Assembly (NCBI GenBank): GCA_016844925.1
Contig: JAERTI010000036.1
Coordinates: forward strand, 11,053 to 75,052
Source of the DNA: Candidatus Uhrbacteria bacterium
GTDB taxonomy: Bacteria > Patescibacteriota > Patescibacteriia > UBA9934 > GWF2-40-263
Length of the DNA: 64,000 nucleotides
Direction: 5' to 3'
Notes under the pieces: generated by a model
Told to the model about the DNA's origin: nothing
What the model saw: the letters and a program-made list of their open reading frames with translations, nothing else
Databases searched by the model: none
Program-made: the position numbers and the translations under genes
Part shown: positions 1 through 64,000 of the stretch, piece after piece
Layout: each line of letters opens with the position of its first letter
Numbering within the stretch: position 1 is the first letter of the stretch

Positions 1-2588
1 CATCAATGGTAACCGTTGCGTTTTCTGCACCGGACCCACTGACACTAATTGTATTGTTCCCTGCGTCAGCAATTGTAGCCACATAATCACCAGTAGTATC
101 AGTACCCAACGTGACCGCGTCTGCAGAAATCGACGCGACTCCAGCGCTGGAAACATCCACGTCACCACTAAGATCAACGGGGTTGTAGCTCGTTCCATCA
201 GCCACGAGGATGAAACCAGATGTGTTGGTATTCATCATCAGATCATCACCAGCAATCTTCAGATCCCCAGAAGTCTCAAGGTTTCCAGTGGTGCCCATGT
301 CCGTAAGTGTAAGAAGGACATTTGTTCCATCACTGAAGGTCAGGACCTCTGTGTTGTTGATGGCAATATTTGGAGTCGTGGCATCGAACGTAATGTCAGC
401 GCCGATCGATGGAACACCGTTGATGTCGACCGTGGAGTCGAAACGTGTTGCGCCATCAACCTCTAGGGCACCCTCGACGAAAAGAGTGTCATCTGCGAGT
501 GCTGTCAGACTATCTGGTGTTGAGCCAGAGCCAATTCGTGCGCCTGAGACAACGGTCAGATCTGATTCTACGTTTGCGTTTGCCGTAAATGTCGTGAGTC
601 CGTCGAACGTAAAGGATCCATCGTCCGATGCCGTGAATCGATCCGCTCCATTGTCCTGAATCACGAAATCTCCCGTTGAAGCAAGGTTGAAAATGATTTT
701 TCCTGTTCCATTGTTTGTGAAAAGAAGCTGGTCATCAGAATCCATGGTAATGGATGTAGACGCATCGAGTCCGAGTGTGTCACTTAAGACAGCAAAGTCG
801 AGACAGTCGTTACAGTTCACATCTACCACATCAAGTGTTACTGGAGCACCCTCAGAACCAGATCCAACCACAGTCACTGTACCGTTCCCCGCGTCAGCGA
901 CCGTGGCAACGTAATTACCCGTTGTGTCTGTACCTAGCGCAACGGCATTAGATGCAATCGTAGCCACTCCAGCGCTAGAGACATCGACGTCACCACTAAG
1001 ATCTACCGGGTTGTAATTCGTTCCATCGGCCACAAGGATGAAGCCTGAGGTGTTGGTACCCATGGTGAGGTCGTCACCTGAAATCGTCAGGTCACCTGAA
1101 AGCGTGAGGTTCCCGGTTGTACCCGCATCAGCCAACGTGAACAAGGTGTTCGTGCCGTCGGTAATGGTGAGAGACTCACCATTATTAATCGCAACATTTG
1201 GTGTTGTGGCATCGAATGTGATGTCAGCACCAATCGATGGGACACCGTTGATGTCGACCGTGGAATCGAAACGTGTCGCACCATCAATCTCTAAGGCACC
1301 CTCGACGAAGAATGAATCATCCGCTAGGGCTGTAAGACTATCTGGTGTTGAACCTGTTCCAATACGCGCGCCTGATGTGACAATCAGATCCGCTCCAATA
1401 GTTGCATCGTTGTCTGTTGAAATCGTTCCGATTCCAGACAAGTCACCTGTGGCGGAGATGTCCCAGTCGCTCGTGTTGATCGCAATGGAGTCGCCCCCAT
1501 CACCAATGGTTGTGTTTTGTGCAAACGTCAAATCGCCACCGGCAATAGACAGAGCCAAATCTGTCGAACCGGTCGTGGTTATAACGCCTGAATCAAACGT
1601 GGTATCGGTTCCCACTCCAAATCCACCATCACTAAACACTTTCCCCTCTACACCAATGGATCCTGCGACAAATAGATCGTCACCCCCGAGAGAGAAAGAT
1701 GTGTGCGAAAGTGTTTCCGTGGAACTTGTTGAAGCTCCTATGACAAGGTCATTATCAATAAACCCATCACCCATAACCTCGAGCTCGTCGACAATCTGCA
1801 AATCCCCAACTCCTCCAGAGGCGTAAGTGAATGAAGTATTTGCTCCAATAACAACAGCGCTATCATCCTCATAGATATGAGGTGGCACCGAAGTAGTCTC
1901 CCACACAGAGGTAACGTCTGAAGTGAACGCAATGGTTCCTGAACTATCCTTAAAGGTATAGACGTTGTCACCTGTTGGATCAGTGAACGCGAATGTTGAC
2001 TCAAAATCATCTGCTGTTGCCCCCTCGAAGACAAATGGAGATGCGCCTGAGAGCGTCGCGCCAGTGAAGTCGAAGACTCCCGTACCAGTATCACCAGTCG
2101 CCGCTAAGAATCCCGTTGAATCGATTCCATCGAGACGCTGAGCATTGATGGCGTATGGTGCTGCCGTAAGCTGCTTACGTGGTGAAAGTGTCTCGCCGGC
2201 AATATCGACCTCAAGATAGATATTTGTATTGTCACCAAAGACCGAGTCGGCAATGGCAGCGTACGAGTTGCTCGTGTCGCCAAGGTTCTCTGTGAAAAGT
2301 CCCGATGTAAGCGTTACGGAGCGACCTGTTGTGGAAGCTGGTGTGTTGCTATCACAGTCCGCACTTGAGTTTGACCACAGACACGTTCCCGATGTCGATG
2401 CGTCGTACAAGAAGAACTTCATTGTCAGACTCGAATCGCTGGCAGGAACGCCATTATTATCAAGAACCCGCCCTTGATAGGTAACGATGTTTGGCGGCGC
2501 AGCAGATTGCACAATGCCAAATACTGCCATCAGTGAGAGGATGACGAGTATTCCTGTGACAAATTGTGAACTGTGTTTGAGTAACATA
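1..2588 (-). CDS. Large repetitive secreted surface protein (partial; start codon at 2588, continues beyond window start). Has an N-terminal signal peptide (MLLKHSSQFVTGILVILSLMAVFGIVQSA) and long Gly/Thr/Asp/Ser-rich beta-repeats, with an internal ~830-bp diverged tandem duplication
   Basis: Manual reverse-strand translation gives an uninterrupted ORF from the ATG at 2586-2588 to position 1. The + strand ORFs 210..659, 687..914 and 1038..1826 are antisense artefacts of it. AGGAGG lies just upstream. The ORF track does not list it because it runs off the window edge. Confidence 0.7.
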
Positions 2589-2593
2589 GCCTC

Positions 2594-5500
2594 CTATGAA
2601 GTTGGTGCTGGTGGAATATTTGTCAGATCAATATCTGGCTCAAGCCCAACCTCCTGAGAGAAGTCGATGGGCTCGGTGAGTTGTGAGTAGTCGATGGGAC
2701 GAATTTCCATCGGCTTGAATCCTTCTTTTTGGAACGTAGCGAAGTATTTGTTTGGTCCGAGCATGAACGCATAGCGCCCCTTGCTATCAGTAATTTGTGT
2801 CTCGAGTACCTTGTTGTATTTCGGCTCGAAGATACGCGCGACCACACGCGAGAGCGGACGACCTGTGTAGGAGTCGTACACCACACCCCAGCTAATAGGT
2901 TTTCGAGGTCGAGCCAGACGCTTGGCCAAGAAGAATACTCCTAGCTGAATGCCGATCATGCCGAGCGAGAATGGTGTCGGTCGAATGGCACCAAACGCTC
3001 CGGCTGCAAGAACACCTCCGAAGGCCAACACATGCTGAGCCGTGCGCAGCCACTTGCGTCGTATAGCTGTTGTAGACGCTTGCGCCACATCCTGCTGCAC
3101 AGGATCAAGTGGAATGTTGGCTGAGATGACCGCACTAGCGTCCGTCACCTCAATAGGCTCTGAGTGGTAGACATCTAAGTACTGTCCATCCACTTTCTCC
3201 CCTGCTAGATACTGTGATGGGAATTGATATCCCGATTTTGTGACTTGAATGCGATACCTTCCTGTATCAACCAAGAAGAAGTATCGCCCCCCCTTGTCGG
3301 TAACCCGACTCTTGACGAGACGACCAGGTAACCCGGCCGCCTCGTCTTGTTGTGTGACTTGAAAGAGACGTACCACCGCAAGATCCACTGGGGTCTTGGA
3401 GATAGCGTTATAGACGACTCCGTAACTCTTCCTGCGTCTGCGCCAGAAAAAGAGAATTGGCGCTGTGAAAATGTATTGCAGGAATGGAAGGAAATCGAAC
3501 GCGACAGAAAGTACGACCACACTCGCCCCCGCCGTAACAGCAAGTGTGGGAACAGATACTTCTGCGGCCTCTTCTACACCGGGGAGCTCTCGAATGGTTT
3601 CGAGGCCCTCTTGTACTGCCTGGATTGGTTCAAGATCGAGCACGGTCTCGATCACACTAAGAGCAGCTGCCGTGTCATCCACTTCCTCAGCTTCAGGTTC
3701 TTCGTCTTCAGCTTCGGCTTCAATGATTGGCTCCTCGTCCTCTTCCTGCTCGTACGCTGCAAGAACAATGCGAGGATTCACAATCGCATTTGCGACCACA
3801 AGCTGACCCGTGCTTGTAGTCTCAAAGCCTTCTGCTTCGACTTCGACAAGATAGGTGCCGTTTGGCACATACCAAGCGAATGACCCGTCTGAGGAAACGG
3901 TTGTTGGGTTGAACTGGTTATATGGGGACCCATCCCACACCACCTGCTCACCATCAACGATTTCAAAGAGCGTAACGGTTGCGTTTGATACCGTTGTTTC
4001 TTCACCATCGATGACCTGGAGTGCGTAGCCCTGAGAGACAACGCGCAGGTATGAAGAAACAAATTCAGATGAACCATCGTCGTATTCGACTTCTATGATC
4101 ACCTGTTGAATGCCTTTAGCACTCGGTACGGCAACATCCGCGTTGTAAAGAACGCCTGTCTCGTCTAGAGACAGAAGGAATAGATCGCTGCCTATGGACA
4201 GCTGAACGCTGCTAACATCGTCAGCAACTTCTGACACGGGAATCTGCACACTCAACGTGCTTGTGGGAAGCACCTCAACCACACCGGAGCTGGTGGTCTC
4301 GAGCGTAAGAGATCTCTCCGCGACAAGATAACTGATGTCACTATCGGTTAGTTCACCTTCCTCCGCACCCAAGGAGGTAGGTTCACTCACGCTAGGACAA
4401 TCGATTGGACATGAGGCTGATGATTCAGACTCAGAACACACACCGTCTCCACAGGAAACCGCCAGACCTGAAGAGTCGTCTGTCTCTGAGATGTCATCAT
4501 CTCCTGTCACATCACCGGATCCACCTGATTCAGAATCTTCTTCGGACCCCTCCGTAGAATCTTCTTCACCTTCTTCGGTGGCCGGCTCTTCCTCTGAAGG
4601 AACTTCCTCCTCAGAGGGCACCTCTTCTACTGGAGCACTTGGTAACCCAGATCCAAGCGCACCAGAAGCAAACTGCCCTGCTTCATCGTAGGAAAAAACT
4701 CCAAGGTAATAAGTAAGATCAGCTGTTAAACCAGACAACGTCCCTTCTTCAGTAAGATCGTCGAGGCCTGTCGTGCAATCTTCATCTGTTGGACCGTCTG
4801 GATAGTCATCTTCACAAACCAACACGAGAACTCCATCCAAATCTTCATCCGTTGGATTTGTCCAAGACAATGAAAGGGACTCAACGCCGGACTCTACCAG
4901 CAAGTCTGAAACATTTGCCGGTGGCAAATCTTCCTCTGTCGTGAAGGTGTTATCTGCAGAAAACGCTTGATTCGAGAATTTGTCTGTCGAAACAGCTTGA
5001 AAATGATATTCCGTCTCATCATCAAGTCCCGTCAACAAAACAGAGTGTGATGTGACATATTCGCCGTCATATCCAGTAGACTCATAGGTTTCCGTAAGCC
5101 CATAAGAGACCACACTGTTGGCATCTTCATTGGTCGTCCAAGTGATTCGCGCCGAATCATACGTGATATCAATCACTTCAATATCTGAAATAACAGGCGC
5201 TGTTTGATCCAACGTTGTGAACACGAGCGTGTCTGAAATTCCGACATTAGATGCACTGTCAGTTGAATTGGCGTTGAAGTAATAGGTTTCCCCCTCACTC
5301 AACCCAGTCAACGTTAGACTGTGGGATGTCACGAACTCACTGCTGTAGAAGTTATCTAGATCGACATACTCATCTAAACCAATATTCACCCTTGAATCTG
5401 ACGATTCATCGGTTGTCCAACTCACCACAGCCGAAGTTGTGCTCACGGACGAAACCTTGAGTCCAGAGAGTACTGGCGCTGTGGAATCAGGACTTCCGCC

Positions 5501-6097
5501 ACCACCCCCAGTCTCTGGAGGTTCAGGGACTGTTGCCGAAACAGGAATGCTTCCATCCCCATTAATTGGTAAGGCAATGGAACCACGGTCACCAAACGTT
5601 CCAGCAATGGAGATAAAATGCGTGCCACTTGTTACCGGATTAGTAACTTGATTTGCACCCGTTCCGCTTTCTGTGGCATTCGTCCCCACCTCAACGGTAA
5701 CTTGACTTGCCGCCGCAACGGCCCCACCGTCGCCGGCACAGATAGTAATTGTCACTACATCTGAAGCGATTTCAACGGAAGCTTGCTCTGTTCCAGAGCA
5801 GTCTGCAGCCGTAGTCAGATCGACTCCGTCATCAGCCACATCTACATCATCTTCAATGATCGATGATGTATCGAAGGCTGAAGCAAATGTAATCGTTACG
5901 TTTTCACCTTCTGCTATACCTGAAGGAGTTGTAAAGATCAGCTTATGATCCGCAGGAAGGAACGCCTGGAGCGTGGAAGGATAATCATTCCCCGCTGTAA
6001 GCGTCGCTGCTGACACCTGCGAAGCACCCACAATAATCGCCGTTGCAAATACCGCGACTAATAGGATGTTTCGAGTTGTATTGATGAGCGTTCGCAC
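2594..6097 (-). CDS. 1167-aa secreted surface protein. It has a signal peptide, fibronectin-III-like repeats (TAPV.S...VSW.T.E...Y.F), an acidic Ser/Glu-rich linker, and two C-terminal hydrophobic anchors. Each anchor is followed by an Arg/Lys tract and a carboxypeptidase-regulatory/Cna-B-like beta-sandwich domain
   Basis: ORF track protein. Signal peptide MRTLINTTRNILLVAVFATAIIVGASQVSAA; TM segments at ..AGASVVVLSVAFDFLPFLQYIFTAPILFFWRRRRK and ..VLAFGGVLAAGAFGAIRPTPFSLGMIGIQLGVFFLAKRLARPRKP. It is the same operon as the flanking genes, with gaps of only 3-6 bp. Confidence 0.8.
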   Translation of the reverse strand: MRTLINTTRNILLVAVFATAIIVGASQVSAATLTAGNDYPSTLQAFLPADHKLIFTTPSGIAEGENVTITFASAFDTSSIIEDDVDVADDGVDLTTAADCSGTEQASVEIASDVVTITICAGDGGAVAAASQVTVEVGTNATESGTGANQVTNPVTSGTHFISIAGTFGDRGSIALPINGDGSIPVSATVPEPPETGGGGGSPDSTAPVLSGLKVSSVSTTSAVVSWTTDESSDSRVNIGLDEYVDLDNFYSSEFVTSHSLTLTGLSEGETYYFNANSTDSASNVGISDTLVFTTLDQTAPVISDIEVIDITYDSARITWTTNEDANSVVSYGLTETYESTGYDGEYVTSHSVLLTGLDDETEYHFQAVSTDKFSNQAFSADNTFTTEEDLPPANVSDLLVESGVESLSLSWTNPTDEDLDGVLVLVCEDDYPDGPTDEDCTTGLDDLTEEGTLSGLTADLTYYLGVFSYDEAGQFASGALGSGLPSAPVEEVPSEEEVPSEEEPATEEGEEDSTEGSEEDSESGGSGDVTGDDDISETDDSSGLAVSCGDGVCSESESSASCPIDCPSVSEPTSLGAEEGELTDSDISYLVAERSLTLETTSSGVVEVLPTSTLSVQIPVSEVADDVSSVQLSIGSDLFLLSLDETGVLYNADVAVPSAKGIQQVIIEVEYDDGSSEFVSSYLRVVSQGYALQVIDGEETTVSNATVTLFEIVDGEQVVWDGSPYNQFNPTTVSSDGSFAWYVPNGTYLVEVEAEGFETTSTGQLVVANAIVNPRIVLAAYEQEEDEEPIIEAEAEDEEPEAEEVDDTAAALSVIETVLDLEPIQAVQEGLETIRELPGVEEAAEVSVPTLAVTAGASVVVLSVAFDFLPFLQYIFTAPILFFWRRRRKSYGVVYNAISKTPVDLAVVRLFQVTQQDEAAGLPGRLVKSRVTDKGGRYFFLVDTGRYRIQVTKSGYQFPSQYLAGEKVDGQYLDVYHSEPIEVTDASAVISANIPLDPVQQDVAQASTTAIRRKWLRTAQHVLAFGGVLAAGAFGAIRPTPFSLGMIGIQLGVFFLAKRLARPRKPISWGVVYDSYTGRPLSRVVARIFEPKYNKVLETQITDSKGRYAFMLGPNKYFATFQKEGFKPMEIRPIDYSQLTEPIDFSQEVGLEPDIDLTNIPPAPTS

Positions 6098-6103
6098 ACA
6101 TGT

Positions 6104-7042
6104 TTAGGTTTTGTGTGTCCTCCTCGATGCACGCGCACCGAATTTGTAAACGATGAGTAATAGAGCTGCTGCTGCAAAAACCGTGAGGATCAACTGCCAT
6201 GGAATCAGCCAGAATGTGAACTCTGCGTTCATCATGTCATCACCATCGCCATAGCTGACGTTTAGCAGAGCCGTAACAGGACCAATGCTGAAATGCTGTG
6301 CCTGATAATTCACCAACTCATACCAACTCGCATGCTCGCCGGATGAAATACTTCCTCGGTACGTTCGTGTGGATCCAGGAAGGACACGTCCACCCGACTG
6401 ATTTGCATCAACGCGTGAAATTTCTCTTCCTAAGAAATCCGTTACAACAACCTCGCCAGTTGGGAGAATATGTACATTCCCCTGATTCTGCACACGATAT
6501 TGAAAATCAATATCTAACGTCGAGAGCAATGCAGCAGGGGTCTCACTTGTGAAATCAAGCAAACTGGCCTTCTCAGTCGTCTCACCAGCAACTGTTAATA
6601 GCACTAAGACGGCTGTTTTTGCCTCGATAATGGCACCATTGCTCGCAACCACATCCTCTGGAGCTGGCGACACTGTAATCGCGGCATAGTAACCACCGGA
6701 GGCAACATCCTGGGGGACACGGACTTCAAACGGAATATCTGCAGCACTTTCTGCTGGCACAACAACGACCTCTGAATCGAATGTAAACCATTCAAGATAG
6801 TCGGCAGTTGATTCACCTGTTGGAATGAACTGTGGCTCTCCTCCTTCATCACGAGCCGTAAACTCGATTACGTCCAAATAGTACGTTTGATCGATTCCAC
6901 TCGTGTTGATGACGGAAATCGCATCCTCAGTAAGGCTTCCTCGCTCTAGAACCATCTCTACTAGCGAAGGGGAGACACTTGCTGCGGATACCATTACTGG
7001 CATCAGAAGCAGGATAAACAACGTGATGACAAGCTGTTTCAT
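6104..7042 (-). CDS. 312-aa cell-surface protein with N-terminal signal peptide and C-terminal TM anchor plus basic tail (reminiscent of DUF916-type surface proteins of Gram-positives)
   Basis: ORF track. Signal peptide MKQLVITLFILLLMPVMVSAAS; C-terminal WQLILTVFAAAALLLIVYKFGARASRRTHKT. Confidence 0.7.
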   Translation of the reverse strand: MKQLVITLFILLLMPVMVSAASVSPSLVEMVLERGSLTEDAISVINTSGIDQTYYLDVIEFTARDEGGEPQFIPTGESTADYLEWFTFDSEVVVVPAESAADIPFEVRVPQDVASGGYYAAITVSPAPEDVVASNGAIIEAKTAVLVLLTVAGETTEKASLLDFTSETPAALLSTLDIDFQYRVQNQGNVHILPTGEVVVTDFLGREISRVDANQSGGRVLPGSTRTYRGSISSGEHASWYELVNYQAQHFSIGPVTALLNVSYGDGDDMMNAEFTFWLIPWQLILTVFAAAALLLIVYKFGARASRRTHKT

Positions 7043-7045
7043 ACA

Positions 7046-7951
7046 TTAGAAGTTTCCTGACGCAATAAACGAAAGTGTTTGAGAATAGGAGCCTGCAGTT
7101 GCCCCATCTGCAACAGCCGCCTTTAGAGTAAGGAAGTTTCTGCTCGAGAAACTCGCTGATGACTCTGTGGCTATATCTTGATAGGTCGTCGTAATCGCTG
7201 CGTCTGCTGAATCGAAATCACTTGAGGCGAGAGTTGTGTCTGATGATCGAGCACCATATTCTGTGGCCCCCGAACTTACCGCACCATCTGAAACATCTGT
7301 AATGGCATTGCCTCCACTCCTAAGGTCACCATCCTCGAACAACTGCACAACATAACCGTTATCATTCTCAACATTCACCTCGATTCCAATGATGGCGGTA
7401 GAAACAGAACTTGATGAAAGCTCACCAAAAGCAATCGAGGAAGCATCCAATTGATAGACATAGTCATTAGATCCATCAATAGAAGGGGCTGTTCCACCGT
7501 TTGTCAGGCTATCTACCGTAATAGTTGATGCACCGACACTCGTCACCTTTCCAATAGCTCCAACCTGATTAACTCCCCTGTCTTGGATCAAAGCAACGTA
7601 GTTACCAACACTGATACCACTTACAGAAGTTGTAATCGTTGTCCCAGAAAGCCCTGATGCGGAACGAGCGTCAGATAAATCTTGTACCTGTACATCAAAT
7701 GTAATGATCTGATCGTAGACACCTTCTCTATAACCCTGCCCAAGGATATAGCTGGAGCTCGATGAACGACCCGCAGGGCCATTTTCAACAGAGTCCCTTA
7801 AGAGGTAGTTAGATGAACTGGATGTATCAGAACCACCGGTGCTGAACGTATCCCACCTAATCTCGTAGTTTGTGGATGTCATTTCGGCCTGGGTAAAACC
7901 AGCGCATACAAAAAACCCCACAAGCGCAAAGGTGAAAAGATGTAATCTCAT
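7046..7951 (-). CDS. ~300-aa secreted Ser/Thr/Gly-rich surface protein, first gene of the surface-protein operon
   Basis: ORF track 7046..7981. The more likely start is the ATG at 7949-7951 (MRLHLFTFALVGFFVCAGFTQA signal peptide), preceded by GAGG. A TTGACT-N17-TATACT promoter lies just upstream. Confidence 0.65.
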   Translation of the reverse strand: MRLHLFTFALVGFFVCAGFTQAEMTSTNYEIRWDTFSTGGSDTSSSSNYLLRDSVENGPAGRSSSSSYILGQGYREGVYDQIITFDVQVQDLSDARSASGLSGTTITTSVSGISVGNYVALIQDRGVNQVGAIGKVTSVGASTITVDSLTNGGTAPSIDGSNDYVYQLDASSIAFGELSSSSVSTAIIGIEVNVENDNGYVVQLFEDGDLRSGGNAITDVSDGAVSSGATEYGARSSDTTLASSDFDSADAAITTTYQDIATESSASFSSRNFLTLKAAVADGATAGSYSQTLSFIASGNF

Positions 7952-8012
7952 AGGCTTACCTCTACAAATAGAGTATATCATGAATACTAAATGTAGTCAA
8001 AGTATTTCTTTG

Positions 8013-8038
8013 CTAAGCTTAGCAAAGAAATGGACCTT
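8013..8038. promoter_or_regulatory. Perfect 26-bp palindrome TTTCTTTGCTAAGC|TTAGCAAAGAAA abutting the -35 box of the surface-protein operon promoter; candidate operator
   Basis: Read directly. A perfect DnaA-box nonamer TTATCCACA also occurs at 8100-8108 in the same intergenic region. Confidence 0.5.
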
Positions 8039-8288
8039 TTTTGATGCAAAAGTAGGAAAAAAATAGAAAAAACTTCTAAAACTCTTTGAAATTGCCGCTT
8101 ATCCACATTTTTCCCTGTTTGTCTACCCCAGTGTTGCCAAATAACTAAAATCCACCAAAAGTTGGTGGATTTTAGTTCGATCTATTTAACCTTATCGCTT
8201 GCATCTCATAACTACTGTGATCTGATCTACTTAACCATGACTTCAGATTTCACAGTATCGTTTCTCGTGAAACACCATCAGAATTTTA

Positions 8289-8364
8289 TGGTGTCCCCGG
8301 AGGGACTCGAACCCCCATGTCATCCTTAGGAGGGATGCGCTCTATCCTGTTGAGCTACGAGGAC
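8289..8364 (-). tRNA. tRNA-Arg (anticodon CCT), CCA encoded
   Basis: Manual cloverleaf fold of the reverse complement: acceptor GTCCTCG/CGGGGAC, anticodon stem CATCC/GGATG with loop CTCCTAA, T-arm GGGGG-TTCGAGT-CCCTC. A hairpin terminator lies downstream at ~8143-8170. Confidence 0.8.
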
Positions 8365-8444
8365 AATTGACATATTTTACTCTGTGAAATAAGAGCTATT
8401 GCGCATGATATAATCCCAGAGCGTCGTTATAATACGCCACTCAA

Positions 8445-9581
8445 TTGGCACAGTCAAAACTTTTTATGTCAACAGAAGCATTTTTAACTTCAGTCATTGT
8501 TGCACTAGTTCTAGGGATCTTGTTCTTAGCTACTAGAAAACCTCGCTCAAAAAGTCCAGATACTGATTCAAACCTGCTCGCACTCATTAATGATTTAAGA
8601 AAAGAGATACAATCTACAACCAACTCTCAAAGAAAAGAGGTTGAAGGAAAGCTTGATCAAATGCATGATCGGCTCCTCCAGAATATGCAAGAGTCTTCTT
8701 CAACTCTTCAGAAGCATTTTAGGCACACATCAGTCATCATAAAGGATGTGACTGAACGTCTCACGCAACTTGATGACACGAATAAACAAGTCCTTGGTTT
8801 TTCTGAACAACTTCAAAGCTTGGAAAACATCTTAAAAAATCCAAAACAACGAGGAATCCTAGGTGAATATTGGCTTGAATCCCTTTTAAATCAAGTTCTT
8901 CCTCCTGGGCAATATAAAATGCAACACGATCTAGGTATCAACGAAAAGACCGGGCAAAAACTAATTCCAGATGCAGTTATTTTTGTTAAAGATTTTATCA
9001 TTCCAATTGATTCAAAGTTTTCTCTTGAAAACTACAACCGTATTTCACAAGAAACAGATCAAGCAAGACGCTCACTACTTGAAAAAGAGTTTAAAGCTGA
9101 CGTTAAACTCAGGATCGATGAAACGTCTAAATATATCCAGCCAGAGAAAGGAACAACGAACTTTGCATTCATGTTCGTGCCCGCAGAAGGTGTCTACCAC
9201 AACCTGATCACTCAAAACGTTGGGGCTGTAAAAGTAAACACCCGAAATCTTATTGAGTATGCTTTTGAAAAAGGTGTGATGATCGTTTCTCCAACATCAT
9301 TTTTTGCCTACCTACAAACGGTGATCTTGGGATTAAAAGCTCTTCAAATCGAAGAATCTGTTAAAGACATTCAGATGCAGTCAGAAAAACTCATGCGTCA
9401 CATGAAGGCCTATGAAGATCATCACAACAGAGTGGGCAAGCACCTTGAGACAACGGTCCGGGCGTACACAGCATCATCTAAAGAATTGAAAAAGGTCGAT
9501 AAGGACATCTATAAAATCACTGACGGCATCGCCGGTAAAGAGCTTGAGCCAATAGAGCTTGAAGTGCCCCAAAGGGACTAA
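8445..9581 (+). CDS. rmuC: DNA recombination protein RmuC
   Basis: N-terminal TM, coiled coil, and a conserved RmuC C-terminal region (..GEYWLESLLNQVLPPGQYKMQ.., FMFVPAEGVYHNL..). Confidence 0.7.
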   Translation: MAQSKLFMSTEAFLTSVIVALVLGILFLATRKPRSKSPDTDSNLLALINDLRKEIQSTTNSQRKEVEGKLDQMHDRLLQNMQESSSTLQKHFRHTSVIIKDVTERLTQLDDTNKQVLGFSEQLQSLENILKNPKQRGILGEYWLESLLNQVLPPGQYKMQHDLGINEKTGQKLIPDAVIFVKDFIIPIDSKFSLENYNRISQETDQARRSLLEKEFKADVKLRIDETSKYIQPEKGTTNFAFMFVPAEGVYHNLITQNVGAVKVNTRNLIEYAFEKGVMIVSPTSFFAYLQTVILGLKALQIEESVKDIQMQSEKLMRHMKAYEDHHNRVGKHLETTVRAYTASSKELKKVDKDIYKITDGIAGKELEPIELEVPQRD

Positions 9582-9730
9582 TCTAAGGACCTGATTGTCT
9601 ATCCAAAGTATTTTACGACACAAATATCAATGAGCTGTGTATATAGATTGACACATCACCATTATCAGCTATACTACCGACGTCTCAGTTAGCGCCATTG
9701 CTAACAAAAATACGCTCAACATATAGAACT

Positions 9731-10000
9731 ATGCCAAACTTAAAGAATGCAAAGAAAGCTATTCGCCAAAGCGACAAACGCGCACAGCGCAATAAAATCG
9801 CCAAAGCGGAGATCAAGTCCCTTCGCGTAAAACTGCGTAAGGCACTTACAGCAAGTAACCTTGACGAAGCGGCAACTGTTGCGCAGCTCGTCGGGAAAAA
9901 ACTCGACAAAGCCGTCAAGAAGAACATCTTCAAGAAGAACACTGTGGCTCGATACAAGTCACGCATGATGAAGAAGATCAACGCGCTGAAAAATGCGTAG
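9731..10000 (+). CDS. rpsT: 30S ribosomal protein S20
   Basis: MPNLKNAKKAIRQSDKRAQRNKIAKAEIKSLRVKLRKA.. is a typical S20. The TTGACA-N16-TATACT promoter sits at ~9650-9680 and a hairpin terminator at 10003-10032. Confidence 0.85.
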   Translation: MPNLKNAKKAIRQSDKRAQRNKIAKAEIKSLRVKLRKALTASNLDEAATVAQLVGKKLDKAVKKNIFKKNTVARYKSRMMKKINALKNA

Positions 10001-10077
10001 AAAAAATAGACCCATGAGGGTCTATTTTTTAATTAGATTCATCTTACTAAGATTGGATTTCTACCAACCAGATAAAC

Positions 10078-11040
10078 TCAGCTCATCAGCTTCATCGCGA
10101 CAAGATCTACTGCCATATCAGCTTGAACTTGCCCAGTCTTTAATTGACGATCAAATACAAACAGCTGTTCATGGACATGCCTCAAATGCTCGAGTGAAAA
10201 GCCGCGCGCTTGAGTAAGGGCCTTACTTGCAACAAACGGATGTAGCCCCATGATACTCGCGAGTTCCTGTTTATCAGCACTGGGGTTCTCATCAAGAATC
10301 GCACGAGCGCCAAGAAGTATCCGAACCTGACGCCCCAACATGGTAAGTAGGTAATGGTCATTTGCTCCGCTCCATCTCTCTTCCTGCAATAGCCGAATTG
10401 CTTGTTTTGAGTTTCGGCGCGAAATAGCATCTATCAGGTCGAAAATCTTCCCCTCGAAACTAGCATGAACCAATTTATCAACCATCCCAACTTCAATCTC
10501 TTGAGTGTCGGCAAATGCTACAAGTTTTCCAATCTCATGATCCATTTGCCACAGATCAGGGCCAACTCTCTCAATTAACGCCCTCAGTGCCCCCGAGTTT
10601 ATGCTCCCTGAACGTGCACGAACCCTCTCTGAAACCCATGCTGTGAGCTGTGCGCCTTTCAATTGAGGAAACGCGTAATGATGAACCTCCGCAGAGTCCT
10701 GAAGAGCCTTGAACAGAGGCTTCTTCTCAAGCTTTGCAGGCTCCTCCGTTTCCCAAAAAATAACAATTGAACTCTCTGGAGCATCTTTCAGGCCCTCAAC
10801 CCACACATTCATATCGGCCTTTTTTGTTGAGCCGATCAAGTCCCGAACCACAACCATTCGTTTCTGTCCCATAAATGGCATCGAGCGCGCAGATTGGATC
10901 ACCTGACCAGGGTCTAGCTTGCCACTGTACTCTGCCGTGTTCAGCCCGGTAGGATCAAACTTCTCGCCAAACGCCGCCTTCATAACTTGGACTTTCTCCT
11001 GCACGCGAAAGCTATCGTCTCCGTAAATAAATATCAGCAT
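10078..11040 (-). CDS. holA: DNA polymerase III delta subunit
   Basis: 320-aa protein with the HolA-like fold signature (MLIFIYGDDSFRVQEKVQ.., C-terminal helical domain). Confidence 0.7.
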   Translation of the reverse strand: MLIFIYGDDSFRVQEKVQVMKAAFGEKFDPTGLNTAEYSGKLDPGQVIQSARSMPFMGQKRMVVVRDLIGSTKKADMNVWVEGLKDAPESSIVIFWETEEPAKLEKKPLFKALQDSAEVHHYAFPQLKGAQLTAWVSERVRARSGSINSGALRALIERVGPDLWQMDHEIGKLVAFADTQEIEVGMVDKLVHASFEGKIFDLIDAISRRNSKQAIRLLQEERWSGANDHYLLTMLGRQVRILLGARAILDENPSADKQELASIMGLHPFVASKALTQARGFSLEHLRHVHEQLFVFDRQLKTGQVQADMAVDLVAMKLMS

Positions 11041-11101
11041 AACGCGATCATCTTACCCCAGCTTAAGTTCCCCAACAAAAAAAGGGGCCTCGTCTAGGTC
11101 C

Positions 11102-11749
11102 CTAGTGACTCGCAGACGTCCGTGGACGCTGCATGACATCACGAATCTTGCCACGCATCAGGCGCCTCATCGTTGCATCGATCTCTTCCCATCGCGAAAG
11201 CGGATGTGTTTCCCGCAGACCAGGAAGGGTCACAACGATTTTGTTGTCCTTGACCTCCACCGTCGCGTTGGGAGCCCCCTCAATACGAAAGCTGTGCGTT
11301 CCAGGATCCTGTTGCGCTGACGCAAGCACAATGATCCCCTTGGATGATTCGTGACAGATGATGATCTCGTCTTCGTCCGGAATTCCCCAGATCAGCTCCG
11401 GACGCTCGTGCGTCATTGCGATCACCCGATGAGCAATGATCTCGTAGGGAATCCTCGCGGGGTGCCCCAGAGCTACGACCACGTCACTGGCACCACGCGC
11501 TGCCAACTGGCAAATCCGTGACATCGTCCCGACGGACAGTGCCGCCTGGCCAACCTGACGTGCAGGACGATTGAGCCGTCGGACTTCCCACCGAACCTCT
11601 TTCTTGGTCCTGAGCTGCATCGGCACCTGCTCGAACATGCCCCTCATGACCTCAAGGACCATCGGGTGCACGGGCTCTGTGAATGGTTCGTGCAAGGAAA
11701 GTGGGCTCTCACTCGGCCTCCATCCCAGCGTGAAAATCTTGGACGACAT
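11102..11749 (-). CDS. Hypothetical protein (C-terminal half weakly reminiscent of YmdB-type metallophosphoesterase; not confident)
   Basis: ORF track only; no firm motif match. Confidence 0.35.
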   Translation of the reverse strand: MSSKIFTLGWRPSESPLSLHEPFTEPVHPMVLEVMRGMFEQVPMQLRTKKEVRWEVRRLNRPARQVGQAALSVGTMSRICQLAARGASDVVVALGHPARIPYEIIAHRVIAMTHERPELIWGIPDEDEIIICHESSKGIIVLASAQQDPGTHSFRIEGAPNATVEVKDNKIVVTLPGLRETHPLSRWEEIDATMRRLMRGKIRDVMQRPRTSASH

Positions 11750-11845
11750 AGATACCTCCTCGCCGTGGCCTTAGATTAGAGGAATACCTAGATCAATGTC
11801 AAAAACAAAACAGAGGGATGCCACACCCCTCTGTTGCTCAATAAC

Positions 11846-14494
11846 TTATTCCAACCCTTTCATTTCTCCCCAATTTTTCCCAACTTCCACATCTACCTTT
11901 AGCGGCACATCGAACTCTGCCACACTTTCCATCATCTCCCTTAGCCCCTTAGCCACAGCATCCACCGCATCCTTGTCGCACTCCAGCACCAGTTCGTCAT
12001 GCACCTGCAAGAGCACCTTTGCGGGCCACTCACTTGTCTTGAGCCAGCCTCCCACTGCGAGCATAGCTTTCTTCATGAGATCTGAGGCCGTTCCTTGTAG
12101 CGGATGATTAACCGCCATACGCTCTGCAGCTGAAACGAGCATGGGGACACCACTTTCAATCTCAGGCACGTAGCGTCGGCGTCCAAACAATGTTTCAACA
12201 TACCCCTGCGCATGTGCCAACGCTTTCGTTTCTTCAATGAAATCGCGTACCGCTGTGTGGATCTCAAAGTATTTCGCAATGAATTCCTTTGCCTCGGAAA
12301 AACTCAGCCCAGTAGAACGTGCCAGTGCCCGAGGTCCCATGCCATACATGATCCCAAAATTGATCGCCTTGGCTGCACGACGCTGATCCTTCGTCACATC
12401 CTCCTCAGCAACCTCCCACACCTCTGCGGCCGTACGTGTGTGAATATCTGCCCCCTCCCGAAATGCCTGGATGAACGGCTTGTCTTTTGCTAGCACGGCA
12501 ATGAGACGCAATTCGATCTGACTGTAATCAGCAGCGATGAGACGCTTGCCACGTGGCGCCACGAACGCCTTGCGAATTTCTCGTCCGAGCTCTGTCTTGA
12601 TGGGAATGTTTTGCAAATTCGGTTCAGAAGAAGACAGGCGCCCCGTTGCCGCCACTGCCTGGTTGTACGTCGTGTGTACGCGCCCATCGCTCGCCACCAA
12701 CTTTGGCAGCGCCTCCACATACGTCGATTGCAACTTAGCCAACTCACGATACTTTGCGATCAACGGCACGATCTCATGCTCATCCCACAACTTCTCGAGC
12801 TCACTAGCCGCCGTAGAATATCCTGTCTTTGTTTTCTTAATTCCTTTTGTCGGCAACTCCAACTTCTCGAAAAAAATGACTGCTAACTGTGAAGGTGAAT
12901 TCAAATTGAACTCTTCTCCCGCAAGCTTTGTCACCTTCTTAATGAGGGAACTAATTTGCTTCGCCAAACTTTTCTGAAATATCGCAAGAGATTCTGTGTC
13001 GAGCATGATCCCCTCAACCTCCATCTGGTAAAGCACCGGCACCAGAGGCATCTCGATCTTGTCGAATACATCTTCCTGCCCAGCCTCTTTCAGGGCCTCA
13101 CGCATCTTCTTGGCCAAACGTGGGAGCGTAGCTGCCACCTGACCCAGTCGCTGATAATCCTTTTCCTTTGCAAACGCCTGGGGGATCTCCGGCACTTTCT
13201 CTTCTAATTGTCGATGCACAACGGAAGAGAGCTCATGTGTCCGCGAACCGGCGTGAAGCAAGTAGCTGGCAATCATGACATCAAACGTCGGTGTGCTGAT
13301 CCGTTTTTCGATTTGATGCATGAGGTGTTTTGCGTCGTGTGTCACCAGGAGCCCAGCCCCCAAGAGGGTCTCAAACACCTGCTCCACGGTCTCCTTAGAC
13401 GGATTCACCAGCACACTCGTTCGGCTCCCATCTGAGATAGCTAAAGCGGCCATGGTCGCGCCAAATAAATCTGCAGGTTGTTCTGCGATCAGAACCCCCA
13501 CGGGGCTATCAAATTTCTTCGCTGAATAGTCTTGCCCAGATCGAACAATCTCAACATGACCAACGGGCTCGCCCTCACCATTCTCCAGTGGTGGAGGTGG
13601 AAGCTCGCGTGCACCATGAACGTCCCCGTGCTTACGCAGAAGCGTTCGAAACTCTAAATTCCGATACAAGGGCAACAGCGCCTCATAGTCAGGAGGACTC
13701 ATCTTAGCCTGAGGAAAACGGAACCCCGTCTTCACATCCCGAACAATTGTCACAAGCGTTTTAGATGTTTCGACCTCCTCCTCAAACCCGCGGAACTTCT
13801 TCGCAAACTTCTCCGGCACCTCTCCACGCTCGATAGCATCATAAATACCCTCTACGGTCTCATGAGCCTGAAGCAATGTCGTAGCCGTCTTGTCTCCTAC
13901 TCCCTTGAGCCCAGGAATATTATCGCTCGAGTCTCCACGGAGCGCCTTATAATCGATTACCTGCTCCGGTGTAAGACCATACCGCTCGTGCACGGCCTCC
14001 CGGTCGTAAATCTTTGTCTGACTAATACCTTTTACAAAAAACACGACGTGCACGTCGTCGTCTACAAGCTGCAAGGCATCGAGATCTCCGGTCACAATCA
14101 ATGTCTTGTACCCTTTCTTGCTAGCTCTGGTGCTAAGCGTCCCGATGATGTCATCAGCCTCATATCCCTCAGCCTCAAGACAAGGAATCCCAAAGGCTTC
14201 AAGAATCTCTTTAATAATATCAATCTGATCGTACAGCTCCTGCTCCTTCTCTTCACGCCCGGCTTTATACTCCTCGTAAATCTCATTACGGAACGTCCCC
14301 CCAGGAAGATCCCACGCCACAGCCATGTAATCAGGCCGGTACGTCTCGATCATCTTTTCTGTGATCATGGCAAAGCCATAGGCGGCATTCACCACCAAAC
14401 CATCCTTGGTAGTAAGGGGAGGTAAAGCGTGCCACGCACGGTGCAACAGTGCGTTGCCGTCTAGTACTAAAAATGTAGGTTTTTTATCAGTCAT
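11846..14494 (-). CDS. polA: DNA polymerase I
   Basis: 5'-3' exonuclease N-terminus (MTDKKPTFLVLDGNALLHRAWHAL..) and polymerase motifs (..RRAAKAINFGIMYG.., ..LQVHDELVLE..). The start was moved to the ATG at 14494, downstream of the ORF-track start. Confidence 0.9.
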   Translation of the reverse strand: MTDKKPTFLVLDGNALLHRAWHALPPLTTKDGLVVNAAYGFAMITEKMIETYRPDYMAVAWDLPGGTFRNEIYEEYKAGREEKEQELYDQIDIIKEILEAFGIPCLEAEGYEADDIIGTLSTRASKKGYKTLIVTGDLDALQLVDDDVHVVFFVKGISQTKIYDREAVHERYGLTPEQVIDYKALRGDSSDNIPGLKGVGDKTATTLLQAHETVEGIYDAIERGEVPEKFAKKFRGFEEEVETSKTLVTIVRDVKTGFRFPQAKMSPPDYEALLPLYRNLEFRTLLRKHGDVHGARELPPPPLENGEGEPVGHVEIVRSGQDYSAKKFDSPVGVLIAEQPADLFGATMAALAISDGSRTSVLVNPSKETVEQVFETLLGAGLLVTHDAKHLMHQIEKRISTPTFDVMIASYLLHAGSRTHELSSVVHRQLEEKVPEIPQAFAKEKDYQRLGQVAATLPRLAKKMREALKEAGQEDVFDKIEMPLVPVLYQMEVEGIMLDTESLAIFQKSLAKQISSLIKKVTKLAGEEFNLNSPSQLAVIFFEKLELPTKGIKKTKTGYSTAASELEKLWDEHEIVPLIAKYRELAKLQSTYVEALPKLVASDGRVHTTYNQAVAATGRLSSSEPNLQNIPIKTELGREIRKAFVAPRGKRLIAADYSQIELRLIAVLAKDKPFIQAFREGADIHTRTAAEVWEVAEEDVTKDQRRAAKAINFGIMYGMGPRALARSTGLSFSEAKEFIAKYFEIHTAVRDFIEETKALAHAQGYVETLFGRRRYVPEIESGVPMLVSAAERMAVNHPLQGTASDLMKKAMLAVGGWLKTSEWPAKVLLQVHDELVLECDKDAVDAVAKGLREMMESVAEFDVPLKVDVEVGKNWGEMKGLE

Positions 14495-14586
14495 GTGAGC
14501 ACAGTGTACCGCACCGAGGGATTGACAAAAAGGGATAATTCCAACAACATCGAAACGTTCCAACACGGGAACGGAAAGGTGCTCTC

Positions 14587-14901
14587 ATGCGCTATCTGCG
14601 ATGGTACTTGCGTAGCCTCTTCACCATCTTCCTCGGGCTGTACATGGTCAGCATGCCCACCATCCTGAGCCTCAAGCTCATAGACGGTTGGCCCTGGTGG
14701 ACGCTGACGATCCTCACGGCCGCAGTCGGCCTGATCAGCGGCATTCTCGCACTCTTCGGTCTGTTCAGTGGAGAATGCATCCCCACCTCCGAGGACGATG
14801 ACTGGTTCCTCGGCACCATCGTTCACACGGGTGTACACACCTACATCGGCGCCATCATCTTGATCGGACGCTACGCCTGGATCGGACTTCAGGCCAGCTA
14901 G
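14587..14901 (+). CDS. GC-rich small integral membrane protein (104 aa, 2-3 TM)
   Basis: ORF track. TTGACA at ~14523, RBS GGAAAGG, and terminator CCGCGTACGCGG+TTTTTTCTTTT at 14905-14930. Confidence 0.55.
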   Translation: MRYLRWYLRSLFTIFLGLYMVSMPTILSLKLIDGWPWWTLTILTAAVGLISGILALFGLFSGECIPTSEDDDWFLGTIVHTGVHTYIGAIILIGRYAWIGLQAS

Positions 14902-15006
14902 CTCTCAACCGCGTACGCGGTTTTTTCTTTTATGTTACCTGAGATAAACGCATTGACACTCCCTTTATAAGCCGCTAACGTGCCTGCGCCCTCAAAGGAG
15001 AATGTC

Positions 15007-15642
15007 GTGGAATTCTTGATTACCCACCTCACAGGCGTCGAGCCCCACTCGGAGCCTCTCACCCCCGAAGCCGTAGACCAACGTCTGCAGCAAGATCGGG
15101 TGATGTGGTTCATCACCAAGAGAATCGGTGATGGGTGCCGGACGCACGTCCTGTTCCCCAGCACCGTGCCCTCCGCACTGCACGCCGAGCCGGAACAGAT
15201 GCATCCGCCCGATTACAAGAACCTGACCAAGTTGGTCCAGGCGCTCTACCCGGGAAGCCGTCACCGTCGAAGCGTTCAGGGAGGACTCCTGAAGATCGGC
15301 GCGGACGGAAGCGACTGCTGGCGTCTCTCCGCAATCACCAAGCCCGACGAGCCCTGCGCCTCGCGCTACAACGACGTCTGGGCCCTGCACCTGATGCACC
15401 AGTGCGGCCGCATGGTCTGCGTCCGCTCGCCAAACGATCCGGTGGTGGTCTGCAGCCCGGAGGGACTGCACCTGAGCCCCGGCTTCGACGAGGCCGGCAT
15501 GACGCGCTGGACCAGTGAGCAGTTCCTGCACCTGGCCTTCCAGGAGGCCGCGCGCAAGCTCGGACAACGCTTCCAGCCCGTGCCGCTGGATATCAACGAC
15601 AAGGGGAAGGTGACCAAGTACCTCCTCGTCACTCAGGGCTAA
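15007..15642 (+). CDS. GC-rich hypothetical protein (~211 aa); likely GTG start
   Basis: ORF track 14980..15642; AAAGGAG-N6-GTG at 15007; TTGACAC promoter at ~14950; terminator CCGTGTC..GACACGG+TTTTTTATTTTT at 15643-15675, bidirectional and shared with trmB. Confidence 0.5.
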   Translation: MEFLITHLTGVEPHSEPLTPEAVDQRLQQDRVMWFITKRIGDGCRTHVLFPSTVPSALHAEPEQMHPPDYKNLTKLVQALYPGSRHRRSVQGGLLKIGADGSDCWRLSAITKPDEPCASRYNDVWALHLMHQCGRMVCVRSPNDPVVVCSPEGLHLSPGFDEAGMTRWTSEQFLHLAFQEAARKLGQRFQPVPLDINDKGKVTKYLLVTQG

Positions 15643-15669
15643 ACGCCTCCGTGTCTGTGACACGGTTTT

Positions 15670-16443
15670 TTATTTTTCTGGCTGATCAGCTTTAGACCAC
15701 ACCAAATCAAAAAGGGTCTTGTACGTCCGCGCTACATCACCCGAGGCAAGGATGATCATGGCGTTCTCTCTTCGAGTTGTAATAAATGCAACCTGATCAG
15801 CAAAGATAATAACCGTCGCTGGAAGATCAACATCCTTTGGCAGGAAACGCGACTCTCGCAACTCATTGATATCTTTCTCAACAATCTTCCGCGTGGCTCG
15901 ACTCTCAGGAATGAGTTGTTTTGAATGAATCCCTCGTTTTTTTCTTTCAGAAATAATCCGATCAACAAGGTAGGGCTCTTTTACATAATCAAGGAGCCCA
16001 ACCCCAGATGTAATCAAGCGATACTCTTTCACTTCCGACTCCAACAACTGTTTCCACAAGCGCTTAAACCCGTCCGTCCCTTCATAAAACGTCACACCCG
16101 GACCACCACGAGCCGTCTCCTGAAGGAGCTCTAGTGCTGGAACCGTTTTCTCAACCAAGCTCTCTCGCTCACGCATTTGCTCTTCTAAACGTCGCGGGGA
16201 CTCAGCGATGTACACGGTCGTCTTCTTCTCTTTACCGACACGAAACACTCCACGACGACGGAGTCGCTCCAAAATAGGGTAGAGCGTTGTGCGGGGTAGG
16301 CGTGTACGGCGTGAAAACTCCAGGACGCTCGCGCTCCCTAACTCAAGCCCTGCCAAATAAATCTTCGCCTCTTTTTTGTCGAGCCCGTAGGCCTGAAGGC
16401 CTTTCATGAGCTCGGAAGGATAGTGCATACGCATAGTAACCAT
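15670..16443 (-). CDS. TrmB-family transcriptional regulator
   Basis: N-terminal winged HTH (LQAYGLDKKEAKIYLAGLELGSASVLEFSRRTRLPRTTLYPILERLRRRGV) plus the TrmB C-terminal domain. GC is moderate, unlike its flanks. Confidence 0.75.
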   Translation of the reverse strand: MVTMRMHYPSELMKGLQAYGLDKKEAKIYLAGLELGSASVLEFSRRTRLPRTTLYPILERLRRRGVFRVGKEKKTTVYIAESPRRLEEQMRERESLVEKTVPALELLQETARGGPGVTFYEGTDGFKRLWKQLLESEVKEYRLITSGVGLLDYVKEPYLVDRIISERKKRGIHSKQLIPESRATRKIVEKDINELRESRFLPKDVDLPATVIIFADQVAFITTRRENAMIILASGDVARTYKTLFDLVWSKADQPEK

Positions 16444-16559
16444 AGGGTCTCACAGCCAGATGGGGGAGTCAAAAAGTTGTCGAAAATATCGTCAGATCTC
16501 CTGGGCAAATTTTTTTGGTCACGTAGTGTGATTATAGGTCATTCACAAAGGAGGCTCGC

Positions 16560-17270
16560 ATGAACTGCTATGTTCACGATCGTGGCCACCGCAGACAGGT
16601 TGCCGGACTCACCCCACATCTTGCCCGCACACATCGTGAAGGCACCCCTATGGATCCAGCTCTCATGTCTCCACTGGATGCGGCCACCTGCCACTGGGCC
16701 GGATGGCGCTTCGGTAAGGGAGTCAGCAGGGGAGAGACGCACGTCTTTGCCATGGCTACGGAGCTCACCTCCGGTCAGCATGCCGATATGGTCCAGGGCT
16801 TCGATCACGTCGATCCTCCACAGGGGTGCTACCACCACAGGTACCGTGTGCACGGCTTCGGTGGATTCCTGCGTTGGGTGTACTTCGCTCATCAGGGCGA
16901 TGCTGTCCTGGGCGTAGACTGGAGCCTGGCTGAGCGTGAGAACGCCGGCGTGGCCCTGTCCATGCTCGATGTGCACCGCCTTGCCGGATCGCTCATCGAT
17001 GCCGGAGCTAACCCCTCCACCACCCTTGCCCTGCTGAACCCGCAGATGTGCGAACCAGCAGAACTCGCTGCTTGGCGTCGTCACCACGGATTGAACACCT
17101 TGCGCGATTGGAGATGTGCCAGAGCCATCCTTGCCCCACACGGCATCCTTTGCGGACGTTGCGGATTGAAAACATTTGTTAGCCCCTGCGCGCGCTTCTG
17201 CGAGCAGTGCGGCGCCCCCAAACACTTGGTTGAGGAGCCCACCCATGGCTTGGAAAACGACCTCCCCTGA
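16560..17270 (+). CDS. GC-rich hypothetical protein with C-terminal zinc-ribbon (CGRCG...CEQCG)
   Basis: Promoter plus AAAGGAGG-N5-ATG at 16560. The antisense ORF 16539..17246 is rejected because it lacks signals and has antisense-like composition. Confidence 0.5.
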   Translation: MNCYVHDRGHRRQVAGLTPHLARTHREGTPMDPALMSPLDAATCHWAGWRFGKGVSRGETHVFAMATELTSGQHADMVQGFDHVDPPQGCYHHRYRVHGFGGFLRWVYFAHQGDAVLGVDWSLAERENAGVALSMLDVHRLAGSLIDAGANPSTTLALLNPQMCEPAELAAWRRHHGLNTLRDWRCARAILAPHGILCGRCGLKTFVSPCARFCEQCGAPKHLVEEPTHGLENDLP

Positions 17271-17613
17271 CTACTGCTTTCATGCGCAGCCCTCGGGACC
17301 ACCTCCCAAGCCTGCGGACACCTACTGCTGCAAGTGCGGTAAGAAGTACGGACACTCAGCCCGCTTCTGCGCCGCTTGTGCCAGGCCGCGCGGCGAGATC
17401 TCGCTGGTCAAGAACCTCATCCCCACACAGTGTGGGGAGTGCAACAAGTCCGTGGAGTCTGACGACAACTACTGCGGCCACTGCAGGACCCCCGTCGACA
17501 AGAGTTGGAAGGAAGTTCCTGCCTGCTCCTGCGGCACTCTGCTTGAGCCCAACGCCCAGTACTGCGGTGCCTGCGGCAAGTCCGTTCCCGGCGCAAGAAA
17601 GGAAGCGTCATGA
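17245..17613 (+). CDS. GC-rich tandem zinc-ribbon protein (three CxxC-N-CxxC ribbons)
   Basis: GAGGAG-N7-ATG at 17245; CCKCG..CAACA, CGECN..CGHC, CSCG..CGACG. It overlaps the upstream ORF end by 26 nt and the downstream start in an ATGA. Confidence 0.55.
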   Translation: MAWKTTSPDYCFHAQPSGPPPKPADTYCCKCGKKYGHSARFCAACARPRGEISLVKNLIPTQCGECNKSVESDDNYCGHCRTPVDKSWKEVPACSCGTLLEPNAQYCGACGKSVPGARKEAS

Positions 17614-17945
17614 TCCTCGACCTGCCTGCACGTCTTCTGGTCTACGCGGCCCTGCACTTCATCGGGGACTTCCCGTTCCAGAGCACCTGGATGGTCATGG
17701 AAAAGGGTAAGAGCTGGGAGATCATGCTCTACCACTGCCTGACCTACACGGCCCCCTTTGCCCTGATGGTCCTCGTACCCTCCATGGCGGACGCAGTCAC
17801 GATGCAAGGCCTCGCCTTCGTCTGTCTGAGCCACATGGTGGTCGACACCCTCAAGGCACGCTACAAGGTGATCAAGGAAATCTGGGTCGACCAGCTCCTG
17901 CACGTCGCCACCTTCGTCTTCTGTGTCGCTGTCGGCTGGCTGTGA
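17610..17945 (+). CDS. GC-rich small membrane protein (111 aa, 3 TM), translationally coupled to the zinc-ribbon gene
   Basis: ATGA overlap at 17610-17613, then terminator CCCCGATACGCATCGGGG+TTTTTTTT at 17950-17985. Confidence 0.55.
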   Translation: MILDLPARLLVYAALHFIGDFPFQSTWMVMEKGKSWEIMLYHCLTYTAPFALMVLVPSMADAVTMQGLAFVCLSHMVVDTLKARYKVIKEIWVDQLLHVATFVFCVAVGWL

Positions 17946-18099
17946 CACGCACACCCCACCCCCGATACGCATCGGGGATTTTTTTTGTGCAAAATAAATA
18001 CCCGCACTTGCTTCCGAAGAAGTGTAGTGCGGGGGAGTGGAGCCACGCGCTGGCTACACACTCAGTGCCCGACGTGCATCAGGCGGGTGTCCTGTCGGA

Positions 18100-19209
18100 C
18101 TAGGCCGCGAAGCGGTTCTCGCTCGCCGCCTCGACCATCTTGGCCACCTGCAGGCCGTAGGGCTTGTCGGTGTCCAGGTTGGTCGGGAAGAAGGACACGG
18201 CGTTCTCGCCGCCGTTGGTGTCGATCTCCTCGATCAGGCCGGCCGTGTGGCTGGCGCGGGTGATGCGGGGCAGCTCGACGTCCTCGCCCAGGTCGGCCAC
18301 CTTCACGCCGAAGGCGCTGTGGGGGATGAGCTGGATGGTGTCGTCGTCGATGCCGACGCTCACGGGGATCGCGGCGTACTCGCCGTCGTCCAGGGACAGG
18401 ATGAAGTTGTCGGTGTTGTCGACGCCCAGGGAGATCTCGGTCACGTTGCCCGGGGTCTGGAACTCGGCCCAGGCCAGCTCGTCCATCTCGCCGGAGAGGT
18501 ACTTGCTGATCTGCTCGGCGCTGACCACGTTCACCACGTTGGTGCCGTAGACGGACTCGAGCAGGAAGCGCGGGGAGTTGGCGTTGACCAGGGTGTTGTC
18601 GACGGTGTCGACGAAGTCGGAGCCGATGACCTTGTAGGACTCCGTGTCCTTGGAGATCATGCCGACCTTGGTGCGGACGCTGTCGCGGCCGATCAGGAGC
18701 AGCGTGGTCGCCTCGTTCTCGGAGCCGACGATGGTGCGGGTCTCGGAGTCGACGTACTGGTCGAAGCGCGCCTGCATGGCCCGCTCGGTCCAGCTGCCCT
18801 CGTAGTCCTGGCCCCAGACGCCGAAGTCGACGTTCTGGTCCATGGCGGTCACGGCGAAGCCGTAGCGCCAGTTCTTGCCCTTGTAGCGGCTCAGCAGCTC
18901 GGTCTTGTCGAGCGTGGCCTGGGCCTCGGTCAGGGACATGCCCTCGGGGGTGTCGACGATCGCGACGATCTGCCGCTTGTGGTCGCTGGCCTTGCTGTCC
19001 TCGCTCAGCTTGAGCGAGTTGTCGCCGTCGGCCACGATGGCCACGGGGTTCAGGCCCTGGTCCTGGATGAAGTCGGTCACGTGGTCGAACTGGCCCTCGA
19101 CGGCCAGGAGCTTGACGCCGCTCTTGTCCTCGTAGGTGTCGAGCTTGAGCGAGCCGATCTTCGGCTTCGTGGCGGCGAGGAGGGCGAGCGAGATGACGAT
19201 CCGGTTCAT
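18100..19209 (-). CDS. GC-rich secreted hypothetical protein (~369 aa) with signal peptide MNRIVISLALLAATKPKIGS
   Basis: ORF track 18100..19287, trimmed to the Met before the signal peptide. Promoter TTGACA..TATAGT at ~19300-19330 with a ~120-nt 5' UTR. The + strand 402-aa ORF 18037..19245 is antisense junk (G/V/D/H-rich). Confidence 0.6.
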   Translation of the reverse strand: MNRIVISLALLAATKPKIGSLKLDTYEDKSGVKLLAVEGQFDHVTDFIQDQGLNPVAIVADGDNSLKLSEDSKASDHKRQIVAIVDTPEGMSLTEAQATLDKTELLSRYKGKNWRYGFAVTAMDQNVDFGVWGQDYEGSWTERAMQARFDQYVDSETRTIVGSENEATTLLLIGRDSVRTKVGMISKDTESYKVIGSDFVDTVDNTLVNANSPRFLLESVYGTNVVNVVSAEQISKYLSGEMDELAWAEFQTPGNVTEISLGVDNTDNFILSLDDGEYAAIPVSVGIDDDTIQLIPHSAFGVKVADLGEDVELPRITRASHTAGLIEEIDTNGGENAVSFFPTNLDTDKPYGLQVAKMVEAASENRFAA

Positions 19210-19471
19210 TGGGAGTTCTCCAGTGTCCGCAGGCGGTTTGGTTGATGCCTTTGGACGTCTCTGCACACCAGTGAACTGCACTGGCACAGTGTTGCCCGTA
19301 TTCGGGACGAACGGCGGGAATACTATAGGAACCCTCTTAGGGTGTCAAGAGATCTGCCCGGGGATAAGTATTTAGCCCTTGTTTTAGGAAAAAAATCGGT
19401 TTTTCTCAGTAAAGTGATTAAGTGCAACGTTTTTACCTCAACGATGAAAAGCGATGCTACAATAAACTTCT

Positions 19472-20554
19472 ATGAAAGACCTTCTTATCCTCCTTGGCAT
19501 CGCCGGACTGCTAGTCGCTTTATTTACCGGCGCCATTTGGGCCGGCTCACGCATGAGCCAGACTCCAGATCTAGAAACAACCCAAACTATAGAACCCGAA
19601 GGAGCACCTGAGCTCCCATACCTGGGAACCATGCCTCCTATAGAAGGTATAGACGGTTGGATTAACAGCAACCCCTTAGTCCAAGACGACTTAGCTGGAA
19701 AAGTCATCCTCATCGACTTCTGGACATACAGCTGCATCAATTGCATCCGCACCCTCCCATATATCCAGTCCTGGCAAGAGAAGTACGCAGACGACGGCCT
19801 GGTCATCCTTGGTGTCCACGCACCAGAGTTTAATTTTGAAAAAGTGTATGAAAACGTTTTGGCAGCTGCTGTGCAGTACGGCCTCACGTACCCCATTGCT
19901 CAAGACAACAACCACACCACCTGGCGGAACTTCAACAACCGGTACTGGCCCGCCAAGTATCTCTTCGACCAAGACGGCAACCTGCGCTACTACCACTTTG
20001 GCGAGGGGAGTTATGAGGAGACCGAAGCCGCCATTCAACAACTCCTCTCTGTCAAAGAAGAAATGACCGAGGAGCTGGCCGTCGATCGTTCTGGCATCAA
20101 CTCTCCCGAGACCTACTTTGGCTACTGGCGCACAGAGAACTTTGCGAGCCCTGAAGGAGTCGTCGAGGACACCCCCACCACCTATACCAACCCGCAGACC
20201 CTCCCACTCAACCATTGGTCGCTCTCAGGCGACTGGTCTATTGAATACCAACACAGCGAGGCGCAAACCTCTGGCGCACGCTTTGCCTTTCACTACAGTG
20301 CCGGCGTTGCGAACCTCGTCATGGCCACGGCAGACGGCACGCTCCAAGACATTGTCGTCTACCTAGACGGCCAAGCGGTCCCAGCAGAACTCCTGGGCGC
20401 CCACACCGTCCGTGACGAGCTCACCGGCGGCACATTCATCCAAGTAGAGTTCTCAGATCTCTACGAACTCATCGCCGGAGAGCCTGGTGAGCACCTTCTA
20501 GAGATCGAGGTCCTTGAACCAGGCCTGCAGATCTACGCGATCACTTTCGGTTGA
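19472..20554 (+). CDS. Membrane-anchored thioredoxin-like (TlpA/DipZ-type) thiol-disulfide oxidoreductase with CxxC (WTYSCINCIR) and a C-terminal beta-rich domain
   Basis: ORF track; redoxin motif recognised by eye. Confidence 0.65.
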   Translation: MKDLLILLGIAGLLVALFTGAIWAGSRMSQTPDLETTQTIEPEGAPELPYLGTMPPIEGIDGWINSNPLVQDDLAGKVILIDFWTYSCINCIRTLPYIQSWQEKYADDGLVILGVHAPEFNFEKVYENVLAAAVQYGLTYPIAQDNNHTTWRNFNNRYWPAKYLFDQDGNLRYYHFGEGSYEETEAAIQQLLSVKEEMTEELAVDRSGINSPETYFGYWRTENFASPEGVVEDTPTTYTNPQTLPLNHWSLSGDWSIEYQHSEAQTSGARFAFHYSAGVANLVMATADGTLQDIVVYLDGQAVPAELLGAHTVRDELTGGTFIQVEFSDLYELIAGEPGEHLLEIEVLEPGLQIYAITFG

Positions 20555-20617
20555 CGTAGCTGCTTTTTCCCCCTAAAGTCGCCATTCGCACCTTCCAGCT
20601 GAACCCGAGGAGACTAC

Positions 20618-21883
20618 GTGACGCAGAAGCTGTTCTATCCAGACAAGGCGCTGAACTTCAGGCCGCTTCCGGAAGTGATGACCCTCATCACCAAGATGGG
20701 GCAGGAATTTAGGCGCCAGACTGAGGTGATTCACCTCCACGAGGACGACGCCTTCTACTTCGCCTACCTCCACACCTACCAGAGCCCTGACGCTCTAGGT
20801 TCGATGGAGTTCAATCAGCGCATGTCCAGATTCGTCGGCCTCGCCGTCGATATCGTGGAGCTCATGATCCGAGAGCACTTCCGCCCCATGGGCGACCTTC
20901 TCTCACTTCACAGCGACATCGCCAACTGCCTCGAACCCATCGAGCTGCTCATCATCGCCACCACCGACCCGGGTGCTGGCGCTTCCCCCCTGGACTTCAG
21001 AAGGCACTTCGAGGCGAGACGGAACCTCGCCATCGCCCTGCAGATCTACGAGATCGAGAAGTGTGACCCAGAGTACTGGGTCGCCAAGGACCTCAGGCAC
21101 ATCGAACAGCTCTGCTGGGGGCGCCTCTTCCTTCGCGGTGTTTCACAGACCATCTGGTTTACCACGCAAATCCCGGAGGATGGGAAGAGTCCCTGCAACA
21201 ACATCAAGCTCGCGTTTGCCAAAAGGCGCGCCAACCGCTTCAGAAGAGAATTCGATCCGACAAAGGGGCCCGTCATGGTCTCGTCCATGATGTGCCGCGT
21301 CGTAAGAATCTCGCGGAATCGTCGACTCATCATCTACGTCGTCAACCGCCGCAAGCGCATCTTCTCCACCCTGCTCAAGATGGAGCGTGGACGAGAACTG
21401 CGTGACCGTCGCGGGTGGAAGTACGTGGTTGTAGGGGTACAGACTGGCAACAAGATCCGCCCTGCCAAGCGAAGCGACGCGGAAGCGTTTGTTGCCTTCA
21501 CGCAAGAGCAACTCTGGAATCCACCTCTGTTCCACGAACCCGACGAATCCGCAGAGAACCCTGACAGCGACAAGGACTACTGGGACCGCAAGATCGTCGG
21601 TCGTTACCATCGAAAAGACAACGGTCGAGTCGTGGGCGCTGCCACCGAACAGCTGGTCACCACCATCCGTGACCATCTCAGCGACAAGTACTCACGAAGC
21701 AATCGCAACCACGAGATGTATCGACACCTTCAGGTGCTCAACCACCTCGGCCCTCTCTGGTTCCCCTCCACACGAGAGCACCTCCAACACCTCAAGTCCG
21801 TCCGCCTCCCAGGCTACGGCGTGAACTGGTACGGCCCCGCCACCAGGGAGACGCTCTGGAACTGGTGGCTCAGCCAGCTCTGA
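20618..21883 (+). CDS. GC-rich hypothetical protein (421 aa), GTG start
   Basis: TTGACG-N17-TAAAGT at 20552-20585; GAGGAG-N5-GTG; terminator CCCGCTTACGCAAGGCGGG+TTTTTTG at 21890-21915. No confident domain assignment. Confidence 0.5.
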   Translation: MTQKLFYPDKALNFRPLPEVMTLITKMGQEFRRQTEVIHLHEDDAFYFAYLHTYQSPDALGSMEFNQRMSRFVGLAVDIVELMIREHFRPMGDLLSLHSDIANCLEPIELLIIATTDPGAGASPLDFRRHFEARRNLAIALQIYEIEKCDPEYWVAKDLRHIEQLCWGRLFLRGVSQTIWFTTQIPEDGKSPCNNIKLAFAKRRANRFRREFDPTKGPVMVSSMMCRVVRISRNRRLIIYVVNRRKRIFSTLLKMERGRELRDRRGWKYVVVGVQTGNKIRPAKRSDAEAFVAFTQEQLWNPPLFHEPDESAENPDSDKDYWDRKIVGRYHRKDNGRVVGAATEQLVTTIRDHLSDKYSRSNRNHEMYRHLQVLNHLGPLWFPSTREHLQHLKSVRLPGYGVNWYGPATRETLWNWWLSQL

Positions 21884-21972
21884 GCCCCACACCCCCGCTT
21901 ACGCAAGGCGGGTTTTTTGATTGACAACCATGTAAGAAACAACTACGTTGACCACCCTGAACAGGAGAAAGG

Positions 21973-22296
21973 ATGGATCGGTTACAAGAGCTGGATGACC
22001 AGCTCTACGCACTTCACCATGACCATGTGCTTCACGGTGCCACGCTCGTCGAACACCACGAAGACGGCACGCAGTCGCGTGGACGTATCAGCAGCACAGG
22101 ACACGGATACGGTGAACTCGGACTATGGTGGCACAACGAAGATGATCGTCATCGACAGGCCTGCCTGAGTCACAGCAGCTGGAACTTCTCCAGAACGGGG
22201 AACGAGATTCGTTTCAGTAGGACTGGCCCTGACCGGAGAAGCTTCGACATCCCCCCCGGGGACGTCAACCTCTACGTCATCACCATCGCGGACTAG
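21973..22296 (+). CDS. GC-rich small hypothetical protein (107 aa, His-rich)
   Basis: TTGACA-N17-TACGTT immediately after the upstream terminator; AGGAGA RBS; terminator ending TTTTTTCTTTT at ~22300-22330. Confidence 0.45.
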   Translation: MDRLQELDDQLYALHHDHVLHGATLVEHHEDGTQSRGRISSTGHGYGELGLWWHNEDDRHRQACLSHSSWNFSRTGNEIRFSRTGPDRRSFDIPPGDVNLYVITIAD

Positions 22297-22391
22297 CACC
22301 ACGCCCAATACGGGGCGTTTTTTCTTTTATTCGCTTCCTGCTGGCGCTCTTTGCTTTCACCCGGTACAGTGATTTTAAGGAGGTAACACAC

Positions 22392-23306
22392 ATGCGTCAC
22401 GTGTACCTGGCTGCTCTTGGCACGCTCTGCCTGCTCCTCACCAGCTTCCACATCCCGAAGGACTCCACCCTGGAGCTCGGCGTGGAACACGCGAGCACCA
22501 GCGACAACGCGACGAGCCGCACCACGCGGCAGCAAGACGAGATGCTGCAGACCCTCGTCTCCCTGGCTACATACAAGCAGCGCTTGGAAGAAGCCTGCGA
22601 GGCGTTCCTGATCTCAGACGCCACGTCCGAAGATCTCTCCGCGCTCCTCACGGTCGCCGGCTCTCACCGCGACCCCGCCGCCGTCTTCGTACGTTGCGGC
22701 CTGGAAGAAGATGATGTCGAGGATCTCTTGATGAGCATGCTCAGTGACCGCATCGAGGAAGGGGACCGAGAGGCCTCCCGCATCGCCTTCGCCCTGGCTG
22801 GCACACAGTGTTCCCAGACGCCGCTACAGATCGACCGCGAGTGCGAAGACGCCGCCGATGAACTGGAGTGGCCCGTGACTCGCTGGCGCTCTTGCATCAA
22901 GGACGGCTACAGCAGCTACAAGCAGTGCAGCCTCGACGTCCTGACCGAGCACGGCGTGAGTGCCACCAAGGTGGAGGACGCTTACTTTGGCAAGTACGCC
23001 AAACAGACCAGCGACCTGGTGCACGCAGCCAAGGACGGAAGCGCCGACCCTCACGAGGTCGTCGACGAACTCATGCGCCGCGCCGAAGATCGCGTCCTGA
23101 TCGAGACCATGGGCACGGGTGCCATGGGCGCCTCCAGCTACATGATCTTCGCCCTCTCCCAGAACCTGAAGTTCCAGGGCGAGACGGAACTCCAGGAAGA
23201 GATGCAGCCCCTGCTCGACTTCTGGATCCACCGCTGCGACCTGGACCAAACCGGAGCCCTAGACGACCACGAAGTAGACGACATCCAACTCGCCTACAAC
23301 GACTGA
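22392..23306 (+). CDS. GC-rich secreted hypothetical protein (304 aa; signal peptide, acidic, Cys-containing)
   Basis: TAAGGAGG-N8-ATG; terminator GACCCCCTGAGGGTC+TTTTTCTTTTTT at 23306-23335. Confidence 0.5.
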   Translation: MRHVYLAALGTLCLLLTSFHIPKDSTLELGVEHASTSDNATSRTTRQQDEMLQTLVSLATYKQRLEEACEAFLISDATSEDLSALLTVAGSHRDPAAVFVRCGLEEDDVEDLLMSMLSDRIEEGDREASRIAFALAGTQCSQTPLQIDRECEDAADELEWPVTRWRSCIKDGYSSYKQCSLDVLTEHGVSATKVEDAYFGKYAKQTSDLVHAAKDGSADPHEVVDELMRRAEDRVLIETMGTGAMGASSYMIFALSQNLKFQGETELQEEMQPLLDFWIHRCDLDQTGALDDHEVDDIQLAYND

Positions 23307-23385
23307 CCCCCCTGAGGGTCTTTTTCTTTTTTGTTTAATCCCTGCCAACCAAACAAAAAGCCCTCGCTTTCGCGAAGGCTTTCTG

Positions 23386-23402
23386 TGGGGCGGCTAACGG
23401 GA
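23386..23402. repeat. 17-bp exact direct repeat of the 3' end of tRNA-His (TGGGGCGGCTAACGGGA = complement of ..CCCGTTAGCCGCCCCA), 151 bp downstream of the gene; att-like scar
   Basis: Identical string at 23554-23570 inside the tRNA gene. Confidence 0.7.
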
Positions 23403-23553
23403 GTCTCACGTCGCTTCGCTCCTCCAGGGGCTTGTGCCCCTAGGACGGCCTCCGGCCTGTACCCCCAGCATGTAAGGGGGTATCCCCCTTACCATCCCCC
23501 GTTCGATTCCCATTAGCCAACAGAAAACCCCCGATAAATTCGGGGGTTTTCTA

Positions 23554-23630
23554 TGGGGCGGCTAACGGGAATCGAACCCGTAATACCAGTACCACAAACT
23601 GGTGTGATAACCGTTTCACCATAGCCGCCA
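23554..23630 (-). tRNA. tRNA-His (anticodon GTG) with encoded G-1 and CCA
   Basis: Manual fold: G-1, acceptor GCGGCTA/TAGCCGC, C73, anticodon stem CCAGT/ACTGG with loop TTGTGGT. A hairpin terminator CCCCCGAATTTATCGGGGG lies at ~23527-23552. Confidence 0.8.
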
Positions 23631-23668
23631 TGGCTTGTTGAGGTTCAACGGAGCCAAGAATAGCAGAA

Positions 23669-24388
23669 CTATTCGATGGAATCAAGCATTGAATCAAGCT
23701 CGAATGTATCAGTGATCGCCTTTGCCTCAAGGAGCGCCGCCTCTGCCTCTTCTGAGTAACCGACGGTAGCCATGAGGATCCATGCATGTTCGCCATCATC
23801 TATATACTGAGACCTCACAGCTGGAGCTTCTCCGTCTCCGGAACATGGCTTTTTACACCCCCACTCGAGAACATAGCCATCCCGTCCCTTAAACTCACCC
23901 GGGGTCAAACTCTGATAAATGTCACTTGCTGTGATCCCAGCATTTGGAGAATCTGGATTCGCCTGAATATTCTCCACTGCTTCTTCAAGTGTCTCCTTGG
24001 ACGTAGAAAACTCTGTCACCACTTCATCGAAACTTCGCTCACCTTTTTCAATATCGAATATCCTCAAGAACACAGGGCTCTCGGTAAGGGGCACTTCTGG
24101 ATCTGCGTTCACGACGGTACTGCGGATAAGCATGCCATTTGCTCCACGTGGGTACACAATCGATTCTAGAATGTGCCAATCAACAGGCACGACCATGGAA
24201 TACCCATCCCCGCGCACGAGCGTCTCATCTTCTGCGTCGCGCTCGAGCTCTGATTCATAAACAAGACCCTGTGACTCTTGTTGATCTGTTGAGTCTTCCG
24301 TGTCTCCCCCCGTCCAAATGACAACTCCCACAACAAGCAGAACAAGAATGGCGGCACTTAGCAGGTATGATCGATTATCAAATTTCAT
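23669..24388 (-). CDS. Membrane-anchored acidic extracytoplasmic protein (239 aa), tandem paralog of the next gene
   Basis: N-terminal TM; shared motifs with 24395..25213 (VVP.DW, C..(P/A)C, W(I/V).(I/L)(M/T).(V/T)GY, A.A..DTFEL). Confidence 0.6.
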   Translation of the reverse strand: MKFDNRSYLLSAAILVLLVVGVVIWTGGDTEDSTDQQESQGLVYESELERDAEDETLVRGDGYSMVVPVDWHILESIVYPRGANGMLIRSTVVNADPEVPLTESPVFLRIFDIEKGERSFDEVVTEFSTSKETLEEAVENIQANPDSPNAGITASDIYQSLTPGEFKGRDGYVLEWGCKKPCSGDGEAPAVRSQYIDDGEHAWILMATVGYSEEAEAALLEAKAITDTFELDSMLDSIE

Positions 24389-24394
24389 AGAACG

Positions 24395-25213
24395 TTAATT
24401 GAGTTCAAAGCTATCCATAACCTCTTGCGCTTGCGCGAGGAGCTCATCTGCTTGATCGGAATACGCCGTGCGACCAGTAATCACCCACACTCTGTCACCT
24501 GCATCAATGTAATACGCAATCATCGCTGGTGGGGACCCTTCGATGTAACACGCCTGCTCACACACAAAGGTATTCATGTAAGCCTCTCGTCCGTCAATCT
24601 GAACTGACTCGAGCTCCACCGTAATGTGGGCATCCATGTACGCATCAATCTCTGACTGATCAGCCTCACTCAATTCGCCCCCTCCACCGAATAAGTAAAC
24701 CTGCACACCAAACCGAGCTCCATCTTCATCCATGGCCCATCTATCTACAACAGAATCCAGTGTCCACTCATCTCCTTTCTCATAATCCTCCACATGCACA
24801 GAAACTTCTGTTGGGTGCCCATAGGCCTCCTGTGCATCGAGGTTCTTGATCCACCCATGTGAGTAGCGACCACGACTTGAACGAGTGCTGCGCTCGCTTG
24901 CGCTCAGAACAAGCCAATCCTCTGGAACCAGGAGTGAAAATCCTTCACCAAGAACCACCGTCGGATCTGCGGCATCACGTTCAAGAGACAGCTGAGCTGG
25001 CTCTTCTTCTGTTTCCACCTCTTCTTCAGCTTCTTCTTCTGAAAGTACCTCCTCAATAAGATCCTCAATCTCTTGCTCAAGAAGCTCAATCTCCTCAAGA
25101 GCTAACTCTGGTGTTTCCAGAGGCGTTGGCTCAGCTTCCGGGGCCTTCACAACAGAAAGTGCCCAGACACCAATAGCCAGCAAGACGAAAAATAAACTGA
25201 TATTTCGAAACAT
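24395..25213 (-). CDS. Membrane-anchored acidic extracytoplasmic protein (272 aa) with Glu-rich coiled region, tandem paralog of 23669..24388
   Basis: ORF track plus shared C-terminal motifs. Confidence 0.6.
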   Translation of the reverse strand: MFRNISLFFVLLAIGVWALSVVKAPEAEPTPLETPELALEEIELLEQEIEDLIEEVLSEEEAEEEVETEEEPAQLSLERDAADPTVVLGEGFSLLVPEDWLVLSASERSTRSSRGRYSHGWIKNLDAQEAYGHPTEVSVHVEDYEKGDEWTLDSVVDRWAMDEDGARFGVQVYLFGGGGELSEADQSEIDAYMDAHITVELESVQIDGREAYMNTFVCEQACYIEGSPPAMIAYYIDAGDRVWVITGRTAYSDQADELLAQAQEVMDSFELN

Positions 25214-25236
25214 AAACTCTGATCAAGCAATAACGC

Positions 25237-25313
25237 TGGCGGCCCGAGTAGGATTCGAACCTACGACCTTGGGCTTAGAAGTCCCCTGCTCTATCCAGCT
25301 GAGCTATCGGGCC
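25237..25313 (-). tRNA. tRNA-Arg (anticodon TCT), CCA encoded
   Basis: Acceptor GGCCCGA/TCGGGCC, D-arm GCTC..GAGC, anticodon loop CTTCTAA, T-arm GTAGG-TTCGAAT-CCTAC. The anticodon stem has two non-Watson-Crick pairs. Confidence 0.65.
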
Positions 25314-25398
25314 AACAGCGACATTGCTTATCACGCGCGCATGGTAACCATTCTGCACAAAAAAGAAAACAGGCTCCGTGTGAGCCTGGTGTGGAGCG

Positions 25399-26076
25399 CT
25401 AGTGGCTCCGGACGATGTTGCCGACGAGCACGCGCTGCTCGCCGATCGGCTGGATCTCCTTCAGCTTCCGCTTGGCGAACCAGTCGATGTCCTTGTTGGT
25501 GCGTCCCGACAGGCTGATCAGGGGAATCCCGACCTCCGTGGAAGACTGGGCCGTCTTGATTGCCCTGTCGAGCAGGGCCGTACCAACACCATGCTCACGC
25601 CACTGGGGCCGCACGATCAGGTGCTGGATGTAGAAGTAGGCACCGCAGCGCCCCAGCTCCCGCACCACCGATGCCATCACCTGGGCTCCGACCTGTTCGT
25701 TGAGCTGATCCATGGCCAGCGGGCGTAGCTCGATCACCCCTACGGGCATCGGATGACCAGAGCTCACCACGAAGGCTACGAGGGTCTGAGCGCAGCGCAT
25801 GCGGAGAGCCTCGATGGTCTCGCGCTCGGCGCGCCGCTCGGTCCAGAGCTGCTGGACCACCCCCCCGCTGCACCAGGAACAGATCTCGTTCGCCGGCTTG
25901 CTGAGGAAGTCACGCTTGCATCCGCTGCAGCGCCACTGCTCGCCCCACGGCGCACCGCGGCGCCCCTCGACGATCATCTCCGCCAGACCCGGCACCAGAC
26001 GCTCGACACCCTGGCCCAGCCTGGCGACGTGCACTCGCTGCTCCACTCCTTCCCTCGCTACCGTGGCTACTTGCAT
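25399..26076 (-). CDS. GC-rich GNAT-family N-acetyltransferase with N-terminal Cys-rich (zinc-ribbon-like) region
   Basis: GNAT motif A (..YIQHLIVRPQWREHGVGTALLDRAI..); CSGCK...CSWCSGG; GGAGG-N5-ATG. Confidence 0.6.
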   Translation of the reverse strand: MQVATVAREGVEQRVHVARLGQGVERLVPGLAEMIVEGRRGAPWGEQWRCSGCKRDFLSKPANEICSWCSGGVVQQLWTERRAERETIEALRMRCAQTLVAFVVSSGHPMPVGVIELRPLAMDQLNEQVGAQVMASVVRELGRCGAYFYIQHLIVRPQWREHGVGTALLDRAIKTAQSSTEVGIPLISLSGRTNKDIDWFAKRKLKEIQPIGEQRVLVGNIVRSH

Positions 26077-26169
26077 CCATACCTCCGCTACAGCTCGTCC
26101 CAGTTTCTTTACCAGAACGAAGCGATGCTAGCGCAGACCCCCCCTCCTGTCAACCAAAAAACGCCCTTT

Positions 26170-27117
26170 TCAGGACGTTTTATTTTCTTCCTTAGGTTTT
26201 TTCCGAGCCCGATCATGAAACTTCTTATGCACCTCTTTCATCTTTTTGTTCGTGATGTGGGTATACACCTGGGTCGTCGTAATCGATGCGTGCCCAAGCA
26301 GGGACTGCACAGAACGAATATCCGCCCCTCCCATGAGCAGGTCCGTGGCAAACGTGTGCCGGAGCGTGTGTGGTGTAATGCGTTTGGTAATGCCCGCCTG
26401 CTTTGCATAGCGCTCCACGAGCCGCTGTACTGATCGCGACGTAAGCCCGCCTGTCTTTCCACGACCAGCTCGCGCCTTGTCGTGACAGATGAATAGGTAC
26501 TCAGACGTATCTCTTCGCTTCGCTAGATACTCTTTCAGTGCTTCTTTGGCTGTACTGGAGAGATACACGGCTCGCAACTTACCCCCCTTACCCCTCACCG
26601 TGAACTCATCTCGCTTCAAATTAATCTGTTCGATCTTCAGGTTCGAGAGCTCACTCACGCGCAAGCCCGTAGAGAAGAGCAGCTCGAGAATGGCTCGATC
26701 ACGCAACGCCACAAGATCTTTCCCAGCCGGCGCCGCTAACAATCGATCCAACTCCTCGACCTCCAAGAACGACACCTCTCGCTGCTCCTGCTTTGCGAGC
26801 TCGATCTTCTCCGGAGCCAGGGAAGTGATGTCTTCGCGCGCCAGGTATTTTAGAAATGATCGTAGAGCGATCAGGTGATAATTCTGCGTCGACTTCTTGA
26901 GCGTCTTTCCATCGCGACCAGCTACTTTCCGGTTCAGCCAAAGACGATACTTATGAATCATCTCGCTGGTAATCTCCTTGGGTTCTGGCCCCTTAGCCCA
27001 CTGAGAAAACCGTCGCAAATAAAAATGATAGTTGCGAATCGTCTTCTCCGTCCTCCCTCGCTCAACCTCTAGATATTCGAGGAACTTCGTGATCAATTTG
27101 TCGATCGTCGTGGGCAT
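26170..27117 (-). CDS. Xer-type tyrosine site-specific recombinase (XerC/XerD-like)
   Basis: C-terminal catalytic region ..HTLRHTFATDLLMGGADIRSVQSLLGHASITTTQVYTHI..; N-terminal core-binding domain. Start trimmed to MPTTIDKLI. Confidence 0.8.
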   Translation of the reverse strand: MPTTIDKLITKFLEYLEVERGRTEKTIRNYHFYLRRFSQWAKGPEPKEITSEMIHKYRLWLNRKVAGRDGKTLKKSTQNYHLIALRSFLKYLAREDITSLAPEKIELAKQEQREVSFLEVEELDRLLAAPAGKDLVALRDRAILELLFSTGLRVSELSNLKIEQINLKRDEFTVRGKGGKLRAVYLSSTAKEALKEYLAKRRDTSEYLFICHDKARAGRGKTGGLTSRSVQRLVERYAKQAGITKRITPHTLRHTFATDLLMGGADIRSVQSLLGHASITTTQVYTHITNKKMKEVHKKFHDRARKKPKEENKTS

Positions 27118-27568
27118 ATCTGCTCCTAGTATAACATCGGGGCCGTGTGATACCATGCACTCCACTATGGGAGCCGTCCTGACCCGCAGACTCCTGGCCG
27201 CCGCAACGATCTTCACCATGATCGCTTGCGGTTTTGTTTTCAGCACATCACAGAGCTGTCTGGCAGATTCCGGTGACTCAGGCTTTATCTGCACGGCCGA
27301 GGCGCTCTCAGCCCCAACAACCTGGATGGCCTCAGCAAATCACATGGCAATCCAGGCAAAGGAACTGTTCACGGTGGCAATCGTCGTGTTTACCGCCGCC
27401 ATCCTCATCACCCAAGGGCGCCGGTGGCAGCCGCCGCATACCTCACTCTGGATTGAGCGGAGAGCCCCCATACCAAACCACACATTCATCCCGCATTTAT
27501 CAGCCTCTCACGGTGGGTAGCTATCTCCCCTGAAACGCAGAACCTCTTGATTCACATGAACAGACTTT

Positions 27569-28360
27569 ATGGATAAACACCCACATACGACCCATCACAC
27601 AAAATCACTTTTTGACATCATCCCTGCCAAGCAGGCCTTCTGGCTCGGGTTTGGTACTGCCATTCTCTCCATCGGAACCCTCGGCTTCATCCTTCTTGGA
27701 AGCTGTGTCCTCCAGGGAGACTGCGCGGCTAGCGTTGTCTTCGAAGACGATGCTGAGGATGCAGATGACGACGATTACGCACCATCTGCCGCGGACCTTG
27801 CTGCAGCAGGTGCCCCAACCGTTCCAACAGCCCAAGGTGTTCCCGCTGTAGACGACGGTGATTACATCCGCGGAGACGTAGACGCTCCTATCACCATCAT
27901 TGAGTACTCCGACTTTGAGTGTCCCTACTGTGAGCGATTCCACCCAACCATGGAACAGGTCATGGAGGAGTACGATGGCCAGGTCCGTTGGGTCCTCCGC
28001 AACTTCCCACTTTCCTTCCACCCAAATGCTGAGGACGCTGGTGTCGCAGCTGAGTGTGCCGGACAGCAGGGCAAGTTCTGGGAGTACGGTGACGAGCTCT
28101 TTGCCAACCGCGCAAGCCTCGGTGAAGACTACTACGTTGAACTCGCTGGTGACTTCGATCTCAATATCAGTGAATTCACCACCTGCTACGAGGGAGACGA
28201 GGCTCGTTCCAAAGTACGTGCACAGGCCACAGGTGGTGCTGCTGCAGGTGTCACAGGAACCCCAGGAAGCTTCATCATCGATGAGGACGGTAACGCCACC
28301 CCAATCAAGGGAGCGCTGCCATACTCCTCCGTTGCTGCTGCGATCGACGCCATGCTCTAA
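27569..28360 (+). CDS. DsbA-family thiol:disulfide oxidoreductase, membrane anchored (CPYC active site)
   Basis: ..IIEYSDFECPYCERFHP..; hairpin terminator at ~28365-28395. Confidence 0.75.
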   Translation: MDKHPHTTHHTKSLFDIIPAKQAFWLGFGTAILSIGTLGFILLGSCVLQGDCAASVVFEDDAEDADDDDYAPSAADLAAAGAPTVPTAQGVPAVDDGDYIRGDVDAPITIIEYSDFECPYCERFHPTMEQVMEEYDGQVRWVLRNFPLSFHPNAEDAGVAAECAGQQGKFWEYGDELFANRASLGEDYYVELAGDFDLNISEFTTCYEGDEARSKVRAQATGGAAAGVTGTPGSFIIDEDGNATPIKGALPYSSVAAAIDAML

Positions 28361-28428
28361 GTTGATTCAAAACAGGCCCCATGGGCCTGTTTTTGTTTTC
28401 CCGCACCCATCCCTTATACTTGGAACAT

Positions 28429-30585
28429 ATGAAAAAACTATCCTATCTACTTCTTTTTTTGTTCTCTATTTTCTCGCTCTCCGCCTCACCGACGGCCGCC
28501 ATCAGCTCAAGTGAGCAGTGGTTCCAGCTTGAAAAAGGTTCATCCTCGGTCATCTACTACGACGTTGATGAGGGCCGAGATATGCTTGTTGCCGTGGGTC
28601 TAAGTGGAGAACTTATTTACTCCATGGACGATGGCGACACATGGACAGACGTCAACGAAACATCAAACACGCTCTACGCTGTTACTGAAAGTGACTTCGG
28701 TATTGTCGCCGCAGGTGAAAACGGCACAGTCGTCACCGCAGAAGATAACGAGTCCTGGAATGTTCAAACTATTGGTAGCGGGACTCTGGACATCATGGAT
28801 GTTGATTGTTCTGGAGACTACTGTGTTCTCGTCACAGACAGCGGCTATTACTACTACTCACGAGATGCTGGAGAGAGCTGGTCCACCGTCATCAGCCCTC
28901 CTTCATCAAGTAACTATCAAGGTGTGCACGTTGGCGCCTCAGGAACATTCTGGGTCTCAGGAGCCAATGGAGAACTCAAGCAAAGCTCCGCTGCCACCAT
29001 CACATCTTTCACAGAACAAACGAGTGGTTCTTCCCAGGTGCTTCTGGACGTCCACTTCCTCTCAGACGAACAGACCGGTTGGGCTGTTGGAGGGAGCGGA
29101 ACGATTGTTACTACCACAGATGGTGGAGACAACTGGACGGACGCATCTGTCGGATCAACCAACTGGTATCACATTGCAAGCAACCCCTCTGACGAAGATC
29201 ATCTCTTCATTCTTGGTGAAAGCGACATCATGGAGTCCACTGACGGCGGAAGTAGCTGGGACTCTGTCACACTTAGCTCATCCATGGCATCAGGCCTATT
29301 CTCCGGATCGATTGTTAATGGATCTCTCATTGCCGCAGGTGTCAGCAGCTCAGGTGGTGTGATCATCACCGATGACACAACGGCTCCATCAGCACCAACG
29401 AATCTTTCCACAAGCCCAAGCTCTCCATCTGCAAACCAAACGCCAACCTTGAGCTGGACCGATAGCACAGACGACAAATCCGGCATCGAGGGGTACTACG
29501 TCTATCTAGACGGCACCATGATCGACGGTGTCGAAAACGGATCTGGCGACGAGTCCTACACGTTCTCATCCCTGAGCGAAGGTGAGCACACGCTCGGCGT
29601 GATCGCCGCAGACTACGGAGAGAACGAATCTTCCATGGCGACCGTCACCTACCGCGTCGACAAGACGGGGCCAACGATTGGATCGCTCTCATCAACAACC
29701 GTTGCACCTGGCGAATCGACTATCACCAGCACCGTCACAGATGATTACGGAACCGTTGATGAATGTAACGCACATGTTGATGGGGCCACTTCTCAGGAAT
29801 ACCTACTTGAACGAGATACGCTACACATCACATTCACTCTTGAGGAAGTCGGGGAGTTCAACGTAAACATTGATTGCACCGATAGCTTTGGCAACACCAG
29901 CAACGCCAGTGAGATGATCACTGTGAGCGAGGAAACCAGCTCAGAGTCAGAAAGTTCAGAGTCGAGTGAATCGAGCTCTAGCTCATCCTCGGAAAGCAGC
30001 GAGTCGAGCTCATCTGAGTCTTCCAACGGCGGAAGCTCGAGCCCAACAGAGACCAGCGCTCCGGCCGTCGATGACTCTTCCAGCGCGGTGAGTAGTCTCT
30101 CTGAACTTTCCACGGGATCACTCATCAAGTTCGCCTGTGAAGAAGGGGCGCTCGTGAACGATCCTTGCACTGCGGTCTACTACTACGGCGCGGATGAAAA
30201 ACGTCACGCCTTCCCAAACAGCAAAGTCTACTTCACCTGGTATGAAGATTTCGACGACGTGATCGTTGTCACTCAGGACGTCATCTCTGACATTACCCTG
30301 GGCTCTAACGTGACCTACCGTCCAGGTGTCCGCATGGTGAAGTTCCTTTCTTGGAACACAGTCTACACTGTCAGCGCCGGGGGAGAGCTCCGCGCGGTTC
30401 CATCTGAAGAAGTCGCCATCGCCATGTACGGAGACGACTGGAACCAGCAGATCGATGACATCTCTGACGCGTTCTTCTCGAACTATTCGTTTGGCGACGA
30501 CCTAGAAGATGAGAACGATTACGATGCCGATGATGCCTACGGGGAGGTAGACGACATTGATGACGATATCGAGGCAAAATCTTAG
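28429..30585 (+). CDS. Secreted BNR/sialidase-like repeat beta-propeller protein with FN3-like domain and Ser/Glu-rich low-complexity linker
   Basis: Repeated S.D.G.(T/S)W motifs (SMDDGDTW, SRDAGESW, TTDGGDNW, STDGGSSW); signal peptide MKKLSYLLLFLFSIFSLSASPTAA; terminator ACGGGCCGAAAGGCCTG+TTTTTT. Confidence 0.7.
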   Translation: MKKLSYLLLFLFSIFSLSASPTAAISSSEQWFQLEKGSSSVIYYDVDEGRDMLVAVGLSGELIYSMDDGDTWTDVNETSNTLYAVTESDFGIVAAGENGTVVTAEDNESWNVQTIGSGTLDIMDVDCSGDYCVLVTDSGYYYYSRDAGESWSTVISPPSSSNYQGVHVGASGTFWVSGANGELKQSSAATITSFTEQTSGSSQVLLDVHFLSDEQTGWAVGGSGTIVTTTDGGDNWTDASVGSTNWYHIASNPSDEDHLFILGESDIMESTDGGSSWDSVTLSSSMASGLFSGSIVNGSLIAAGVSSSGGVIITDDTTAPSAPTNLSTSPSSPSANQTPTLSWTDSTDDKSGIEGYYVYLDGTMIDGVENGSGDESYTFSSLSEGEHTLGVIAADYGENESSMATVTYRVDKTGPTIGSLSSTTVAPGESTITSTVTDDYGTVDECNAHVDGATSQEYLLERDTLHITFTLEEVGEFNVNIDCTDSFGNTSNASEMITVSEETSSESESSESSESSSSSSSESSESSSSESSNGGSSSPTETSAPAVDDSSSAVSSLSELSTGSLIKFACEEGALVNDPCTAVYYYGADEKRHAFPNSKVYFTWYEDFDDVIVVTQDVISDITLGSNVTYRPGVRMVKFLSWNTVYTVSAGGELRAVPSEEVAIAMYGDDWNQQIDDISDAFFSNYSFGDDLEDENDYDADDAYGEVDDIDDDIEAKS

Positions 30586-30675
30586 TAAGCAAAAACGGGC
30601 CGAAAGGCCTGTTTTTTGTTGACGCACGTATGGGCGCATGCAAAGATGCCGGCGCACATTGAAAGTGGAGTACTC

Positions 30676-31590
30676 ATGTCAGCTACTGGCACCCAGGTCG
30701 AGCTCGGCCGCCAGATCATCGGTCGCATCTCTCAGGACCGACAAGGCCATATTTCCGAGCAGCAGCTCGAGGTGGCCAGGGCCTACCTGGTGGGCAACTA
30801 CCTCCCGCTGGGCGAGAACGACTTCCTCGCTGTCCCCACGCCGACGGGCAAGATCATCAGCCTGGTCGTGAACGAGAAGATGGAGCTCATGATCTGCATC
30901 GAGACCACCCCCGGCAACGAGTCGACCCGGCAGATGTGGCACGGCCCCCTCGGGAACCTGAAGCAACTGGAGACCACCCCCACCAGTGCGACCGAGTCGG
31001 ATAGCGACGATCCTGACAACGAACAGCTCCCTCTGCCACAGATGCCCCAGCGCTTCGAGACCGGTGGAGAGATCTTCGAAGTCCGCTGGACCGACCCACA
31101 GACCCCGGGACTCAACACGGTCTACTCGCACACACGCGGGGACGAGACGCTGATCGATGGCATGTACGTCATGATCACCGACCTGGCCGTGACGGACAAG
31201 CACCTCATCTTCACCTTCCACCTCGACGTCCTGGGCACGTCCACACAATGGCAGGTCAAGAAGACGCAGATCACCGTCGTGAATCGTGGAACGGGTGACC
31301 ACCGTATCGAGGAAGAGGGGGAGTTGATCCAGGCCCGATGGGCCTTGCAACCTCCGTTCAGGGAGCTGCACTCCACCGGCACACGCATTGTTGTGGTGAA
31401 GCGCCACCCCTACGGTGGCAAGCATGCCACGCTCGGCGGCGTCTCGATCTACACCAACCGTGGACACATCTTCCACCGACTCCGCGGTGACTTCTCCACG
31501 CTCCACTACGCCTGCGGCGCCCTCTGGACCTGGCGCCCCGCACCCGGCGGCGCGGTCCTGACGCGCTACGACCTCCCCAACAGCGACTGA
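30676..31590 (+). CDS. GC-rich hypothetical protein (305 aa)
   Basis: TTGACG-N17-AAAGAT placed immediately after the upstream host terminator T-run; AAGTGGAG-N5-ATG. The ORF track start at 30616 is probably too far upstream. Confidence 0.5.
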   Translation: MSATGTQVELGRQIIGRISQDRQGHISEQQLEVARAYLVGNYLPLGENDFLAVPTPTGKIISLVVNEKMELMICIETTPGNESTRQMWHGPLGNLKQLETTPTSATESDSDDPDNEQLPLPQMPQRFETGGEIFEVRWTDPQTPGLNTVYSHTRGDETLIDGMYVMITDLAVTDKHLIFTFHLDVLGTSTQWQVKKTQITVVNRGTGDHRIEEEGELIQARWALQPPFRELHSTGTRIVVVKRHPYGGKHATLGGVSIYTNRGHIFHRLRGDFSTLHYACGALWTWRPAPGGAVLTRYDLPNSD

Positions 31591-31647
31591 ATGCTGGCGG
31601 GGCTTTTTCTTTTTCAAATAAAAATCCGCACCAAGCGTGGTGCGGGA

Positions 31648-32445
31648 TCAGCTGCTCGCCGTCGTGATCTCCCAGCGTACATGGGGATCTTCTGGCGGCG
31701 TCAGGTCGAACGTGTCGGACAGGTAGAAGATGTGATCGATGATGAGGGCAGCCTGGTGAGGTGGCGCGCCCACTGTGGCGAGGGTTAAGACCCTCAGCTC
31801 ATCCTGCACGATCTTCCGTTCGCGCCTGCGAAGCTCCGGCTGGAACCGCTTCATAAGCACGTCACGGATGTGCGTGAAGAAGGGGTGTGCCTTGGACAGA
31901 AGCGACACAGCTGCGACGGACTTCTGACCACTCAGCGCCAACGTCGCCGTCACCACCTCACAGTCCTCCCTAGGAAGGAGAAGGAGCGGGACAGCTCCGG
32001 GGTATAGATCCACGAATGAACCTTGGTCACGACAACGCTCAACGAGGCGCCTCAGTGCCTCATCGAACTTCTGGTAGAACTCCTCACCGAGCGCCGCATC
32101 GCCCAGAATCTCCTGGAGGCAGTCCGAAGCCGCCATGAGTACCGAGGCGACATCGCGACCAATCTCGCTCGCATGTTTGAATGCCTCATCCGTGGGTGCG
32201 TCCAGGAGCAAGTACGCCCCCTCATCAGCATCCTCGTAGCCAGCGTCGTATCCGAACGTGTACGTTCCAGCCGGTGCATCACGCACCCACCGGTCAGAGA
32301 ACGCCTCTACCAGGGCAGGGGGAATGCCTGACTCACAGGTCGGCGTCATGTTTAGTGTCAGGCGTGCCTGACTCTCTGTGCGCGTCACCTCAGCAACCAG
32401 CACGACTCCCGTCTCCGACATCTCAACGGTAGGAAGGTCAGCCAT
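31648..32445 (-). CDS. GC-rich hypothetical protein (266 aa), convergent with the previous gene
   Basis: TTGACG-N17-TAGCGT plus GAGGAGG-N5-ATG (MADLPTVE..); hairpin CCGCACCACGCTTGGTGCGG in the convergent terminator region. Confidence 0.5.
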   Translation of the reverse strand: MADLPTVEMSETGVVLVAEVTRTESQARLTLNMTPTCESGIPPALVEAFSDRWVRDAPAGTYTFGYDAGYEDADEGAYLLLDAPTDEAFKHASEIGRDVASVLMAASDCLQEILGDAALGEEFYQKFDEALRRLVERCRDQGSFVDLYPGAVPLLLLPREDCEVVTATLALSGQKSVAAVSLLSKAHPFFTHIRDVLMKRFQPELRRRERKIVQDELRVLTLATVGAPPHQAALIIDHIFYLSDTFDLTPPEDPHVRWEITTASS

Positions 32446-32527
32446 TATCACCTCCTCGGATCCACACGCTACCGACCACAACCCACTTCGTCAACCAAAA
32501 AACCGCGTCTGAACGCGGTTTCCATCC

Positions 32528-33745
32528 TCAGCTCTGCGCATGATACTGCGAGAGCGCATTGATACCAAGGCTTGTAAACGCCGCAATAAAGAACGACGCG
32601 GATATGGAAAAGTAACTTGTTACCACCATCAGGAAGACCATCATCAGCACGCGCCCAATAGAGAGCGAAATCTCTCGAAGCACTGTATATTCATCCACGT
32701 AGTGCCCACTATCAGCTGCTTGCTCGTACATGAGTGTATCCATGGGTGTGCGCAGCATAATGGAACCAAGGTTGTGAAATGTGGAAGCGGCAAACACACC
32801 TACAACCGTTTCAACCAACCCTTTCCAGAGCCAACCAAGCGCGTAAACTCCCGTTCCCATCTTTAGCATGCGTACAGGAGATTTTTTATCTGCCTGCTTT
32901 CCAATAAACACTTCGAGTACCAGCGAGATGGTCACAATAACCGCTGTGAACGCTCCCACATTCAAGTAATCACCTTCAAACACCGAAAAGAGGAAGATGG
33001 GCCAGACGGCAAACCCAACGATGTTCTCTGCCCCGTAGGCCATCATAGAATAGGCCATGCCTCGATACCTCTTGGAGAACAGCTTTTTAAAACTCTCAAT
33101 GAACGTAAACTCGTACGCAACATTATATGGAGGCAGGAAGAACAGGGGCACAATCGATGCAGCAGCGATGAGCAACCCCAGAGCAAAGTTCATGCCATAG
33201 CCAAACCGCGTGATAATAAACCCAGCGCCAATCGGTGCAAGCACACTTATAAGACGCTGTGCCGCATAAAAAACACCAATCTGTTTTCCCCGATGCTTCT
33301 TTGAAGAAAACTCTGCAAAGTCGATGTGAAAGGGAGACCAATAAAAGACACTTACGATTGTCAGCCCCACCATACCAAGCCCCATCAGAGCATAGGGATC
33401 AATCGCACTCCCTGTATCAAGAAGATAGAACGTGAGATAAAAAAACATGAGCCCCATCACACCAAAAACCATCGAAGGGACTAAGCCTGTTTTTGAAAAA
33501 ATCTTTGCCCCCCAAATAAAGAACGGGATCTTTATGACAAAGTTAATGGCATACCAAGCAAGCACCAGTGTGATGGACATCCCAAAAAACTCGTAGAGAA
33601 AGATGGGGAGAAACATTCCCGTTACTGATGAAGCCGCGAATCCCAGTAAACGATTCGTCATCAGTGCAGGAAGTCCTCCCACATGTGAGAGAGAGTGACG
33701 ATGTGTACGAAACGGATGAGATGTTGCGTGATGTGTACGTGGCAT
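32528..33745 (-). CDS. MFS-type transporter (about 12 TM)
   Basis: The ORF-track entry 32528..34372 is over-extended and overlaps rpsO. It was trimmed to MPRTHHATSH.., after which continuous TM helices follow. Terminator GGAAACCGCGTTCAGACGCGG+TTTTTT on the minus strand. Confidence 0.6.
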   Translation of the reverse strand: MPRTHHATSHPFRTHRHSLSHVGGLPALMTNRLLGFAASSVTGMFLPIFLYEFFGMSITLVLAWYAINFVIKIPFFIWGAKIFSKTGLVPSMVFGVMGLMFFYLTFYLLDTGSAIDPYALMGLGMVGLTIVSVFYWSPFHIDFAEFSSKKHRGKQIGVFYAAQRLISVLAPIGAGFIITRFGYGMNFALGLLIAAASIVPLFFLPPYNVAYEFTFIESFKKLFSKRYRGMAYSMMAYGAENIVGFAVWPIFLFSVFEGDYLNVGAFTAVIVTISLVLEVFIGKQADKKSPVRMLKMGTGVYALGWLWKGLVETVVGVFAASTFHNLGSIMLRTPMDTLMYEQAADSGHYVDEYTVLREISLSIGRVLMMVFLMVVTSYFSISASFFIAAFTSLGINALSQYHAQS

Positions 33746-33941
33746 AACGCTTAGTAGTATAGCAGTGATCGTGCACAGCCCCGTCCACAGTCCTGTGTGT
33801 TCCAAAAGTGAACTCAATAGCCACCGCCCCTTGACCAAAACCCATCTTTTCGCTACGATTCGGCCGTAAATACTAACCAGGACGACGTCTTGGATGAGGA
33901 ATGAGCCCCTCTTCTCGGATATCGCCATGTAATCAAGAACT

Positions 33942-34205
33942 ATGCTCACAGCCAAGAAGAAGCAGAACATCATTAAGAAGTACCGCACGCACGACTCAGA
34001 CACTGGGTCACCGCAGGTCCAGATCGCTATTTTGACCGCTGAGATCGCCGACCTCACCATCCACTTGCGCGAGCACAAGAAGGACAACTCCTCTCGCCGT
34101 GGTTTGATCAGCAAAGTCAACGAGCGCCGTAAGCTTATGAAGTATTTGGAGCGCGAAGATCTCGCTGCTCTTACAAAGCTAAAGGAAGCTCTCAAAATAA
34201 GGTAA
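33942..34205 (+). CDS. rpsO: 30S ribosomal protein S15
   Basis: ..DTGSPQVQIAILTAEIADLTIHLREHKKDNSSRRGLISKVNERRKLMKYL.. is a canonical S15. Confidence 0.9.
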   Translation: MLTAKKKQNIIKKYRTHDSDTGSPQVQIAILTAEIADLTIHLREHKKDNSSRRGLISKVNERRKLMKYLEREDLAALTKLKEALKIR

Positions 34206-34319
34206 AATGAATACCCTGCCAGACCGGCAGGGATTTCGCTTTTTTTAACCAGGCACACCCACGCATTGTTCGGTCGAGACAAGCACCGTATTGTGCCTGA
34301 CATTTTTTCAAAAACACGT

Positions 34320-34979
34320 ATGTTTAAGCACAAAGACCAGCGTGTCGGCGTTTTTATCGACACGCAAAACATGTACTACAGCGCGAGAAATCTTTTTAAG
34401 CGCAAAGTGAACTTTAAAAATATCGTCGAGGACGCCGTTGCCGGACGGAAGCTCATCCGAGCCATGGCCTACGTCGTCGCTACAGAGGACGGCCAAGAGA
34501 AGCCTTTCTTTGACGCCCTTGAGAAGGCAGGAATCGAAACCATCGCAAAAGACCTTCAGGAATATGCCTCCGGAGCAAAGAAGGCGGACTGGGATGTGGG
34601 ACTCGCCATCGATGTCGTGCAAATGCTCGACACTTTGGACGTCGTTGTCCTTGCTTCCGGAGATGGGGACTTCCTCCCTCTTGTAAACTATGTTCACTCT
34701 CGAGGCAGAATGATAGAGGTCATGGCCTTTGGTCAGACCACCTCAGGAAAACTTCGTACACTTGCCAATGACTACACGGACCTTTCAGGAAACAAGCGCC
34801 GATACCTCATCGGACCAAAACTTGACGGGCCAAAAGCTAGCGCAAAAAAGAGCCGAACCATCGCCCAAGAGGAACGCGAGGTGCCAGAAAAGGAAACTGG
34901 TGACACAGGGGGATTCTTCATGGAGATCGAGGATGTAGACGACCAGGAAGAAAGCCGCACACGTCGACTGGAATTCTAG
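34320..34979 (+). CDS. NYN/LabA-like PIN-fold domain protein with acidic C-terminal tail
   Basis: ..RVGVFIDTQNMYYSARNL..; ..VVVLASGDGDFLPLVNYV.. Confidence 0.65.
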   Translation: MFKHKDQRVGVFIDTQNMYYSARNLFKRKVNFKNIVEDAVAGRKLIRAMAYVVATEDGQEKPFFDALEKAGIETIAKDLQEYASGAKKADWDVGLAIDVVQMLDTLDVVVLASGDGDFLPLVNYVHSRGRMIEVMAFGQTTSGKLRTLANDYTDLSGNKRRYLIGPKLDGPKASAKKSRTIAQEEREVPEKETGDTGGFFMEIEDVDDQEESRTRRLEF

Positions 34980-35102
34980 TAGTCAGCCCATATCCGCCAC
35001 CGATACGTCGGTGGCCTCGATGGTCTAATTACTAATCTACTCCTGTAGAAACAACGAGATCTCGACATGGTCGAAATCTTTCGCTTCTACAGGAGACACA
35101 TT

Positions 35103-37397
35103 ATGCCAAACGCAAAACGCTACGAAACCCAGTGGGGAGGTCGAACCCTCTCCATTGAAGTGGGCAAGTTTGCCCAGCAAGCAGGTGGATCCTGCATCGT
35201 GCAGTATGGTGAGACCGTTGTTCTCGCCACTGCCACCATGAGTTCCCACGCACGACCAGGACTCAACTGGTTCCCGCTTATGGTCGACTTTGAAGAAAAG
35301 CTGTACGCAGCCGGCCGCATCAAAGGCAGCCGATTCATGAAGAAAGAAGGACGTCCTACAGACGAGGCTGTTCTCACCTCACGTATGATCGACCGCGCTC
35401 TGCGTCCGTTGTTTGATAGCAGCATCCGCAACGACGTTCAGGTGATCGTTACTGCCCTGGCCTACGATCAGGAGAACGACCCAGATGTTGTTGGGCTCAT
35501 TGCCGCCAGTTGCGCGCTGCACATGAGTGACATCCCATGGGCCGGCCCACTTGCTGGTGTTCGTGTGGGACACGTTGGAGGAGAGTACGTGCTCAATCCA
35601 ACGAAGTCACAAATGGAAGACTCACAGCTCGACCTCATCTTTGCCGGACTTAACGACAAGGTCATCATGGTTGAAGCAGGAGCCAACGAGGCAAAGGAAG
35701 ACATTGTCCTTGGAGGATTCTGGCATGGGCTCGATGAGATGAAGGCACCTATCGCCCTGATCGAAGAAGTCCGCGCCGCCCACGGAAAAGAGAAGCGTTA
35801 TCCTGGGGCCGCTGTTACAGATGAAGAAAAATCTGCAGAAGCAAGGCGAAAAGAGGTCGAAGATCTCGCTCGCCCGTATATCGTAGAGCAAGTACAAGAA
35901 CTCTTCTTTAAGGCCCCACAAGCTACAAAGGGCGAACGTGGAGCTGCCAAGAGTGAGCTTAAAGATCGTGTGAAAGCTTTTCTTGAAGAGAAGGGTGTAG
36001 AGGAAGAAGAGATTGGATACGGCACAGGCATCGCTGTTGACGTTCTCGAGTCTGAGATCCAACGCCTCGTTGTTGAAGAAGATCGACGTGTAGACGGACG
36101 TAGCACCACAGAGATCCGTGAGCTCATTTCAGAGACCGCCATTCTCCCCCGCGTGCACGGCTCTGCTCACTTCAGTCGTGGAGAGACGCAGGTCATGACG
36201 GTTGTCACCCTCGGTGCCCCTGGCGACGAACAGACACTCGACGGTATGCGTTACACGGGAACCAAGCGCTACTTCCACCACTACAACTTCCCTCCGTACT
36301 CCGTTGGTGAAGTAAAGCCAATGCGTGGACCATCCCGTCGTGACATCGGTCACGGGGGTCTCGCAGAAAAAGCACTGGCACCAATGATGCCAGACAAGGA
36401 AAGCTTCCCGTACACCATCCGTGCTGTCTCAGAAGTGCTTGGGTCAAACGGATCAAGCTCCATGGGATCCACCTGTGGTTCAACACTTTCCCTCATGGAC
36501 GCCGGTGTTCCAATCAAAGCTCCTGTCGCAGGTATTGCCATGGGCCTCGCCATGAACGAATCTGGCGACTGGAAAGTACTGACCGACCTTCAGGATCTGG
36601 AAGACGGAAAGGGAGGTATGGACTTCAAAATCGCTGGTTCCCGAGACGGGCTCACAGCCATCCAGATGGACACAAAGACCCACGGACTCTCCCGCGACAT
36701 TGTGCAGAAGACCTTTGAGCAGGCACTGGATGCCCGCATGGAAATCCTGGACGTGATTGAAAAAGAAATTCCAGCCCCACGTGCAGACCTTTCACCACAT
36801 GCGCCACGCATTATCTCTCTCAAGATCAACCCAGAATTGATTGGAAACGTCATTGGACCTGGAGGAAAGACCATCAACGAGCTCATCGCCACAACCGGCG
36901 TAGGTGCCATCGATATTGATGACGATGGTCTGGTCATGATCACCTCCACAGACGCAGAAGGGGCTCAGAAGGCTCTCGAGAGCATTAAGAACCTTACGCG
37001 AGAAGTGGTTGTAGGCGAGATCTATAAAGGAAAGGTTGTCCGCATCATGGACTTTGGAGCGATCGTCGAATTCCTGCCAAAACGTGACGGGATGGTACAC
37101 GTAAGCATGATGGCCCCTTGGCGAGTTGAAAAAGTTACCGATATCGTTAAGCTAGGGGATGAAGTGAACGTAAAGGTTATGGAGGTATCTCCAGACGGAG
37201 GCAAAATCAGCCTCTCTATGAAGGATGCTCCAGGAAACAAGCTTCCAGAGCGCCCAGCGTACAAACCACGTGAAGACCGTGGTGGACACGGACGCGGGCC
37301 ACGCCGAGGTGGAAATGGAGGTGGTCGCCCACAGGGAAACCGCCGTCCACCAGCTCCAAGAGCACCAAAACCAGCAGGGGGGTCTAGCGACCAATAA
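35103..37397 (+). CDS. pnp: Polyribonucleotide nucleotidyltransferase (PNPase) with C-terminal KH/S1 and Arg/Gly-rich tail
   Basis: Full-length PNPase architecture; AGGAGA RBS; start MPNAKRYETQWGGRTLSIEVGKFA. Confidence 0.9.
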   Translation: MPNAKRYETQWGGRTLSIEVGKFAQQAGGSCIVQYGETVVLATATMSSHARPGLNWFPLMVDFEEKLYAAGRIKGSRFMKKEGRPTDEAVLTSRMIDRALRPLFDSSIRNDVQVIVTALAYDQENDPDVVGLIAASCALHMSDIPWAGPLAGVRVGHVGGEYVLNPTKSQMEDSQLDLIFAGLNDKVIMVEAGANEAKEDIVLGGFWHGLDEMKAPIALIEEVRAAHGKEKRYPGAAVTDEEKSAEARRKEVEDLARPYIVEQVQELFFKAPQATKGERGAAKSELKDRVKAFLEEKGVEEEEIGYGTGIAVDVLESEIQRLVVEEDRRVDGRSTTEIRELISETAILPRVHGSAHFSRGETQVMTVVTLGAPGDEQTLDGMRYTGTKRYFHHYNFPPYSVGEVKPMRGPSRRDIGHGGLAEKALAPMMPDKESFPYTIRAVSEVLGSNGSSSMGSTCGSTLSLMDAGVPIKAPVAGIAMGLAMNESGDWKVLTDLQDLEDGKGGMDFKIAGSRDGLTAIQMDTKTHGLSRDIVQKTFEQALDARMEILDVIEKEIPAPRADLSPHAPRIISLKINPELIGNVIGPGGKTINELIATTGVGAIDIDDDGLVMITSTDAEGAQKALESIKNLTREVVVGEIYKGKVVRIMDFGAIVEFLPKRDGMVHVSMMAPWRVEKVTDIVKLGDEVNVKVMEVSPDGGKISLSMKDAPGNKLPERPAYKPREDRGGHGRGPRRGGNGGGRPQGNRRPPAPRAPKPAGGSSDQ

Positions 37398-38611
37398 TGC
37401 AACGACTCAACATTCCATTATCCAGACATAGCAGAACAACCCGTCATAACAGGCGGGTTGTTTGGATTCTGGTAATTTTTGGGCTTATCGCACTCGCTGT
37501 AGTCTGGAGAGGATCTGCAACCCTACTGAGCCGGGCAACCATCTTCTCCACTGCACCAGATGGCACCGTGGCCGCCGTCTATCTGCAGATAAACGACGAA
37601 ACAGGCCCCTATATCGATACATTGCTCCAGAGCGTACCCCTTATATCCAATAGAAGCATTGAATTAAAGGACATCGTGGAGGAAACTCGAGGGGATGTGG
37701 CTATATTTCTTACCGAGAATGGACAACGTTCTTTGGCCATCCGCTCAAATACAGAAGCTCTAGAAAGTCTCTCGTTAGAAGGAATAGGTGTGACCATACA
37801 GCAACATGGGCCCTTTTTGCTCCTTTCTGAGACACTTGTTTCCATTAGCGGGATAGACATCTCCCTCTCAAAGCCATTTTTCCCTTCGTTTTCGAAGACT
37901 TGGGTTGGTGGAGTTTGGGTTCAGGGCTATGGCCAGGGGGATATCCGGGTAAATAACCAAGGGGTTGAAGTTGCTTTTGAGACAGAAAAGCAACAAACAT
38001 CTGAAACAGTTCTCATGAACGATATGATCGCTCATGCTCTACTAAACAACCAAAATATAAATACCCCTCCACTCTCTTATGAGGAAATTTTTCCTTATTT
38101 TGGTCAAATTGAGGAGGTCATTATTCGTGAGAACGGAATTCTTATCTCCTTAGAACAGGGGACACTCGACGAAAACGATCTCACAAGCCAACTTCAGGAA
38201 ATTACCGCCCTAAATAATCCGTCCACGCTCACAAAAATAATGATTGACGGTAGTAGTTACGATGAACTTCAAATCGACCCAACTTTGATCACCGTAGAAG
38301 AAATAAGCATTGGCGGTGTGCGTGTTTTTCGCAGCGGAACACTCCTAGGGCTCCTGCAAGATGGTCGTGCCATTATCTCAACAAGTCAGCAGCTCGTTGA
38401 GGCCTTTGTAAAACCAGAAGAGAGTGAAGCCAACCTCTGTACAAACGCTTCAATCGTTGTGAGACCACAATCTTTGCTAGAAAGTATTTCATCGGTTCAT
38501 TACGACCCACGACTTACCCCACTCGCATTTATTGATCGTTTTTCAGTCATTTACCTTGAGAAGAATAAGTATTCAAACGTAATTCACCTTTCATCACATG
38601 ACTGTGGATAA
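37397..38611 (+). CDS. Hypothetical membrane-anchored protein (404 aa)
   Basis: ORF track; N-terminal TM; TAATG overlap with the pnp stop. Confidence 0.5.
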   Translation: MQRLNIPLSRHSRTTRHNRRVVWILVIFGLIALAVVWRGSATLLSRATIFSTAPDGTVAAVYLQINDETGPYIDTLLQSVPLISNRSIELKDIVEETRGDVAIFLTENGQRSLAIRSNTEALESLSLEGIGVTIQQHGPFLLLSETLVSISGIDISLSKPFFPSFSKTWVGGVWVQGYGQGDIRVNNQGVEVAFETEKQQTSETVLMNDMIAHALLNNQNINTPPLSYEEIFPYFGQIEEVIIRENGILISLEQGTLDENDLTSQLQEITALNNPSTLTKIMIDGSSYDELQIDPTLITVEEISIGGVRVFRSGTLLGLLQDGRAIISTSQQLVEAFVKPEESEANLCTNASIVVRPQSLLESISSVHYDPRLTPLAFIDRFSVIYLEKNKYSNVIHLSSHDCG

Positions 38612-38688
38612 GTTATTTATATCTCACCTTTTTTGTGGATAACTTTTCCTTTAGTCAAAATACCTCGAACACATAATGTATCCACCAC
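38604..38688. promoter_or_regulatory. Cluster of DnaA-box-like nonamers (TGTGGATAA at 38606 and 38634; TATCCACC at ~38678) in an AT-rich spacer
   Basis: Read directly; about 24 kb from dnaA. Confidence 0.45.
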
Positions 38689-38759
38689 CACAACTTCTTT
38701 CCTAAACTTAGCCAGATATCATAAATTGACCAGAGGTCAATTTTTTGGTATTATGTATT

Positions 38760-39150
38760 TGTAAGTCGTTCTTTCACACCAAACTCTTGGGAGGTTTCCC
38801 GAAATCACGTTGACAGCTTGTCGGCGGGTGCCCCACGCCCGTGTGCTTTAGGGAAACGTCTTACCGACTTTACTGTTCAGTGAACTGTAAAAACGAAAAC
38901 AAAAACGAACATTCCTAGGTTAGCCAGCACTATGACGACCTCGGTCGTTCGCAGGTAAAACCAATGAATGGTAAAGCGGAGAGTTTCTTACCGGTCCGTG
39001 TTCGTGCCCAAAGGGCGTTGAGTTGTGTGACAGCAAAACTGTCATAGAACCCAGCGCCTAGACAGGCCAACATCTAAACCGGTCCTACGTGAGGGCCACA
39101 TCTGAAGTAATCTTCATTAAAGCAGATGACATGGCCCTCTTCTTCTTTTT
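38760..39150 (+). ncRNA. Candidate structured non-coding RNA or long leader (~390 nt), with its own promoter (TTGACC-N17-TATTAT at 38727-38755) and a strong intrinsic terminator (GAGGGCCACATCTG...CAGATGACATGGCCCTC + TTCTTCTTTTT at ~39080-39145)
   Basis: No protein-like ORF. By eye it has no RNase P, tmRNA or SRP signatures; family unknown. Confidence 0.35.
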
Positions 39151-39184
39151 AAAAAATGGTGATACGCTTTCATCACTGTTTTTA

Positions 39185-39571
39185 ATGACAAGACGTATGG
39201 GAACCGATTTTGAAACAAAAATGAACGACTACTTGCAAGGAGAGAAGACTCGTCTAGAAAAAGAACTAGCGAGTTTTGCGCACCGCAACCTCAAGGCAAG
39301 TGAGACAGATTACGACACTGACTTTCCAAACATCGGAGATAAGGATGATGAAAACGCTTCAGAAGTCGCACAATTTTCAAACAACCTCTCTCTAGAAGAC
39401 GAACTAGAGAAGGCTCTACGCGACGTTGAATCTGCTCTCAAGCGCATCGAGGATGGCGCTTACGGGACTTGTAAGTACTGTTCACAACCAATCAACGAAA
39501 AGCGGCTGGTTGCACGCCCAACTTCTAGCTCTTGTATCCAGTGTAAGAAGACCCTCACACAAGAAGTGTGA
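39185..39571 (+). CDS. DksA/TraR-family C4 zinc-finger protein
   Basis: C-terminal CKYCSQPI...CIQCK; coiled-coil N-terminus. The start is uncertain (ORF track 39089; ATG at 39185 preferred because 39089-39180 overlaps the terminator hairpin). Confidence 0.55.
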   Translation: MTRRMGTDFETKMNDYLQGEKTRLEKELASFAHRNLKASETDYDTDFPNIGDKDDENASEVAQFSNNLSLEDELEKALRDVESALKRIEDGAYGTCKYCSQPINEKRLVARPTSSSCIQCKKTLTQEV

Positions 39572-40047
39572 AGTACACGCAGAAAACATTTTGGCTCCTG
39601 CTCCCGATCGCCCTCGTTGTTCTTGCAGATGAATGGATGAAGTACATTGCCCTAGGGCGACTCCCTCAAGAAGGGAGTCTTCTTAGTAACGGTATCTTTG
39701 ACCTGGCAATCCACAAAAACTACGGCATCGCTTTTGATATCCCTTTTAAGCTGGAGTTTGTCATTGCTTTTTCTCTCATTATCGGAGCAATTCTACTCAA
39801 GATCGCTTGTGAGAATAGGAAGAAGAAACCTGAAATCAGTTTTGCTGCTCTTGTCATCGTCATTGGAGCAATTGGAAACCTCTATGACCGCATCGTCTAT
39901 GGCTTCACGGTCGACTACATGATCTGGTTTGAGCGTTCAGCAATCAACCTGTCGGATATCGTTATTGTTATGGGTGTTGTACTGCTCTTACTGAATTCAA
40001 GACGAGGAAAGAGACGCTCACCAAGATTGACATCAAGGAAAAAATAG
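39568..40047 (+). CDS. lspA: Lipoprotein signal peptidase (signal peptidase II)
   Basis: ..AIHKNYGIAFDIP.., ..NLYDRIVYGFTVDYMIWF.., 4 TM; terminator hairpin after the stop. Confidence 0.8.
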   Translation: MKYTQKTFWLLLPIALVVLADEWMKYIALGRLPQEGSLLSNGIFDLAIHKNYGIAFDIPFKLEFVIAFSLIIGAILLKIACENRKKKPEISFAALVIVIGAIGNLYDRIVYGFTVDYMIWFERSAINLSDIVIVMGVVLLLLNSRRGKRRSPRLTSRKK

Positions 40048-40096
40048 CGTAGTCTAGCCATATAAATAAACCCCCTGCGTAATCGCTGGGGGTTTT

Positions 40097-41617
40097 ATGT
40101 TTCATATTATTTCAAGTGCCAACGTTGGAATCGAACCGGTTCCAATCACTGTAGAGACCGACGTTACCATGGGCCTTAGAGTATTTTCTGTTGTTGGATT
40201 GCCAGATGCATCCGTGCGTGAAGCGCGCGACAGAATTCGAGCAGCCATGCGTTGCTCAGGGTACAAGTTTCCGCGCGGACGCGTGACGGTAAATCTTGCA
40301 CCAGCCAACGTGCGTAAACAAGGACCTGTGTACGATCTACCTATCGCACTCTCTATCCTTGTAGCGATGGGCATTATTCCACGAACAGCTATCGAGCACG
40401 CCGTATTCATCGGAGAACTTGCCCTAGATGGAAGCGTGCGCCCTGTTCACGGAGCACTCACCACGGCCCTTATGGCACACCGAACTGGACGCACCGCGGT
40501 CTTTGTCCCAAAACAAAACGCTGCCGAAACCTGTGCACTACGCGGACTCACAGTGTACCCCGTTGAATCGTTGAGCACACTTGTCGATCACCTTCTTGGC
40601 ATCAAACGTATCAGTCCTGCCAAACGCGTTCGTCAAAACACAACAGCCACACATCGATACGACTTCTCGAATGTGAAGGGTCAGGAGGGAGCAAAGCGTG
40701 GATTGGAAATCGCTGCAGCTGGAGCTCATAACATTCTCTTGAAAGGCCCACCTGGGGCAGGGAAGACGCTCCTGGCTCGATCACTTCCATCCATTCTTCC
40801 AACTCTTACCTACGAAGAATCGCTTGAGGTGACATCCATCACATCGATTGCCGGCCTCCCACTTCCCGCCACGGGACTCATTCACAACAGACCATTTCGC
40901 GCACCACACCACAGCGCCTCTGCCGTAGCTCTCGTTGGTGGGGGAGCATGGCCAAAACCAGGGGAAGTCTCTCTGGCACATCGAGGCGTTCTCTTTCTAG
41001 ATGAGCTCCCTGAATTTTCGCGATACGCTCTTGAGCATCTTAGGCAACCGATTGAGGATGGTTGTGTGACCATCTCTCGTGCCACAGGATCTGTTCAATT
41101 TCCAGCACGGTTTCTCCTTATCGCCGCCATGAACCCATGCCCCTGCGGGCATTTCACCAACCCTCATCGCCAGTGCACTTGTCGATTGAACCAAATAACG
41201 AAGTATCAAAAGAAGATCTCCGGGCCGCTCCTTGACCGGTTCGATATTGTCATTGAAGTCCCCGCGGTGGAGCATGACAAACTCCTCTCAGACGAGACAC
41301 TCGAAACATCACAGAACGTCCGAACCCGAATCAAGCAAGCGCGCGTGGTTCAAGAGAAGAGAATGAAACCTCTTGGACTCCTCACGAACAATGAAATCAC
41401 CACTGGACAACTCGACACGATTTGCCATCTCTCCAGTGACGCCAAACAACTTCTTGAGCAAGCACTCAGGGCAAACAAACTTTCTGCACGCGGCTACACA
41501 AGGGTACGGAAGGTGGCACGAACCATTGCCGACCTGGCAGGCGAGGAATCCATTGCTGTCGAACATATCGCTGAAGCGCTTCAATATCGTGGGCAAGACG
41601 CTCTAGAGGTCTCATAG
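40097..41617 (+). CDS. comM: YifB/ComM-family Mg-chelatase-like AAA+ ATPase
   Basis: N-terminal Lon-like domain (..GIEPVPITVETD..), Walker A GPPGAGKT, C-terminal ComM domain. Confidence 0.85.
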   Translation: MFHIISSANVGIEPVPITVETDVTMGLRVFSVVGLPDASVREARDRIRAAMRCSGYKFPRGRVTVNLAPANVRKQGPVYDLPIALSILVAMGIIPRTAIEHAVFIGELALDGSVRPVHGALTTALMAHRTGRTAVFVPKQNAAETCALRGLTVYPVESLSTLVDHLLGIKRISPAKRVRQNTTATHRYDFSNVKGQEGAKRGLEIAAAGAHNILLKGPPGAGKTLLARSLPSILPTLTYEESLEVTSITSIAGLPLPATGLIHNRPFRAPHHSASAVALVGGGAWPKPGEVSLAHRGVLFLDELPEFSRYALEHLRQPIEDGCVTISRATGSVQFPARFLLIAAMNPCPCGHFTNPHRQCTCRLNQITKYQKKISGPLLDRFDIVIEVPAVEHDKLLSDETLETSQNVRTRIKQARVVQEKRMKPLGLLTNNEITTGQLDTICHLSSDAKQLLEQALRANKLSARGYTRVRKVARTIADLAGEESIAVEHIAEALQYRGQDALEVS

Positions 41618-41689
41618 AGGCCCTTGACACCCTCTACAGCCATGCTAATGTCTTCAGCCAGCACAACCCGAACGAGAAGGAGACTTTCC

Positions 41690-42196
41690 ATGCGACTCGT
41701 GCTGCTGATGGCGCTGTGCGCCACGACCCTGACCGCCTGCGGCCCCGACATGGTGGGCGGCAACGGTGGTGACGACACCGACGCCCCCGAGACCGAGACC
41801 TACCAGATCTGGGCCGAGCGCCTGGACGAGCACGCGCAGGTGAACGCCGAGCTGCTCGCCACCTGGGACGATCCCAACGCGCACGGCTGGCACTTCCAGC
41901 AGCCGGACACCGAGGGCGACGTCGAGCTCGAGTTCAACGACGCGCAGATCGAAGGTGCGCTCGCGAGCAACCCGGACTTCGACCTCGAGAACCTGGAGTG
42001 CATCCGCTTCAACGTCACCTGGGGCGAGGGCTGCGAGCAGGACGGCTCCCAGAGCCACTGCAACTGGCTGAGCTACGGACAGGGCGACAGTGCCTACACC
42101 ACCGGCGACTACAGCTTCGACGCCCCCGGCGACTGGGACACCCCCTGGATCATCGACGTCGACTCCGGCAGCTCCCTCATCAGCTGCCGCAACTGA
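41690..42196 (+). CDS. GC-rich lipoprotein (lipobox LTAC; acidic, Cys-containing), single-gene module
   Basis: TTGACA-N16-TAATGT plus GAGAAGGAG-N9-ATG. The promoter abuts the comM stop and the terminator ends TTTTCTTTTTG. The ORF-track start at 41624 is upstream of the signal peptide. Confidence 0.55.
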   Translation: MRLVLLMALCATTLTACGPDMVGGNGGDDTDAPETETYQIWAERLDEHAQVNAELLATWDDPNAHGWHFQQPDTEGDVELEFNDAQIEGALASNPDFDLENLECIRFNVTWGEGCEQDGSQSHCNWLSYGQGDSAYTTGDYSFDAPGDWDTPWIIDVDSGSSLISCRN

Positions 42197-42467
42197 GCCA
42201 CACCGGCTCCGCCCCTACCTCGGTAGCGGGCTTTTCTTTTTGAAGACAATTAGATCTTGTAACAAAAAACCGAGAGCTCGATGCCCTCGGTTTTTTACCC
42301 CCACCACCTCACCTTCCACTCGGTCCACCCTGGTGAACGAGCGCTGGGACAATTTTGAGTCGGACAGTGTCCCTACAGATCTCAACATTCGTCCCAGTGA
42401 TCGGCTCGCCCACTCATAGCGAGACCAACCCCCAGTCTTCGACGAGCTCCGAGCTTTGTCTCGTCAC

Positions 42468-43133
42468 CTACTTACCAAACCGCCGCTGCCTATTCTCAAA
42501 ATCCTCCAAGCACGCTTCCAAATCTTCCTCACCAAAATCCGGCCAATTCTTTTCAATAAACTTCAACTCACTATAGACACCACCCCACGTCAGGAACCCC
42601 GACAACCGTCGCTCACCTGATGTACGCACAATCATGTCTGCGTCAGGAATCGACTGTGACCAAAGCACCTGACTAATATTCTCCTCTGTCACCTCAACTC
42701 CAGAGTCAATCAACGCCTTCACTCCATCCACAATCTCGGCGCGCCCTCCATAGTTCACACATAAATTAATCTGCCCACGCTTGCCGCTCGCCGTTGTCTG
42801 CTCCGCCTTCTCAATCGCGGTAATAATCTTGTCACTCAACCCCTCACGCCGACCAACAACCTTCAAACGCACATCATGCTCCAAGAAAAAATCGAGGTCC
42901 TTTGTCAGGGCCTTAAGGAGCAGGTCCATCAGGTACCCAACCTCTTCCTCACTCCGCTTCCAGTTCTCCGTCGAGAATGCGTAGACAGTAAAAAATTCAA
43001 CACCGCGCTCAAGCGCGGCCAGTCCGATCGTTTTTACATTGTCGTATCCTCGACGATGTCCCTCCAGTGTTGGCAGACCCTTCTCACGAGCCCACCGCCT
43101 GTTTCCATCGATAATAATAGCTAGATGTTTCAT
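42468..43133 (-). CDS. uppS: Undecaprenyl-diphosphate synthase
   Basis: MKHLAIIIDGNRRWAREKGL.. plus the conserved cis-prenyltransferase core; start trimmed. Confidence 0.85.
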   Translation of the reverse strand: MKHLAIIIDGNRRWAREKGLPTLEGHRRGYDNVKTIGLAALERGVEFFTVYAFSTENWKRSEEEVGYLMDLLLKALTKDLDFFLEHDVRLKVVGRREGLSDKIITAIEKAEQTTASGKRGQINLCVNYGGRAEIVDGVKALIDSGVEVTEENISQVLWSQSIPDADMIVRTSGERRLSGFLTWGGVYSELKFIEKNWPDFGEEDLEACLEDFENRQRRFGK

Positions 43134-43531
43134 ATCAGCCGGAAGTATAGATAGATTCCTAGCAGAAGCGCAACCCAAGCTAATCCAATGGCGTCCATGA
43201 GCTTCATGCGCCACTGAAACTCCTCCCAACTACTCCAACCACCATACTTCCAGCTCCAGCGCCTCCCAAACAATAAGCAGGCAAACAAAGCCACGATCCC
43301 GAAGACAGGCACAAGCGAAAGCAGAAACCAAAGATATAAATGTGCGCCAAAGGCCCAACCTTGTGTAAATAGTAGCGCTCCAAGCGCTGGCCCACGAAGG
43401 TACCGCGCTCGAATCTTCTCATCCGGCTCAAGTACAAGCGTAAATCCGCATCCACCACAGCGCTCATTCCAGGTCTCGATCTCTTTTTTACATGATGTGC
43501 ACGTGCGTTCCATACCTGAGCAGTATAACAA
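43130..43531 (-). CDS. Small zinc-ribbon membrane protein (CxxC...CGGC then 3 TM)
   Basis: ORF track. Confidence 0.5.
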   Translation of the reverse strand: MLYCSGMERTCTSCKKEIETWNERCGGCGFTLVLEPDEKIRARYLRGPALGALLFTQGWAFGAHLYLWFLLSLVPVFGIVALFACLLFGRRWSWKYGGWSSWEEFQWRMKLMDAIGLAWVALLLGIYLYFRLI

Positions 43532-43554
43532 AACAGAGCCCTATGGGACTCTGT

Positions 43555-44829
43555 TTATCGAACGTAATCAAGTGGGTTCTGGAATCGGCCGTTGCGGATA
43601 ATCTCAAAGTGCAAGTGCGTTCCTGTTGAGCGTCCGGTGGTACCTGTCTGTGCGATCGCTTGCCCTGTCGAAACAGTATCACCTACACCCACGTAATTCT
43701 TCGCATGGTGCGCGTATCGAGTGACATATCCATCACCATGATCCACTTCCACCGTAAGTCCATATCCACTGCGCCACCCTGAGAAAATGACCACACCACC
43801 ACGGGCAGCGTAACTATTGGTCGAATAATCTCCATCGATATCCAATCCCGTGTGTCGCCAACCCCAGTACTGCGTAATCACGCGCCAGTCGGTAGGCCAG
43901 ACCCACCCTGTGGCAGACGACGTCGCCCCAGAGGCCGTAGATGGTGCCGTAAAGAGTGTTGTAAGTGAGGCACTCTTACGCGCGGTACTTGCTGGAGATG
44001 GTGGCTCGCCTCCTGGCAGAAGCAACTCGTCACCAATCGAAAGCGTATGAGCACTCTCCATGTTGTTTTGGTTCATGATGTCCTCGACGTCCACATCATA
44101 CCGACTCGCAATACGTGAAAGTGTGTCTCCACTTGTGACGGTATAAAGCACACCGTCGGACGGAAGAATTTTCAAATCATCACCTGGCTGAATCGTACTG
44201 TTGTATGTCAGGCCATTGGCCCAAAGTACTGTTGAGAGCGAGAGACCAAACTTCTCCGCAATCACCCCAAGCGTATCCCCCTGCTCAATCACATACGTCT
44301 CAACGCTCCCGCGAACAGGAATATCTCGAGCTGGCTCCTCTACAAGATCTGTACCCACCTGCGGTGTTACGTAAGACTCCTCCAAATAATGAAAGTCAAT
44401 GTGTCGACGCGCGTCCACAATCGTATCAGACATATAGGACGAACTTGACCCAAGTGACACAACAGGGCTCCCAGCCTCAACCACCTCCAGGACATAACTA
44501 TCATCCTGCGCCACCAGCTCATACAGCAAGCTCTGCTGACCAAAATCCTCAGCGCGCACTTCACGCGCGGAAAGATTCACAAACACGACACTCCCCACAA
44601 TGATCGCCATCATCACGTGCACGGTATAACGATTCGAGATAAAGAACGCGACGCGATGCTTGGCTGGCCCCATAACCCTGGCCACGTTCCGCCTGAAGAG
44701 AAGCACTAAGCGATACACGGGCACACCAATCACGCGGGTCAAAAAAAGACCAATACCCCTCATGGGCACGGCCATCTTCTGGAGGATTGGTCCCCCTTTC
44801 TGCTTTACAAAAACCAAGGCGCGCAGCAC
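43555..44829 (-). CDS. LysM-domain M23-family metallopeptidase (cell-wall hydrolase)
   Basis: Two LysM-like stretches (..YVIEQGDTLGVIAEKFG.., ..YTVTSGDTLSRIASRYDV..) and an M23 catalytic region (..HTGLDIDG.., ..GTHLHFEI..). Confidence 0.75.
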   Translation of the reverse strand: MLRALVFVKQKGGPILQKMAVPMRGIGLFLTRVIGVPVYRLVLLFRRNVARVMGPAKHRVAFFISNRYTVHVMMAIIVGSVVFVNLSAREVRAEDFGQQSLLYELVAQDDSYVLEVVEAGSPVVSLGSSSSYMSDTIVDARRHIDFHYLEESYVTPQVGTDLVEEPARDIPVRGSVETYVIEQGDTLGVIAEKFGLSLSTVLWANGLTYNSTIQPGDDLKILPSDGVLYTVTSGDTLSRIASRYDVDVEDIMNQNNMESAHTLSIGDELLLPGGEPPSPASTARKSASLTTLFTAPSTASGATSSATGWVWPTDWRVITQYWGWRHTGLDIDGDYSTNSYAARGGVVIFSGWRSGYGLTVEVDHGDGYVTRYAHHAKNYVGVGDTVSTGQAIAQTGTTGRSTGTHLHFEIIRNGRFQNPLDYVR

Positions 44830-44930
44830 GCCTAGAGCGGATTGAACGATGAGTTGTTTAATCCTGAGATTGATAAAAATCGCTTAATTTGCAGCCGGAA
44901 TCATAGCGGAAATGACCGTTTCTGTCCAGG

Positions 44931-45299
44931 CTAGTGGGGTCGCGTTGTTCCCTCGCGTCCGTAGTCATCTGAGAACCGTTCAATGTCATCTTCCCCAAAG
45001 TAGTCACCACGCTGCACCTCAATAAACACCAACGGCTCATCTCCAAGACAAGCAATACGATGCTTGGATTGCAAAGGAACGATCAACACCTCTCCAGGAC
45101 CGTGCTCTGTATCAACATCGTCGAGTGTAAACGTTCCCCGACCAGAAATGATGACCCAAAACTCTTCCCGGCGCTGATGCCTTTGATAGGAGAGCCTGCC
45201 ACCTGGCTGCACTTGAATGCGCTTCACTTGATGATCGGCTTGCACATCCAAAATGTCATAGCGTCCCCAAGGTCGAATATTTTCTGGCTGCTCGGTCAT
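44931..45299 (-). CDS. Cupin-domain protein (mannose-6-phosphate-isomerase-like cupin)
   Basis: ORF track; cupin His/Glu pattern. Confidence 0.55.
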   Translation of the reverse strand: MTEQPENIRPWGRYDILDVQADHQVKRIQVQPGGRLSYQRHQRREEFWVIISGRGTFTLDDVDTEHGPGEVLIVPLQSKHRIACLGDEPLVFIEVQRGDYFGEDDIERFSDDYGREGTTRPH

Positions 45300-45913
45300 A
45301 CCAATGTTGGATGGAATGTTTTATACGTCATGCGATGAATGGCACACGGGCCATGCTCCTTAATCGCCTGTCTGTGCGCGGCCGTACCATACCCTTTATG
45401 TCCATCGAATCCATATTGAGGAAATGCCTGTGCATGCTCACGCATCTGCCGATCTCGTGTCACTTTAGCCAAGATCGACGCGGCGGCAATGGAACGAATC
45501 TTTCGATCACCCTTGATAAATCCCTGCTGCGGAACCGTGAGTCCTGGAACAGTCCATGCATCAACGAGTGCGTAGTCGACTTGTGCAATCGACTCAACGG
45601 CACGCCTCATGGCTAAGTACGTTGCCGGACGAATACCAATCTTTTCAATCTCCTCAACACTTGCCTGTCCCACGCCCCAGCTCACTGATTGTTCTTTTAC
45701 CTGATCAAACAGCTCCTCACGCACCTTTTCACTTAAAAGCTTGCTATCACGAAGCTTTTCTAGTCCCGAATCGATGGTCAGAATCGCTGCCCCAGCCACC
45801 ACGGGCCCCGCAAGTGCGCCACAACCAGCCTCATCTACACCCACAATCCACTGATATCCCTGTGCCTGTAATGCTTGTTCAACTTTAAACGTAGGAGCCT
45901 GACGGATTGACAT
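45296..45913 (-). CDS. rnhB: Ribonuclease HII
   Basis: ..VGVDEAGCGALAGPVVAGA.. Confidence 0.85.
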   Translation of the reverse strand: MSIRQAPTFKVEQALQAQGYQWIVGVDEAGCGALAGPVVAGAAILTIDSGLEKLRDSKLLSEKVREELFDQVKEQSVSWGVGQASVEEIEKIGIRPATYLAMRRAVESIAQVDYALVDAWTVPGLTVPQQGFIKGDRKIRSIAAASILAKVTRDRQMREHAQAFPQYGFDGHKGYGTAAHRQAIKEHGPCAIHRMTYKTFHPTLV

Positions 45914-45988
45914 AAGGGGGCTATTTTCTTAGACTTACGACCGTATTTCCGTAAATAAATTAAATCTCGCATTTCGTATCGAGTCTCT

Positions 45989-47980
45989 ATGACTATTATA
46001 CAGTACGCTATTGGCGCGGGGATCCTGGCACTCCTTTATGGAGGGCTTTTGATTCAGTGGATCCTCAAGCGCCCAGCAGGAGAGGGGAAGATGAAAGGAA
46101 TCGCTTTGGCGATCCAAGAGGGAGCATCTGCCTACATGGCACGCCAGTACAAAATGATCGCCGGTATCGGTGTCGTGATGTTCTGGATCCTGGGCATGGT
46201 CCTGGGCTGGAACCTGGCCTTCGGGTTCGCTGTCGGTGCCGTTCTTTCAGGACTCGCCGGCTACATCGGCATGAGCGTGTCCGTACGTGCGAACGTTCGC
46301 ACCACTGAGGCAGCAAAGAAGGGTCTCTCAGAGGCCATGGACGTTGCTGTCCGCGGAGGAGCCGTTACTGGACTCTTCGTTGTTGGTCTCGCCCTCTTGG
46401 GTGTTGCTGGATTCTACGCAGCAACAGGAGACACTCACGCCCTCATCGGACTGGGCTTCGGAGGATCTTTGATCTCCGTCTTCGCACGTCTTGGAGGAGG
46501 TATCTTCACCAAGGCTGCTGACGTAGGAGCTGACCTCGTTGGAAAAACTGAGGCTGGCATCCCTGAGGATGACCCTCGTAACCCAGCTGTGATTGCTGAC
46601 AACGTTGGTGACAACGTTGGTGACTGTGCTGGAATGGCAGCCGACCTCTTTGAGACGTACGCTGTGACATCTGTCGCCGCCATGCTCTTGGCAGCACTCA
46701 CCTTTACTGGAAACGAGACCGTTGTTCTCTATCCACTTGCCTTGGGGGCTGTTGCGATCGTTGCCTCCATCGTTGGAACACTCTTTATCAAGATTGGAAA
46801 AGATAAGAACATCATGAAGGCTCTCTATAAGGGCCTCATCGTCGCAGGTATTCTCGCAGCTGCCGGTTTCTACCCTGTGACTACTTCCATGCTCGCGGGC
46901 ATTGAAGGACTCAACGCCATGAACGTGTATTACTCCGCCCTTCTGGGACTCGGTGTAACCGCGCTCATGATCATGATCACCGAGTACTACACTGCTACCG
47001 AGTACAAGCCTGTACAGCGCTTGGCTGAGGCTTCAGAGTCTGGACACGGAACCAACATCATCGCTGGTCTTGCTCTGTCCATGAAGTCCACCGCGCTTCC
47101 TGTGATCACCATCGTGGTTGGTATCTTAGTTGCCTTTGAACTCGCTGGACTCTTTGGTATCGCCATCGCTGCCATGTCCATGCTTTCACTCACCGGTATC
47201 ATTGTTGCCATGGACGCCTTTGGTCCTATCACCGACAACGCTGGTGGAATTGCTGAAATGGCCGAGCTCCCAGAGAAGGTCCGTGAAATCACCGACGCAC
47301 TGGACGCTGTTGGAAATACCACAAAAGCTGTAACCAAGGCGTACGCCATCGGTTCTGCCGGACTCGCTGCTCTCGTACTCTTCGGAGACTATGTGCACGC
47401 TATCGAGGCAGAGGGTGTAAGCGTCGTCTTTGAACTCGACGATCCAAACGTCATCGCCGGACTCTTCCTCGGAGGTCTCGTAACCTACCTCTTCGGCGCT
47501 ATGGCCATGGAAGCTGTTGGAAAAGCGGCTGGTGCGGTTGTCGAAGAAGTACGCCGCCAGTTCCGTGAAATTCCTGGCATCATGAAAGGAACGGCTAAGC
47601 CAGAGTACGGTAAGGCTGTAGACCTCGTAACTGGTGCCGCAATCCGTTACATGTTTGTTCCATCTCTGCTCGCTGTGCTTGCTCCAGTTGTTGTGGGATT
47701 CACCCTCGGTGTAGAGGCTCTCGGTGGACTCCTTATCGGATCCATCATCACCGGACTCTTCGTGGCTATTTCCATGACCACCGGTGGAGGAGCTTGGGAC
47801 AATGCAAAGAAATACATTGAAGTTGGAAACTATGGCGGTAAGGGCTCCGACGCCCACAAGGCTGCCGTTACAGGTGACACCGTAGGCGATCCCTACAAAG
47901 ACACCGCTGGCCCAGCTATCAACCCAATGATCAAGATCTTGAACATTGTGGCCCTGCTGATTGTCGCACTAATCGTCTAA
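45989..47980 (+). CDS. hppA: Membrane-bound proton-translocating pyrophosphatase
   Basis: ..[24 protein letters not shown].. and ~16 TM; hairpin terminator at ~47990-48022. Confidence 0.9.
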
Positions 47981-48092
47981 ATAGACAGAACAAAAACACC
48001 CCGGCCTCGGCTGGGGTGTTTTGATTTTGGCAAAGAAAAAACCGCCGCGTTGCGTACGGGCGGAGATGTGCTTGTCAGGAGGTCGAGTTGTT

Positions 48093-48362
48093 TCAGTCCT
48101 CCATTACACTGAGGACGTAGCGAGTCTTCTCCTTTCCACCGAGAGCCTTCAGAAGCGTCTCGATGGCTTTCTTGTGGACCCACTTCTTGCCAATGAACTT
48201 CCCGCGGTCACGTGGGGGGATGTCCACCTCAATGACGACGGATCTGGTGCCGACGACTTCTCGGACGTCGATTTCGTCGGGATTGTCCACGAGGGACTTG
48301 GCGATCTTCCTGACCAGCCAAGTGCCGTGACGTTCTCCGCAACTGGGATCGTAGCTGGCCAT
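48093..48362 (-). CDS. KH-domain RNA-binding protein (YlqC/UPF0109-like), GC-rich, stand-alone
   Basis: ..IAKSLVDNPDEIDVREVVGTRSVVIEVDIPPRDRGKFIGKKWVHKKAIETLLKALGG..; AAAGGAGG-N5-ATG; terminator CCGCC..GGCGG+TTTTTTCTTTG on the minus strand at ~48035-48065. The ORF-track entry 48093..48770 is over-extended. Confidence 0.65.
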   Translation of the reverse strand: MASYDPSCGERHGTWLVRKIAKSLVDNPDEIDVREVVGTRSVVIEVDIPPRDRGKFIGKKWVHKKAIETLLKALGGKEKTRYVLSVMED

Positions 48363-48478
48363 GACGACCTCCTTTGTGACAAGTGTGGCCAGCATGGTGC
48401 AAACGCGGGGGGAAGTCAAGAAAGAAAAAAGCCGCCGGAGTGATTCCAGGCGGCAGCGGAGTTGTGTCCGCACGTTGT

Positions 48479-49879
48479 CTAGGGCCGATCGATCTGGGAG
48501 GCGAGCTCCTTGACCGCGGCCACGATAGGCTCCGTTCGGGGGTTGCCCGAGAGCTCTCGGTTGAAGCGCACGCGCTTGCGCGGCTTGTTGCGCTCGAGTA
48601 CACGCCCCATGGTCAGGAACTGCCAGGCGCGATCGCGATCCCTCTCGCTGATCCGCAGTCGCCTGAAGTGCGGCTGACACAGACGCTTGAAGTCCGCATC
48701 GCTGACCCACGAACCTGTGAACGTGTTCGAGACGCTCTGCTCGGGCTGCAGCACACCGAACACCAGCCATACCTGCACCGCCGCCAAGTTGACCCTACCG
48801 GTCACGTAGGCGCCGATCTTCAGCTGACGGTGATCGAACGGTGGCAACACCGGCGGCGTAGCCTTGGCCTTGCGGGCCGGCGGCGGCTTGGGTGCTGGCG
48901 GCGGATCCGGTTCCGGCTCCTCCTCGTCCATCTGGCTCATCTGCTGCTCGAGGCGTGCGAACTCGATGAACTCACGATCCTCTCGATGACGATGATTGGC
49001 ATCGATCAGGTCACTGCTAAACGAGACCACACAGTCCTTCAGATCTTGCCCCTTCTCCCGCATGGAGTAGATCGCCAGCAGGTCGCCGAGCGCCTTGAGC
49101 GAGAGCGAGGGAAGCAGTCGGTGGTGCTGAATGAGCCCCTGAGCACTGTCGCTATCGAGCTCACCATCGAGCATGACGAGCACGTCGTCCAGCCGGTGGG
49201 CGAAGTGATCCATCAACTTCACGGTGGTCTCAACCGTGAGCGTGCGGCGCACCGACAGGGCACTGATGGCCAGCAGCTTGCACATGGGCAACGGCTGTGT
49301 CAGCCGGCTCATGAGTGCCACAAGGCGCTCGACGACTCCACGCGTCAGCCCCTCAGTGAGCACCGCTCCCATGGGCGCGTCTTCGCGATCGATCACCAGC
49401 GGCTCACAGCGCATGTGCGTGCCGATGAGCCAGAACAGCTCGGCGGGACGCTCCCAGTAGGCACGCTGCTGCGGCACCTTCTCCTTGGACCGACTCGAGA
49501 CACCCGGCGTGAGTGCATCGTAGATGGCCTTAAGGCTGGGCACCACATCCTCAGCACTGGCGAAACGAACACCGTAGTGCCAGGCCATGCCCAGCAGGTG
49601 AATGTGTCGCGGTGCGCGCTTGCGCGTACGCCCCTGGTTGATGGCGTCCACGCACTGCGCGAACGCTGCTTCCCTGGAGAGCGTACTGTCCTGAGACATC
49701 TTCACGGACGTCAGCGCGTGCAGCGCCGCGTTCGTGGCCACCACGAGCTCCGGGATGATCCCGAAGTCGACATAGACGGCCGGCACCTGAGAAGATCGCA
49801 GATCCGCGAGCTCTCTGGTGGCCTGGGGAGCCTTCAAGCTCCCGAGCTCCATGAGCCCTGAATGGATCATCTCCATGAG
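48479..49879 (-). CDS. GC-rich hypothetical protein (~466 aa) with Pro-rich acidic segment
   Basis: TTGACA-N17-TAGTCT plus CAGGAGG-N7-ATG (MEMIHSGL..); terminator GCCGCC..GGCGGC+TTTTTTCTTTCTT. The + strand 492-aa ORF 48383..49861 is rejected as antisense. Confidence 0.5.
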   Translation of the reverse strand, partial: LMEMIHSGLMELGSLKAPQATRELADLRSSQVPAVYVDFGIIPELVVATNAALHALTSVKMSQDSTLSREAAFAQCVDAINQGRTRKRAPRHIHLLGMAWHYGVRFASAEDVVPSLKAIYDALTPGVSSRSKEKVPQQRAYWERPAELFWLIGTHMRCEPLVIDREDAPMGAVLTEGLTRGVVERLVALMSRLTQPLPMCKLLAISALSVRRTLTVETTVKLMDHFAHRLDDVLVMLDGELDSDSAQGLIQHHRLLPSLSLKALGDLLAIYSMREKGQDLKDCVVSFSSDLIDANHRHREDREFIEFARLEQQMSQMDEEEPEPDPPPAPKPPPARKAKATPPVLPPFDHRQLKIGAYVTGRVNLAAVQVWLVFGVLQPEQSVSNTFTGSWVSDADFKRLCQPHFRRLRISERDRDRAWQFLTMGRVLERNKPRKRVRFNRELSGNPRTEPIVAAVKELASQIDRP

Positions 49880-49939
49880 ATTTCCTCCTGTCTGGGTCGA
49901 TAGGATATCTAAACCAGACGGTAGACTAGCCATTCATTG

Positions 49940-49977
49940 ACATTCTGTCAATCCATTGTTAACGTGCGTCCTCGCGG
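49940..49977. promoter_or_regulatory. Back-to-back divergent promoters whose -35 hexamers overlap in the palindrome TTGACATTCTGTCAA
   Basis: Read directly; serves 48479..49879 (-) and 49978..51025 (+). Confidence 0.5.
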
Positions 49978-51025
49978 ATTTTCCCGGGAGAAAGGGAGGA
50001 AAAACGTGGTAAACCGCTCCTACGCTTACCCAGCGCATGATGCACTGCGGCTCGCGTGGATGGCCTATCAACCGCGCGGACCCGTCCATGAGGACGACCG
50101 AATCCTGTACCTCGCCGGCGAAGAGAACCTGGAGCTTCCAGGTTACCGCCAGCTCGGCTACAGACCTGACCAGCTCCTTACCTGCGAACATGACCCTCGC
50201 CGCTTCCCTCACGTCCTGGCCAACGGCCAGGGAGTGAATGTGGCTCAGGGCAACATCGCCGATGCCATCGCTGCTCTCCAACAGTGGGAGTGGCCACGCT
50301 TGCGTGGCGCCTGGCTGGACTTCGACGGCAACTCCCATACCTACACCGACGAGCTCCTCAAGCTCGCGGCCGTGCTCCCATCACCCCGGGGTTCTACCCT
50401 GGGTGTGACGAGCTTCGCCGCGCGTGACAACGAGGCTCTAGTGCAGGGAACGGTGAACACCTGCAAGTTCCTTTCCGGACTCGAGAACCTCAGTCAATTC
50501 TTGCGCGAGTACGGAACACAGCTCAGGCAGTACGAACATCTACTGCGCTTCATTCGCCACGGCGAGTCGACCCCTACTTCGCACTTCCAACGCGAGATGG
50601 GGCTCCTCTGGTGGCTGGTGCTCATGTTCGGCTCGGTAGACCTCCCCAAGGGCGAGCGCTACTACCGCACCGACGGCGCTTTCTTGGATCGCTCTGCCAG
50701 CATCCTTGACGGACTCACCCGTAAGGTGGAAGGTGCTCTGAGCACCGGCTCACAGAGTCGCATGGTCTGGGAATTCGATCCCGCCCTGCGCGACCTGCTC
50801 GCTGGACGAAAGGTCAGCGTGTGGATCACGCACCTGGAGCGCTATGCGTTCTGGTCGCAGAACCGCCAGCCCATGCGAACCTGGTTCGTAAAGGTTCAGC
50901 CGGTCATCGAGGGCACCTTCGCGCCCACGATGCAGGAACTGTTGGTGCAAGTTTGGAAACTCGCGTGCCGAAGCCCGCTCATCTACATCGATGAGCAGGG
51001 TGGACGCGTGCAAATCGACCCCTAG
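49978..51025 (+). CDS. GC-rich hypothetical protein (~349 aa), GTG start
   Basis: GGGAGG-N6-GTG; ORF-track start 49937. No confident domain. Confidence 0.45.
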
Positions 51026-51040
51026 TGTAAGGAGGAAGCG

Positions 51041-51793
51041 ATGAAGGTCGCAGAGATCCTGGAGAAGGGAGCGGAGTTCCTGATGGGACTCGCTCAGCTG
51101 GCACGGATGGTGCCGGAGCTGGATGCGCGCGTGAAGGCGCTGGAAGAGCAGAGCTCGCCGCCCGAGCAGGACGGTGACAAGGAGCCCGAGCAGGGCGACG
51201 GTGGCAGCGCGGATCCCGAGCCCGAGCAGGGCGGAGACGGTGGTGGCGACGGTGCCACGGACCCGAAGGCCATCACGGCCGACCCGGACACCTGGCCGCT
51301 GCGCGAGCCGGATCTGTCCAGCCGGAAGATCCTCAAGCGCAAGAAGTACGACGTCGACGACGTCGACCGTGCCATCGTCGCGGCCGTGCTCGCCACGGAC
51401 CCCGACGACGCCACCTGGAACGAGGACCGCAAGAAGATCGCCAAGGTCCGCCGACTGATCCTCAAGCAGATCGACGGTCTGCACGCCGCGCACTCGCGTG
51501 CCAACGGCAACGGTGGTGGCGGTGGGGCCGACCCGGTCTACACCCACGTGCCGGCCACCTGGCCCACCCGGCCGCCCAAGCAGGTGCATCCCGACGGCTA
51601 CCCGCCACGCGGAGCCCAGAACTACGACAGCGATCAGACGGACCTGGCCATCGCCCTGGCCGTGCGCAAGCACGCCCCGAACGACTGGTCCACGCTCCGC
51701 TTCGAGATCGCCAAGGCCCGCCAGCTCACCACCCAGCAGGTGGCCGAGCTCGGAGCCCGCATCACCCGCCTGGGACTGCTAGACGCGGCCTAG
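51041..51793 (+). CDS. GC-rich hypothetical protein (250 aa; coiled-coil N-terminus, Gly/Asp/Pro low-complexity middle)
   Basis: TAAGGAGG-N6-ATG 16 nt after the upstream stop (same operon); terminator CGACCGCTACGACAGCGGTCG+TTTTCTTTTAC. Confidence 0.5.
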   Translation: MKVAEILEKGAEFLMGLAQLARMVPELDARVKALEEQSSPPEQDGDKEPEQGDGGSADPEPEQGGDGGGDGATDPKAITADPDTWPLREPDLSSRKILKRKKYDVDDVDRAIVAAVLATDPDDATWNEDRKKIAKVRRLILKQIDGLHAAHSRANGNGGGGGADPVYTHVPATWPTRPPKQVHPDGYPPRGAQNYDSDQTDLAIALAVRKHAPNDWSTLRFEIAKARQLTTQQVAELGARITRLGLLDAA

Positions 51794-51935
51794 ACGGCCA
51801 ACTTCCGACCGCTACGACAGCGGTCGTTTTCTTTTACTTCACAGGGGAAACCTCTTGACAAAGCGCTTTTTTCCGCCTAGGCTCCTCCTCTGGTAACCTT
51901 TCGTTACCGTTCATTCCCTTTCAGGAGGAGAACCC

Positions 51936-53852
51936 ATGTCAGGACGTAGATCCCGCCGCATCAGAGACGGCGGGGTCAGCGATGATCTGCGCCGCTCCCG
52001 AAACTTCCTTGCGCTACTGGGTCAGCTGGTAGACGCCGAGCAAGACGGAGATTTCGAAGACCATCTGTTCGACCCTGGTGCGTTCCAGCCGACCAAGGGA
52101 AGCCTCAGGACGGCCCTGGACCTCAAGCCACCGAGCGCAAGCCCGGCGAGCAACGAACCCAAGCCTGTTCAGGAAACCGAGCCTGCCGCCGAGCCGGAGC
52201 CGACTCCGGAACCCGAAGTCAAGCCCGAGCCCATCGAGGTTTCGCCGCCCGACCTTCCCGAGGAGCCTGCTCCTGAGGAACCTGCTGCCGAGCCGGAGCT
52301 GGAGATCGCTGCTGAACAGGAGCCCGAGCCGACTCCGGAACCCGAAGTCAAGCCCGAGCCGACCGATGCCAGCGAAGATCGCGCCGCGATCATCCAGCTG
52401 CATCCGCCGGCGCCTGCTCCTGAGCCGGAAGCGGCACACGAGCCGGACATCGAGCCCGAGGTGGAAGCCGAGGGACAGGACGCCGCAGACGAGATCACGC
52501 TCCTGGAGCTGATCGCCTACGCGAACGCCTTGCACACGAGCCATCCGCTCGCCGAGGGGCTGGAGAGCATCTCGCTCCGACGCATCCTCCGTGGTTTGGA
52601 CTCCGCCGGTGTCCTGGTGGAAGCCGTGGGCACTGGATCCCTCACGCAGGCCAAGAGTCTGTTGTCCGCGCGTCACCGCACGCTCAAGACACTGCTCGAT
52701 ACGGCACAACAGGAAGCAACGGCCGCTGGTGCACCCGGAGACCTTCCGGATGAAGACCAGGGTCTGATCCGTCGACTCAACTCGCTCGTTGCGGGCCAGG
52801 CGGAGCAGCTTGAAGATGTGCACTCGCAGATCTACATCTCCGTGACAGAAGCACAGGTCATCACCGATGCTGTCGTCGATCTGGGAAACCAGGTCACCCA
52901 GCACGAGGATGCCTTGCTGGCACAGGTGGCGGTGGTCAAGGGCCTGGAAGCCCACATCACTCGTTACCACCTCTTGCGCGCGCACTCGATCGAGCAGCGT
53001 GCTGCCAACGACAAGAAGCGAGATGGCTTCGTCACGCAGATGCGCACCATCACGGCACGCATCGACACCTTGCACGCGCAGATGCGCAGTGCCATCACGG
53101 CGGCCGAGAGCAAACTCTCGGAACGCCAGACACTGAACCTCACCACGCGCAAGCCGCGTGATCGCGCCAAGCGTGGCATCACGCAGCTGCGCGCGCAGGT
53201 CAGCGCTGTGGAACTGCTCGGCGCCCGCGTGCCGGACGACCTCCTCGAACAGATCGAGGGTCTGATCCAGCCGTTGGACCTCTCCTTGCGTCTGTGGAAG
53301 CGGAGCACGCCTCCGCTGGAGACCCCGGAACTCTCGATGGAAGTCGAGGAGGCACTGAAGGAACTCGAGGACATCAAGGGTCGAGTCATCGCCCTGTTGA
53401 GTGCCCCAGAGGGACCGTTCCTGGGTCGTGAGACCCGTGAGCTGGAGCTGCGCAAGCTGCTGCTGATCACCATGGAGCTGGTCATCCCTGAGGGGAACGA
53501 GACCACAGGGAGCAAGAAGTCTGTCCCTCACCGAGGCTACAAGACGGCCCACTACCTCAACGCCCTCCTGCACCTGGGCTACATCACCCAGGCTGAAGTG
53601 GACCTTGAGGAAGAAGAAAAGAACTTGATGAACTGGGCAAAGTTGGAGCGCAAGCGAAAGACAAACCCCAAGCTCAAGTACGCCAAGGGCCATGGTCGTA
53701 GGACCAGAGGCATGAACTGGCACTCGTTCAACCTGACCCAGCACGGACACGATCTGGCACAGGAGCACTTGAACGAGTTGCGGGACCGCGCTGCCTTCAC
53801 GGTAGCCATCAAGCGCGCCTTCAAGCACGTGCTTCCCAAGCACTGGCAGTAG
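51936..53852 (+). CDS. GC-rich hypothetical coiled-coil protein (638 aa) with Pro/Glu-rich N-terminal region containing a perfect 35-bp direct DNA repeat
   Basis: TTGACA-N17-TAGGCT; CAGGAGG-N7-ATG; terminator CCCCACCATCACGCGGTGGGG+ATTTTTTG. Confidence 0.55.
   Translation: MSGRRSRRIRDGGVSDDLRRSRNFLALLGQLVDAEQDGDFEDHLFDPGAFQPTKGSLRTALDLKPPSASPASNEPKPVQETEPAAEPEPTPEPEVKPEPIEVSPPDLPEEPAPEEPAAEPELEIAAEQEPEPTPEPEVKPEPTDASEDRAAIIQLHPPAPAPEPEAAHEPDIEPEVEAEGQDAADEITLLELIAYANALHTSHPLAEGLESISLRRILRGLDSAGVLVEAVGTGSLTQAKSLLSARHRTLKTLLDTAQQEATAAGAPGDLPDEDQGLIRRLNSLVAGQAEQLEDVHSQIYISVTEAQVITDAVVDLGNQVTQHEDALLAQVAVVKGLEAHITRYHLLRAHSIEQRAANDKKRDGFVTQMRTITARIDTLHAQMRSAITAAESKLSERQTLNLTTRKPRDRAKRGITQLRAQVSAVELLGARVPDDLLEQIEGLIQPLDLSLRLWKRSTPPLETPELSMEVEEALKELEDIKGRVIALLSAPEGPFLGRETRELELRKLLLITMELVIPEGNETTGSKKSVPHRGYKTAHYLNALLHLGYITQAEVDLEEEEKNLMNWAKLERKRKTNPKLKYAKGHGRRTRGMNWHSFNLTQHGHDLAQEHLNELRDRAAFTVAIKRAFKHVLPKHWQ
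52197..52360 (+). repeat. Two copies of an exact 35-bp direct repeat (GAGCCGACTCCGGAACCCGAAGTCAAGCCCGAGCC) at 52197-52231 and 52326-52360, encoding EPTPEPEVKPEP
   Basis: Read directly. Confidence 0.8.
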
Positions 53853-53927
53853 AAGGTACCCCCACCATCACGCGGTGGGGATTTTTTGTTGTAAGAAAAA
53901 ACCGACCGCGTAACGGTCGGGGACGTA

Positions 53928-55160
53928 CTAGTCGGTGACAACCAGTCGTGCGTAGAGGCGGAGCAGGGTCCGCAGCTCTTCGATCTGCTCTTCGATCTGG
54001 GTGATCTCGGGGAGACCCTCGGTGCTGAACGAACCGACGAGCTCGGTACGCTGCCCATCCAGATCCTTCAGGTCCTTTGCGACGCCGTCACGCGCAGCGG
54101 TCAGCTCCGCGATCTCACGGTCCAGCTCCTCTCGACGAGTCGTGAGGCTGGCGATCTGCTCGTCCAGCCCCTGCGTCGCCTCAGCGAGCTTCTCGCTGGC
54201 CACGCGCTCACGCTGAGCGAGCAGCTCGTCGATCTCGCCCTGGAGCTCCTCCGGCGTCTTCACGCGCGGAGACGCGGGCGGAGCGGGAACCGGGGGCTCC
54301 GGCTCCTCCTCGGGCTCGGACTCCTTCTGCACCAGCTCCTGCCAGCGCTGACACTCCTCCGGCGTGACGAGATCGCCCGCCAGGTTGAAGTACGGCCGGA
54401 GGACCACCACGTACATGGACGGGTCGGTCCGTGAGCGCAGCTTGCCACGCGTCACGTAGAGCAATCCGAGCCCCTTGAGGTCACGAATCATGCTCTGGGG
54501 CGACGTGATGTCCGCATCCTTGAGAACCTCCATGAGCTCCCCGAAGGTGAACTCGCGGTGACCCTCTCGAGCAGAAAACTCGCAAAGGGCCTCGACGGCT
54601 CTCTGTCGACGATCGGATCGAATCACGACCTGATCGGCGTCCGGAGGCATGATCCACGGCCCGTCGGGCAGAGGGCTCGGCCAGATCACTTCCGAAGGAC
54701 CGAGATCACCACGGAGCTTGCCGTCATGACCAGGCTTCTGACCCTTGAGATCCTCGGGCTCCCACCGCTCGTTGTCGTTGGCCTTGCAGATGAAGACCAC
54801 GCCGGAGGTGTAGGGCACCACCGGAACACTCACGCTGCCGACCTCTTCGACGGTCCCGATGGCGTCGCGCTGCTTCTTGAGCACGCCGAGCATGGTTGAG
54901 CCAGGAGTCTTGGCGTGCCAACCGACGATCTCATCGCGAACATCCTGGGGCACCGGACGCTTCCGGTTGTCCCAGAACCACCGCGTCAGATCCTTGACGA
55001 TGGCGTTCTCCACCTTGCCCAAGCGCACCTCGCGCAGGGGCTCCTCGCTCGCTCCAGCTCCGACTGCGCCTTGCATGGCGCTGGCATCGGAACGCGTTAC
55101 CGTTCGTCCTCCGCGCCCTGGACCTTGTCCAGTCGCCTGAGGGGCTGCCTCATTCGGCAT
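53928..55160 (-). CDS. GC-rich hypothetical protein (410 aa) with central winged-helix-like segment and C-terminal coiled coil
   Basis: TTGACA-N17-TAGGGT plus GAGAGGAGG-N6-ATG; terminator CCGACCGTTACGCGGTCGG+TTTTTTCTTAC on the minus strand. Confidence 0.5.
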   Translation of the reverse strand: MPNEAAPQATGQGPGRGGRTVTRSDASAMQGAVGAGASEEPLREVRLGKVENAIVKDLTRWFWDNRKRPVPQDVRDEIVGWHAKTPGSTMLGVLKKQRDAIGTVEEVGSVSVPVVPYTSGVVFICKANDNERWEPEDLKGQKPGHDGKLRGDLGPSEVIWPSPLPDGPWIMPPDADQVVIRSDRRQRAVEALCEFSAREGHREFTFGELMEVLKDADITSPQSMIRDLKGLGLLYVTRGKLRSRTDPSMYVVVLRPYFNLAGDLVTPEECQRWQELVQKESEPEEEPEPPVPAPPASPRVKTPEELQGEIDELLAQRERVASEKLAEATQGLDEQIASLTTRREELDREIAELTAARDGVAKDLKDLDGQRTELVGSFSTEGLPEITQIEEQIEELRTLLRLYARLVVTD

Positions 55161-55204
55161 TGGTACCTCCTCTCAGTGAAAAAACTGAGGGTTGACCCTA
55201 CGTC

Positions 55205-55262
55205 TGCAGCGCCTGGATGTCAAGGTTTTAGCCTTGACAGAGCCCAAACGCACTGTTAACTT
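55205..55262. promoter_or_regulatory. Divergent back-to-back promoters (..GATGTCAAGG TTTTAG CCTTGACAGAG..) forming an imperfect inverted repeat
   Basis: Read directly. Confidence 0.45.
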
Positions 55263-55331
55263 GTGCCTCTTCTGGGCGTTTTACAAAAAACCCCAGATTT
55301 AGGCTCTTTCCCCCCTACCGGAGGTAGCTCC

Positions 55332-56873
55332 ATGACAACGACACCCACCTGGAGTGTTCCCGAGTATGAATACCGGCGTGAGCTGCTGGGTAAGCAGTTC
55401 CACAGGCTCTTCAAGCAGTTCCTCGACGCCAACCGAGGTGACCCGTCACCCAAGACGGCGTTCAAGAGACTGAGCACTTCGGCGGTCGAGGCATTCGCCC
55501 GCGAGCCCACCGATCCGCTCCCTTTCGCCAAGTACTTCCCCAACATCGAGGAAGTCACGGGGATCGACATCGATCGGCTCATGGTCATCGATGCCAAGCT
55601 CAAGCTCATCAAGTTGTGGGAGGATCGATTCCTCCTGCGACGACGTGACGAGCCCCTGGCCTTCCTACTGGACCAGTGCGACGACTTGCCCGAGAGGTTC
55701 GAGTTCGATCGGTACCCAACTCGCGATGAGATTGTGCTGGAAATCCAGGCACTCAGCGACGAGATCGGCTCGCCGATGGTCGCCCAGCAGATGTTCGTGA
55801 ACCAAGGAACGGTCACCAAGTGGTGGGCCGCCAACAAGCCGGGTCGACCGGCAGGCGAAACCCTGATCAAGTGCATCGCCCTGCTGACGGTGGGACCCGT
55901 GCGCTTCCACGGTGGGATCAACTCCCGCGATGACGTCCGATTCCGACTGGTCGTTCGCAACCTTCTGGGCTGCGACCCCCACGAGGTCCTGGGCGTCCGC
56001 AACCTCCCCGAGGCCATCGCGGCACTGGAGCTCGGTGACATCGGCGACATGATCTCTGTGGTGGAGAACCGCACCGGACTTGGTGCTACCACCATCAAGA
56101 ACCTGCGCAAGTGGAGCGCCGAGACCTCCAGCGGCAAGATGCCCGCTCAGAGCATGATGAAGATCATCCGCTTGCTCCTGGCGCGCACCCACCCTGACAA
56201 GCTGACGGACTTCGACGCGGCCGGGAAGCTCTTCCTGGACGCGAAGAACCTCGGCTGGGGCGGCACACCGCTGTTCTGGCCCAAGGTAGTCCAGCAGCCG
56301 AAGCAGCCCGCACCGGAGCCTGAGCCCGTTGTGGCACAGGAGCCGGAGGAACCTGCACCGGAGCCGGCCATGGGACGCAACACCCCCAGTTCGCTCGAGC
56401 TCCTGGAGTTCAAGCGCGCAGTGGTGACGCTGGAACATCTGACCGAGCTCTTTCCTGGACTCCTCGACCAGCTCCCTGAGGCCCTCAAGCCCAAGGTGGC
56501 AGTCGATCCGGAACCGGAGCCCGAACCAGAGCCGGCCGTCGCCGCTCCAGAACCGCCCACCAATGGCGTCACGTCTGAGGTGGACCTGGAGAAGTTGGGG
56601 CCCAAGTGGTTCATCGCGCTGGTGGAGAGCGACAGGCGCCCCACGGCCGGAGAGCTCTCGCAGATCTCCGCGATCCTGCGTGCGTACCCCAAGCTGATCG
56701 GCCGCCTTCTGGGGCTGCCGGTCGAACAACGACGACGTTTCTTCCGAGGCGTTGATGGCTCCATGCTCGCAACCGCCGAGCGACTGCAGGCCGTCGACGC
56801 AACGGAACCCGAACGCTTCCTGAATTTCCTCGACCACGAACTCGAGGACCGGTTCAAGGCCGCAGGAGGCTGA
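55332..56873 (+). CDS. GC-rich hypothetical protein (~514 aa) with a Cro/C1-type helix-turn-helix segment (..SPMVAQQMFVNQGTVTKWWAANKPGRP..) and Pro/Glu-rich linkers
   Basis: TTGACA-N17-TAACTT; CCGGAGG-N8-ATG (MTTTPTW..). The ORF-track start at 55263 is upstream of the RBS. Confidence 0.5.
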   Translation: MTTTPTWSVPEYEYRRELLGKQFHRLFKQFLDANRGDPSPKTAFKRLSTSAVEAFAREPTDPLPFAKYFPNIEEVTGIDIDRLMVIDAKLKLIKLWEDRFLLRRRDEPLAFLLDQCDDLPERFEFDRYPTRDEIVLEIQALSDEIGSPMVAQQMFVNQGTVTKWWAANKPGRPAGETLIKCIALLTVGPVRFHGGINSRDDVRFRLVVRNLLGCDPHEVLGVRNLPEAIAALELGDIGDMISVVENRTGLGATTIKNLRKWSAETSSGKMPAQSMMKIIRLLLARTHPDKLTDFDAAGKLFLDAKNLGWGGTPLFWPKVVQQPKQPAPEPEPVVAQEPEEPAPEPAMGRNTPSSLELLEFKRAVVTLEHLTELFPGLLDQLPEALKPKVAVDPEPEPEPEPAVAAPEPPTNGVTSEVDLEKLGPKWFIALVESDRRPTAGELSQISAILRAYPKLIGRLLGLPVEQRRRFFRGVDGSMLATAERLQAVDATEPERFLNFLDHELEDRFKAAGG

Positions 56874-56996
56874 CACGCGGGTGAGGCACCCCTCGCCCCT
56901 TTTCTCAAGCAACTCATTCATCCTGAATGTGTTGCTGGAGCTAAAGACACGCTCCTTTCATTGTCATCTACCACTTCCCACACTGGAGAGAAGCCC

Positions 56997-59021
56997 ATGG
57001 GCGCTCGAAAGCTGAAGATCGCAGGGGGCGGCATCGACCGTTCCGCACTGCGCAAGAACACGGACGCGTACCTACGCTGGGTGGACATGTTCATCGAGCT
57101 GGCCAGCAACATCGAAGACGCTGGCGGCAACGAGGTCACCATCAAGTTCATGCGCATCAAGCGCAAGCTCTGTGTGCTGGTCTGGGGCAACGGCCCCGGC
57201 GTCATCAACTGGACTCCCTTCGTGAGCCTGCTGAACAGCCCCAGCGAGTCGGACCTGACCAAGCGTGGCAAGATGGGCTCGGGTTCCAAGTCCCCCCTGC
57301 GCCACGGCCAGGAGGTGACCTACCAGAGCCTGCGCCGCGGCGCCTCGCGCCTGCAGCAGCTCAGCTACACCGCCGAGCTGCTGGAGACCATTCTCCACGA
57401 CGGCGTGGAGCCCGAGCTGCTGGAGCTGGAGATCCCGGCCGGCTGCCCCCTGACCGGGAGCGGTCTGCTGGTGACCATCACGGGCATCGGCAAGGGGCCG
57501 TCGCAGTACGTCGACCCCAAGGAGGACCGCTCGTTCAAGCGGGCCATGGAGGACTACTCCACCCTGGCCTCGCGTTCGCTCGCGCACATGACCACGTTCA
57601 TCGACGAGCGTGGGCACAAGCACCAGGTCAAGCCCCGTGAGCTCGACGGCGAGCTCATCGAGCTGACCGGGGAGATCCCCGGTCTGGGCCCCATCGGCGC
57701 GCACGTGTCGGTGGCCAGCAAGCCCAACCGCCAGGAGCGCCTCTCGGTGTGGTCGCACGACCGCGCCTGCACCATGGGAGAGTTCCTGCGCCAGGCGGCG
57801 CGCATCCCGTCCAACCGTGATCTGGCCCTGCGCCTGCTCAAGGTCCTGGACGTCCCGCTCGTGCTCGGCGAGGTGAGCTGCAAGGGCTTCGGTCCGCACC
57901 ACGTCCGTGGGGCCAACACCGGCTTCATGCAGAGCCTGTACAACGACGAGGAGACCGTCTTCCTGTTCCTGCAGTGGCTGCAGGACAACCTGGTGCCCAA
58001 GGTGCTCGCCATCATGGGAGCTCCCGAGCCGGAGCAGGAGACCACCGACTCGGACCTGTGCCGAGAGCTGGTGCAGCGCTTCCAGCAGATCGGCGGCGCT
58101 CCCGAGGACGACACGGACACGCACGACCTGAACACCACGCAGCTGTCCACCGACCCCACGGTCATCACCCTGGAGTGCGGAGACGACTGCTGGATCACGC
58201 TCGGAGGAGCGCCTGAGGGTGCCTCTGTGCGGTGGGATGCCAAGAGCAGCGGAGGCTCGCTCAACCGCACCAGCGGCAAGCGCGTGCACTTCACCGCTGG
58301 CACGGACCGTGGCAAGTACAGGCTGTACATCCACGTGAACAAGGTCGTCCACGCGGTGCAGGTGGAGCTGTTCACCCGCCTGACCCCCAAGCTGCGTCAG
58401 CGCACCCGCACGGGCGCGCCCGACCAGATCATCACCTGGACCCTGGACCACACCGGTCACATCAAGGGCAAGGTGCAGTGGCGTCTGAACCCGCAAGACG
58501 CGGGAACGCTGGAGATCGCCGAGGACACCTTCTCGTGCAGGCACCGCCTGCCGGGCGTGACCACCAAGCCCATCGAGATCTTCCCCACGGGGAAGCTCGA
58601 CGACGGCACGAACATGAACCTCAAGGGCATGGTCATGGTGGCCCCCCGTTCGACCAAGCCGAGGGAATCCACGCCGCGCAAGCGGTCGGCTGTGGAGTGG
58701 ACGCTCGACGGCCACACCTACGCCCTGAAGATGTTCCGCGGCGGAGCGTCCAAGGACCTCGAGTCCTGCATGGTCGACCCGCACGACGAGGAGCCCTACA
58801 CCACGATCTTCATCAACCTGGCGCATCCCAAGTTCCAGGGCTCGGCCACCACGCGTCAGCGGGTGGCCGAGGTGGAGATCGCGGACGCCATCTCGGGTGA
58901 CGAGATGCGTCGCAAGCAGACGAACCTGCGCACCCGCAGGACGCTCAGCGCCGAGGACATGCTCCAGACCGTGCGCGAGCGTGCCAACGAGCTCTTCGTC
59001 CAGCTGATCCAGCTGGGCTAG
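56997..59021 (+). CDS. GC-rich ~675-aa protein with an N-terminal GHKL (Bergerat-fold, Hsp90/MutL/MORC-like) ATPase-like region and a large uncharacterised C-terminal region
   Basis: N-box-like ..FIELASNIEDAGGNEV.., G1-like ..VWGNGPGV.., G2-like ..GKMGSGSKS.. in the canonical order and spacing; GGAGAG-N6-ATG; terminator CCCCGACAACGCAACGTCGGGG+TTTTTTC at 59045-59080. The assignment is motif-based inference only. Confidence 0.5.
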   Translation: MGARKLKIAGGGIDRSALRKNTDAYLRWVDMFIELASNIEDAGGNEVTIKFMRIKRKLCVLVWGNGPGVINWTPFVSLLNSPSESDLTKRGKMGSGSKSPLRHGQEVTYQSLRRGASRLQQLSYTAELLETILHDGVEPELLELEIPAGCPLTGSGLLVTITGIGKGPSQYVDPKEDRSFKRAMEDYSTLASRSLAHMTTFIDERGHKHQVKPRELDGELIELTGEIPGLGPIGAHVSVASKPNRQERLSVWSHDRACTMGEFLRQAARIPSNRDLALRLLKVLDVPLVLGEVSCKGFGPHHVRGANTGFMQSLYNDEETVFLFLQWLQDNLVPKVLAIMGAPEPEQETTDSDLCRELVQRFQQIGGAPEDDTDTHDLNTTQLSTDPTVITLECGDDCWITLGGAPEGASVRWDAKSSGGSLNRTSGKRVHFTAGTDRGKYRLYIHVNKVVHAVQVELFTRLTPKLRQRTRTGAPDQIITWTLDHTGHIKGKVQWRLNPQDAGTLEIAEDTFSCRHRLPGVTTKPIEIFPTGKLDDGTNMNLKGMVMVAPRSTKPRESTPRKRSAVEWTLDGHTYALKMFRGGASKDLESCMVDPHDEEPYTTIFINLAHPKFQGSATTRQRVAEVEIADAISGDEMRRKQTNLRTRRTLSAEDMLQTVRERANELFVQLIQLG

Positions 59022-59135
59022 AGCCGGTCGAGCCACAAAGCACGACCAACCCCCGACAACGCAACGTCGGGGTTTTTTCATTGACAAAAACACCCAGGAC
59101 AGCTACCCTCCGGGCGTTATTTACTCCCATTTATT

Positions 59136-60428
59136 ATGCCAAACGTAGAAATCGAGAACTTGGAAAAAAACCAAGTAAAGCTCACATTTACCGTGAGTGC
59201 TGAAGAAGCTAAGCCCTACATGGAAGAAGCGGCGAAGGCCATCTCTCAGCAGACCAAGATCCCGGGCTTCCGCCCAGGAAAGGCTGATTATGAAGTGGTT
59301 AAGCAGCGCGTTGGAGAAATGAAGCTTTTAGAAGAGGCTCTTCAGAGCATCATCCGCAAGTCTTTCGTTTCAGCCGTGCTCGAGCATGACATCGACACTG
59401 TGGGCTCCCCACAAATTGACGTCGGTAAGCTCGCCCCAGGAAACGACATCGAGTTCACCGCTGTGGTAACAAAGATGCCACAAACCACTGAGCTCGCTGA
59501 CTTTGCAAAACTCACCGTGAAGAAGCAGACACCTGAGGTGAAGGACGAAGAGATCGACACTGCCCTGCGTGACGTACAGCGCATGCAGACCAAAGAAGTG
59601 CGTGGTACAGCCGAGGAGGCCGTTACCATCGAGGACAAGGTGGTCGTATCCATGAACATGAAGCTCGAGGGCGTGCCTGTGGAAGGTGGTCAGTCACCAA
59701 ACCACGCCATCTACTTGAACGAGGACTACTACATCCCAGGTCTGAAGGACCAGGTGGTCGGGCTCAAGGAAGGTGAGGAGAAGACCTTTACCCTCCCGTT
59801 CCCAGAGAACCACGTGCAGGACATGCTTGCAGGAAAGGACGTTGAGTTTGAGGTAAAAGTGAAGGAACTCTTCCACCTGCAGCCACCAGAACTCGATGAC
59901 GAGTTCGCTAAGGGCCTTGGCATGAAGGACATGGCCATGCTCCGCGAGACCGTTCAGAAAAACTTGCTCACAGAAAAAGAAGGAGAGGCTCGTGCAAGTG
60001 AAGAACGTGAGATGCTTGAGGCTGTGGCAAAGAAATCAAAGTTTGAAGACATTCCAGATCTGCTCATCAACGAGGAGATCCACAAGATGATCGAGGAGCT
60101 CAAGCGCGCTGTGGAGTCACAGGGGCTCGAGTTCGACACGTACCTGCAGAACATGAACAAGACCCTGCCGCAGATGAAGATCGACTTCTCTCCGCAGGCC
60201 CTCATGCGCATCAAGGTCGCCTTGGCTATGCGCGCTGTGGCGAAACAGGAAAAGATCGCTGTGGAGGAAGCAGAGCTCGATGCAGAGCTCGACCGCATTG
60301 CTGAGCAGTACAAAGAAAATAAAGAAGCACAGCAGCAAATCTTCTCCCCACAGCACCGCGACTACATGGAGCAGATCCTGCGCAACCGCAAGGTCATCGA
60401 GTTCCTCCGTGGCGCTATGGTCAAATAG
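59136..60428 (+). CDS. tig: Trigger factor
   Basis: Full-length trigger factor architecture (..GFRPGKAD.. ribosome-binding signature-like, PPIase, C-terminal arm). TTGACA promoter immediately after the upstream terminator. Confidence 0.85.
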   Translation: MPNVEIENLEKNQVKLTFTVSAEEAKPYMEEAAKAISQQTKIPGFRPGKADYEVVKQRVGEMKLLEEALQSIIRKSFVSAVLEHDIDTVGSPQIDVGKLAPGNDIEFTAVVTKMPQTTELADFAKLTVKKQTPEVKDEEIDTALRDVQRMQTKEVRGTAEEAVTIEDKVVVSMNMKLEGVPVEGGQSPNHAIYLNEDYYIPGLKDQVVGLKEGEEKTFTLPFPENHVQDMLAGKDVEFEVKVKELFHLQPPELDDEFAKGLGMKDMAMLRETVQKNLLTEKEGEARASEEREMLEAVAKKSKFEDIPDLLINEEIHKMIEELKRAVESQGLEFDTYLQNMNKTLPQMKIDFSPQALMRIKVALAMRAVAKQEKIAVEEAELDAELDRIAEQYKENKEAQQQIFSPQHRDYMEQILRNRKVIEFLRGAMVK

Positions 60429-60487
60429 ACCATCTAGGCAAAAAAGAATGAACAGTGATAGAGTGGTTAAACCACTCTATTTGTTTT

Positions 60488-61282
60488 ATGAGCCCAGCAG
60501 ACATCGCACAAAAAGCCGCACGAAAGGCCGGTTCGCTCATTCTTGAAGCGTTCCCTTGTCATAAAAATGTGCAGTTAAAAGAGGATTGTTCTCCTGTCAC
60601 AGAAACAGACCACGCCAGCCATGAACTGATTTCGCGCCTCATCTTAGACCAATTCCCAGGACACACCATCTTAAGCGAAGAGCAGCCTGGCGCGCTTGAA
60701 ACCCCTATTACCAATGAACCAACATGGGTCCTTGACCCCATCGACGGAACAAGCAACTTTATTGCGGGTATTCCTTTGTTTGCTGTGGCTATTGCCTATT
60801 TAGAAAACCGTGAGACCAAGATGGGTCTCATTTTTGATCCTTTGCACGATGAGATGTTCGTAGCCGTCGCGGGAGAAGGCGCAACACTCAACGGAGAGGC
60901 TATTCACGTGAGCGACAAACCGTCCGCGCGAGGAGCTATGTTGTTTGCAGGAAGGGGATACAAGGACCGCGACCAGGATCGTCATGGCCAAATCATCTAC
61001 GCCCTTGAGCAGCAAACAACGTACTTCCGCCGGCTCGGAACCGCCGCACTCATGCTCTCTTCTGTGGCTGCTGGCCGAGCAGACAGCGTCATCCTCACAG
61101 GATCAAAATCCTGGGACGTCGTCGCCGGTGCCCTCCTCATCCAGGAAGCTGGTGGGAAGATCACGGACTACTGCGGCAAGGCATGGACCTTGGACAGCGA
61201 AGACATGGTCGCCACCAACGGCCGTCTCCATGACCAACTAGTAGACATCACAAAAATCCAAGACGGGGCAAAATGCCTATGA
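60488..61282 (+). CDS. Inositol monophosphatase family protein
   Basis: ..WVLDPIDGTSNF.. and ..WDVVAGALLIQEAGG.. Confidence 0.75.
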   Translation: MSPADIAQKAARKAGSLILEAFPCHKNVQLKEDCSPVTETDHASHELISRLILDQFPGHTILSEEQPGALETPITNEPTWVLDPIDGTSNFIAGIPLFAVAIAYLENRETKMGLIFDPLHDEMFVAVAGEGATLNGEAIHVSDKPSARGAMLFAGRGYKDRDQDRHGQIIYALEQQTTYFRRLGTAALMLSSVAAGRADSVILTGSKSWDVVAGALLIQEAGGKITDYCGKAWTLDSEDMVATNGRLHDQLVDITKIQDGAKCL

Positions 61283-61500
61283 TGCTCACCTGCCACGTCC
61301 GCCCAGGAGCACGCGAGAATCGCGTCGAGTGGCTGAGTGATACTGAGGCGAAGGTGTGGCTAACTGCCGCACCAGAGAAGGGGAAGGCGAATAAGGCACT
61401 GATCGATCTGCTGGCAAAGGATCTAGGGATCGCCAAGAGTCGAATCGAGATCAAGTACGGAAAGACGGCAAAGGTGAAGACCCTTGAAATTGATACATAA
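61273..61500 (+). CDS. DUF167 (YggU-like) small protein
   Basis: ORF track; terminator AACCACCGTCTAAACGGTGG+TTTTTATTTT after the stop. Confidence 0.55.
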   Translation: MPMMLTCHVRPGARENRVEWLSDTEAKVWLTAAPEKGKANKALIDLLAKDLGIAKSRIEIKYGKTAKVKTLEIDT

Positions 61501-61510
61501 AAACCACCGT

Positions 61511-61792
61511 TTAGACGGTGGTTTTTATTTTGCTCTTTTCTGGCGGCTCATCAACTCCTCCTTGATTAAACGGATTGCATCTCAGGATGCGCCACGCTGT
61601 CAGGACACCTCCCTTCATCACCCCATGATCCTCGATGCACTTATACCCATATTGTGAACAGGTGGGATAAAAGCGGCAGTAGCCTTGGGGATAGAGCTTA
61701 CTGGGAAGTCCGTGATCAAATGAAAGGGTCTTTTGGTACAGACGAATCACGCCCAGCAACGCGAGACGGGGGAGAGCGAAGACCCATCTCAT
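61511..61792 (-). CDS. yidD: Membrane protein insertion efficiency factor YidD
   Basis: ..[25 protein letters not shown].. is a canonical YidD. Confidence 0.85.
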
Positions 61793-62130
61793 ACAAGCAA
61801 CTTCGCCTTGTCCAAGGTCTTCATGAGCTGCTCTTCGATTTCACTCGACTTCTTTCCAACAGCTTCTTTGCGAACAATGAGGAGGACGTCATACCCAGGA
61901 ACAATCTCATCTAAATGACTATGCACAATTGTGCGCACTTGCCGCTTCACACGGTTTCGGTCAACAGCCTTTTTGGAGACTTTTACCCCCGCCGCTACAG
62001 CAAAACGAGAAACGTTCAGATCGTTCTTTTGTGCCTTCACTCCCACGTACATACCAAAGACGCTCTTGCCTTTGGCAGAGAGCGTTTTGATATCCTTATC
62101 TGATTTTAGCCTATGCGCCTGAGGCAACAT
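61789..62130 (-). CDS. rnpA: Ribonuclease P protein component
   Basis: ..[39 protein letters not shown].. The ORF-track entry 61789..62295 is over-extended into rpmH. The start ATG at 62128-62130 is directly after the rpmH stop. Confidence 0.8.
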
Positions 62131-62131
62131 A

Positions 62132-62269
62132 TTACGCACTAAGCTGCTTGCGACCCTTTGCACGGCGACGCTTGAGAACGTTCTTGCCGCCTGGGGTAGC
62201 CATGCGTGCGCGGAAGCCGTGCACCTTGGCACGCTGCTTCGTCTTTGGCTGGTGAGTTCGTTTAGGCAT
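62132..62269 (-). CDS. rpmH: 50S ribosomal protein L34
   Basis: Manual translation gives [45 protein letters not shown]; not in the ORF track (too short). Confidence 0.9.
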
Positions 62270-62450
62270 ATATTTTTACGAGGAAACTGTAACACATTTA
62301 AAGCATCGAGATGCTAACACACTATCCACAGATGATCAACCCATATACACAGTTGCACCCCACTTGCCCACATGTGGATAGATGATCTAAACTACACGGC
62401 ACGTGTAACTTTTTAGGAGGATTTTTGCCCTTCATTCATACTCGCACCCT
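62270..62450. other. Probable chromosomal replication origin region (oriC) between rpmH and dnaA with DnaA boxes CTATCCACA (62325-62333) and TGTGGATAG (62375-62383) and GATC sites
   Basis: Conserved rnpA-rpmH | dnaA synteny plus DnaA-box nonamers read directly. The DNA-unwinding AT-rich element is not obvious and may lie downstream of dnaA, beyond or at the window end. Confidence 0.6.
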
Positions 62451-63863
62451 ATGAATACCAATGAACTTTGGCAAGCTGTACTCGGTGAGCTTGAACTTAC
62501 CCTCAGTAAAGCCAACTTTACCACCTGGTTTAAACACACATTCATTTCACATGTGGATGAAAACTCTGTGGTCATTGGTGTTCCAAACATGTTTACCAAA
62601 GCATGGCTTGAAAAGAAATATTCGAAGGAGATCCTTCGTTCACTGCAGGAACTTTCAAACAACTCTATTAAGCAGCTAACTTATCGCGTCGAGGCGCGAC
62701 CAGCTGCCCCACAGGCTGTCCCCGTTTTTGAAAAAGAAAAGGCACCAGAGCCTGCACCATCATACGCCCAGCCAACACACTACGGGCAAACACACACCCA
62801 TACACACGCGGCTCCAGTAAAAGAAATCCGTACGGGTGAATTCTCACTTAATGGGAAGTACTGCTTCGGTACCTTTATTGTTGGTAAACAAAATGAACTT
62901 GCCCACGCCGCCTCTCAAGCTGTGAGCACACAGCCGGGCGGTGTTTATAATCCACTATTTATCTACGGCGGTGTAGGACTGGGGAAAACACACCTCCTCC
63001 AAGCGATCGGAAACGAGTTGATGCGCAAAAACCCTAATACAAAGATCCTTTACGTTACTTGTGAGCGTTTCACCAACGACTTCATTGGTGCACTGCGATC
63101 AAACCGCATTAACGAATTCAAGAACCGTTACCGCACTGTGGATGTTTTGTTAGTAGATGACATTCAGTTCATTACGGGTAAAGAGGGGACGCAGGAGGAG
63201 TTCTTCCACACGTTCAACCAGCTCTATCAAAACAATAAACAGATTGTCATCTCGTCAGACCGACCTCCTAAGGCGATCCCTGCACTGGAGGACCGGCTCG
63301 TCTCCCGCTTTGAGTGCGGCATGCTCGCAGACGTTGGTTCACCAGATTTTGAGACGCGCTGCGCTATTTTGGACACAAAATGTAGGGAAAAACAGTATCA
63401 AATGGAGCGAGAGATCATGCATCACGTTGCCACTGTTGTGCAGACAAACGTACGTGAGCTCGAAGGGGCGCTCAATAAAATCATCGCGTTCCACCAATTC
63501 AAGAACGCTCGCCCAACACTCGACACCGTAAAACCGATCCTCACAAGCTTCCAGCCAGCGTCCATTCGAAAGAGTGTCACGCCAAAACAACTGATCCAGA
63601 CTGTGGCTGTCTACTTCGACATTCAAATAGAAGACCTTCTTGGAAAGAGCCGACAAAAACGCCTCGCATTCCCTCGCCAAATTGTGATGTACCTCATGCG
63701 AGAGGAAATGAAGTCCTCCTATCCATCTATTGGTACTGAACTTGGAGGCCGCGACCACACCACCGCCATGCACGCGTACGACAAAATCTCGAACTGTCTG
63801 TTGGAAGATGAAAAATTGCAGCACGACCTAGAGCTCATCAAACAAAAGATGTACGCCATGTAA
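62451..63863 (+). CDS. dnaA: Chromosomal replication initiator protein DnaA
   Basis: Walker A GGVGLGKTHLLQAIGN, sensor/box VII, C-terminal DNA-binding domain (..DHTTAMHAYDKI..). Confidence 0.95.
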   Translation: MNTNELWQAVLGELELTLSKANFTTWFKHTFISHVDENSVVIGVPNMFTKAWLEKKYSKEILRSLQELSNNSIKQLTYRVEARPAAPQAVPVFEKEKAPEPAPSYAQPTHYGQTHTHTHAAPVKEIRTGEFSLNGKYCFGTFIVGKQNELAHAASQAVSTQPGGVYNPLFIYGGVGLGKTHLLQAIGNELMRKNPNTKILYVTCERFTNDFIGALRSNRINEFKNRYRTVDVLLVDDIQFITGKEGTQEEFFHTFNQLYQNNKQIVISSDRPPKAIPALEDRLVSRFECGMLADVGSPDFETRCAILDTKCREKQYQMEREIMHHVATVVQTNVRELEGALNKIIAFHQFKNARPTLDTVKPILTSFQPASIRKSVTPKQLIQTVAVYFDIQIEDLLGKSRQKRLAFPRQIVMYLMREEMKSSYPSIGTELGGRDHTTAMHAYDKISNCLLEDEKLQHDLELIKQKMYAM

Positions 63864-64000
63864 AAACGCACTCCACAAGTTTCCCACGGGGATGAGATGG
63901 GGAAGAGGGTGTCCATAGCTATGTGTATGACACCGTTGATATGTGGGTACAACTCACCCTCCCCTTAGGACCCCTAAAGATATCCTCCCATCACCCACAG

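What the first reader, a model, noticed from the sequence alone, without database searches (positions are those of the whole stretch)
1..8110. Four-gene operon of giant repetitive secreted surface proteins with unusual anchoring and a palindromic operator
More than 7.9 kb encode four consecutive secreted proteins on the minus strand. These are a >860-aa beta-repeat protein with an internal ~830-bp tandem duplication, a 1167-aa FN3-repeat protein, and two ~300-aa proteins. The 1167-aa protein ends in two separate TM helices, each followed by a basic stretch and a Cna-B/carboxypeptidase-regulatory-like domain. There is no LPXTG sortase signal. The operon promoter (TTGACT-N17-TATACT) is directly preceded by a perfect 26-bp palindrome (8013-8038) and a perfect DnaA box (8100-8108). 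It is probably an adhesion or host-interaction apparatus under dedicated repression.
Basis: partly seen in the sequence, partly recalled or inferred. Interest (0 to 1): 0.6.

Follow-up and report, generated by a model that had tools for sequence, protein, structure and literature searches.

The report
Pam-like pilus operon of Uhrbacteria
The four genes are a divergent, stripped-down version of the recently described "Pam" pilus system of ultra-small CPR bacteria (pilin-like subunit, membrane-anchored chaperone, membrane anchor, giant tail-fibre-like adhesin), and their promoter, palindrome and DnaA box are conserved in dozens of related species.

Summary
Four tightly packed minus-strand genes (gaps of 3, 6 and 6 nt) lie in a Candidatus Uhrbacteria (Patescibacteria/CPR) genome. 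They keep this order in about 80 related species.

- **A (301 aa)** matches the NCBIfam PamT and Pam-pilin-C models, significantly but below their cut-offs. Its modelled C-terminal domain resembles chaperone-usher pilins.
- **B (312 aa)** is a confidently modelled two-Ig-domain protein with a C-terminal membrane helix. Its best fold matches are E. faecium WxLIP and PapD-type pilus chaperones.
- **C (1167 aa)** starts with the N-terminal domain and linker strand of two-domain Pam-like pilins but has no acceptor domain. It continues through three FN3 domains into a membrane module. I infer a donor-only terminator and anchor.
- **D** is 3218 aa on the full contig and looks like a phage tail fibre.

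The palindrome is really 28 bp (8004-8031). Its core, GCTAA-N2-TTAGC, sits at the same position in 58 of 79 orthologous promoters, exactly 11 nt from TTGAC in 51 of 58. A DnaA box lies upstream in 56 of 57. It is therefore a real regulatory module, but nothing supports "dedicated repression" or the TrmB candidate. Verdict: a new variant of a kind first described in a 2026 preprint; moderately interesting.

The parts
7046..7951 (-). Gene A, 301 aa: a PamT-like pilin subunit. Signal peptide, residues 1-22. Conserved N-terminal extension with three S-x-N/S-Y-x-I/L strand motifs, residues 23-75 (window 7727-7885). Small beta-barrel insert, about 83-167 (7451-7705). C-terminal Ig-like pilin domain, 168-301 (7049-7450).
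6104..7042 (-). Gene B, 312 aa: a membrane-anchored PapD/WxLIP-like chaperone. Signal peptide 1-20, two Ig-like domains, a conserved beta-hairpin at 125-151 with a disordered tip (window 6590-6670), and a C-terminal TM helix at about 280-304 (6131-6205).
   Evidence: The AF2 model has pLDDT 91. Foldseek against PDB gives E. faecium WxLIP 9i25_C/9i1y (E 6e-12), the CU chaperones CfaA, CsuC, EcpB, CupB2 and Caf1M (E 1e-9 to 1e-7, TM-score on target 0.46-0.59), and RbmA with a poorer TM-score. 23 of 49 orthologues hit Pfam WxLIP_PGBD below its cut-off. The profile hits EfmWxLIP1 at E 0.03 over the hairpin region. A B homologue (200 bits) follows a two-domain pilin gene in L082.
2594..6097 (-). 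Gene C, 1167 aa. Signal peptide. Pilin N-terminal-domain-like head, residues 32-184 (5546-6004). Linker/donor-strand-like GSIPVSATVPEP, 182-193 (5519-5554). Gly-rich hinge. Three FN3 domains, 205-485 (4643-5485). Acidic linker and 4-Cys motif. Beta domain plus CarboxypepD_reg, 575-775. Acidic linker. Hydrophobic TM region 851-885 (3443-3547) followed by RRRRK. CarboxypepD_reg-like domain 894-985. TM hairpin at about 1020-1059 (2921-3040). CarboxypepD_reg-like domain at about 1068-1150.
   Evidence: Pfam hits are, and hydropathy. An HMM of the C N-terminus from 70 orthologues hits the N-terminal domains of the two-domain pilins P0361 (73 bits), P0368 and P0360, and the alignment runs through their linker strand. 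The C-terminal domains of those three proteins match the A profile. The N-terminal and TM modules are the conserved parts of C across species; the FN3 block is absent in distant orthologues.
1..2587 (-). Gene D, the first 862 of 3218 aa: a giant tail-fibre-like protein. Signal peptide or anchor at 1-28. Conserved N-terminal domain at 29-165 (2093-2503). Repeat modules marked by CxDC(L/F)DF. The 277-aa duplication has unit 1 at 617-1447 and unit 2 at 2-619, cut by the window edge.
   Evidence: The full gene is on L001 at 13511-23167. NCBIfam Bdello_MAT_N matches at E 9e-10 (38.6 bits, cut-off 60). The C-terminal region weakly matches Peptidase_G2 IMC (E 2e-4) and phage cement protein. Repeats are shown. 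The N- and C-terminal parts are conserved while the middle is variable. Complete orthologues are mostly 1036-2042 aa, and three much shorter ORFs (331-482 aa) are probably fragmented.
7958..7962 (-). Shine-Dalgarno GAGGT, 6 nt before the ATG of A.
   Evidence: The consensus in orthologues is tttgtaaaGG.
7972..8000 (-). Sigma-70-type promoter: TTGACT (8000-7995), a 17-nt spacer, TG-n-TATACT (7977-7972). The spacer itself (..TTtGTaTTCATG) is conserved across species.
   Evidence: 10 of 12 consensus positions, with the TG extension. The consensus over 58 orthologous promoters is TTGACtAcatTTtGTaTTCATG.TAtA.T.
8004..8031 (.). Perfect 28-bp palindrome with core GCTAAGCTTAGC (8012-8023) and T-rich/A-rich symmetric flanks. 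Probably the binding site of a dimeric transcription factor, centred about 52.5 nt upstream of the inferred transcription start.
   Evidence: It is unique in the window. The core, with up to one mismatch, lies within the -130..-30 window before the A start codon in 58 of 79 loci (observed positions -58 to -96), against 38 hits in 1.2 Mb elsewhere. The gap to TTGAC is exactly 11 nt in 51 of 58 loci. The flanks show symmetric covariation without excess G-T pairs.
8099..8107 (+). Consensus DnaA box TTATCCACA (TGTGGATAA on the operon strand), 84 nt upstream of the palindrome core.
   Evidence: A DnaA box with up to one mismatch lies within 150 nt upstream of the palindrome in 56 of 57 orthologous loci. 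There is a sharp peak at -84 to -87 in the same orientation, against a background of 0.025 per 145 nt.
8143..8177 (.). 16-bp-arm hairpin between tRNA-Arg and the promoter region. Probably the terminator or processing hairpin of the tRNA transcript.
   Evidence: Hairpins of different sequence occupy the equivalent place in orthologues.
8289..8364 (-). tRNA-Arg(CCT), the conserved upstream neighbour on the same strand.
   Evidence: The same tRNA precedes the operon in all 34 orthologous loci scanned, often with tRNA-Ala(CGC) in between.

Best explanation
This is the Uhrbacteria version of the CPR "Pam" pilus system: a cell-surface fibre built without a usher or sortase, by beta-strand complementation on the outer face of the cytoplasmic membrane.

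**Shown by the analysis**
- All four products carry N-terminal export signals.
- A is homologous to Pam pilins and has a C-terminal Ig-like pilin domain.
- B has the two-domain fold of PapD-type chaperones and WxLIP, and is tethered by a C-terminal TM helix.
- C begins with the N-terminal domain and linker strand of two-domain Pam-type pilins but has no acceptor domain. It ends in a conserved polytopic membrane module.
- D is a 3218-aa tail-fibre-like protein.
- The gene order and the promoter architecture are conserved across the lineage.

**Inferred mechanism**
1. After Sec export, B holds A by inserting its conserved hairpin (residues 125-151) into the incomplete Ig fold of A.
2. The linker strand of C (VSATV) then replaces the chaperone strand. 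This caps the base and anchors the structure in the membrane, as proposed for PamR, or as PapH does in P pili.
3. Either A sits as a single cap on the long FN3/acidic stalk of C, or A polymerises through its conserved 50-residue N-terminal extension, which is disordered in the monomer model, and C terminates the polymer.
4. D is the variable, repeat-expanded adhesin that contacts the host cell. How it attaches to the rest is unknown.

**Expression**
Transcription comes from a near-consensus extended -10 promoter. A dimeric factor probably bound at the palindrome, and probably DnaA bound at the conserved box, would modulate it. That could tie fibre production to replication or growth state.
For: **Organism**
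- Close homologues of A and B are all named Uhrbacteria, Parcubacteria or Patescibacteria.

**Homology to Pam pilins**
- A matches NF058579 PamT (E 8e-11) and NF058581 Pam_pilin_C (E 2e-5, full model length).
- Of 36 family members scanned (A itself plus 35 distant relatives), 34 match Pam_pilin_C and 32 match PamT, with best E-values of 7e-12 and 1e-21.

**Folds**
- B matches WxLIP and the CU chaperones.

**C as a donor-only subunit**
- The C N-terminal HMM hits the N-terminal domain plus linker of two-domain pilins at 73, 38 and 30 bits.
- The aligned strand is VSATV in C and FTVSTSV in P0361. P0360 reads VVVSATV at the same place.
- No acceptor domain is found in C.

**Related operon L082**
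- It holds a large protein ending in a pilin C-terminal domain, a two-domain pilin, a B homologue and MazE, as in the published pam neighbourhood (paper read).

**Match to the published description**
- The preprint describes TM-anchored PapD-like chaperones, a tip pilin PamT, an FnIII/TM anchor PamR and a conserved tail-fibre-like neighbour.

**Operon and regulation**
- The order A-B-C-D is conserved: A was found in 81 loci, B in 65, C in 70 and D in 60. The gaps are contig ends or divergence.
- Promoter conservation is shown.
Against: - A scores far below the curated NCBIfam cut-offs (41.7 versus 240 bits; 24.6 versus 55 bits). It is a relative of the Pam pilins, not a certified member.
- B has no sequence match to any Pam model.
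- No two-domain PamA/PamB-type major pilin is present in the operon or the window, so a long filament is not assured.
- The 3-6 nt gene spacing, with no attenuator after A, suggests near-stoichiometric expression rather than a large excess of pilin.
- The profile-profile comparison of C's N-terminus with A itself was unconvincing.
- No complex prediction or experimental data exist for this lineage.
- ATP-synthase genes, a hallmark of the published neighbourhood, were not seen among the upstream neighbours annotated.
Confidence: 0.65

Rival explanations
1. A WxL-type, non-filamentous surface-display system. B acts like Firmicute WxLIP and holds A at the cell surface as a single unit that stabilises or presents it. 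C and D are independent membrane-anchored adhesins that merely share the operon. No donor-strand exchange and no polymer are involved.
For: The best structural match of B is E. faecium WxLIP, free and bound to a long WxL protein (E 6e-12). 23 of 49 B orthologues hit Pfam WxLIP_PGBD (DUF916), and the profile hits EfmWxLIP1. The published WxLIP model is also a strand or hairpin insertion into its partner (PMC10599100). The cluster logic matches WxL loci: a small partner protein, an Ig-Ig-TM protein and large adhesins. Tight gene spacing suggests stoichiometric products.
Against: A has no WxL domain. There are no Pfam hits in A or in the 35 relatives scanned with it, and A has a single Trp. A does match Pam pilin models. 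C carries a pilin N-terminal domain and linker strand, which makes sense only in a strand-exchange system. All WxLIP_PGBD hits are below the Pfam cut-off.
Confidence: 0.2
2. One reading: a generic adhesin operon kept off by a dedicated repressor, for example the TrmB-family protein at 15670-16443, that binds the palindrome as an operator.
For: The palindrome is real, unique in the window and conserved in sequence and position. A TrmB-family gene exists in the window and in some orthologous neighbourhoods.
Against: The site ends 3 nt upstream of the -35 hexamer and does not overlap the core promoter or the transcription start. That placement is more typical of activators or UP-like elements. 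The TrmB gene is 7.7 kb away beside polA and was found in only 20 of 64 loci with upstream sequence, consistent with general synteny only. A similar core (CCTAAACTTAGC) with two DnaA boxes precedes another promoter at 38.6-38.8 kb, so the factor is probably not dedicated.
Confidence: 0.1
3. The palindrome and DnaA box are not transcriptional elements of the operon. They would be a replication-origin fragment, or the terminator of the upstream tRNA.
For: A DnaA box followed by an AT-rich stretch resembles origin architecture. The palindrome was flagged as terminator-like on the plus strand. tRNA genes lie just upstream.
Against: Cumulative GC skew falls monotonically through the region with no turning point. 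Only one to three boxes occur per locus. The palindrome keeps an exact 11-nt distance to the -35 hexamer in 51 of 58 species, and its core is conserved in sequence rather than only in pairing. No T-run follows it on the operon strand. A separate hairpin (8143-8177) already follows the tRNA.
Confidence: 0.04
4. D, and perhaps the whole locus, is a degraded prophage tail-fibre module.
For: D weakly matches Peptidase_G2 IMC, phage cement protein and the Bdellovibrio chimeric fibre N-terminal domain. The beta-barrel insert of A resembles phage tailspike and tail-tube domains.
Against: The locus sits in a conserved core-genome context (polA-holA-rpsT-rmuC-tRNA-Arg) in about 60 species. No other phage genes are present. 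All four frames are intact.
Confidence: 0.01

Closest known systems
Pam pilus system of Candidatus Mycosynbacter amalyticus and other CPR bacteria (Troman et al., bioRxiv 10.64898/2026.03.03.709456; NCBIfam NF058579 PamT, NF058581 Pam_pilin_C)
   Same: It is restricted to CPR bacteria. [quoted passage not shown] The PapD-like chaperone carries a C-terminal TM helix. An FnIII-containing TM protein is proposed as the anchor. A tail-fibre-like giant protein is encoded alongside. There is no usher, sortase or type IV machinery. A matches the PamT and Pam_pilin_C models with significant E-values.
   Different: The scores are far below the curated cut-offs. This locus has only one pilin-like gene, PamT-like and with an extra beta-barrel insert, and no two-domain PamA/PamB/PamE. 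It has one chaperone instead of two. The anchor C is 1167 aa, with a pilin N-terminal domain plus linker, three FN3 domains and a polytopic C-terminal module carrying two CarboxypepD_reg-like domains; PamR has two FnIII domains and one TM helix. [quoted passage not shown] No ATP-synthase neighbours were seen.
Chaperone-usher pili (Pap/Fim, CFA/I, Csu)
   Same: B has the two-Ig-domain chaperone fold, and A has an Ig-like pilin domain with a C-terminal G-x-Y-x-x-T-(L/V)-x-F-type strand. The inferred donor-strand complementation and a donor-only terminator are analogous to PapH.
   Different: There is no outer membrane and no usher. The chaperone is membrane-tethered. Sequence similarity is undetectable and the structural similarity of A is weak.
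WxL / WxLIP (DUF916-DUF3324-TM) clusters of Enterococcus, Listeria and Lactobacillus (PMC10599100; PDB 9i1y, 9i25)
   Same: B is the same kind of protein: signal peptide, two Ig-like domains and a C-terminal TM helix, with a hairpin proposed to insert into its partner. WxLIP is B's best structural match. The operon logic is similar, with one small partner and large adhesins.
   Different: No WxL domain or W-x-L motifs occur in A, C or D. The Pfam WxLIP_PGBD hits are below the cut-off. The phyla differ (Bacillota versus Patescibacteria).
Bdellovibrio mosaic adhesive trimer (MAT) fibres and phage tail fibres
   Same: The N-terminal domain of D matches NF053851 (E 9e-10). D has a conserved N-terminus, a variable repeat-rich shaft and a conserved C-terminal region with weak Peptidase_G2 IMC similarity.
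   Different: The match is below the cut-off. D is far larger (3218 aa) and is encoded in a pilus-type operon of a monoderm CPR bacterium.

Membership tests
Pam pilus system (CPR) | [quoted passage not shown] | tested here: inconclusive
   A residues 170-301 align to model positions 3-148 of 148 at E 2e-5, but with only 24.6 bits. 34 of 36 family members scanned also match, with a best E of 7e-12. Homology is likely, but the membership threshold is not reached.
Pam pilus system (CPR) | PamT equivalog (NF058579, cut-off 240 bits) | tested here: not met
   41.7 bits, E 8e-11, covering only model positions 7-118.
Pam pilus system (CPR) | PapD/FimC-like chaperone carrying a C-terminal transmembrane helix (PamC/PamD) | tested here: met
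   The AF2 model of B (pLDDT 91) has two beta-sandwich domains and a C-terminal helix at 282-311. Foldseek hits CfaA, CsuC, EcpB, CupB2 and Caf1M. The segment 275-304 is hydrophobic. No sequence comparison with PamC or PamD was possible.
Pam pilus system (CPR) | Two-domain major pilins (N-terminal domain, linker strand, C-terminal domain: PamA/PamB/PamE) | tested here: not met
   No second A-like or N-terminal-domain-like ORF is present in the 64-kb window. The only N-terminal domain plus linker is at the N-terminus of C, which lacks a C-terminal pilin domain.
Pam pilus system (CPR) | FnIII-containing membrane anchor with an N-terminal strand (PamR) | tested here: inconclusive
   C has three fn3 domains and TM segments and an N-terminal pilin-type domain plus linker. 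Its architecture is much larger than PamR, and no sequence comparison with PamR was possible.
Pam pilus system (CPR) | Conserved neighbourhood: tail-fibre-like protein and ATP synthase genes | tested here: inconclusive
   A tail-fibre-like D is present. No ATP synthase genes occur among the 8 kb of upstream genes or the other window ORFs scanned. The region downstream of D was not available.
Pam pilus system (CPR) | Filament assembled by donor-strand exchange | not testable with these tools
   This needs multimer structure prediction or cryo-EM. Only indirect support is available: a conserved N-terminal extension of A that is disordered in the monomer model, and a linker strand in C.
Chaperone-usher pili | Outer-membrane usher | tested here: not met
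   No usher-like gene is present in the operon or its neighbours. That CPR bacteria lack an outer membrane is established knowledge.
WxL / WxLIP cluster | DUF916 (WxLIP_PGBD) - DUF3324 - TM protein | tested here: inconclusive
   The best fold match of B is WxLIP (E 6e-12). WxLIP_PGBD matches 23 of 49 orthologues with a best E of 2e-4, all below the 27.3-bit cut-off.
WxL / WxLIP cluster | Partner proteins with a WxL domain (dual Trp-x-Leu motif) | tested here: not met
   No Pfam WxL hit was found in A-D or in the 35 A relatives scanned. A has a single Trp, in IRWD.
Sortase-dependent (LPXTG) pili | LPXTG sorting signal and a sortase gene | tested here: not met
   No LPXTG motif lies near any C-terminus, and no sortase gene is among the neighbours.
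Bdellovibrio MAT fibre family | N-terminal MAT domain (NF053851, cut-off 60 bits) | tested here: inconclusive
   D residues 21-163 score 38.6 bits at E 9e-10.

The most novel reading that the evidence does not exclude
The Uhrbacteria locus may be a minimal form of a monoderm strand-complementation pathway that unites the CPR Pam pili with the WxL/WxLIP surface systems of Firmicutes. In this reading a membrane-tethered Ig-Ig chaperone (B, equivalent to WxLIP) hands an incomplete Ig-fold subunit (A) to a donor-only membrane anchor (C). The polytopic C-terminus of C, with two probably cytoplasmic transthyretin-like domains, would couple the fibre to the cell interior. The whole apparatus would be under DnaA-box control, so that host-attachment fibres are made in step with the replication cycle of an obligate episymbiont.
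Probability: 0.2. Interest if true: 0.8.

Novelty: new variant of a known kind. Interest (0 to 1): 0.55.

Why it matters
CPR/Patescibacteria are a large share of bacterial diversity and mostly live attached to host cells. How they attach is known for only a few cultivated Saccharibacteria.

- **Wider reach of the Pam principle.** The locus suggests that the Pam-type assembly principle, published only in 2026, extends in a stripped-down four-gene form to Uhrbacteria. There it is a syntenic core-genome feature of every species examined.
- **A concrete model to test.** The proposed roles are an acceptor subunit, a tethered chaperone and a donor-only anchor.
- **A possible evolutionary bridge.** The chaperone's resemblance to WxLIP hints at a link to the WxL systems of Gram-positive pathogens.
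- **A rare conserved promoter in CPR.** The DnaA box, 28-bp dyad and consensus promoter with fixed spacing could open the study of transcriptional control in organisms with almost no characterised regulation.

Tried and rejected
- **TrmB as the regulator.** Its gene is near polA in only 20 of 64 loci with upstream sequence, which is general synteny only.
- **Palindrome as a terminator or RNA hairpin.** No T-run follows on the operon strand, the core is conserved in sequence, and G-T pairs are not enriched.
- **oriC.** There is no GC-skew inflection.
- **Sequence search of PDB with the A profiles.** Nothing relevant was found. The Pam structures seem not to be in the copy.
- **Pfam on full-length D.** No hits. 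Only fragments gave weak hits.
- **Profile-profile comparison of C's N-terminus with A.** Probability 67%, driven by the signal peptide; judged uninformative.
- **Pilin domains in D.** None found.
- **Paralogues of A, B or C elsewhere in the window.** None found.
- **Attenuator or terminator between A and B in orthologues with 100-130 nt gaps.** None found.
- **WxL domain in the A family.** None found.
- **Names for distant relatives from cluster look-up.** None available.
- **Rfam on the non-coding stretches at 38.5-39.2 kb and downstream of D.** No hits.
- **NCBIfam on the fuller Pam-like operon L082.** It also falls below the cut-offs, which shows the models are narrow.

Full report
**1. 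What is in the sequence**

ORF listing and translation confirm four consecutive minus-strand genes.
- A is 7046-7951 and B is 6104-7042.
- C is 2594-6097, and D runs from 2587 off the window start.

An exact-protein look-up of C found the source contig, a Logan assembly of SRR13374099, held here as L001.
- There A is called as 301 aa, starting at the ATG at 7951. The longer 311-aa ORF would start upstream of the -10 box.
- D is 3218 aa, so the window shows only its first 862 residues.
- The gaps between the genes are 3, 6 and 6 nt.

All four proteins have hydrophobic N-terminal export signals, and none has an LPXTG motif.

The internal duplication in D is real.
- It appears as an 828-nt direct repeat.
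- The corresponding 277-aa units are 70% identical.
- It is part of a series of five modules marked by a CxDC(L/F)DF motif.

C carries three fn3 and three CarboxypepD_reg matches.
- A 35-residue hydrophobic stretch is followed by RRRRK.
- A second hydrophobic region looks like a helical hairpin and is followed by RLARPRK.
- Each of these is followed by a CarboxypepD_reg-like domain.
- By the positive-inside rule these two terminal domains would be cytoplasmic. That is an inference.

**2. Organism and conservation**

Close homologues of A (316 hits, 50-76% identity, about 300 aa) and of B come only from Candidatus Uhrbacteria, Parcubacteria or Patescibacteria MAGs.

A scan of one genome per GTDB species returned 80 loci.
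- A-B-C-D occur in the same order and strand wherever the contig is long enough. A was found in 81 loci (including L001), B in 65, C in 70 and D in 60.
- Where tblastn missed B, a B-like ORF is still present, for example in L071.
- The upstream context polA-holA-rpsT-rmuC-tRNA-Arg(CCT), with tRNA-Ala(CGC) in some species, is also syntenic.
- This is therefore a vertically inherited core-genome locus, not a mobile or phage element.

The conserved parts are all of A, B, the N-terminal about 200 aa and the C-terminal about 330 aa of C, and the N- and C-terminal regions of D.
- The FN3 block of C is missing in distant species.
- The shaft of D varies. Complete orthologues are mostly 1036-2042 aa, and three much shorter ORFs (331-482 aa) are probably fragmented. 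The 3218-aa copy here is the longest seen.

**3. What the proteins are**

*Protein A.*
- NCBIfam matches the recently created models "CPR-type pilus protein PamT" (E 8e-11) and "Pam pilus system pilin subunit" C-terminal domain (E 2e-5, full model length). Both are well below the curated cut-offs.
- These models derive from a 2026 preprint (bioRxiv 10.64898/2026.03.03.709456). It solved two pilins of Ca. Mycosynbacter amalyticus by cryo-EM.
- The preprint proposed a usher-less pathway with TM-anchored PapD-like chaperones (PamC/D), a tip subunit (PamT), an FnIII/TM anchor (PamR) and a conserved tail-fibre-like neighbour.
- A profile of the A family finds 1065 representative clusters. Many are about 220-aa proteins that lack A's residues 85-165.
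- Of 36 family members scanned (A itself plus 35 distant relatives), 34 match Pam_pilin_C and 32 match PamT.
- The AF2 model of A is confident for residues 80-301: a small beta-barrel insert plus an Ig-like domain.
- The Ig-like domain gives many weak hits to FimA, PapA, CfaB, FimG, CS17 and SafD.
- Residues 23-75 are among the most conserved in the family, with three S-x-N-Y-x-I/L motifs. They are nevertheless modelled as disordered. That is what one expects of a strand that folds only against a partner.

*Protein B.*
- B is modelled with pLDDT 91 as two beta-sandwich domains plus a C-terminal helix.
- Its best PDB matches are E. faecium WxLIP (E 6e-12), a series of chaperone-usher chaperones, and RbmA with poorer TM-scores.
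- Weak but recurrent Pfam WxLIP_PGBD (DUF916) hits occur in 23 of 49 orthologues.

*Protein C.*
- An HMM of its N-terminus hits the N-terminal domains of three two-domain pilins at 73, 38 and 30 bits.
- The C-terminal domains of those three proteins match the A profile.
- The alignment runs through their linker strand (FTVSTSV in P0361; VVVSATV in P0360), which corresponds to SIPVSATV in C.
- After that strand C has a Gly-rich hinge and FN3 domains instead of an acceptor domain.

*Protein D.*
- Its N-terminal domain matches the Bdellovibrio chimeric-fibre domain (E 9e-10, below cut-off).
- Its C-terminal region weakly matches Peptidase_G2 IMC and phage cement protein.

*A related operon.*
- The metagenomic contig L082 carries a protein of at least 1274 aa (its ORF may be cut at the contig end) that ends in a pilin C-terminal domain, a two-domain pilin, a clear B homologue (200 bits) and a MazE gene.
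- This echoes the published pam neighbourhood.

**4. How it probably works**

Shown here:
- A is homologous to the Pam pilins.
- B has the chaperone fold.
- The head of C is a pilin N-terminal domain plus linker.
- The proteins are exported and membrane-tethered, and the operon is conserved.

Inferred:
- B stabilises exported A by inserting its conserved hairpin (residues 125-151, the region shared with WxLIP) into A's incomplete Ig fold.
- C's linker strand then displaces it. Because C has no acceptor domain, this both terminates assembly and anchors the structure in the membrane.

Whether A forms a polymer through its N-terminal extension, or a single cap on the FN3/acidic stalk of C, cannot be decided.
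- The conserved extension, disordered in the monomer model, favours a polymer.
- The absence of PamA/B-type two-domain pilins favours a capped stalk.
- So does the tight gene spacing, with no attenuator after A.

D is most simply the variable host-binding fibre. No pilin domain was found in it, so how it attaches is unknown.

**5. The promoter region**

On the operon strand the order is:
1. tRNA-Arg (8364-8289)
2. a 16-bp-arm hairpin (8177-8143)
3. a DnaA box, TGTGGATAA (8107-8099)
4. an AT-rich stretch
5. the 28-bp palindrome (8031-8004)
6. 3 nt, then TTGACT-N17-TG-n-TATACT (8000-7972)
7. GAGGT, then the ATG at 7951

Comparison across species gives these results.
- The palindrome core GCTAA-N2-TTAGC, with up to one mismatch, lies within the -130..-30 window before the A start codon in 58 of 79 loci (observed positions -58 to -96). 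Elsewhere there are 38 hits in 1.2 Mb.
- Its distance to TTGAC is exactly 11 nt in 51 of 58 loci.
- The T-rich and A-rich flanks are symmetric and show modest symmetric covariation with few G-T pairs. This fits a dimeric DNA-binding protein better than an RNA hairpin.
- The promoter spacer (GTATTCATG) is also conserved, which is unusual.
- A DnaA box with up to one mismatch lies within 150 nt upstream of the palindrome in 56 of 57 loci. There is a sharp peak 84-87 nt upstream in one orientation, against a background of 0.025 per 145 nt.

The single box in this window is not significant by count. Its conservation makes it so.

There is no GC-skew turning point here, so this is not oriC.

The palindrome lies wholly upstream of the -35 hexamer. 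The term "operator" and repression are therefore not supported, and activation or an UP-like function is at least as likely.

A similar arrangement precedes a DksA-like/LspA unit at 38.6-38.8 kb. It has two DnaA boxes, the core CCTAAACTTAGC and TTGACC-N17-TATTAT. The factor is therefore probably not dedicated to this operon. The TrmB candidate has no specific support.

**6. Comparison with known systems, and novelty**

- The closest system is the Pam pilus. The locus shares its logic and shows significant but sub-threshold homology.
- It differs in composition. It has one PamT-like subunit with an insert, one chaperone, no two-domain pilins and a much larger anchor with a polytopic C-terminal module. 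It also comes from a different lineage.
- It is not a chaperone-usher system, because there is no usher. It is not a sortase pilus, because there is no LPXTG. It is not a WxL cluster, because there is no WxL domain.
- B's best structural relative is nevertheless WxLIP. That similarity hints at a deeper link between the CPR and Firmicute surface systems. No paper in the library connects the two under the terms searched.

I rate it a new variant of a known kind, known only from a 2026 preprint. The conserved DnaA-box and dyad promoter module is the most original by-product.

**7. Limits**

- No multimer prediction could be run, and no sequences of the M. amalyticus Pam proteins were available.
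- No dedicated signal-peptide or topology predictor was available.
- The transcription start is inferred from the promoter consensus.
- The region downstream of D, beyond a terminator-like hairpin about 300 nt after its stop codon, was not seen.

Noticed in passing
window 38603-39088: A second promoter module resembles the pilus-operon one. It has two perfect DnaA boxes (38603-38611 and 38634-38642, same orientation), CCTAAACTTAGC at 38701-38712, and TTGACC-N17-TATTAT. About 330 nt of GC-rich non-coding sequence follows, with no Rfam match. Then come a DksA/TraR-type zinc-finger ORF (39089-39571) and LspA (39568-40047). The non-coding stretch may be a long leader or an undescribed small RNA.
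   Followed up: partly
window 8110-8290 and the equivalent regions of L007, L008, L010, L011, L038, L040, L045, L073, L076-L079: Further conserved elements lie between the tRNA and the promoter. One is a 16-bp palindrome, TGTTTCACGTGAAACA, about 45 nt after the tRNA in many species (degenerate here, around 8262-8277). The other is a TTGTCTACA...TGTAGACAA hairpin, of which this window keeps only GTAGACAAA (about 8117-8125). Their function is unknown.
   Followed up: partly
proteins P0443, P0445, P0448, P0449 (homologues of C residues 841-1167): The conserved C-terminal module of C (TM segments plus two CarboxypepD_reg-like domains) also occurs in other CPR proteins whose N-termini carry a prepilin-type N-methylation motif (PF07963). 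It may be a reusable membrane-anchor module for different surface filaments.
   Followed up: no
L011, L013, L015, L019 and many other loci; L080: Many GTDB genome records that carry this Uhrbacteria-type locus and its syntenic neighbours are titled "uncultured Gammaproteobacteria bacterium", and one is titled "Methylococcaceae bacterium". These are probably mislabelled or contaminated MAG records.
   Followed up: no
L082:14-10346: This is a fuller Pam-like operon on a JGI metagenome contig. It holds a protein of at least 1274 aa (the ORF may be cut at the contig end) that ends in a pilin C-terminal domain, which is an adhesin-like architecture. It also holds a two-domain pilin, a B homologue, a 350-aa protein with a pilin N-terminal-like head and a dockerin-like tail, two more exported proteins, and then MazE. 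None reaches the NCBIfam Pam cut-offs.
   Followed up: partly
L001:23168-23480 (downstream of D, outside the window): About 300 nt of GC-rich untranslated sequence lies between the stop codon of D and a terminator-like hairpin (CCGCGAG...CTCGCGG followed by a T-run). It has no Rfam match.
   Followed up: partly
window 1-64000: G+C content varies strongly along the window, from 0.40 to 0.65 in 2-kb bins. The pilus locus is at 0.47-0.52, and a block at 48-60 kb is at 0.60-0.65.
   Followed up: no

What the first reader, a model, noticed from the sequence alone, without database searches (positions are those of the whole stretch)
14500..59090. Mosaic of high-GC single-gene modules inside a moderate-GC core-gene backbone, each with uniform promoter/RBS/terminator parts
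At least six blocks are visibly much more GC-rich than the surrounding core genes: 14.50-15.66, 16.55-19.30, 20.55-23.34, 25.38-26.10, 30.60-32.52, 41.62-42.24 and 48.04-59.09 kb. I judged GC by eye at about 60-66% against about 45-50% for the backbone, and did not compute it. Almost every ORF in these blocks is an independent unit. Each has a near-consensus promoter TTGAC[AG]-N16-18-TAnnnT (e.g. 14949, 20552, 21912, 30603, 41627, 49947, 51846, 55237), a GGAGG-type RBS, a GC hairpin, and a T-run of the specific form TTTTTTCTTT (14918, 22318, 23320, 31597, 42228, 51825, and on the minus strand 48040, 48445, 53890). Several modules abut host signals with almost no spacer. At 30600 and 32500 a host terminator T-run runs straight into the module -35 box, and at 59080 the G7 terminator runs straight into the tig promoter. 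The encoded proteins are mostly secreted/membrane proteins, zinc ribbons and large hypothetical proteins rather than housekeeping functions. About a third of the window being foreign-composition DNA in promoter-to-terminator insulated units is highly atypical. Possible explanations are repeated acquisition from a high-GC donor (e.g. an episymbiont acquiring host genes), a chimeric assembly, or a designed/generated construct.
Basis: seen in the sequence. Interest (0 to 1): 0.9.

Follow-up and report, generated by a model that had tools for sequence, protein, structure and literature searches.

The report
Codon-biased, Shine-Dalgarno gene class in CPR
The GC-rich patches are real, but they are a resident, long-conserved class of fast-evolving lineage-specific genes in an Uhrbacteria-like (CPR) bacterium rather than foreign, chimeric or designed DNA; each gene has its own promoter, ribosome-binding site and terminator, and codon usage so extreme that one gene uses only G- or C-ending codons.

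Summary
Observation confirmed. About 30% of the window (21 genes) is 58-67% GC, against 45-55% for the core genes. The excess is almost entirely at third codon positions: GC3 is 0.66-1.00 versus 0.36-0.69. These genes carry Shine-Dalgarno (SD) motifs (19/21, versus about 3/32 core genes). TTGACA-N17-TAnnnT promoters, hairpin terminators and C-interrupted T-runs are also enriched.

Independent assemblies at 91-93% identity are collinear through blocks and junctions across window 1.8-23.7 kb, and another covers 56.1-64.0 kb. Relatives with 76-80% identical PolA carry orthologues of most of these genes at the same positions, including the whole eight-gene 48-59 kb block between H+-PPase and tig. 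Those orthologues are 27-71% identical, versus 71-93% for flanking core genes, yet keep the same GC3 offset (+0.28 vs +0.32) although four-fold sites are saturated. For the two families searched, homologues occur only in this clade.

Best reading: a native gene class whose codon choice is actively maintained, most likely by translation-linked selection on SD-led, strongly expressed, autonomous transcription units. These units are gained and lost one gene at a time. Function is unknown and expression is untested. The pattern is unusual because lineage-specific genes of unknown function are normally AT-rich and weakly biased.

The parts
11102..11802 (-).
   Evidence: GC3 0.67, SD GAGGAGG, TTGACA-N18-TAATCT. 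No Pfam hit. Absent between polA and holA in L086, present in L084 and L087.
14528..14931 (+). 104-aa membrane-protein unit (gene 14587-14901) with its own -35 box and hairpin + TTTTTTCTTTT terminator
   Evidence: GC3 0.82. The whole unit is missing from close relative L084, but an orthologue (53% identity, GC3 0.64) sits next to polA in distant L086.
14953..15675 (+). 211-aa gene (15007-15642), promoter 14953-14981, hairpin terminator 15649-15675
   Evidence: GC3 0.82; dN/dS 0.27 versus L084; SD AGGAG at the corrected start.
16560..17985 (+). Three + strand genes: 236-aa C-terminal zinc-ribbon protein (16560-17270), a small zinc-ribbon ORF (within 17282-17710) and DUF3307 (17610-17945); terminator 17960-17985
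   Evidence: dN/dS 0.19 for the + frame versus 1.09 for the antisense ORF. DUF3307 Pfam hit. Gene calls in L085. The relative carries an IS1595 insertion at window 17960/17988.
18100..19348 (-). 369-aa N-terminally anchored beta-rich protein (18100-19209), about 105-nt conserved structured leader, promoter 19348-19320
   Evidence: 369/369 codons end in G or C, using 27 distinct codons. Orthologue in L086 is 38% identical with GC3 0.95. The leader is conserved with compensatory pairs. AF2 pLDDT 86.5 with only generic propeller-like matches. The family has 19 representatives, all on Uhrbacteria-type contigs.
20551..21920 (+). 421-aa gene (20618-21883), promoter 20551-20579, terminator 21894-21920
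   Evidence: GC3 0.77; SD GAGGAG; dN/dS 0.14. Orthologues are 64-71% identical with GC3 0.58-0.61 in L086 and L089.
21921..22328 (+). 107-aa single-gene unit (21973-22296) with promoter and hairpin + TTTTTTCTTTT
   Evidence: Window 21931-22327 is precisely absent in L084/L085, from just after the shared -35 box to the end of the terminator. It is also absent in L086.
22372..23331 (+). 304-aa signal-peptide protein (22392-23306) with terminator
   Evidence: GC3 0.83; SD AAGGAGG; dN/dS 0.18. Orthologues are 51-52% identical with GC3 0.62-0.65.
25360..26153 (-). 225-aa zinc-ribbon + GNAT acetyltransferase (25399-26076), promoter 26153-26125, terminator 25388-25360
   Evidence: Pfam GNAT. GC3 0.85. 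Orthologues lie next to xerC in L086, L088 and L089 (42-58% identity, GC3 0.67-0.72).
30603..31614 (+). 304-aa gene (30676-31590); the -35 box abuts the upstream terminator
   Evidence: GC3 0.83. Junction read. No orthologue in L088 or L089, so it is the most strain- or lineage-specific unit.
31618..32494 (-). 265-aa gene (31648-32445), promoter 32494-32466, terminator 31645-31618
   Evidence: GC3 0.69; SD GAGGAGG. Orthologue only in L089 (35% identity, GC3 0.54).
41624..42241 (+). Acidic lipoprotein (41690-42196), promoter 41624-41651, T-run 42232-42241
   Evidence: GC3 0.90. Orthologues at the same comM-uppS position in L088 and L089 are 27-30% identical with GC3 0.87-0.89. Absent in L014, where comM abuts M23.
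48032..48362 (-). First gene of the eight-gene block: KH-domain (KhpA-like) protein, 48093-48362
   Evidence: Pfam KH_KhpA-B, E 4e-12. SD AGGAGG. Orthologue in L082.
48421..49951 (-). 465-aa gene (48479-49876), promoter 49951-49923
   Evidence: GC3 0.79; 46% identical to L082; SD AGGAGG.
49937..51025 (+). 339-aa gene (50006-51025), divergent promoter 49937-49965
   Evidence: The most conserved gene of the block (66% identity to L082). GC3 0.74. SD GGGAGG.
51041..51835 (+). 250-aa gene with internal duplication; terminator 51806-51835
   Evidence: GC3 0.88 (0.80 in L082); 44% identity.
51855..53890 (+). 638-aa protein with PEPEP-type linker and coiled coil (51936-53852)
   Evidence: Promoter 51855-51883; SD AGGAGG; 41% identity to L082.
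53895..55223 (-). 410-aa protein with C-terminal coiled coil (53928-55160), promoter 55223-55195
   Evidence: Only coiled-coil-type sub-threshold hits. 41% identity to L082.
55234..56898 (+). 513-aa gene (55332-56873), promoter 55234-55262
   Evidence: GC3 0.78; 41% identity to L082, 86% to L081; dN/dS 0.19.
56961..59090 (+). 674-aa gene (56997-59021); its terminator runs into the tig promoter
   Evidence: GC3 0.92. Only 3 homologues in 5.8e9 proteins. dN/dS 0.39. AF2 model unusable, pLDDT 43. GHKL-like motifs are my reading only, with MutL at E 0.7.

Best explanation
The window comes from an Uhrbacteria-like Patescibacteria (CPR) chromosome that holds two kinds of genes.

The housekeeping backbone has moderate GC3 and essentially no SD motif. 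It is largely operonic, and some of its genes are probably leaderless.

Interspersed with it is a resident class of lineage-specific genes. Each is an autonomous transcription unit: a TTGACA/TAnnnT promoter, a 15-105 nt leader, a GGAGG-type SD, the coding sequence, and a GC hairpin with a C-interrupted T-run.

Their GC-richness is mostly codon choice. C-ending codons plus AAG, CAG and CTG are strongly preferred, while GGG, CGG and AGG are not raised. Selection holds this in place gene by gene. The most likely reason is that these SD-led mRNAs are translated at high rates, so elongation efficiency or accuracy matters.

The genes are inherited vertically at fixed positions. Their proteins evolve several times faster than core proteins, and units are gained or lost one at a time.

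Shown: composition, signals, conserved position, fast protein evolution, purifying selection, saturation with a retained offset, single-unit indels. Inferred: that the selective agent is translation or expression level, and what the proteins do.
For: Residency and age. The eight-gene block lies in the same order and on the same strands between H+-PPase and tig in L082/L083. Orthologues of the 104-, 369-, 421-, 304-aa, GNAT, 265-aa and lipoprotein genes lie at the same sites in L086, L088 and L089. Homologues of the 369-aa gene lie next to polA in relatives with 62-64% PolA identity.

Retained offset at saturation. Four-fold sites are 27-41% identical, against 25-36% expected when fully randomised. 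GC4 stays 0.2-0.3 above the backbone in both lineages. The class offset is +0.32 in the window and +0.28 in the relative. Gene-by-gene GC3 correlates between orthologues (rho 0.80, p 0.002). GC3 is unchanged between 92%-identical strains.

Codon-level rather than regional bias. Intergenic GC is 0.52 inside blocks versus 0.47 in the backbone, while GC3 rises by about 0.3. GGG, CGG and AGG are not raised, and C outnumbers G 2:1 on the coding strand. GC3 dips at codons 2-16. G/C-ending codons are enriched at conserved residues (Mantel-Haenszel OR 1.12-1.24). tig and rpsO are the most GC3-rich core genes.

Signals. SD 19/21 versus about 3/32. The association replicates on independent gene calls in relatives (OR 11.7, p 1e-7). 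Promoters and terminators are enriched. The structured leader of the 369-aa gene is conserved.

These are real genes under purifying selection: dN/dS 0.14-0.39.
Against: No expression data exist. The match between class codon preferences and those of tig+rpsO+rpsT (rho 0.42) disappears once G/C-ending and A/T-ending codons are analysed separately, and only 614 reference codons were available.

The Akashi effect is small and is borderline in the class itself (p 0.05 and 0.11).

Fast-evolving proteins are usually weakly expressed. Near-absolute codon bias (369/369) is stronger than expected for a presumably slow-growing, small-genome bacterium.

Several block proteins look cytoplasmic and have no obvious reason to be abundant.

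Only 64 kb plus about 130 kb of relatives was examined, so genome-wide generality is untested. The tRNA set and the 16S 3' tail were not available.
Confidence: 0.6

Rival explanations
1. GC-biased gene conversion. The class sits in recombination hot spots, such as strain-variable accessory loci, and repeated conversion drives every free site to G or C.
For: The regions are indel hot spots between strains. dS between 92%-identical strains is lower in the class (0.11-0.27) than in many core genes (up to 1.0), which could reflect recent exchange. Intergenic GC is slightly raised, by 5 points.
Against: The bias is strand-asymmetric and codon-specific. C-ending outnumbers G-ending 2:1, all 27 Gly codons of the 369-aa gene are GGC with no GGG, and the GGG:GGA ratio is unchanged (CGG:CGA rises only slightly) while other G/A-ending pairs shift 3-14 fold. 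Intergenic spacers stay near 52%. Adjacent core genes a few hundred bp away are unaffected. Low dS is also what strong codon selection predicts.
Confidence: 0.15
2. Ancient horizontal acquisition from a GC-rich, SD-using donor or mobile gene pool, with composition and signals retained since.
For: Composition, SD use and promoter/terminator insulation all differ from the backbone. The units occupy intergenic junctions that are empty in more distant Patescibacteria: PPase-tig are adjacent in L015, L002 and L075, and comM-M23 are adjacent in L014. tRNA-His, tRNA-Arg and a tyrosine recombinase are nearby, and a duplicated tRNA-His 3' end lies at 23377-23405.
Against: An ancient origin cannot explain present composition, because synonymous sites are saturated yet the offset persists and tracks each host's own GC. 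No homologues were found outside the clade for the 674-aa and 369-aa families. There were no phage or plasmid hits. Arg and Gly codon choice follows the host pattern rather than a typical high-GC genome. The promoter type is shared with core genes.
Confidence: 0.12
3. Cargo of integrated mobile elements, prophage remnants or defence islands.
For: Fast evolution, strain-variable content and proteins of unknown function. IS1595 and PIN-MazE insertions occur in the same regions of the close relative. The 674-aa protein shows GHKL-like motifs (sub-threshold).
Against: There are no mobility, replication or virion genes inside the blocks and no PHROGs hits; the only PADLOC hits are weak and coiled-coil type. 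No att-like or flanking repeat family was found. Positions are identical across deep relatives. The IS and toxin-antitoxin genes that did insert recently are not GC-rich and lack SD.
Confidence: 0.08
4. Assembly chimera or a designed or generated sequence.
For: None beyond the visual regularity of the parts.
Against: L084 and L085 come from different samples, give identical hit tables, and are collinear with the window at 91-93% identity over 1845-23725. L081 covers 56088-63999. PolA of the close relative is found on 14 contigs. Deeper relatives share the architecture.
Confidence: 0.01

Closest known systems
Predicted highly expressed genes: translational codon bias coupled to strong SD sequences (established knowledge from codon-usage studies; recalled from memory, not read here)
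   Same: The bias is concentrated at synonymous sites and C-ending codons are preferred. It comes with strong SD, strong promoter and terminator. Bias intensity is conserved between orthologues, dS is reduced, and GC3 dips at the 5' end.
   Different: Here the extreme class consists of lineage-specific, fast-evolving proteins of unknown function, not ribosomal proteins or elongation factors. The housekeeping genes, including tig, rpsT and rpsO, lack SD altogether. One gene reaches 100% G/C-ending codons. Expression was not measured.
Compositionally atypical genomic islands from horizontal transfer
   Same: A sharp GC contrast with the backbone, location between conserved syntenic core genes, proteins of unknown function, strain-level presence/absence, and nearby tRNA genes and a recombinase.
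   Different: Islands are usually AT-richer than the host, patchily distributed, and drift toward host composition. These genes are GC-richer, hold fixed positions over deep divergence, show no drift, and have no donor homologues or mobility genes.
S-layer and other major surface-protein genes (established knowledge: very strong promoters, long stabilising 5' leaders, strong terminators, rapid sequence divergence)
   Same: The 369-aa gene has a consensus -35 box, a conserved structured leader of about 105 nt, extreme codon bias, an N-terminal anchor, a beta-rich fold and only 38% identity between related genomes.
GC-biased gene conversion tracts
   Same: Local GC3 elevation in variable, possibly recombining loci.
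   Different: The bias is asymmetric between strands, specific to certain codons, and largely absent from adjacent spacers.
Integron gene cassettes
   Same: Single-gene units gained and lost individually.
   Different: Integron cassettes lack promoters, carry attC sites and sit next to an integron integrase. Here each unit has its own promoter and terminator, no attC-like repeats were found, and the units are scattered.

Membership tests
Recently acquired genomic island (HGT) | Composition atypical for the host | tested here: met
   GC 0.58-0.67 versus 0.45-0.55; GC3 0.80 versus 0.52.
Recently acquired genomic island (HGT) | Absent from, or differently placed in, related genomes | tested here: not met
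   Same positions in L082, L086, L088 and L089, and by gene map in relatives with 62-64% PolA identity. Exceptions: 21973-22296 and 30676-31590 have no orthologue in the relatives examined.
Recently acquired genomic island (HGT) | Homologues in a plausible donor lineage | tested here: not met
   The 674-aa family has 3 hits, all in the CPR clade. The 369-aa family has 19 representatives on Uhrbacteria-type contigs. Phage and plasmid searches gave nothing. Only two families were searched exhaustively.
Recently acquired genomic island (HGT) | Composition drifting toward the host's (amelioration) | tested here: not met
   GC3 is identical between 92%-identical strains. The offset is +0.32 versus +0.28 at synonymous saturation.
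Recently acquired genomic island (HGT) | Mobility genes and att repeats at the borders | tested here: inconclusive
   No integrase or att sites within or at the borders of the blocks. However, xerC-like 26170-27294, tRNA-Arg 25237-25313, tRNA-His 23554-23628 and a 29-nt duplicate of the tRNA-His 3' end lie nearby.
Translationally selected, highly expressed gene class | Bias concentrated at synonymous sites and specific to certain codons | tested here: met
   GC1 and GC2 barely differ while GC3 rises by 0.3. C-ending codons, AAG and CAG are preferred, and GGG, CGG and AGG are not. Spacers are only 5 points higher.
Translationally selected, highly expressed gene class | Same preferred codons as ribosomal-protein and other highly expressed genes | tested here: inconclusive
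   rho 0.42 (p 0.001) against tig+rpsO+rpsT, but not significant within G/C-ending or A/T-ending subsets. Only 614 reference codons were available.
Translationally selected, highly expressed gene class | Preferred codons enriched at conserved residues (Akashi test) | tested here: inconclusive
   Mantel-Haenszel OR 1.15-1.24 (p 0.026 and 0.0006) in core genes; OR 1.12-1.19 (p 0.11 and 0.048) in the class. The direction is right but the effect is small.
Translationally selected, highly expressed gene class | Bias intensity is gene-specific and conserved between orthologues | tested here: met
   rho 0.80, p 0.002, n=12. The 369-aa gene has GC3 1.00, 0.997 and 0.95 in three genomes.
Translationally selected, highly expressed gene class | Strong initiation signals (SD, promoter) | tested here: met
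   SD 19/21 versus about 3/32. Relatives give OR 11.7. Promoter motif 12/21 versus 5/32.
Translationally selected, highly expressed gene class | Measured high mRNA or protein abundance | not testable with these tools
   No transcriptome or proteome data are accessible.
GC-biased gene conversion tract | W->S bias that is strand-symmetric and independent of coding status | tested here: not met
   C:G is 247:122 on the sense strand; GGG is absent; spacers are about 0.52 GC.
Integron cassette array | attC sites, promoterless cassettes, adjacent integron integrase | tested here: not met
   No repeat family. Each unit has its own promoter. The units are dispersed.
Prophage or integrative element | Virion, replication or integration genes and att borders | tested here: not met
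   No PHROGs hits, no phage DNA or protein match, no att repeats.
Assembly chimera | Junctions unsupported by independent data | tested here: not met
   Junctions in 1.8-23.7 kb and 56.1-64 kb are reproduced at 91-93% identity in assemblies from other samples. Read-level support on the source sample was not testable.

The most novel reading that the evidence does not exclude
This CPR lineage runs two parallel gene-expression dialects in one small genome. Housekeeping genes use non-SD, partly leaderless initiation, with T at -1 and weak codon bias. A conserved but rapidly evolving set of lineage-specific genes uses leadered, SD-dependent initiation with near-absolute G/C-ending codon usage. Under this reading the second dialect is more than ordinary high expression. 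It would mark a separately controlled translation regime, for example a distinct ribosome state or tRNA-modification state, or mRNAs hardened against an A/U-targeting RNase. That regime would be dedicated to surface or host-interaction functions and to the unknown eight-gene system next to the replication origin.
Probability: 0.2. Interest if true: 0.8.

Novelty: new variant of a known kind. Interest (0 to 1): 0.58.

Why it matters
Accessory and lineage-specific genes in bacteria are normally AT-richer and less codon-adapted than core genes. Sharp GC contrasts are routinely read as horizontal transfer or mis-assembly. Here the contrast is a stable, selected property of native genes. It therefore warns against composition-based HGT and contamination calls in CPR genomes.

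It also offers a sequence-only handle (SD plus GC3) for picking out a probably strongly expressed, fast-evolving gene set in organisms that cannot be cultured. That set includes a conserved eight-gene cluster of unknown function beside the origin, and a beta-rich anchored protein that may be a major surface component.

The co-existence of SD-led and non-SD genes in one genome makes the question of how CPR ribosomes choose start sites directly testable.

Tried and rejected
Exact-protein look-ups of window proteins (tig, the 638-aa ORF, PNPase P0124) found nothing on record.

H+-PPase was too conserved to select close relatives in genome contigs, though the loci still gave synteny.

Pfam, PHROGs, PADLOC and NCBIfam gave no meaningful hits for nearly all class proteins.

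The AF2 model of the 674-aa family was too poor to use (pLDDT 43), so no fold search was run on it. Its GHKL ATPase reading rests only on my motif inspection and a MutL hit at E=0.7.

The confident model of the 369-aa protein matched only generic beta-propellers. afdb50 was unavailable.

A first leaderless test on window genes alone was not significant: 6/32 against about 5 expected. The pooled test was significant but counts orthologues repeatedly, so leaderless initiation is reported only as suggestive.

My crude ORF picker for distant Patescibacteria loci chose shadow ORFs even in the window, and that comparison was discarded.

The metagenome scan added only one short contig.

The last two context look-ups returned gene maps without DNA, so GC3 could not be tested in relatives with 62-64% PolA identity.

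Literature searches found no description of this pattern in CPR.

Full report
**1. What is there**

GC is 0.58-0.67 at 14.5-15.7, 16.5-19.3, 20.5-23.3, 25.4-26.1, 30.6-32.5, 41.6-42.2 and 48.0-59.1 kb, against 0.45-0.55 elsewhere. There are also two low-GC patches, near 8-9.5 kb and 37.4-40 kb.

Per gene, the difference lies almost entirely at third codon positions. GC1 and GC2 barely differ, but GC3 is 0.66-1.00 (mean 0.80, 21 genes) versus 0.36-0.69 (mean 0.52, 33 genes). I call the GC-rich genes class B and the backbone class A. Class B coding sequence is 19.4 kb, 30% of the window.

The long ORFs antisense to class B genes are shadow ORFs. When sense GC3 approaches 1, the matching antisense frame cannot contain T-initial stop codons. 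For 16539-17246(-), dN/dS is 1.09, against 0.19 for the sense frame.

**2. Who it is**

The backbone genes are polA, holA, rpsT, rmuC, TrmB, a thioredoxin-like gene, xerC-like, DsbA-like, MFS, rpsO, NYN, pnp, lspA, comM, uppS, an M23/LysM peptidase, rnhB, H+-PPase, tig, an IMPase, rnpA, yidD and dnaA.

The nearest PolA and PNPase sequences come from uncultured Patescibacteria. Named hits at 60-77% identity are Candidatus Uhrbacteria. Almost none of the class B proteins has a Pfam, NCBIfam, PHROGs or PADLOC match. The exceptions are a GNAT domain, a KhpA-like KH domain and DUF3307.

**3. Not a chimera, not synthetic**

Contigs from two other samples (L084 and L085) give identical blastn hit tables against the window. 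They align with it collinearly at 91-93% identity over 1845-23725, through the class B blocks and their junctions. A third contig (L081) covers 56088-63999.

The differences between these strains are discrete:
- The 104-aa unit next to polA is missing from L084, although it is present in the distant relative L086.
- The 107-aa unit (21931-22327) is missing, from just after a shared -35 box to the end of its terminator.
- L084 has an IS1595 transposase inserted at window 17960/17988.
- L084 has a PIN-MazE toxin-antitoxin pair inserted at window 23330/23354.

The "module" idea is therefore right: single promoter-to-terminator units come and go. No flanking repeat family or att-like site accompanies them.

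**4. Not recent foreign DNA**

The 674-aa protein of the 48-59 kb block has only three homologues among 5.8 billion proteins, and a metagenome scan added nothing new. One homologue lies on a 90.6-kb Parcubacteria-group contig (L082/L086, PolA 80%). That contig carries the entire eight-gene block between H+-PPase and tig, in the same order and on the same strands.

In more distant Patescibacteria, H+-PPase and tig are adjacent, and comM abuts the M23 gene. The units are therefore additions to an older backbone, but old ones. Orthologues of the 104-, 369-, 421-, 304-, 225- (GNAT), 265-aa and lipoprotein genes sit at the same places in L086, L088 and L089.

An exhaustive HMM search with the 369-aa protein found 19 cluster representatives in 1.84 billion proteins. 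Gene maps place a homologue directly beside polA in a relative with 64% PolA identity, and one gene away in a relative with 62%.

Class B proteins diverge much faster than their neighbours. Against the 80%-PolA relative they are 41-66% identical, while flanking core proteins are 74-93%. Against L081 (window 56-64 kb) they are 86-92% identical, versus 96-99%. They remain under purifying selection, with dN/dS 0.14-0.39 against 0.01-0.11 for core genes.

**5. The composition is maintained, not inherited from a donor**

Between the window and the 80%-PolA relative, four-fold sites within conserved residues are 27-41% identical. Full randomisation would give 25-36%. So synonymous sites are saturated in both classes.

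Even so:
- Class B GC4 is 0.69-0.88 in the window and 0.51-0.72 in the relative, against 0.33-0.66 and 0.29-0.42 for core genes.
- The mean GC3 offset is +0.32 in one genome and +0.28 in the other.
- GC3 is correlated gene by gene between orthologues (rho 0.80, p 0.002).
- Between 92%-identical strains, GC3 is unchanged (0.82/0.82, 0.77/0.78, 0.83/0.84, 0.92/0.92).

A relic of transfer would have decayed. An ongoing, gene-specific force is required.

**6. Nature of the force**

Spacers inside class B blocks are 52% GC, against 47% for backbone spacers, so the effect is largely confined to coding third positions.

The codon shift is not a uniform move toward GC:
- Strongly preferred: ATC 0.91, TTC 0.94, TAC 0.93, AAC 0.92, AAG 0.95, CAG 0.88.
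- Also favoured: CTG/CTC, GGC, CGC, CCC/CCG.
- Not raised: GGG (0.13), CGG (0.10) and AGG (0.08); CGT and GGT persist.

The extreme case is 18100-19209(-). All 369 codons end in G or C (247 C, 122 G), only 27 distinct codons are used, and every Gly is GGC. The close relative has 368 of 369. The 38%-identical orthologue, in a genome whose core GC3 is about 0.38, has about 4 A/T-ending codons in about 364.

The excess of C over G on the sense strand, together with the sparing of GGG and CGG, argues against a strand-symmetric process such as biased gene conversion. It favours selection acting on the mRNA or on decoding.

Further support is weaker:
- GC3 dips at codons 2-16 in both classes.
- tig and rpsO are the most GC3-rich core genes.
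- G/C-ending codons are modestly enriched at conserved residues. The Mantel-Haenszel OR is 1.15-1.24 in core genes (p 0.026 and 0.0006) and 1.12-1.19 in class B (p 0.11 and 0.048).
- The correlation with tig+rpsO+rpsT codon preferences (rho 0.42) does not survive stratification by the ending base.

**7. Expression signals differ by class**

This was the unexpected result. A GGAG/GAGG-core SD precedes 19 of 21 class B genes but only about 3 of 32 core genes. tig, rpsT, rpsO, H+-PPase, polA and dnaA have none.

On independent gene calls in seven relative loci (112 genes), SD presence predicts elevated GC3 (Fisher OR 11.7, p 1.4e-7).

The TTGACR-N16-18-TANNNT promoter motif is enriched tenfold: 17 matches versus 1.8 expected. 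Twelve sites serve class B and five serve core genes, so it is the organism's own promoter type.

Perfect hairpin terminators follow 11 of 21 class B genes versus 4 of 32 core genes. The C-interrupted T-run occurs 13 times versus 1.6 expected, 9 of them just after class B genes and none after core genes. Terminator T-runs abut the next -35 box as described.

Core genes instead show T at -1 (74% versus 36%, p 0.002). In about a quarter of cases a TAnnnT box, often TGnTATACT, ends 6-10 nt before the start (22 observed versus 10.5 expected; none in SD genes). This suggests leaderless transcripts. However, orthologues are counted repeatedly in that test, and a window-only test was not significant.

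**8. What the proteins are**

Its promoter and its leader of about 105 nt are far better conserved than the protein. Two hairpins in the leader show compensatory changes. That combination resembles major surface-protein genes, but this is an analogy, not a membership claim.

The 674-aa protein could not be modelled.

**9. Verdict**

The foreign, chimeric and designed explanations are rejected.

The best-supported account is a native, positionally conserved, rapidly evolving gene class built as autonomous SD-led transcription units. Its extreme G/C-ending codon usage is actively maintained, most likely by translation-linked selection (confidence about 0.6).

The main rivals are biased gene conversion (0.15) and ancient transfer with retained features (0.12). 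Ancient transfer may describe the origin of these genes but cannot explain their present composition.

The pattern runs opposite to the usual one, in which genes of unknown function are AT-rich and weakly biased, and I found no description of it in the literature searched. Expression data and a whole-genome analysis are the decisive missing pieces.

Noticed in passing
window 23377-23405 and 23545-23573: A 29-nt direct repeat (90% identical) duplicates the 3' end of tRNA-His (23554-23628, minus strand) 168 bp away. It looks like the scar of a past integration or excision at this tRNA. It lies beside the 20.5-23.3 kb block and close to where the close relative carries a PIN-MazE insertion.
   Followed up: partly
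window, starts of core genes (e.g. 14494 polA, 43133 uppS, 20554-side Trx 19472); relatives L086, L088, L089: Non-SD genes have T at -1 in 74% of cases (SD genes 36%). About a quarter have a TAnnnT box, often TGnTATACT, ending 6-10 nt before the start codon. This suggests leaderless mRNAs driven by extended -10 promoters.
   Followed up: partly
window 19210-19348 (minus strand): The promoter and the ~105-nt 5' leader of the 369-aa gene are much better conserved than the protein. RNAalifold predicts 30 pairs, 4 of them with compensatory double changes, so this may be an mRNA-stabilising or regulatory leader. It matches no Rfam family.
   Followed up: partly
L084/L085 6124-6912 and 386-1016 (window 17960/17988 and 23330/23354): The 92%-identical strain carries an IS1595-family transposase and a PIN-MazE toxin-antitoxin pair inserted in the class B regions. 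These recent arrivals are not GC-rich and lack SD motifs.
   Followed up: partly
window 8000-9600 and 37400-40050: Two low-GC patches (0.38-0.45): rmuC, and a 404-aa gene plus a dksA-like gene and lspA. Their orthologues are low-GC3 in relatives too, so gene-specific GC3 is conserved at the low end as well.
   Followed up: partly
window 1-2590: The + strand ORFs 210-659 and 1038-1826 are probably shadows. Relatives show a giant gene (2,500-3,200 aa) on the minus strand running off the window's left end, followed by a conserved cluster of large secreted proteins (1167, 312 and 311 aa).
   Followed up: no
window 56997-59021: The 674-aa family has invariant residues that resemble GHKL (Bergerat-fold) ATPase motifs (E34/N38/D41/G43, G64-N65-G66-G68, G91/G94/G96). 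The only database support is a MutL N-terminal hit at E=0.7, so this is a lead and not a finding.
   Followed up: partly
window 51435-51476 / 51705-51746 and 52159-52366: There are internal duplications within class B proteins: a repeated ~42-nt segment in the 250-aa gene and a 79-nt PEPEP-linker repeat in the 638-aa gene.
   Followed up: no
window 45989-47980: The H+-PPase is about as similar to Proteobacteria (up to 70%) as to most other Patescibacteria (61-76%). This may reflect strong conservation or an old inter-phylum transfer.
   Followed up: no
window 61283-62450: The apparent 1.2-kb gap before dnaA holds a PF1765-like ORF, yidD and rnpA (minus strand), which is the classic origin-proximal arrangement. 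The eight-gene class B block therefore lies about 3 kb from the likely replication origin.
   Followed up: partly

Follow-up and report, generated by a model that had tools for sequence, protein, structure and literature searches.

Zinc-ribbon operon with a divergent TrmB-like regulator and a convergent GC3-saturated gene in a Candidatus Uhrbacteria-like genome

In a 64,000-nucleotide stretch of DNA from Candidatus Uhrbacteria (the window, to which all positions refer), three overlapping genes on the plus strand run towards a long reading frame on the minus strand, with a TrmB-family gene facing away on their other side. Are all of these frames genes, and do they constitute one system? The original prediction described a membrane-associated zinc-ribbon system of unknown role, which is a fair label, since the three plus-strand genes are real and linked and pairs of them recur elsewhere. 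For the interval as a whole we propose, with about even confidence, that this Candidatus Uhrbacteria-like genome (CPR/Patescibacteria) has two transcription units here, each independent of the other: a TrmB-controlled operon of membrane-docked zinc-ribbon proteins and a highly expressed, GC3-saturated envelope gene. Rfam searches, with gathering and E-value thresholds, gave no match anywhere in the interval.

The zinc-ribbon operon and its regulator

The operon and its upstream region comprise the following features:

15670..16443, minus strand: TrmB-family winged-helix regulator, divergent from the operon, with a Pfam TrmB match
16467..16496, no strand assigned: conserved spacer element, candidate operator (AGTCAAA..GTTGTCGAAA...)
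16560..17270, plus strand: ORF1, 236 residues, from a new family confined to CPR; its globular region is conserved, and a CxxC-N-CxxC zinc ribbon lies at the C-terminus
17245..17613, plus strand: ZR, a 122-residue protein with three zinc ribbons (Pfam DZR)
17610..17945, plus strand: DUF3307 membrane protein, polytopic, with an HFIGDFPFQ motif and three to four hydrophobic segments (Pfam PF11750)
17960..17987, plus strand: intrinsic terminator of the three-gene operon, a seven-pair hairpin (17960-17977) followed by ATTTTTTTT (T8)

ORF1, ZR and the DUF3307 gene are real genes and form a translationally overlapped, conserved operon. Public gene calls give the same three genes at the predicted coordinates, and both predicted overlaps are present: 26 nt between ORF1 (stop TGA at 17268-17270) and ZR (start ATG at 17245), and 4 nt between ZR and DUF3307 (ATGA at 17610-17613). 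ORF1 has a Shine-Dalgarno sequence (GGAGG, 16550-16554), and the start of ZR (MAWK/MAYK) is kept in the sister lineage and in locus L013. The three genes had been thought to share a promoter and a terminator. The terminator is there, as a hairpin and T8 run after DUF3307, but no sigma-70-like promoter was found upstream of ORF1 in the 116-nt TrmB-ORF1 spacer. The operon is GC-rich, as originally described (0.60-0.62, compared to 0.49 for TrmB and 0.51 for polA).

The zinc ribbons that had been noted in the first two proteins hold up: ORF1 ends in CGRC-N13-CEQC, and ZR consists of three CxxC/CxC-N10-CxxC units. Profile searches, which had been proposed as a check, placed both downstream proteins above cut-off, ZR in Pfam DZR (PF12773; E 4.4e-10, 40 bits, cut-off 27.3), with its three Cys4 units visible, and the third protein in DUF3307 (PF11750; E 3.6e-13, 50.1 bits, cut-off 23, residues 15-105), with a further match to phrog_2470 (E 6.9e-18). 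As expected of a small multi-spanning protein, the latter (111 residues) is hydrophobic at about 1-22, 42-65, 67-81 and 91-111 (Kyte-Doolittle; three or four helices). ORF1 matched no Pfam, NCBIfam, PHROG or PADLOC family, DZR being below threshold (E 0.45), with weak DZR matches in four of the six family members. Its profile, searched against PDB sequences and Pfam, had the zinc ribbon as its sole match, leaving the N-terminal 190 residues without a family or solved structure, and an AF2 model from six sequences was unusable (pLDDT 43). The Pfam membership of the third gene and the co-variation of the system with the divergent TrmB gene had both been overlooked originally.

Composition fails to tell the strands of ORF1 apart, because its GC1 (0.67) and GC3 (0.66) are nearly equal, and the minus-strand frame 16539-17246 is open from end to end in both the window and the sister lineage. 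The refutation named at the outset was that the real gene lies in this frame and that ORF1, and the operon along with it, is only its antisense shadow; we consider this barely credible. By codon position, substitutions relative to the sister lineage number 9/6/24 in the plus frame and 23/4/7 in the minus frame. ORF1 has four distant homologues with conserved motifs and zinc ribbon, whereas the minus frame is interrupted by 2-5 stops in L006, L007, L008 and L013, and its protein was not found in a collection of 15 billion proteins. Substitution phase, homologues and the closure of the minus frame in distant relatives thus identify ORF1 as real, and the antisense reading is refuted as far as sequence analysis reaches.

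ORF1 homologues (P0015-P0018) share 38-45% identity with it (E 1.7e-48 to 2.5e-24), and the family alignment (A1) has 35 invariant columns, including H74, D85, C90, D120, E165, C198 and C201. Pairs of the operon genes recur in other CPR genomes: ORF1 and ZR overlap by 11 nt in L013 and are adjacent in L008, and DUF3307 and ORF1 overlap by 4 nt in L006, where DUF3307 is 36% identical to that of the window. The ZR homologue of L008 is a double ribbon (pairwise E 4e-6) and that of L013 is 36% identical. Conservation of the arrangement, another check proposed at the outset, is therefore seen for pairs (overlapped in L006 and L013, adjacent in L008) but not for the full trio, which among the loci examined occurs in the species pair only. 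In comparison with the sister lineage, ORF1 (dN/dS 0.19, dS 0.14) and DUF3307 (dN/dS 0.08, dS 0.10) are under purifying selection.

The regulator matches the N-terminal winged-helix domain of TrmB (PF01978; E 6e-11, 42.5 bits, cut-off 25.6) and has a dN/dS of 0.05 relative to the sister lineage. NCBIfam equivalog models for the sugar-sensing TrmB/TrmBL1 score it at 19-25 bits, against cut-offs of 600-650. Its orthologues in L013 and L076, with 66-68% identity, adjoin ORF1-family genes. At this locus, gain and loss of the three genes go hand in hand with those of the TrmB-like regulator transcribed away from them: TrmB and at least one of them are present in the window, the sister lineage, the P0019 contig, L013 and L076, and TrmB and all three are missing from the P0020 contig, L014 and L016. 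A bidirectional terminator had been placed between TrmB and the operon; TrmB, however, is head-to-head with ORF1, and the hairpin in question (15649-15665) sits between TrmB and a 220-residue protein gene, with a T-run on just one of its sides. Four Uhrbacteria loci have AGTCAAA and GTTGTCGAAA without variation in the TrmB-ORF1 spacer, and the element at 16467-16496 may be an operator. A perfect dyad (GTTGTCGA-N5-TCGACAAC) occurs in the L076 spacer only; it is degenerate in the window, in whose spacer a repeat search found no inverted repeat.

Reading complex formation and TrmB control from gene order alone, we propose that the TrmB-like protein may control the operon via the conserved spacer element, that the two soluble zinc-ribbon proteins would be made in fixed proportion, and that they would dock on the His/Asp-bearing DUF3307 membrane protein. 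The trio would then be a small accessory envelope-associated module, engaged in sensing or in membrane-embedded metal-dependent chemistry. The operon could, with lower probability, be a mobile accessory module instead of a housekeeping envelope complex, for example a moron of phage origin or a system of defence or exclusion. PHROGs classes DUF3307 as 'moron, auxiliary metabolic gene and host takeover', and relatives of the protein occur in 124 phage (actinophage) records; yet no phage structural or integration genes are adjacent, the nearest integrase being ~8 kb off, and no PADLOC model matches ORF1, ZR or DUF3307. The operon is atypical in composition and patchy among close relatives, and in the sister lineage it adjoins an IS1595-family element inserted just downstream of its terminator, but its chromosomal site beside TrmB is constant and the purifying selection on ORF1 and DUF3307 also counts against a mobile module. 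For DUF3307, a family that is widespread, functionally unassigned and frequent in actinophages, the operon, which we continue to read as probably envelope-associated, supplies a reproducible genetic context of zinc-ribbon partners and a TrmB-like regulator.

Third-position saturation of the convergent gene

The minus-strand frame that faces the operon comprises the following features:

17990..18035, minus strand: terminator hairpin of the 369-residue protein gene, stable at ~18001-18033 and followed by a minus-strand T-rich run
18100..19209, minus strand: GC3-saturated gene for a 369-residue acidic protein with a short N-terminal hydrophobic segment
19210..19313, minus strand: inferred 5' leader of ~105 nt, its length being the predicted promoter-to-ATG distance
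19320..19348, minus strand: predicted strong promoter, TTGACA-17-TAGTAT, with 10 of 12 consensus matches, conserved in other loci

This gene is real, with its own terminator and a promoter-like site ~105 nt upstream of the ATG, and it is convergent to the operon, not divergent as the title of the original prediction had it. It is a separate, older, syntenic gene of the clade, outside the zinc-ribbon system, located near polA, TrmB and Trx and found in the same position across Uhrbacteria whose polA are 55-69% identical.

All 370 codons of the gene have G or C in third position (GC3 1.000) in a genome of 54% GC, and its Nc is 25.5; GC3 of the sister-lineage copy is 0.997. GC1 (0.60) and GC2 (0.38) are as in native genes. 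This saturated codon bias, the most unusual feature of the interval, had not been noticed originally. A 402-residue antisense ORF (18037-19245, plus strand) is a by-product of the gene, stop-free because there is no A or T at the sense third positions.

Between the sister lineages, dS of the gene is 0.066 and dN 0.052; dS is about ninefold below that of the flanking genes (polA 0.57, Trx 0.61), whereas dN is similar. Of 24 third-position differences, 23 are C<->G exchanges and one is a transition, compared to 9% C<->G in polA and to ~70 transitions expected from the neighbouring genes. Per G/C site, C<->G changes are about as frequent as in the neighbours, so the gene has the same divergence time as they do. 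The spectrum shows that A/T-ending synonymous mutations are removed from the gene and that selection maintains its G/C-ending codons.

Exhaustive phmmer searches of 1.8 billion representatives yielded homologues of the 369-residue protein on only a handful of CPR-like contigs. Its status as an orphan is thereby rejected, and by these searches it is a member of a small CPR-only family; a search with an alignment of the closer family members against genome and metagenome contigs yielded no further loci. At 26-36% protein identity, two homologues have a GC3 of 0.948 and 0.987 (0.68 in a neighbour gene). In the same position, L014 and L016 have genes whose homology to the family is undetectable (hmmsearch E 0.04, hhalign probability <1%) and which share with it the promoter, an N-terminus of MN plus hydrophobic residues and a saturated or strongly raised GC3 (0.993 in L016, locus 54% GC; 0.87 in L014, locus 46% GC). 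Gene content between polA and the 369-residue protein gene varies through gains and losses, as seen from the IS1595 element of the sister lineage and a 425-bp strain-specific insert. The latter, missing from the sister lineage, contains the 104-residue 'membrane' ORF of the original prediction (14587-14901), which is a singleton cluster. A diversity-generating retroelement as cause of the hyper-divergence was rejected, as comparing the gene with the entire window by sensitive blastn turned up no template/variable repeat pair and no further copy of more than 42 nt.

A restricted codon set is common to the 369-residue protein gene, its homologues and the L014 and L016 genes: GGC only, with no GGG, AGR or TTR. 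In the gene itself, GGC occurs 27 times and GGG never, CGC is used over CGG, and AGR and TTG are missing. The presumably well-expressed trigger factor and H+-PPase prefer GCT, GGT/GGA, CCA and GTT, so the G/C-only pattern does not simply lie at the far end of the translational selection that is usual in this genome. Ribosomal protein S20 has a GC3 of 0.55.

Could the composition reflect origin, not selection? The Pfam-less genes of the window all have a GC3 of 0.74-1.0, compared to 0.36-0.67 for annotated housekeeping genes, which, together with the gene turnover beside polA (IS1595, 425-bp insert) and the frequency of DUF3307 in actinophages of high-GC hosts, favours the view that the GC-rich genes, that of the 369-residue protein included, are recent, unameliorated horizontal acquisitions from a high-GC donor. 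We consider this improbable. GC1 and GC2 of the gene are native-like, its position is kept across Uhrbacteria whose polA are 55-69% identical, and its homologues are confined to few CPR-like contigs among the 1.8 billion representatives. Foreign DNA would ameliorate, but a GC3 of 0.95-1.0 is kept in homologues at 26-36% identity, and the substitution spectrum points to active removal of A/T-ending codons. For the operon, horizontal acquisition is a possible explanation.

Slightly less probable still, in our assessment, is a neutral origin of the saturated GC3, through GC-biased gene conversion or a local mutational bias in a recombination hot spot, without selection on the gene. Indels and an IS insertion mark the locus as recombinationally active, and dS is also lowered in the neighbouring ORF1 and DUF3307 (0.14 and 0.10), yet the GC effect ends at the boundaries of the gene and is limited to third positions, with a GC2 of 0.38 and an AT-rich flanking stretch at 19350-19470. 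A pure G/C bias would not yield the specific codon set of the gene, nor does it fit the recurrence of the pattern at this position in genes without homology to it, whose genomes have 46-54% GC. We thus retain selection on synonymous sites as the preferred reading.

Proposed role of the 369-residue protein

The promoter is the sole such site on the minus strand within 5.2 kb. Across five further loci, two of which encode non-homologous proteins, CTTGAC is invariant and the -10 element retained. The leaders show no folding advantage over shuffled sequences (z -1.5 and -1.7; -1.5 for that of the window), so we do not claim a structured leader, and the leader of the gene matched no Rfam family. 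Its promoter near consensus and its Nc of 25.5 are indirect indicators that the protein may be very abundant.

The protein has a net charge of -29 and no Cys. It begins with MNR, a 10-residue hydrophobic stretch and TKPK, without a clear AxA cleavage site. Similar N-termini are found in P0019-P0022 and in the same-position genes of L014 and L016, and the hydrophobic segment is missing from P0023-P0032 and from the syntenic L013 homologue (GC3 0.61). The earlier designation as secreted is thus not established, given a hydrophobic stretch of only ~10 residues that is missing in distant homologues. Searches found no Pfam or NCBIfam domain at E <0.1 and no SLH, CWB2 or other wall anchor; against PADLOC, the only match was GajA at 14 bits, which is noise. 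The family has a confidently predicted fold with no close structural match, and the protein is not predicted to form a closed β-propeller of four to eight blades.

The likeliest role, judging from these features, is that of a very highly expressed, fast-evolving exported envelope protein. Of the exported or envelope (S-layer-like) proteins, it would be the one that the cell expresses most heavily, with a surface that diversifies and an expression maintained by strong synonymous-site selection, acting through translation and/or mRNA stability. The gene offers a clean natural case of near-absolute synonymous selection where weak codon-usage selection is expected, and the constraint persists at the locus while the protein changes beyond recognition. 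Most genes in CPR/Patescibacteria genomes have no known function, and the envelope proteins encoded there are next to uncharacterised. If the product is the major surface protein, it would give access to the cell surface in an uncultured lineage, and its locus could serve as a strain-typing marker; a constraint at the level of the mRNA would bear on how slow-growing, ribosome-poor cells reach high expression.

More tentatively, the polA-adjacent site of Uhrbacteria may be an expression cassette with a fixed promoter, leader and export-like N-terminus and a hyper-divergent or replaced body, always in G/C-ending codons, with selection tied to the locus or its function and not to the family. This would be an undescribed form of strong synonymous-site constraint, for which candidates would be a decoding regime of its own or the shielding of an exceptionally long-lived mRNA from ribonucleases or toxins directed at A/U, and the gene would probably encode a major surface protein of ultra-small cells.

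Comparison with known systems

The third operon protein resembles the small membrane proteins of DUF3307 (PF11750)/phrog_2470 in its above-threshold match over most of its length, its N-terminal H-x3-D-F-x2-Q and its several hydrophobic segments, but differs in that its translation is coupled to that of zinc-ribbon proteins and that a TrmB-like regulator accompanies it. We found no description of such a context for DUF3307, and no family member with known function. ZR, with its three CxxC-N10-CxxC units and DZR match, resembles the small proteins of the DZR/zinc_ribbon families (PF12773, PF13240), which are generic metal-binding modules without an assigned role; the N-terminal 190 residues of ORF1, in contrast, match no family or solved structure. 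The regulator shares with TrmB proteins that have divergent target operons the winged-helix domain, the divergent layout and a conserved spacer element; in contrast to the characterised systems, no sugar-transport genes are adjacent and the equivalog scores are far below cut-offs.

The 369-residue protein gene resembles highly expressed bacterial genes under translational selection in its low Nc, its avoidance of GGG, AGR, CGG and TTR, its preference for NNC and its depressed dS. It differs in that the bias is absolute (0 of 370 codons A/T-ending in a ~54% GC genome), contradicts trigger factor and H+-PPase in the choices for Ala, Gly, Pro and Val, and persists in genes that occupy the same position without being homologous.

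S-layer and major surface protein genes of Gram-positive bacteria and Thermus have strong promoters, long stabilising 5' leaders and biased codons, and their products are acidic, Cys-free and rapidly diverging. The 369-residue protein differs from these in being small, without SLH, CWB2 or another anchor, and in having distant homologues that lack the N-terminal segment, and its leader is not predicted to be unusually structured. It resembles them in its near-consensus conserved promoter, inferred leader of ~105 nt, dedicated terminator and extreme codon bias, and in an acidic, Cys-free product that combines a conserved export-like N-terminal segment with a hyper-divergent body.

The zinc-ribbon operon

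The window includes polA, holA, rpsT, rmuC, pnp, an H+-pyrophosphatase (H+-PPase) gene, tig and dnaA, and the PolA encoded there shares 55-69% identity with that of Candidatus Uhrbacteria MAGs, with other Patescibacteria ranking lower. Because the sequence is found identically in NCBI and Logan assemblies, and at least nine independent contigs (ENA, JGI, Logan) represent a sister lineage at ~92% nucleotide identity, we consider it natural and reproducible. The genes discussed here are:

Genes of the operon and its surroundings
16560-17270, plus strand: ORF1 (236 aa), plausible Shine-Dalgarno sequence
17245-17613, plus strand: ZR (122 aa, triple zinc ribbon), plausible Shine-Dalgarno sequence, Pfam DZR
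17610-17945, plus strand: DUF3307 membrane protein, plausible Shine-Dalgarno sequence, Pfam DUF3307
15670-16443, minus strand: TrmB regulator, head-to-head with ORF1
18100-19209, minus strand: 369-aa gene

As originally predicted, the three plus-strand ORFs overlap, by 26 nt between ORF1 and ZR and by 4 nt (ATGA) between ZR and DUF3307, and share a terminator, a hairpin followed by T8 located 3' of DUF3307. The promoter that they were thought to share is not apparent, the 116-nt spacer 5' of ORF1 containing no sigma-70-like promoter. TrmB had been placed across a bidirectional terminator from the operon; it actually lies head-to-head with ORF1, and the hairpin at 15649-15665, flanked by a T-run on just one side, separates TrmB from a 220-aa gene. 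The 369-aa gene, which had been called both divergent from and convergent to the operon, is convergent and is served by a separate terminator hairpin. An IS1595-family transposase gene (L002 11326-12114, corresponding to window 17960-17988) has inserted precisely between this pair of convergent terminators in the sister lineage, so insertions are tolerated here.

Composition leaves the coding strand at ORF1 undecided, since GC1 is 0.67 and GC3 0.66. Substitutions relative to the sister lineage are distributed 9/6/24 over codon positions 1/2/3 in the plus frame and 23/4/7 in the minus frame. Homologues of the plus-frame protein were retrieved at E-values of 1.7e-48 to 2.5e-24 and 38-45% identity, including one encoded by a Candidatus Paceibacterota MAG; 35 columns of the family alignment are invariant, and a C-terminal CxxC...CxxC is conserved. 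Only in the two close lineages does the antisense frame stay open; it is interrupted by 2-5 stops in three CPR loci with ORF1 homologues (L006, L007, L008) and in the Uhrbacteria locus L013. As substitution phase, homologues and antisense stops all favour the plus frame, ORF1 is not an antisense artefact, and conservation lends no support to the minus frame that the original prediction had kept in reserve.

The profile searches proposed earlier matched ZR to DZR and the membrane protein, which has relatives in 124 actinophage records, to DUF3307 and phrog_2470. Outside its zinc ribbon, the C-terminal CxxC...CxxC, ORF1 had no match in Pfam, NCBIfam, PHROGs, PADLOC or PDB sequences, and its AF2 model was unusable. 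Short ORF1 paralogues of ~146-150 aa in two Uhrbacteria loci, L013 8585-9037(-) and L076 4888-5328(-), directly adjoin TrmB and consist of the C-terminal half and the zinc ribbon only, which suggests that ORF1 is built from two modules.

The gene arrangement, whose conservation had been proposed as a check, recurs in pairs: in L006 a DUF3307 gene overlaps the ORF1 homologue by 4 nt, in L008 the ORF1 homologue is followed by a ZR-homologous protein with a double zinc ribbon, and in L013, at a chromosomal site identical to that in the window, ORF1 overlaps ZR by 11 nt; all three genes occur together in none of these. In the interval bounded by polA and by the 369-aa gene (or the gene in the same position), TrmB is accompanied by one or more of the three operon genes in five genomes (window, sister lineage, P0019 contig, L013, L076), and TrmB and all three are missing from three (P0020 contig, L014, L016). 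A TrmB-proximal spacer element, AGTCAAA..GTTGTCGAAA, is invariant across four genomes and forms a perfect dyad in L076. From this co-variation and the conserved element we infer that the operon would be controlled by TrmB. The dN/dS values relative to the sister lineage are 0.19 for ORF1, 0.26 for ZR and 0.08 for DUF3307, whose hydrophobic segments carry His and Asp residues; both soluble zinc-ribbon proteins would work at this membrane protein. The operon is a genuine, functionally opaque CPR module, made up of a new family and two already described ones without assigned function.

Composition and gene content across the window

Two compositional classes of genes run through the window (e.g. 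20618-23306, 30616-31590, 41624-42196, 48479-59021). GC3 is 0.74-1.0 in every tested gene without a Pfam domain and 0.36-0.67 in Pfam-annotated housekeeping genes (polA, pnp, H+-PPase, tig, dnaA, comM-like, M23 peptidase, rpsT); normally, lineage-specific genes are less GC-rich than the core, the reverse of what is seen here. A contiguous ~10.5-kb block of 61-67% GC (48479-59021), immediately upstream of trigger factor and dnaA, holds seven large ORFs with neither Pfam matches nor mutual similarity, and may be an integrated element.

Gene content also differs from the sister lineage. The latter lacks a 425-bp segment (14511-14935) that contains a terminator-like hairpin (14907-14922) and an ORF (14587-14901, GC3 0.82) for a 104-aa protein with 2-3 hydrophobic segments, a singleton among 15 billion sequences. 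Between its 304-aa and 239-aa genes a PIN/MazE-like toxin-antitoxin pair is called (L002 5588-6218), which is not among the gene calls of the window lineage; there, in the corresponding interval (window ~23300-23700), lies a tRNA-His gene.

Adjacent genes (16560-17945 vs 11846-14566 and 19472-20554) show a roughly sixfold spread of dS relative to the sister lineage: DUF3307 0.10, ORF1 0.14, TrmB 0.27, ZR 0.42, polA 0.57 and the thioredoxin-like gene (Trx) 0.61. The values roughly drop as GC3 climbs, and the spread could reflect constraint on synonymous sites in several of the GC3-rich genes, or a mosaic recombination history.

Third codon positions of the 369-aa gene

All 370 codons of the 369-aa gene, including its TAG stop, end in G or C, at ordinary GC1 (0.60) and GC2 (0.38); Nc is 25.5 vs 40-51 in other genes. 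The sister-lineage gene has a single A/T-ending codon, and 23 of the 24 third-position differences between the two are C<->G, a class that makes up 9% of such differences in polA and 8% in Trx. At the transition density of polA or Trx, ~67-74 third-position transitions would be expected; one is observed. Its dS is 0.066 vs 0.57 in polA and 0.61 in Trx, at a dN (0.052) equal to that of Trx. Recent transfer does not account for the low dS, because, per G/C third site, the gene has accumulated C<->G changes at a level comparable to its neighbours. Biased gene conversion, which might also yield G/C-only third positions, is contradicted by the confinement of the effect to third codon positions, its sharp boundaries at the gene ends and the specific codon set. 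These comparisons show a gene-specific, long-maintained purifying selection against A/T-ending codons.

A 402-aa antisense ORF over the gene is an automatic by-product of its G/C-only third positions. A DGR mechanism is contradicted, as no repeat of the gene was found in the window.

Homologues and same-position counterparts

A word-indexed search with the 369-aa protein returned only the self-match; exhaustive phmmer yielded 18 representatives at 22-48% identity, mostly of 330-425 residues, four being fragments or longer. With these homologues AlphaFold2 gave a confident model (pLDDT 84.6, pTM 0.83) in which an alpha/beta domain is predicted at the N-terminus, followed by a C-terminal half rich in beta structure and a terminal helix. 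With a net charge of −29 the protein is strongly acidic, and it contains no cysteine. Its N-terminus (MNR, then ten hydrophobic residues) is present in closer homologues and missing in distant ones, making export plausible but unproven. In the closer members (window 18100-18111, P0009, P0019, P0020) a conserved helix (M-I/V-x-A-A...) leads into a terminal ...LAA or ...FAA, similar to the end of the ssrA degradation tag; such ends could mark unexported protein for proteolysis or be coincidental.

Genes with the same codon pattern in other loci
L009: homologue, 33-36% protein identity, GC3 0.948 (neighbour gene 0.68)
L010: homologue, 26% protein identity, GC3 0.987, AT-rich flanks
L016 8934-9845: same position, homology undetectable, GC3 0.993, locus GC 54%
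L014 5748-6650: same position, homology undetectable, GC3 0.87, locus GC 46%

Both the L016 and the L014 gene immediately precede polA and have the predicted promoter and leader and an MN-plus-hydrophobic N-terminus in common with the window gene; they show no detectable similarity to the 369-aa family (hmmsearch E 0.04; hhalign probability <1%). These genes all share one codon set, with GGC, never GGG, and zero AGR/TTR. Trigger factor and H+-PPase prefer GCT, GGT/GGA, CCA and GTT, so the G/C-only pattern is not simply the ordinary expression-linked bias of the genome. About 3 kb upstream of the saturated gene, L016 also contains an unrelated 182-aa ORF (5205-5753, plus strand; GC3 0.92, locus GC 54%) that has no Pfam match.

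A foreign origin of the 369-aa gene is contradicted by its ordinary GC1 and GC2, by the persistence of the codon trait across homologues, and by synteny, as other Uhrbacteria contigs carry homologues beside polA, TrmB, DUF3307 and the thioredoxin-like gene. The gene represents an unusual, well-supported case of saturated synonymous constraint, conserved in position and divergent in sequence. We infer that selection would serve to keep an exported, diversifying envelope protein at very high expression levels, judging from the conserved predicted promoter (TTGACA-17-TAGTAT), the codon bias, the composition, the conserved N-terminus on a hyper-divergent body, and a tentative analogy to S-layer genes.
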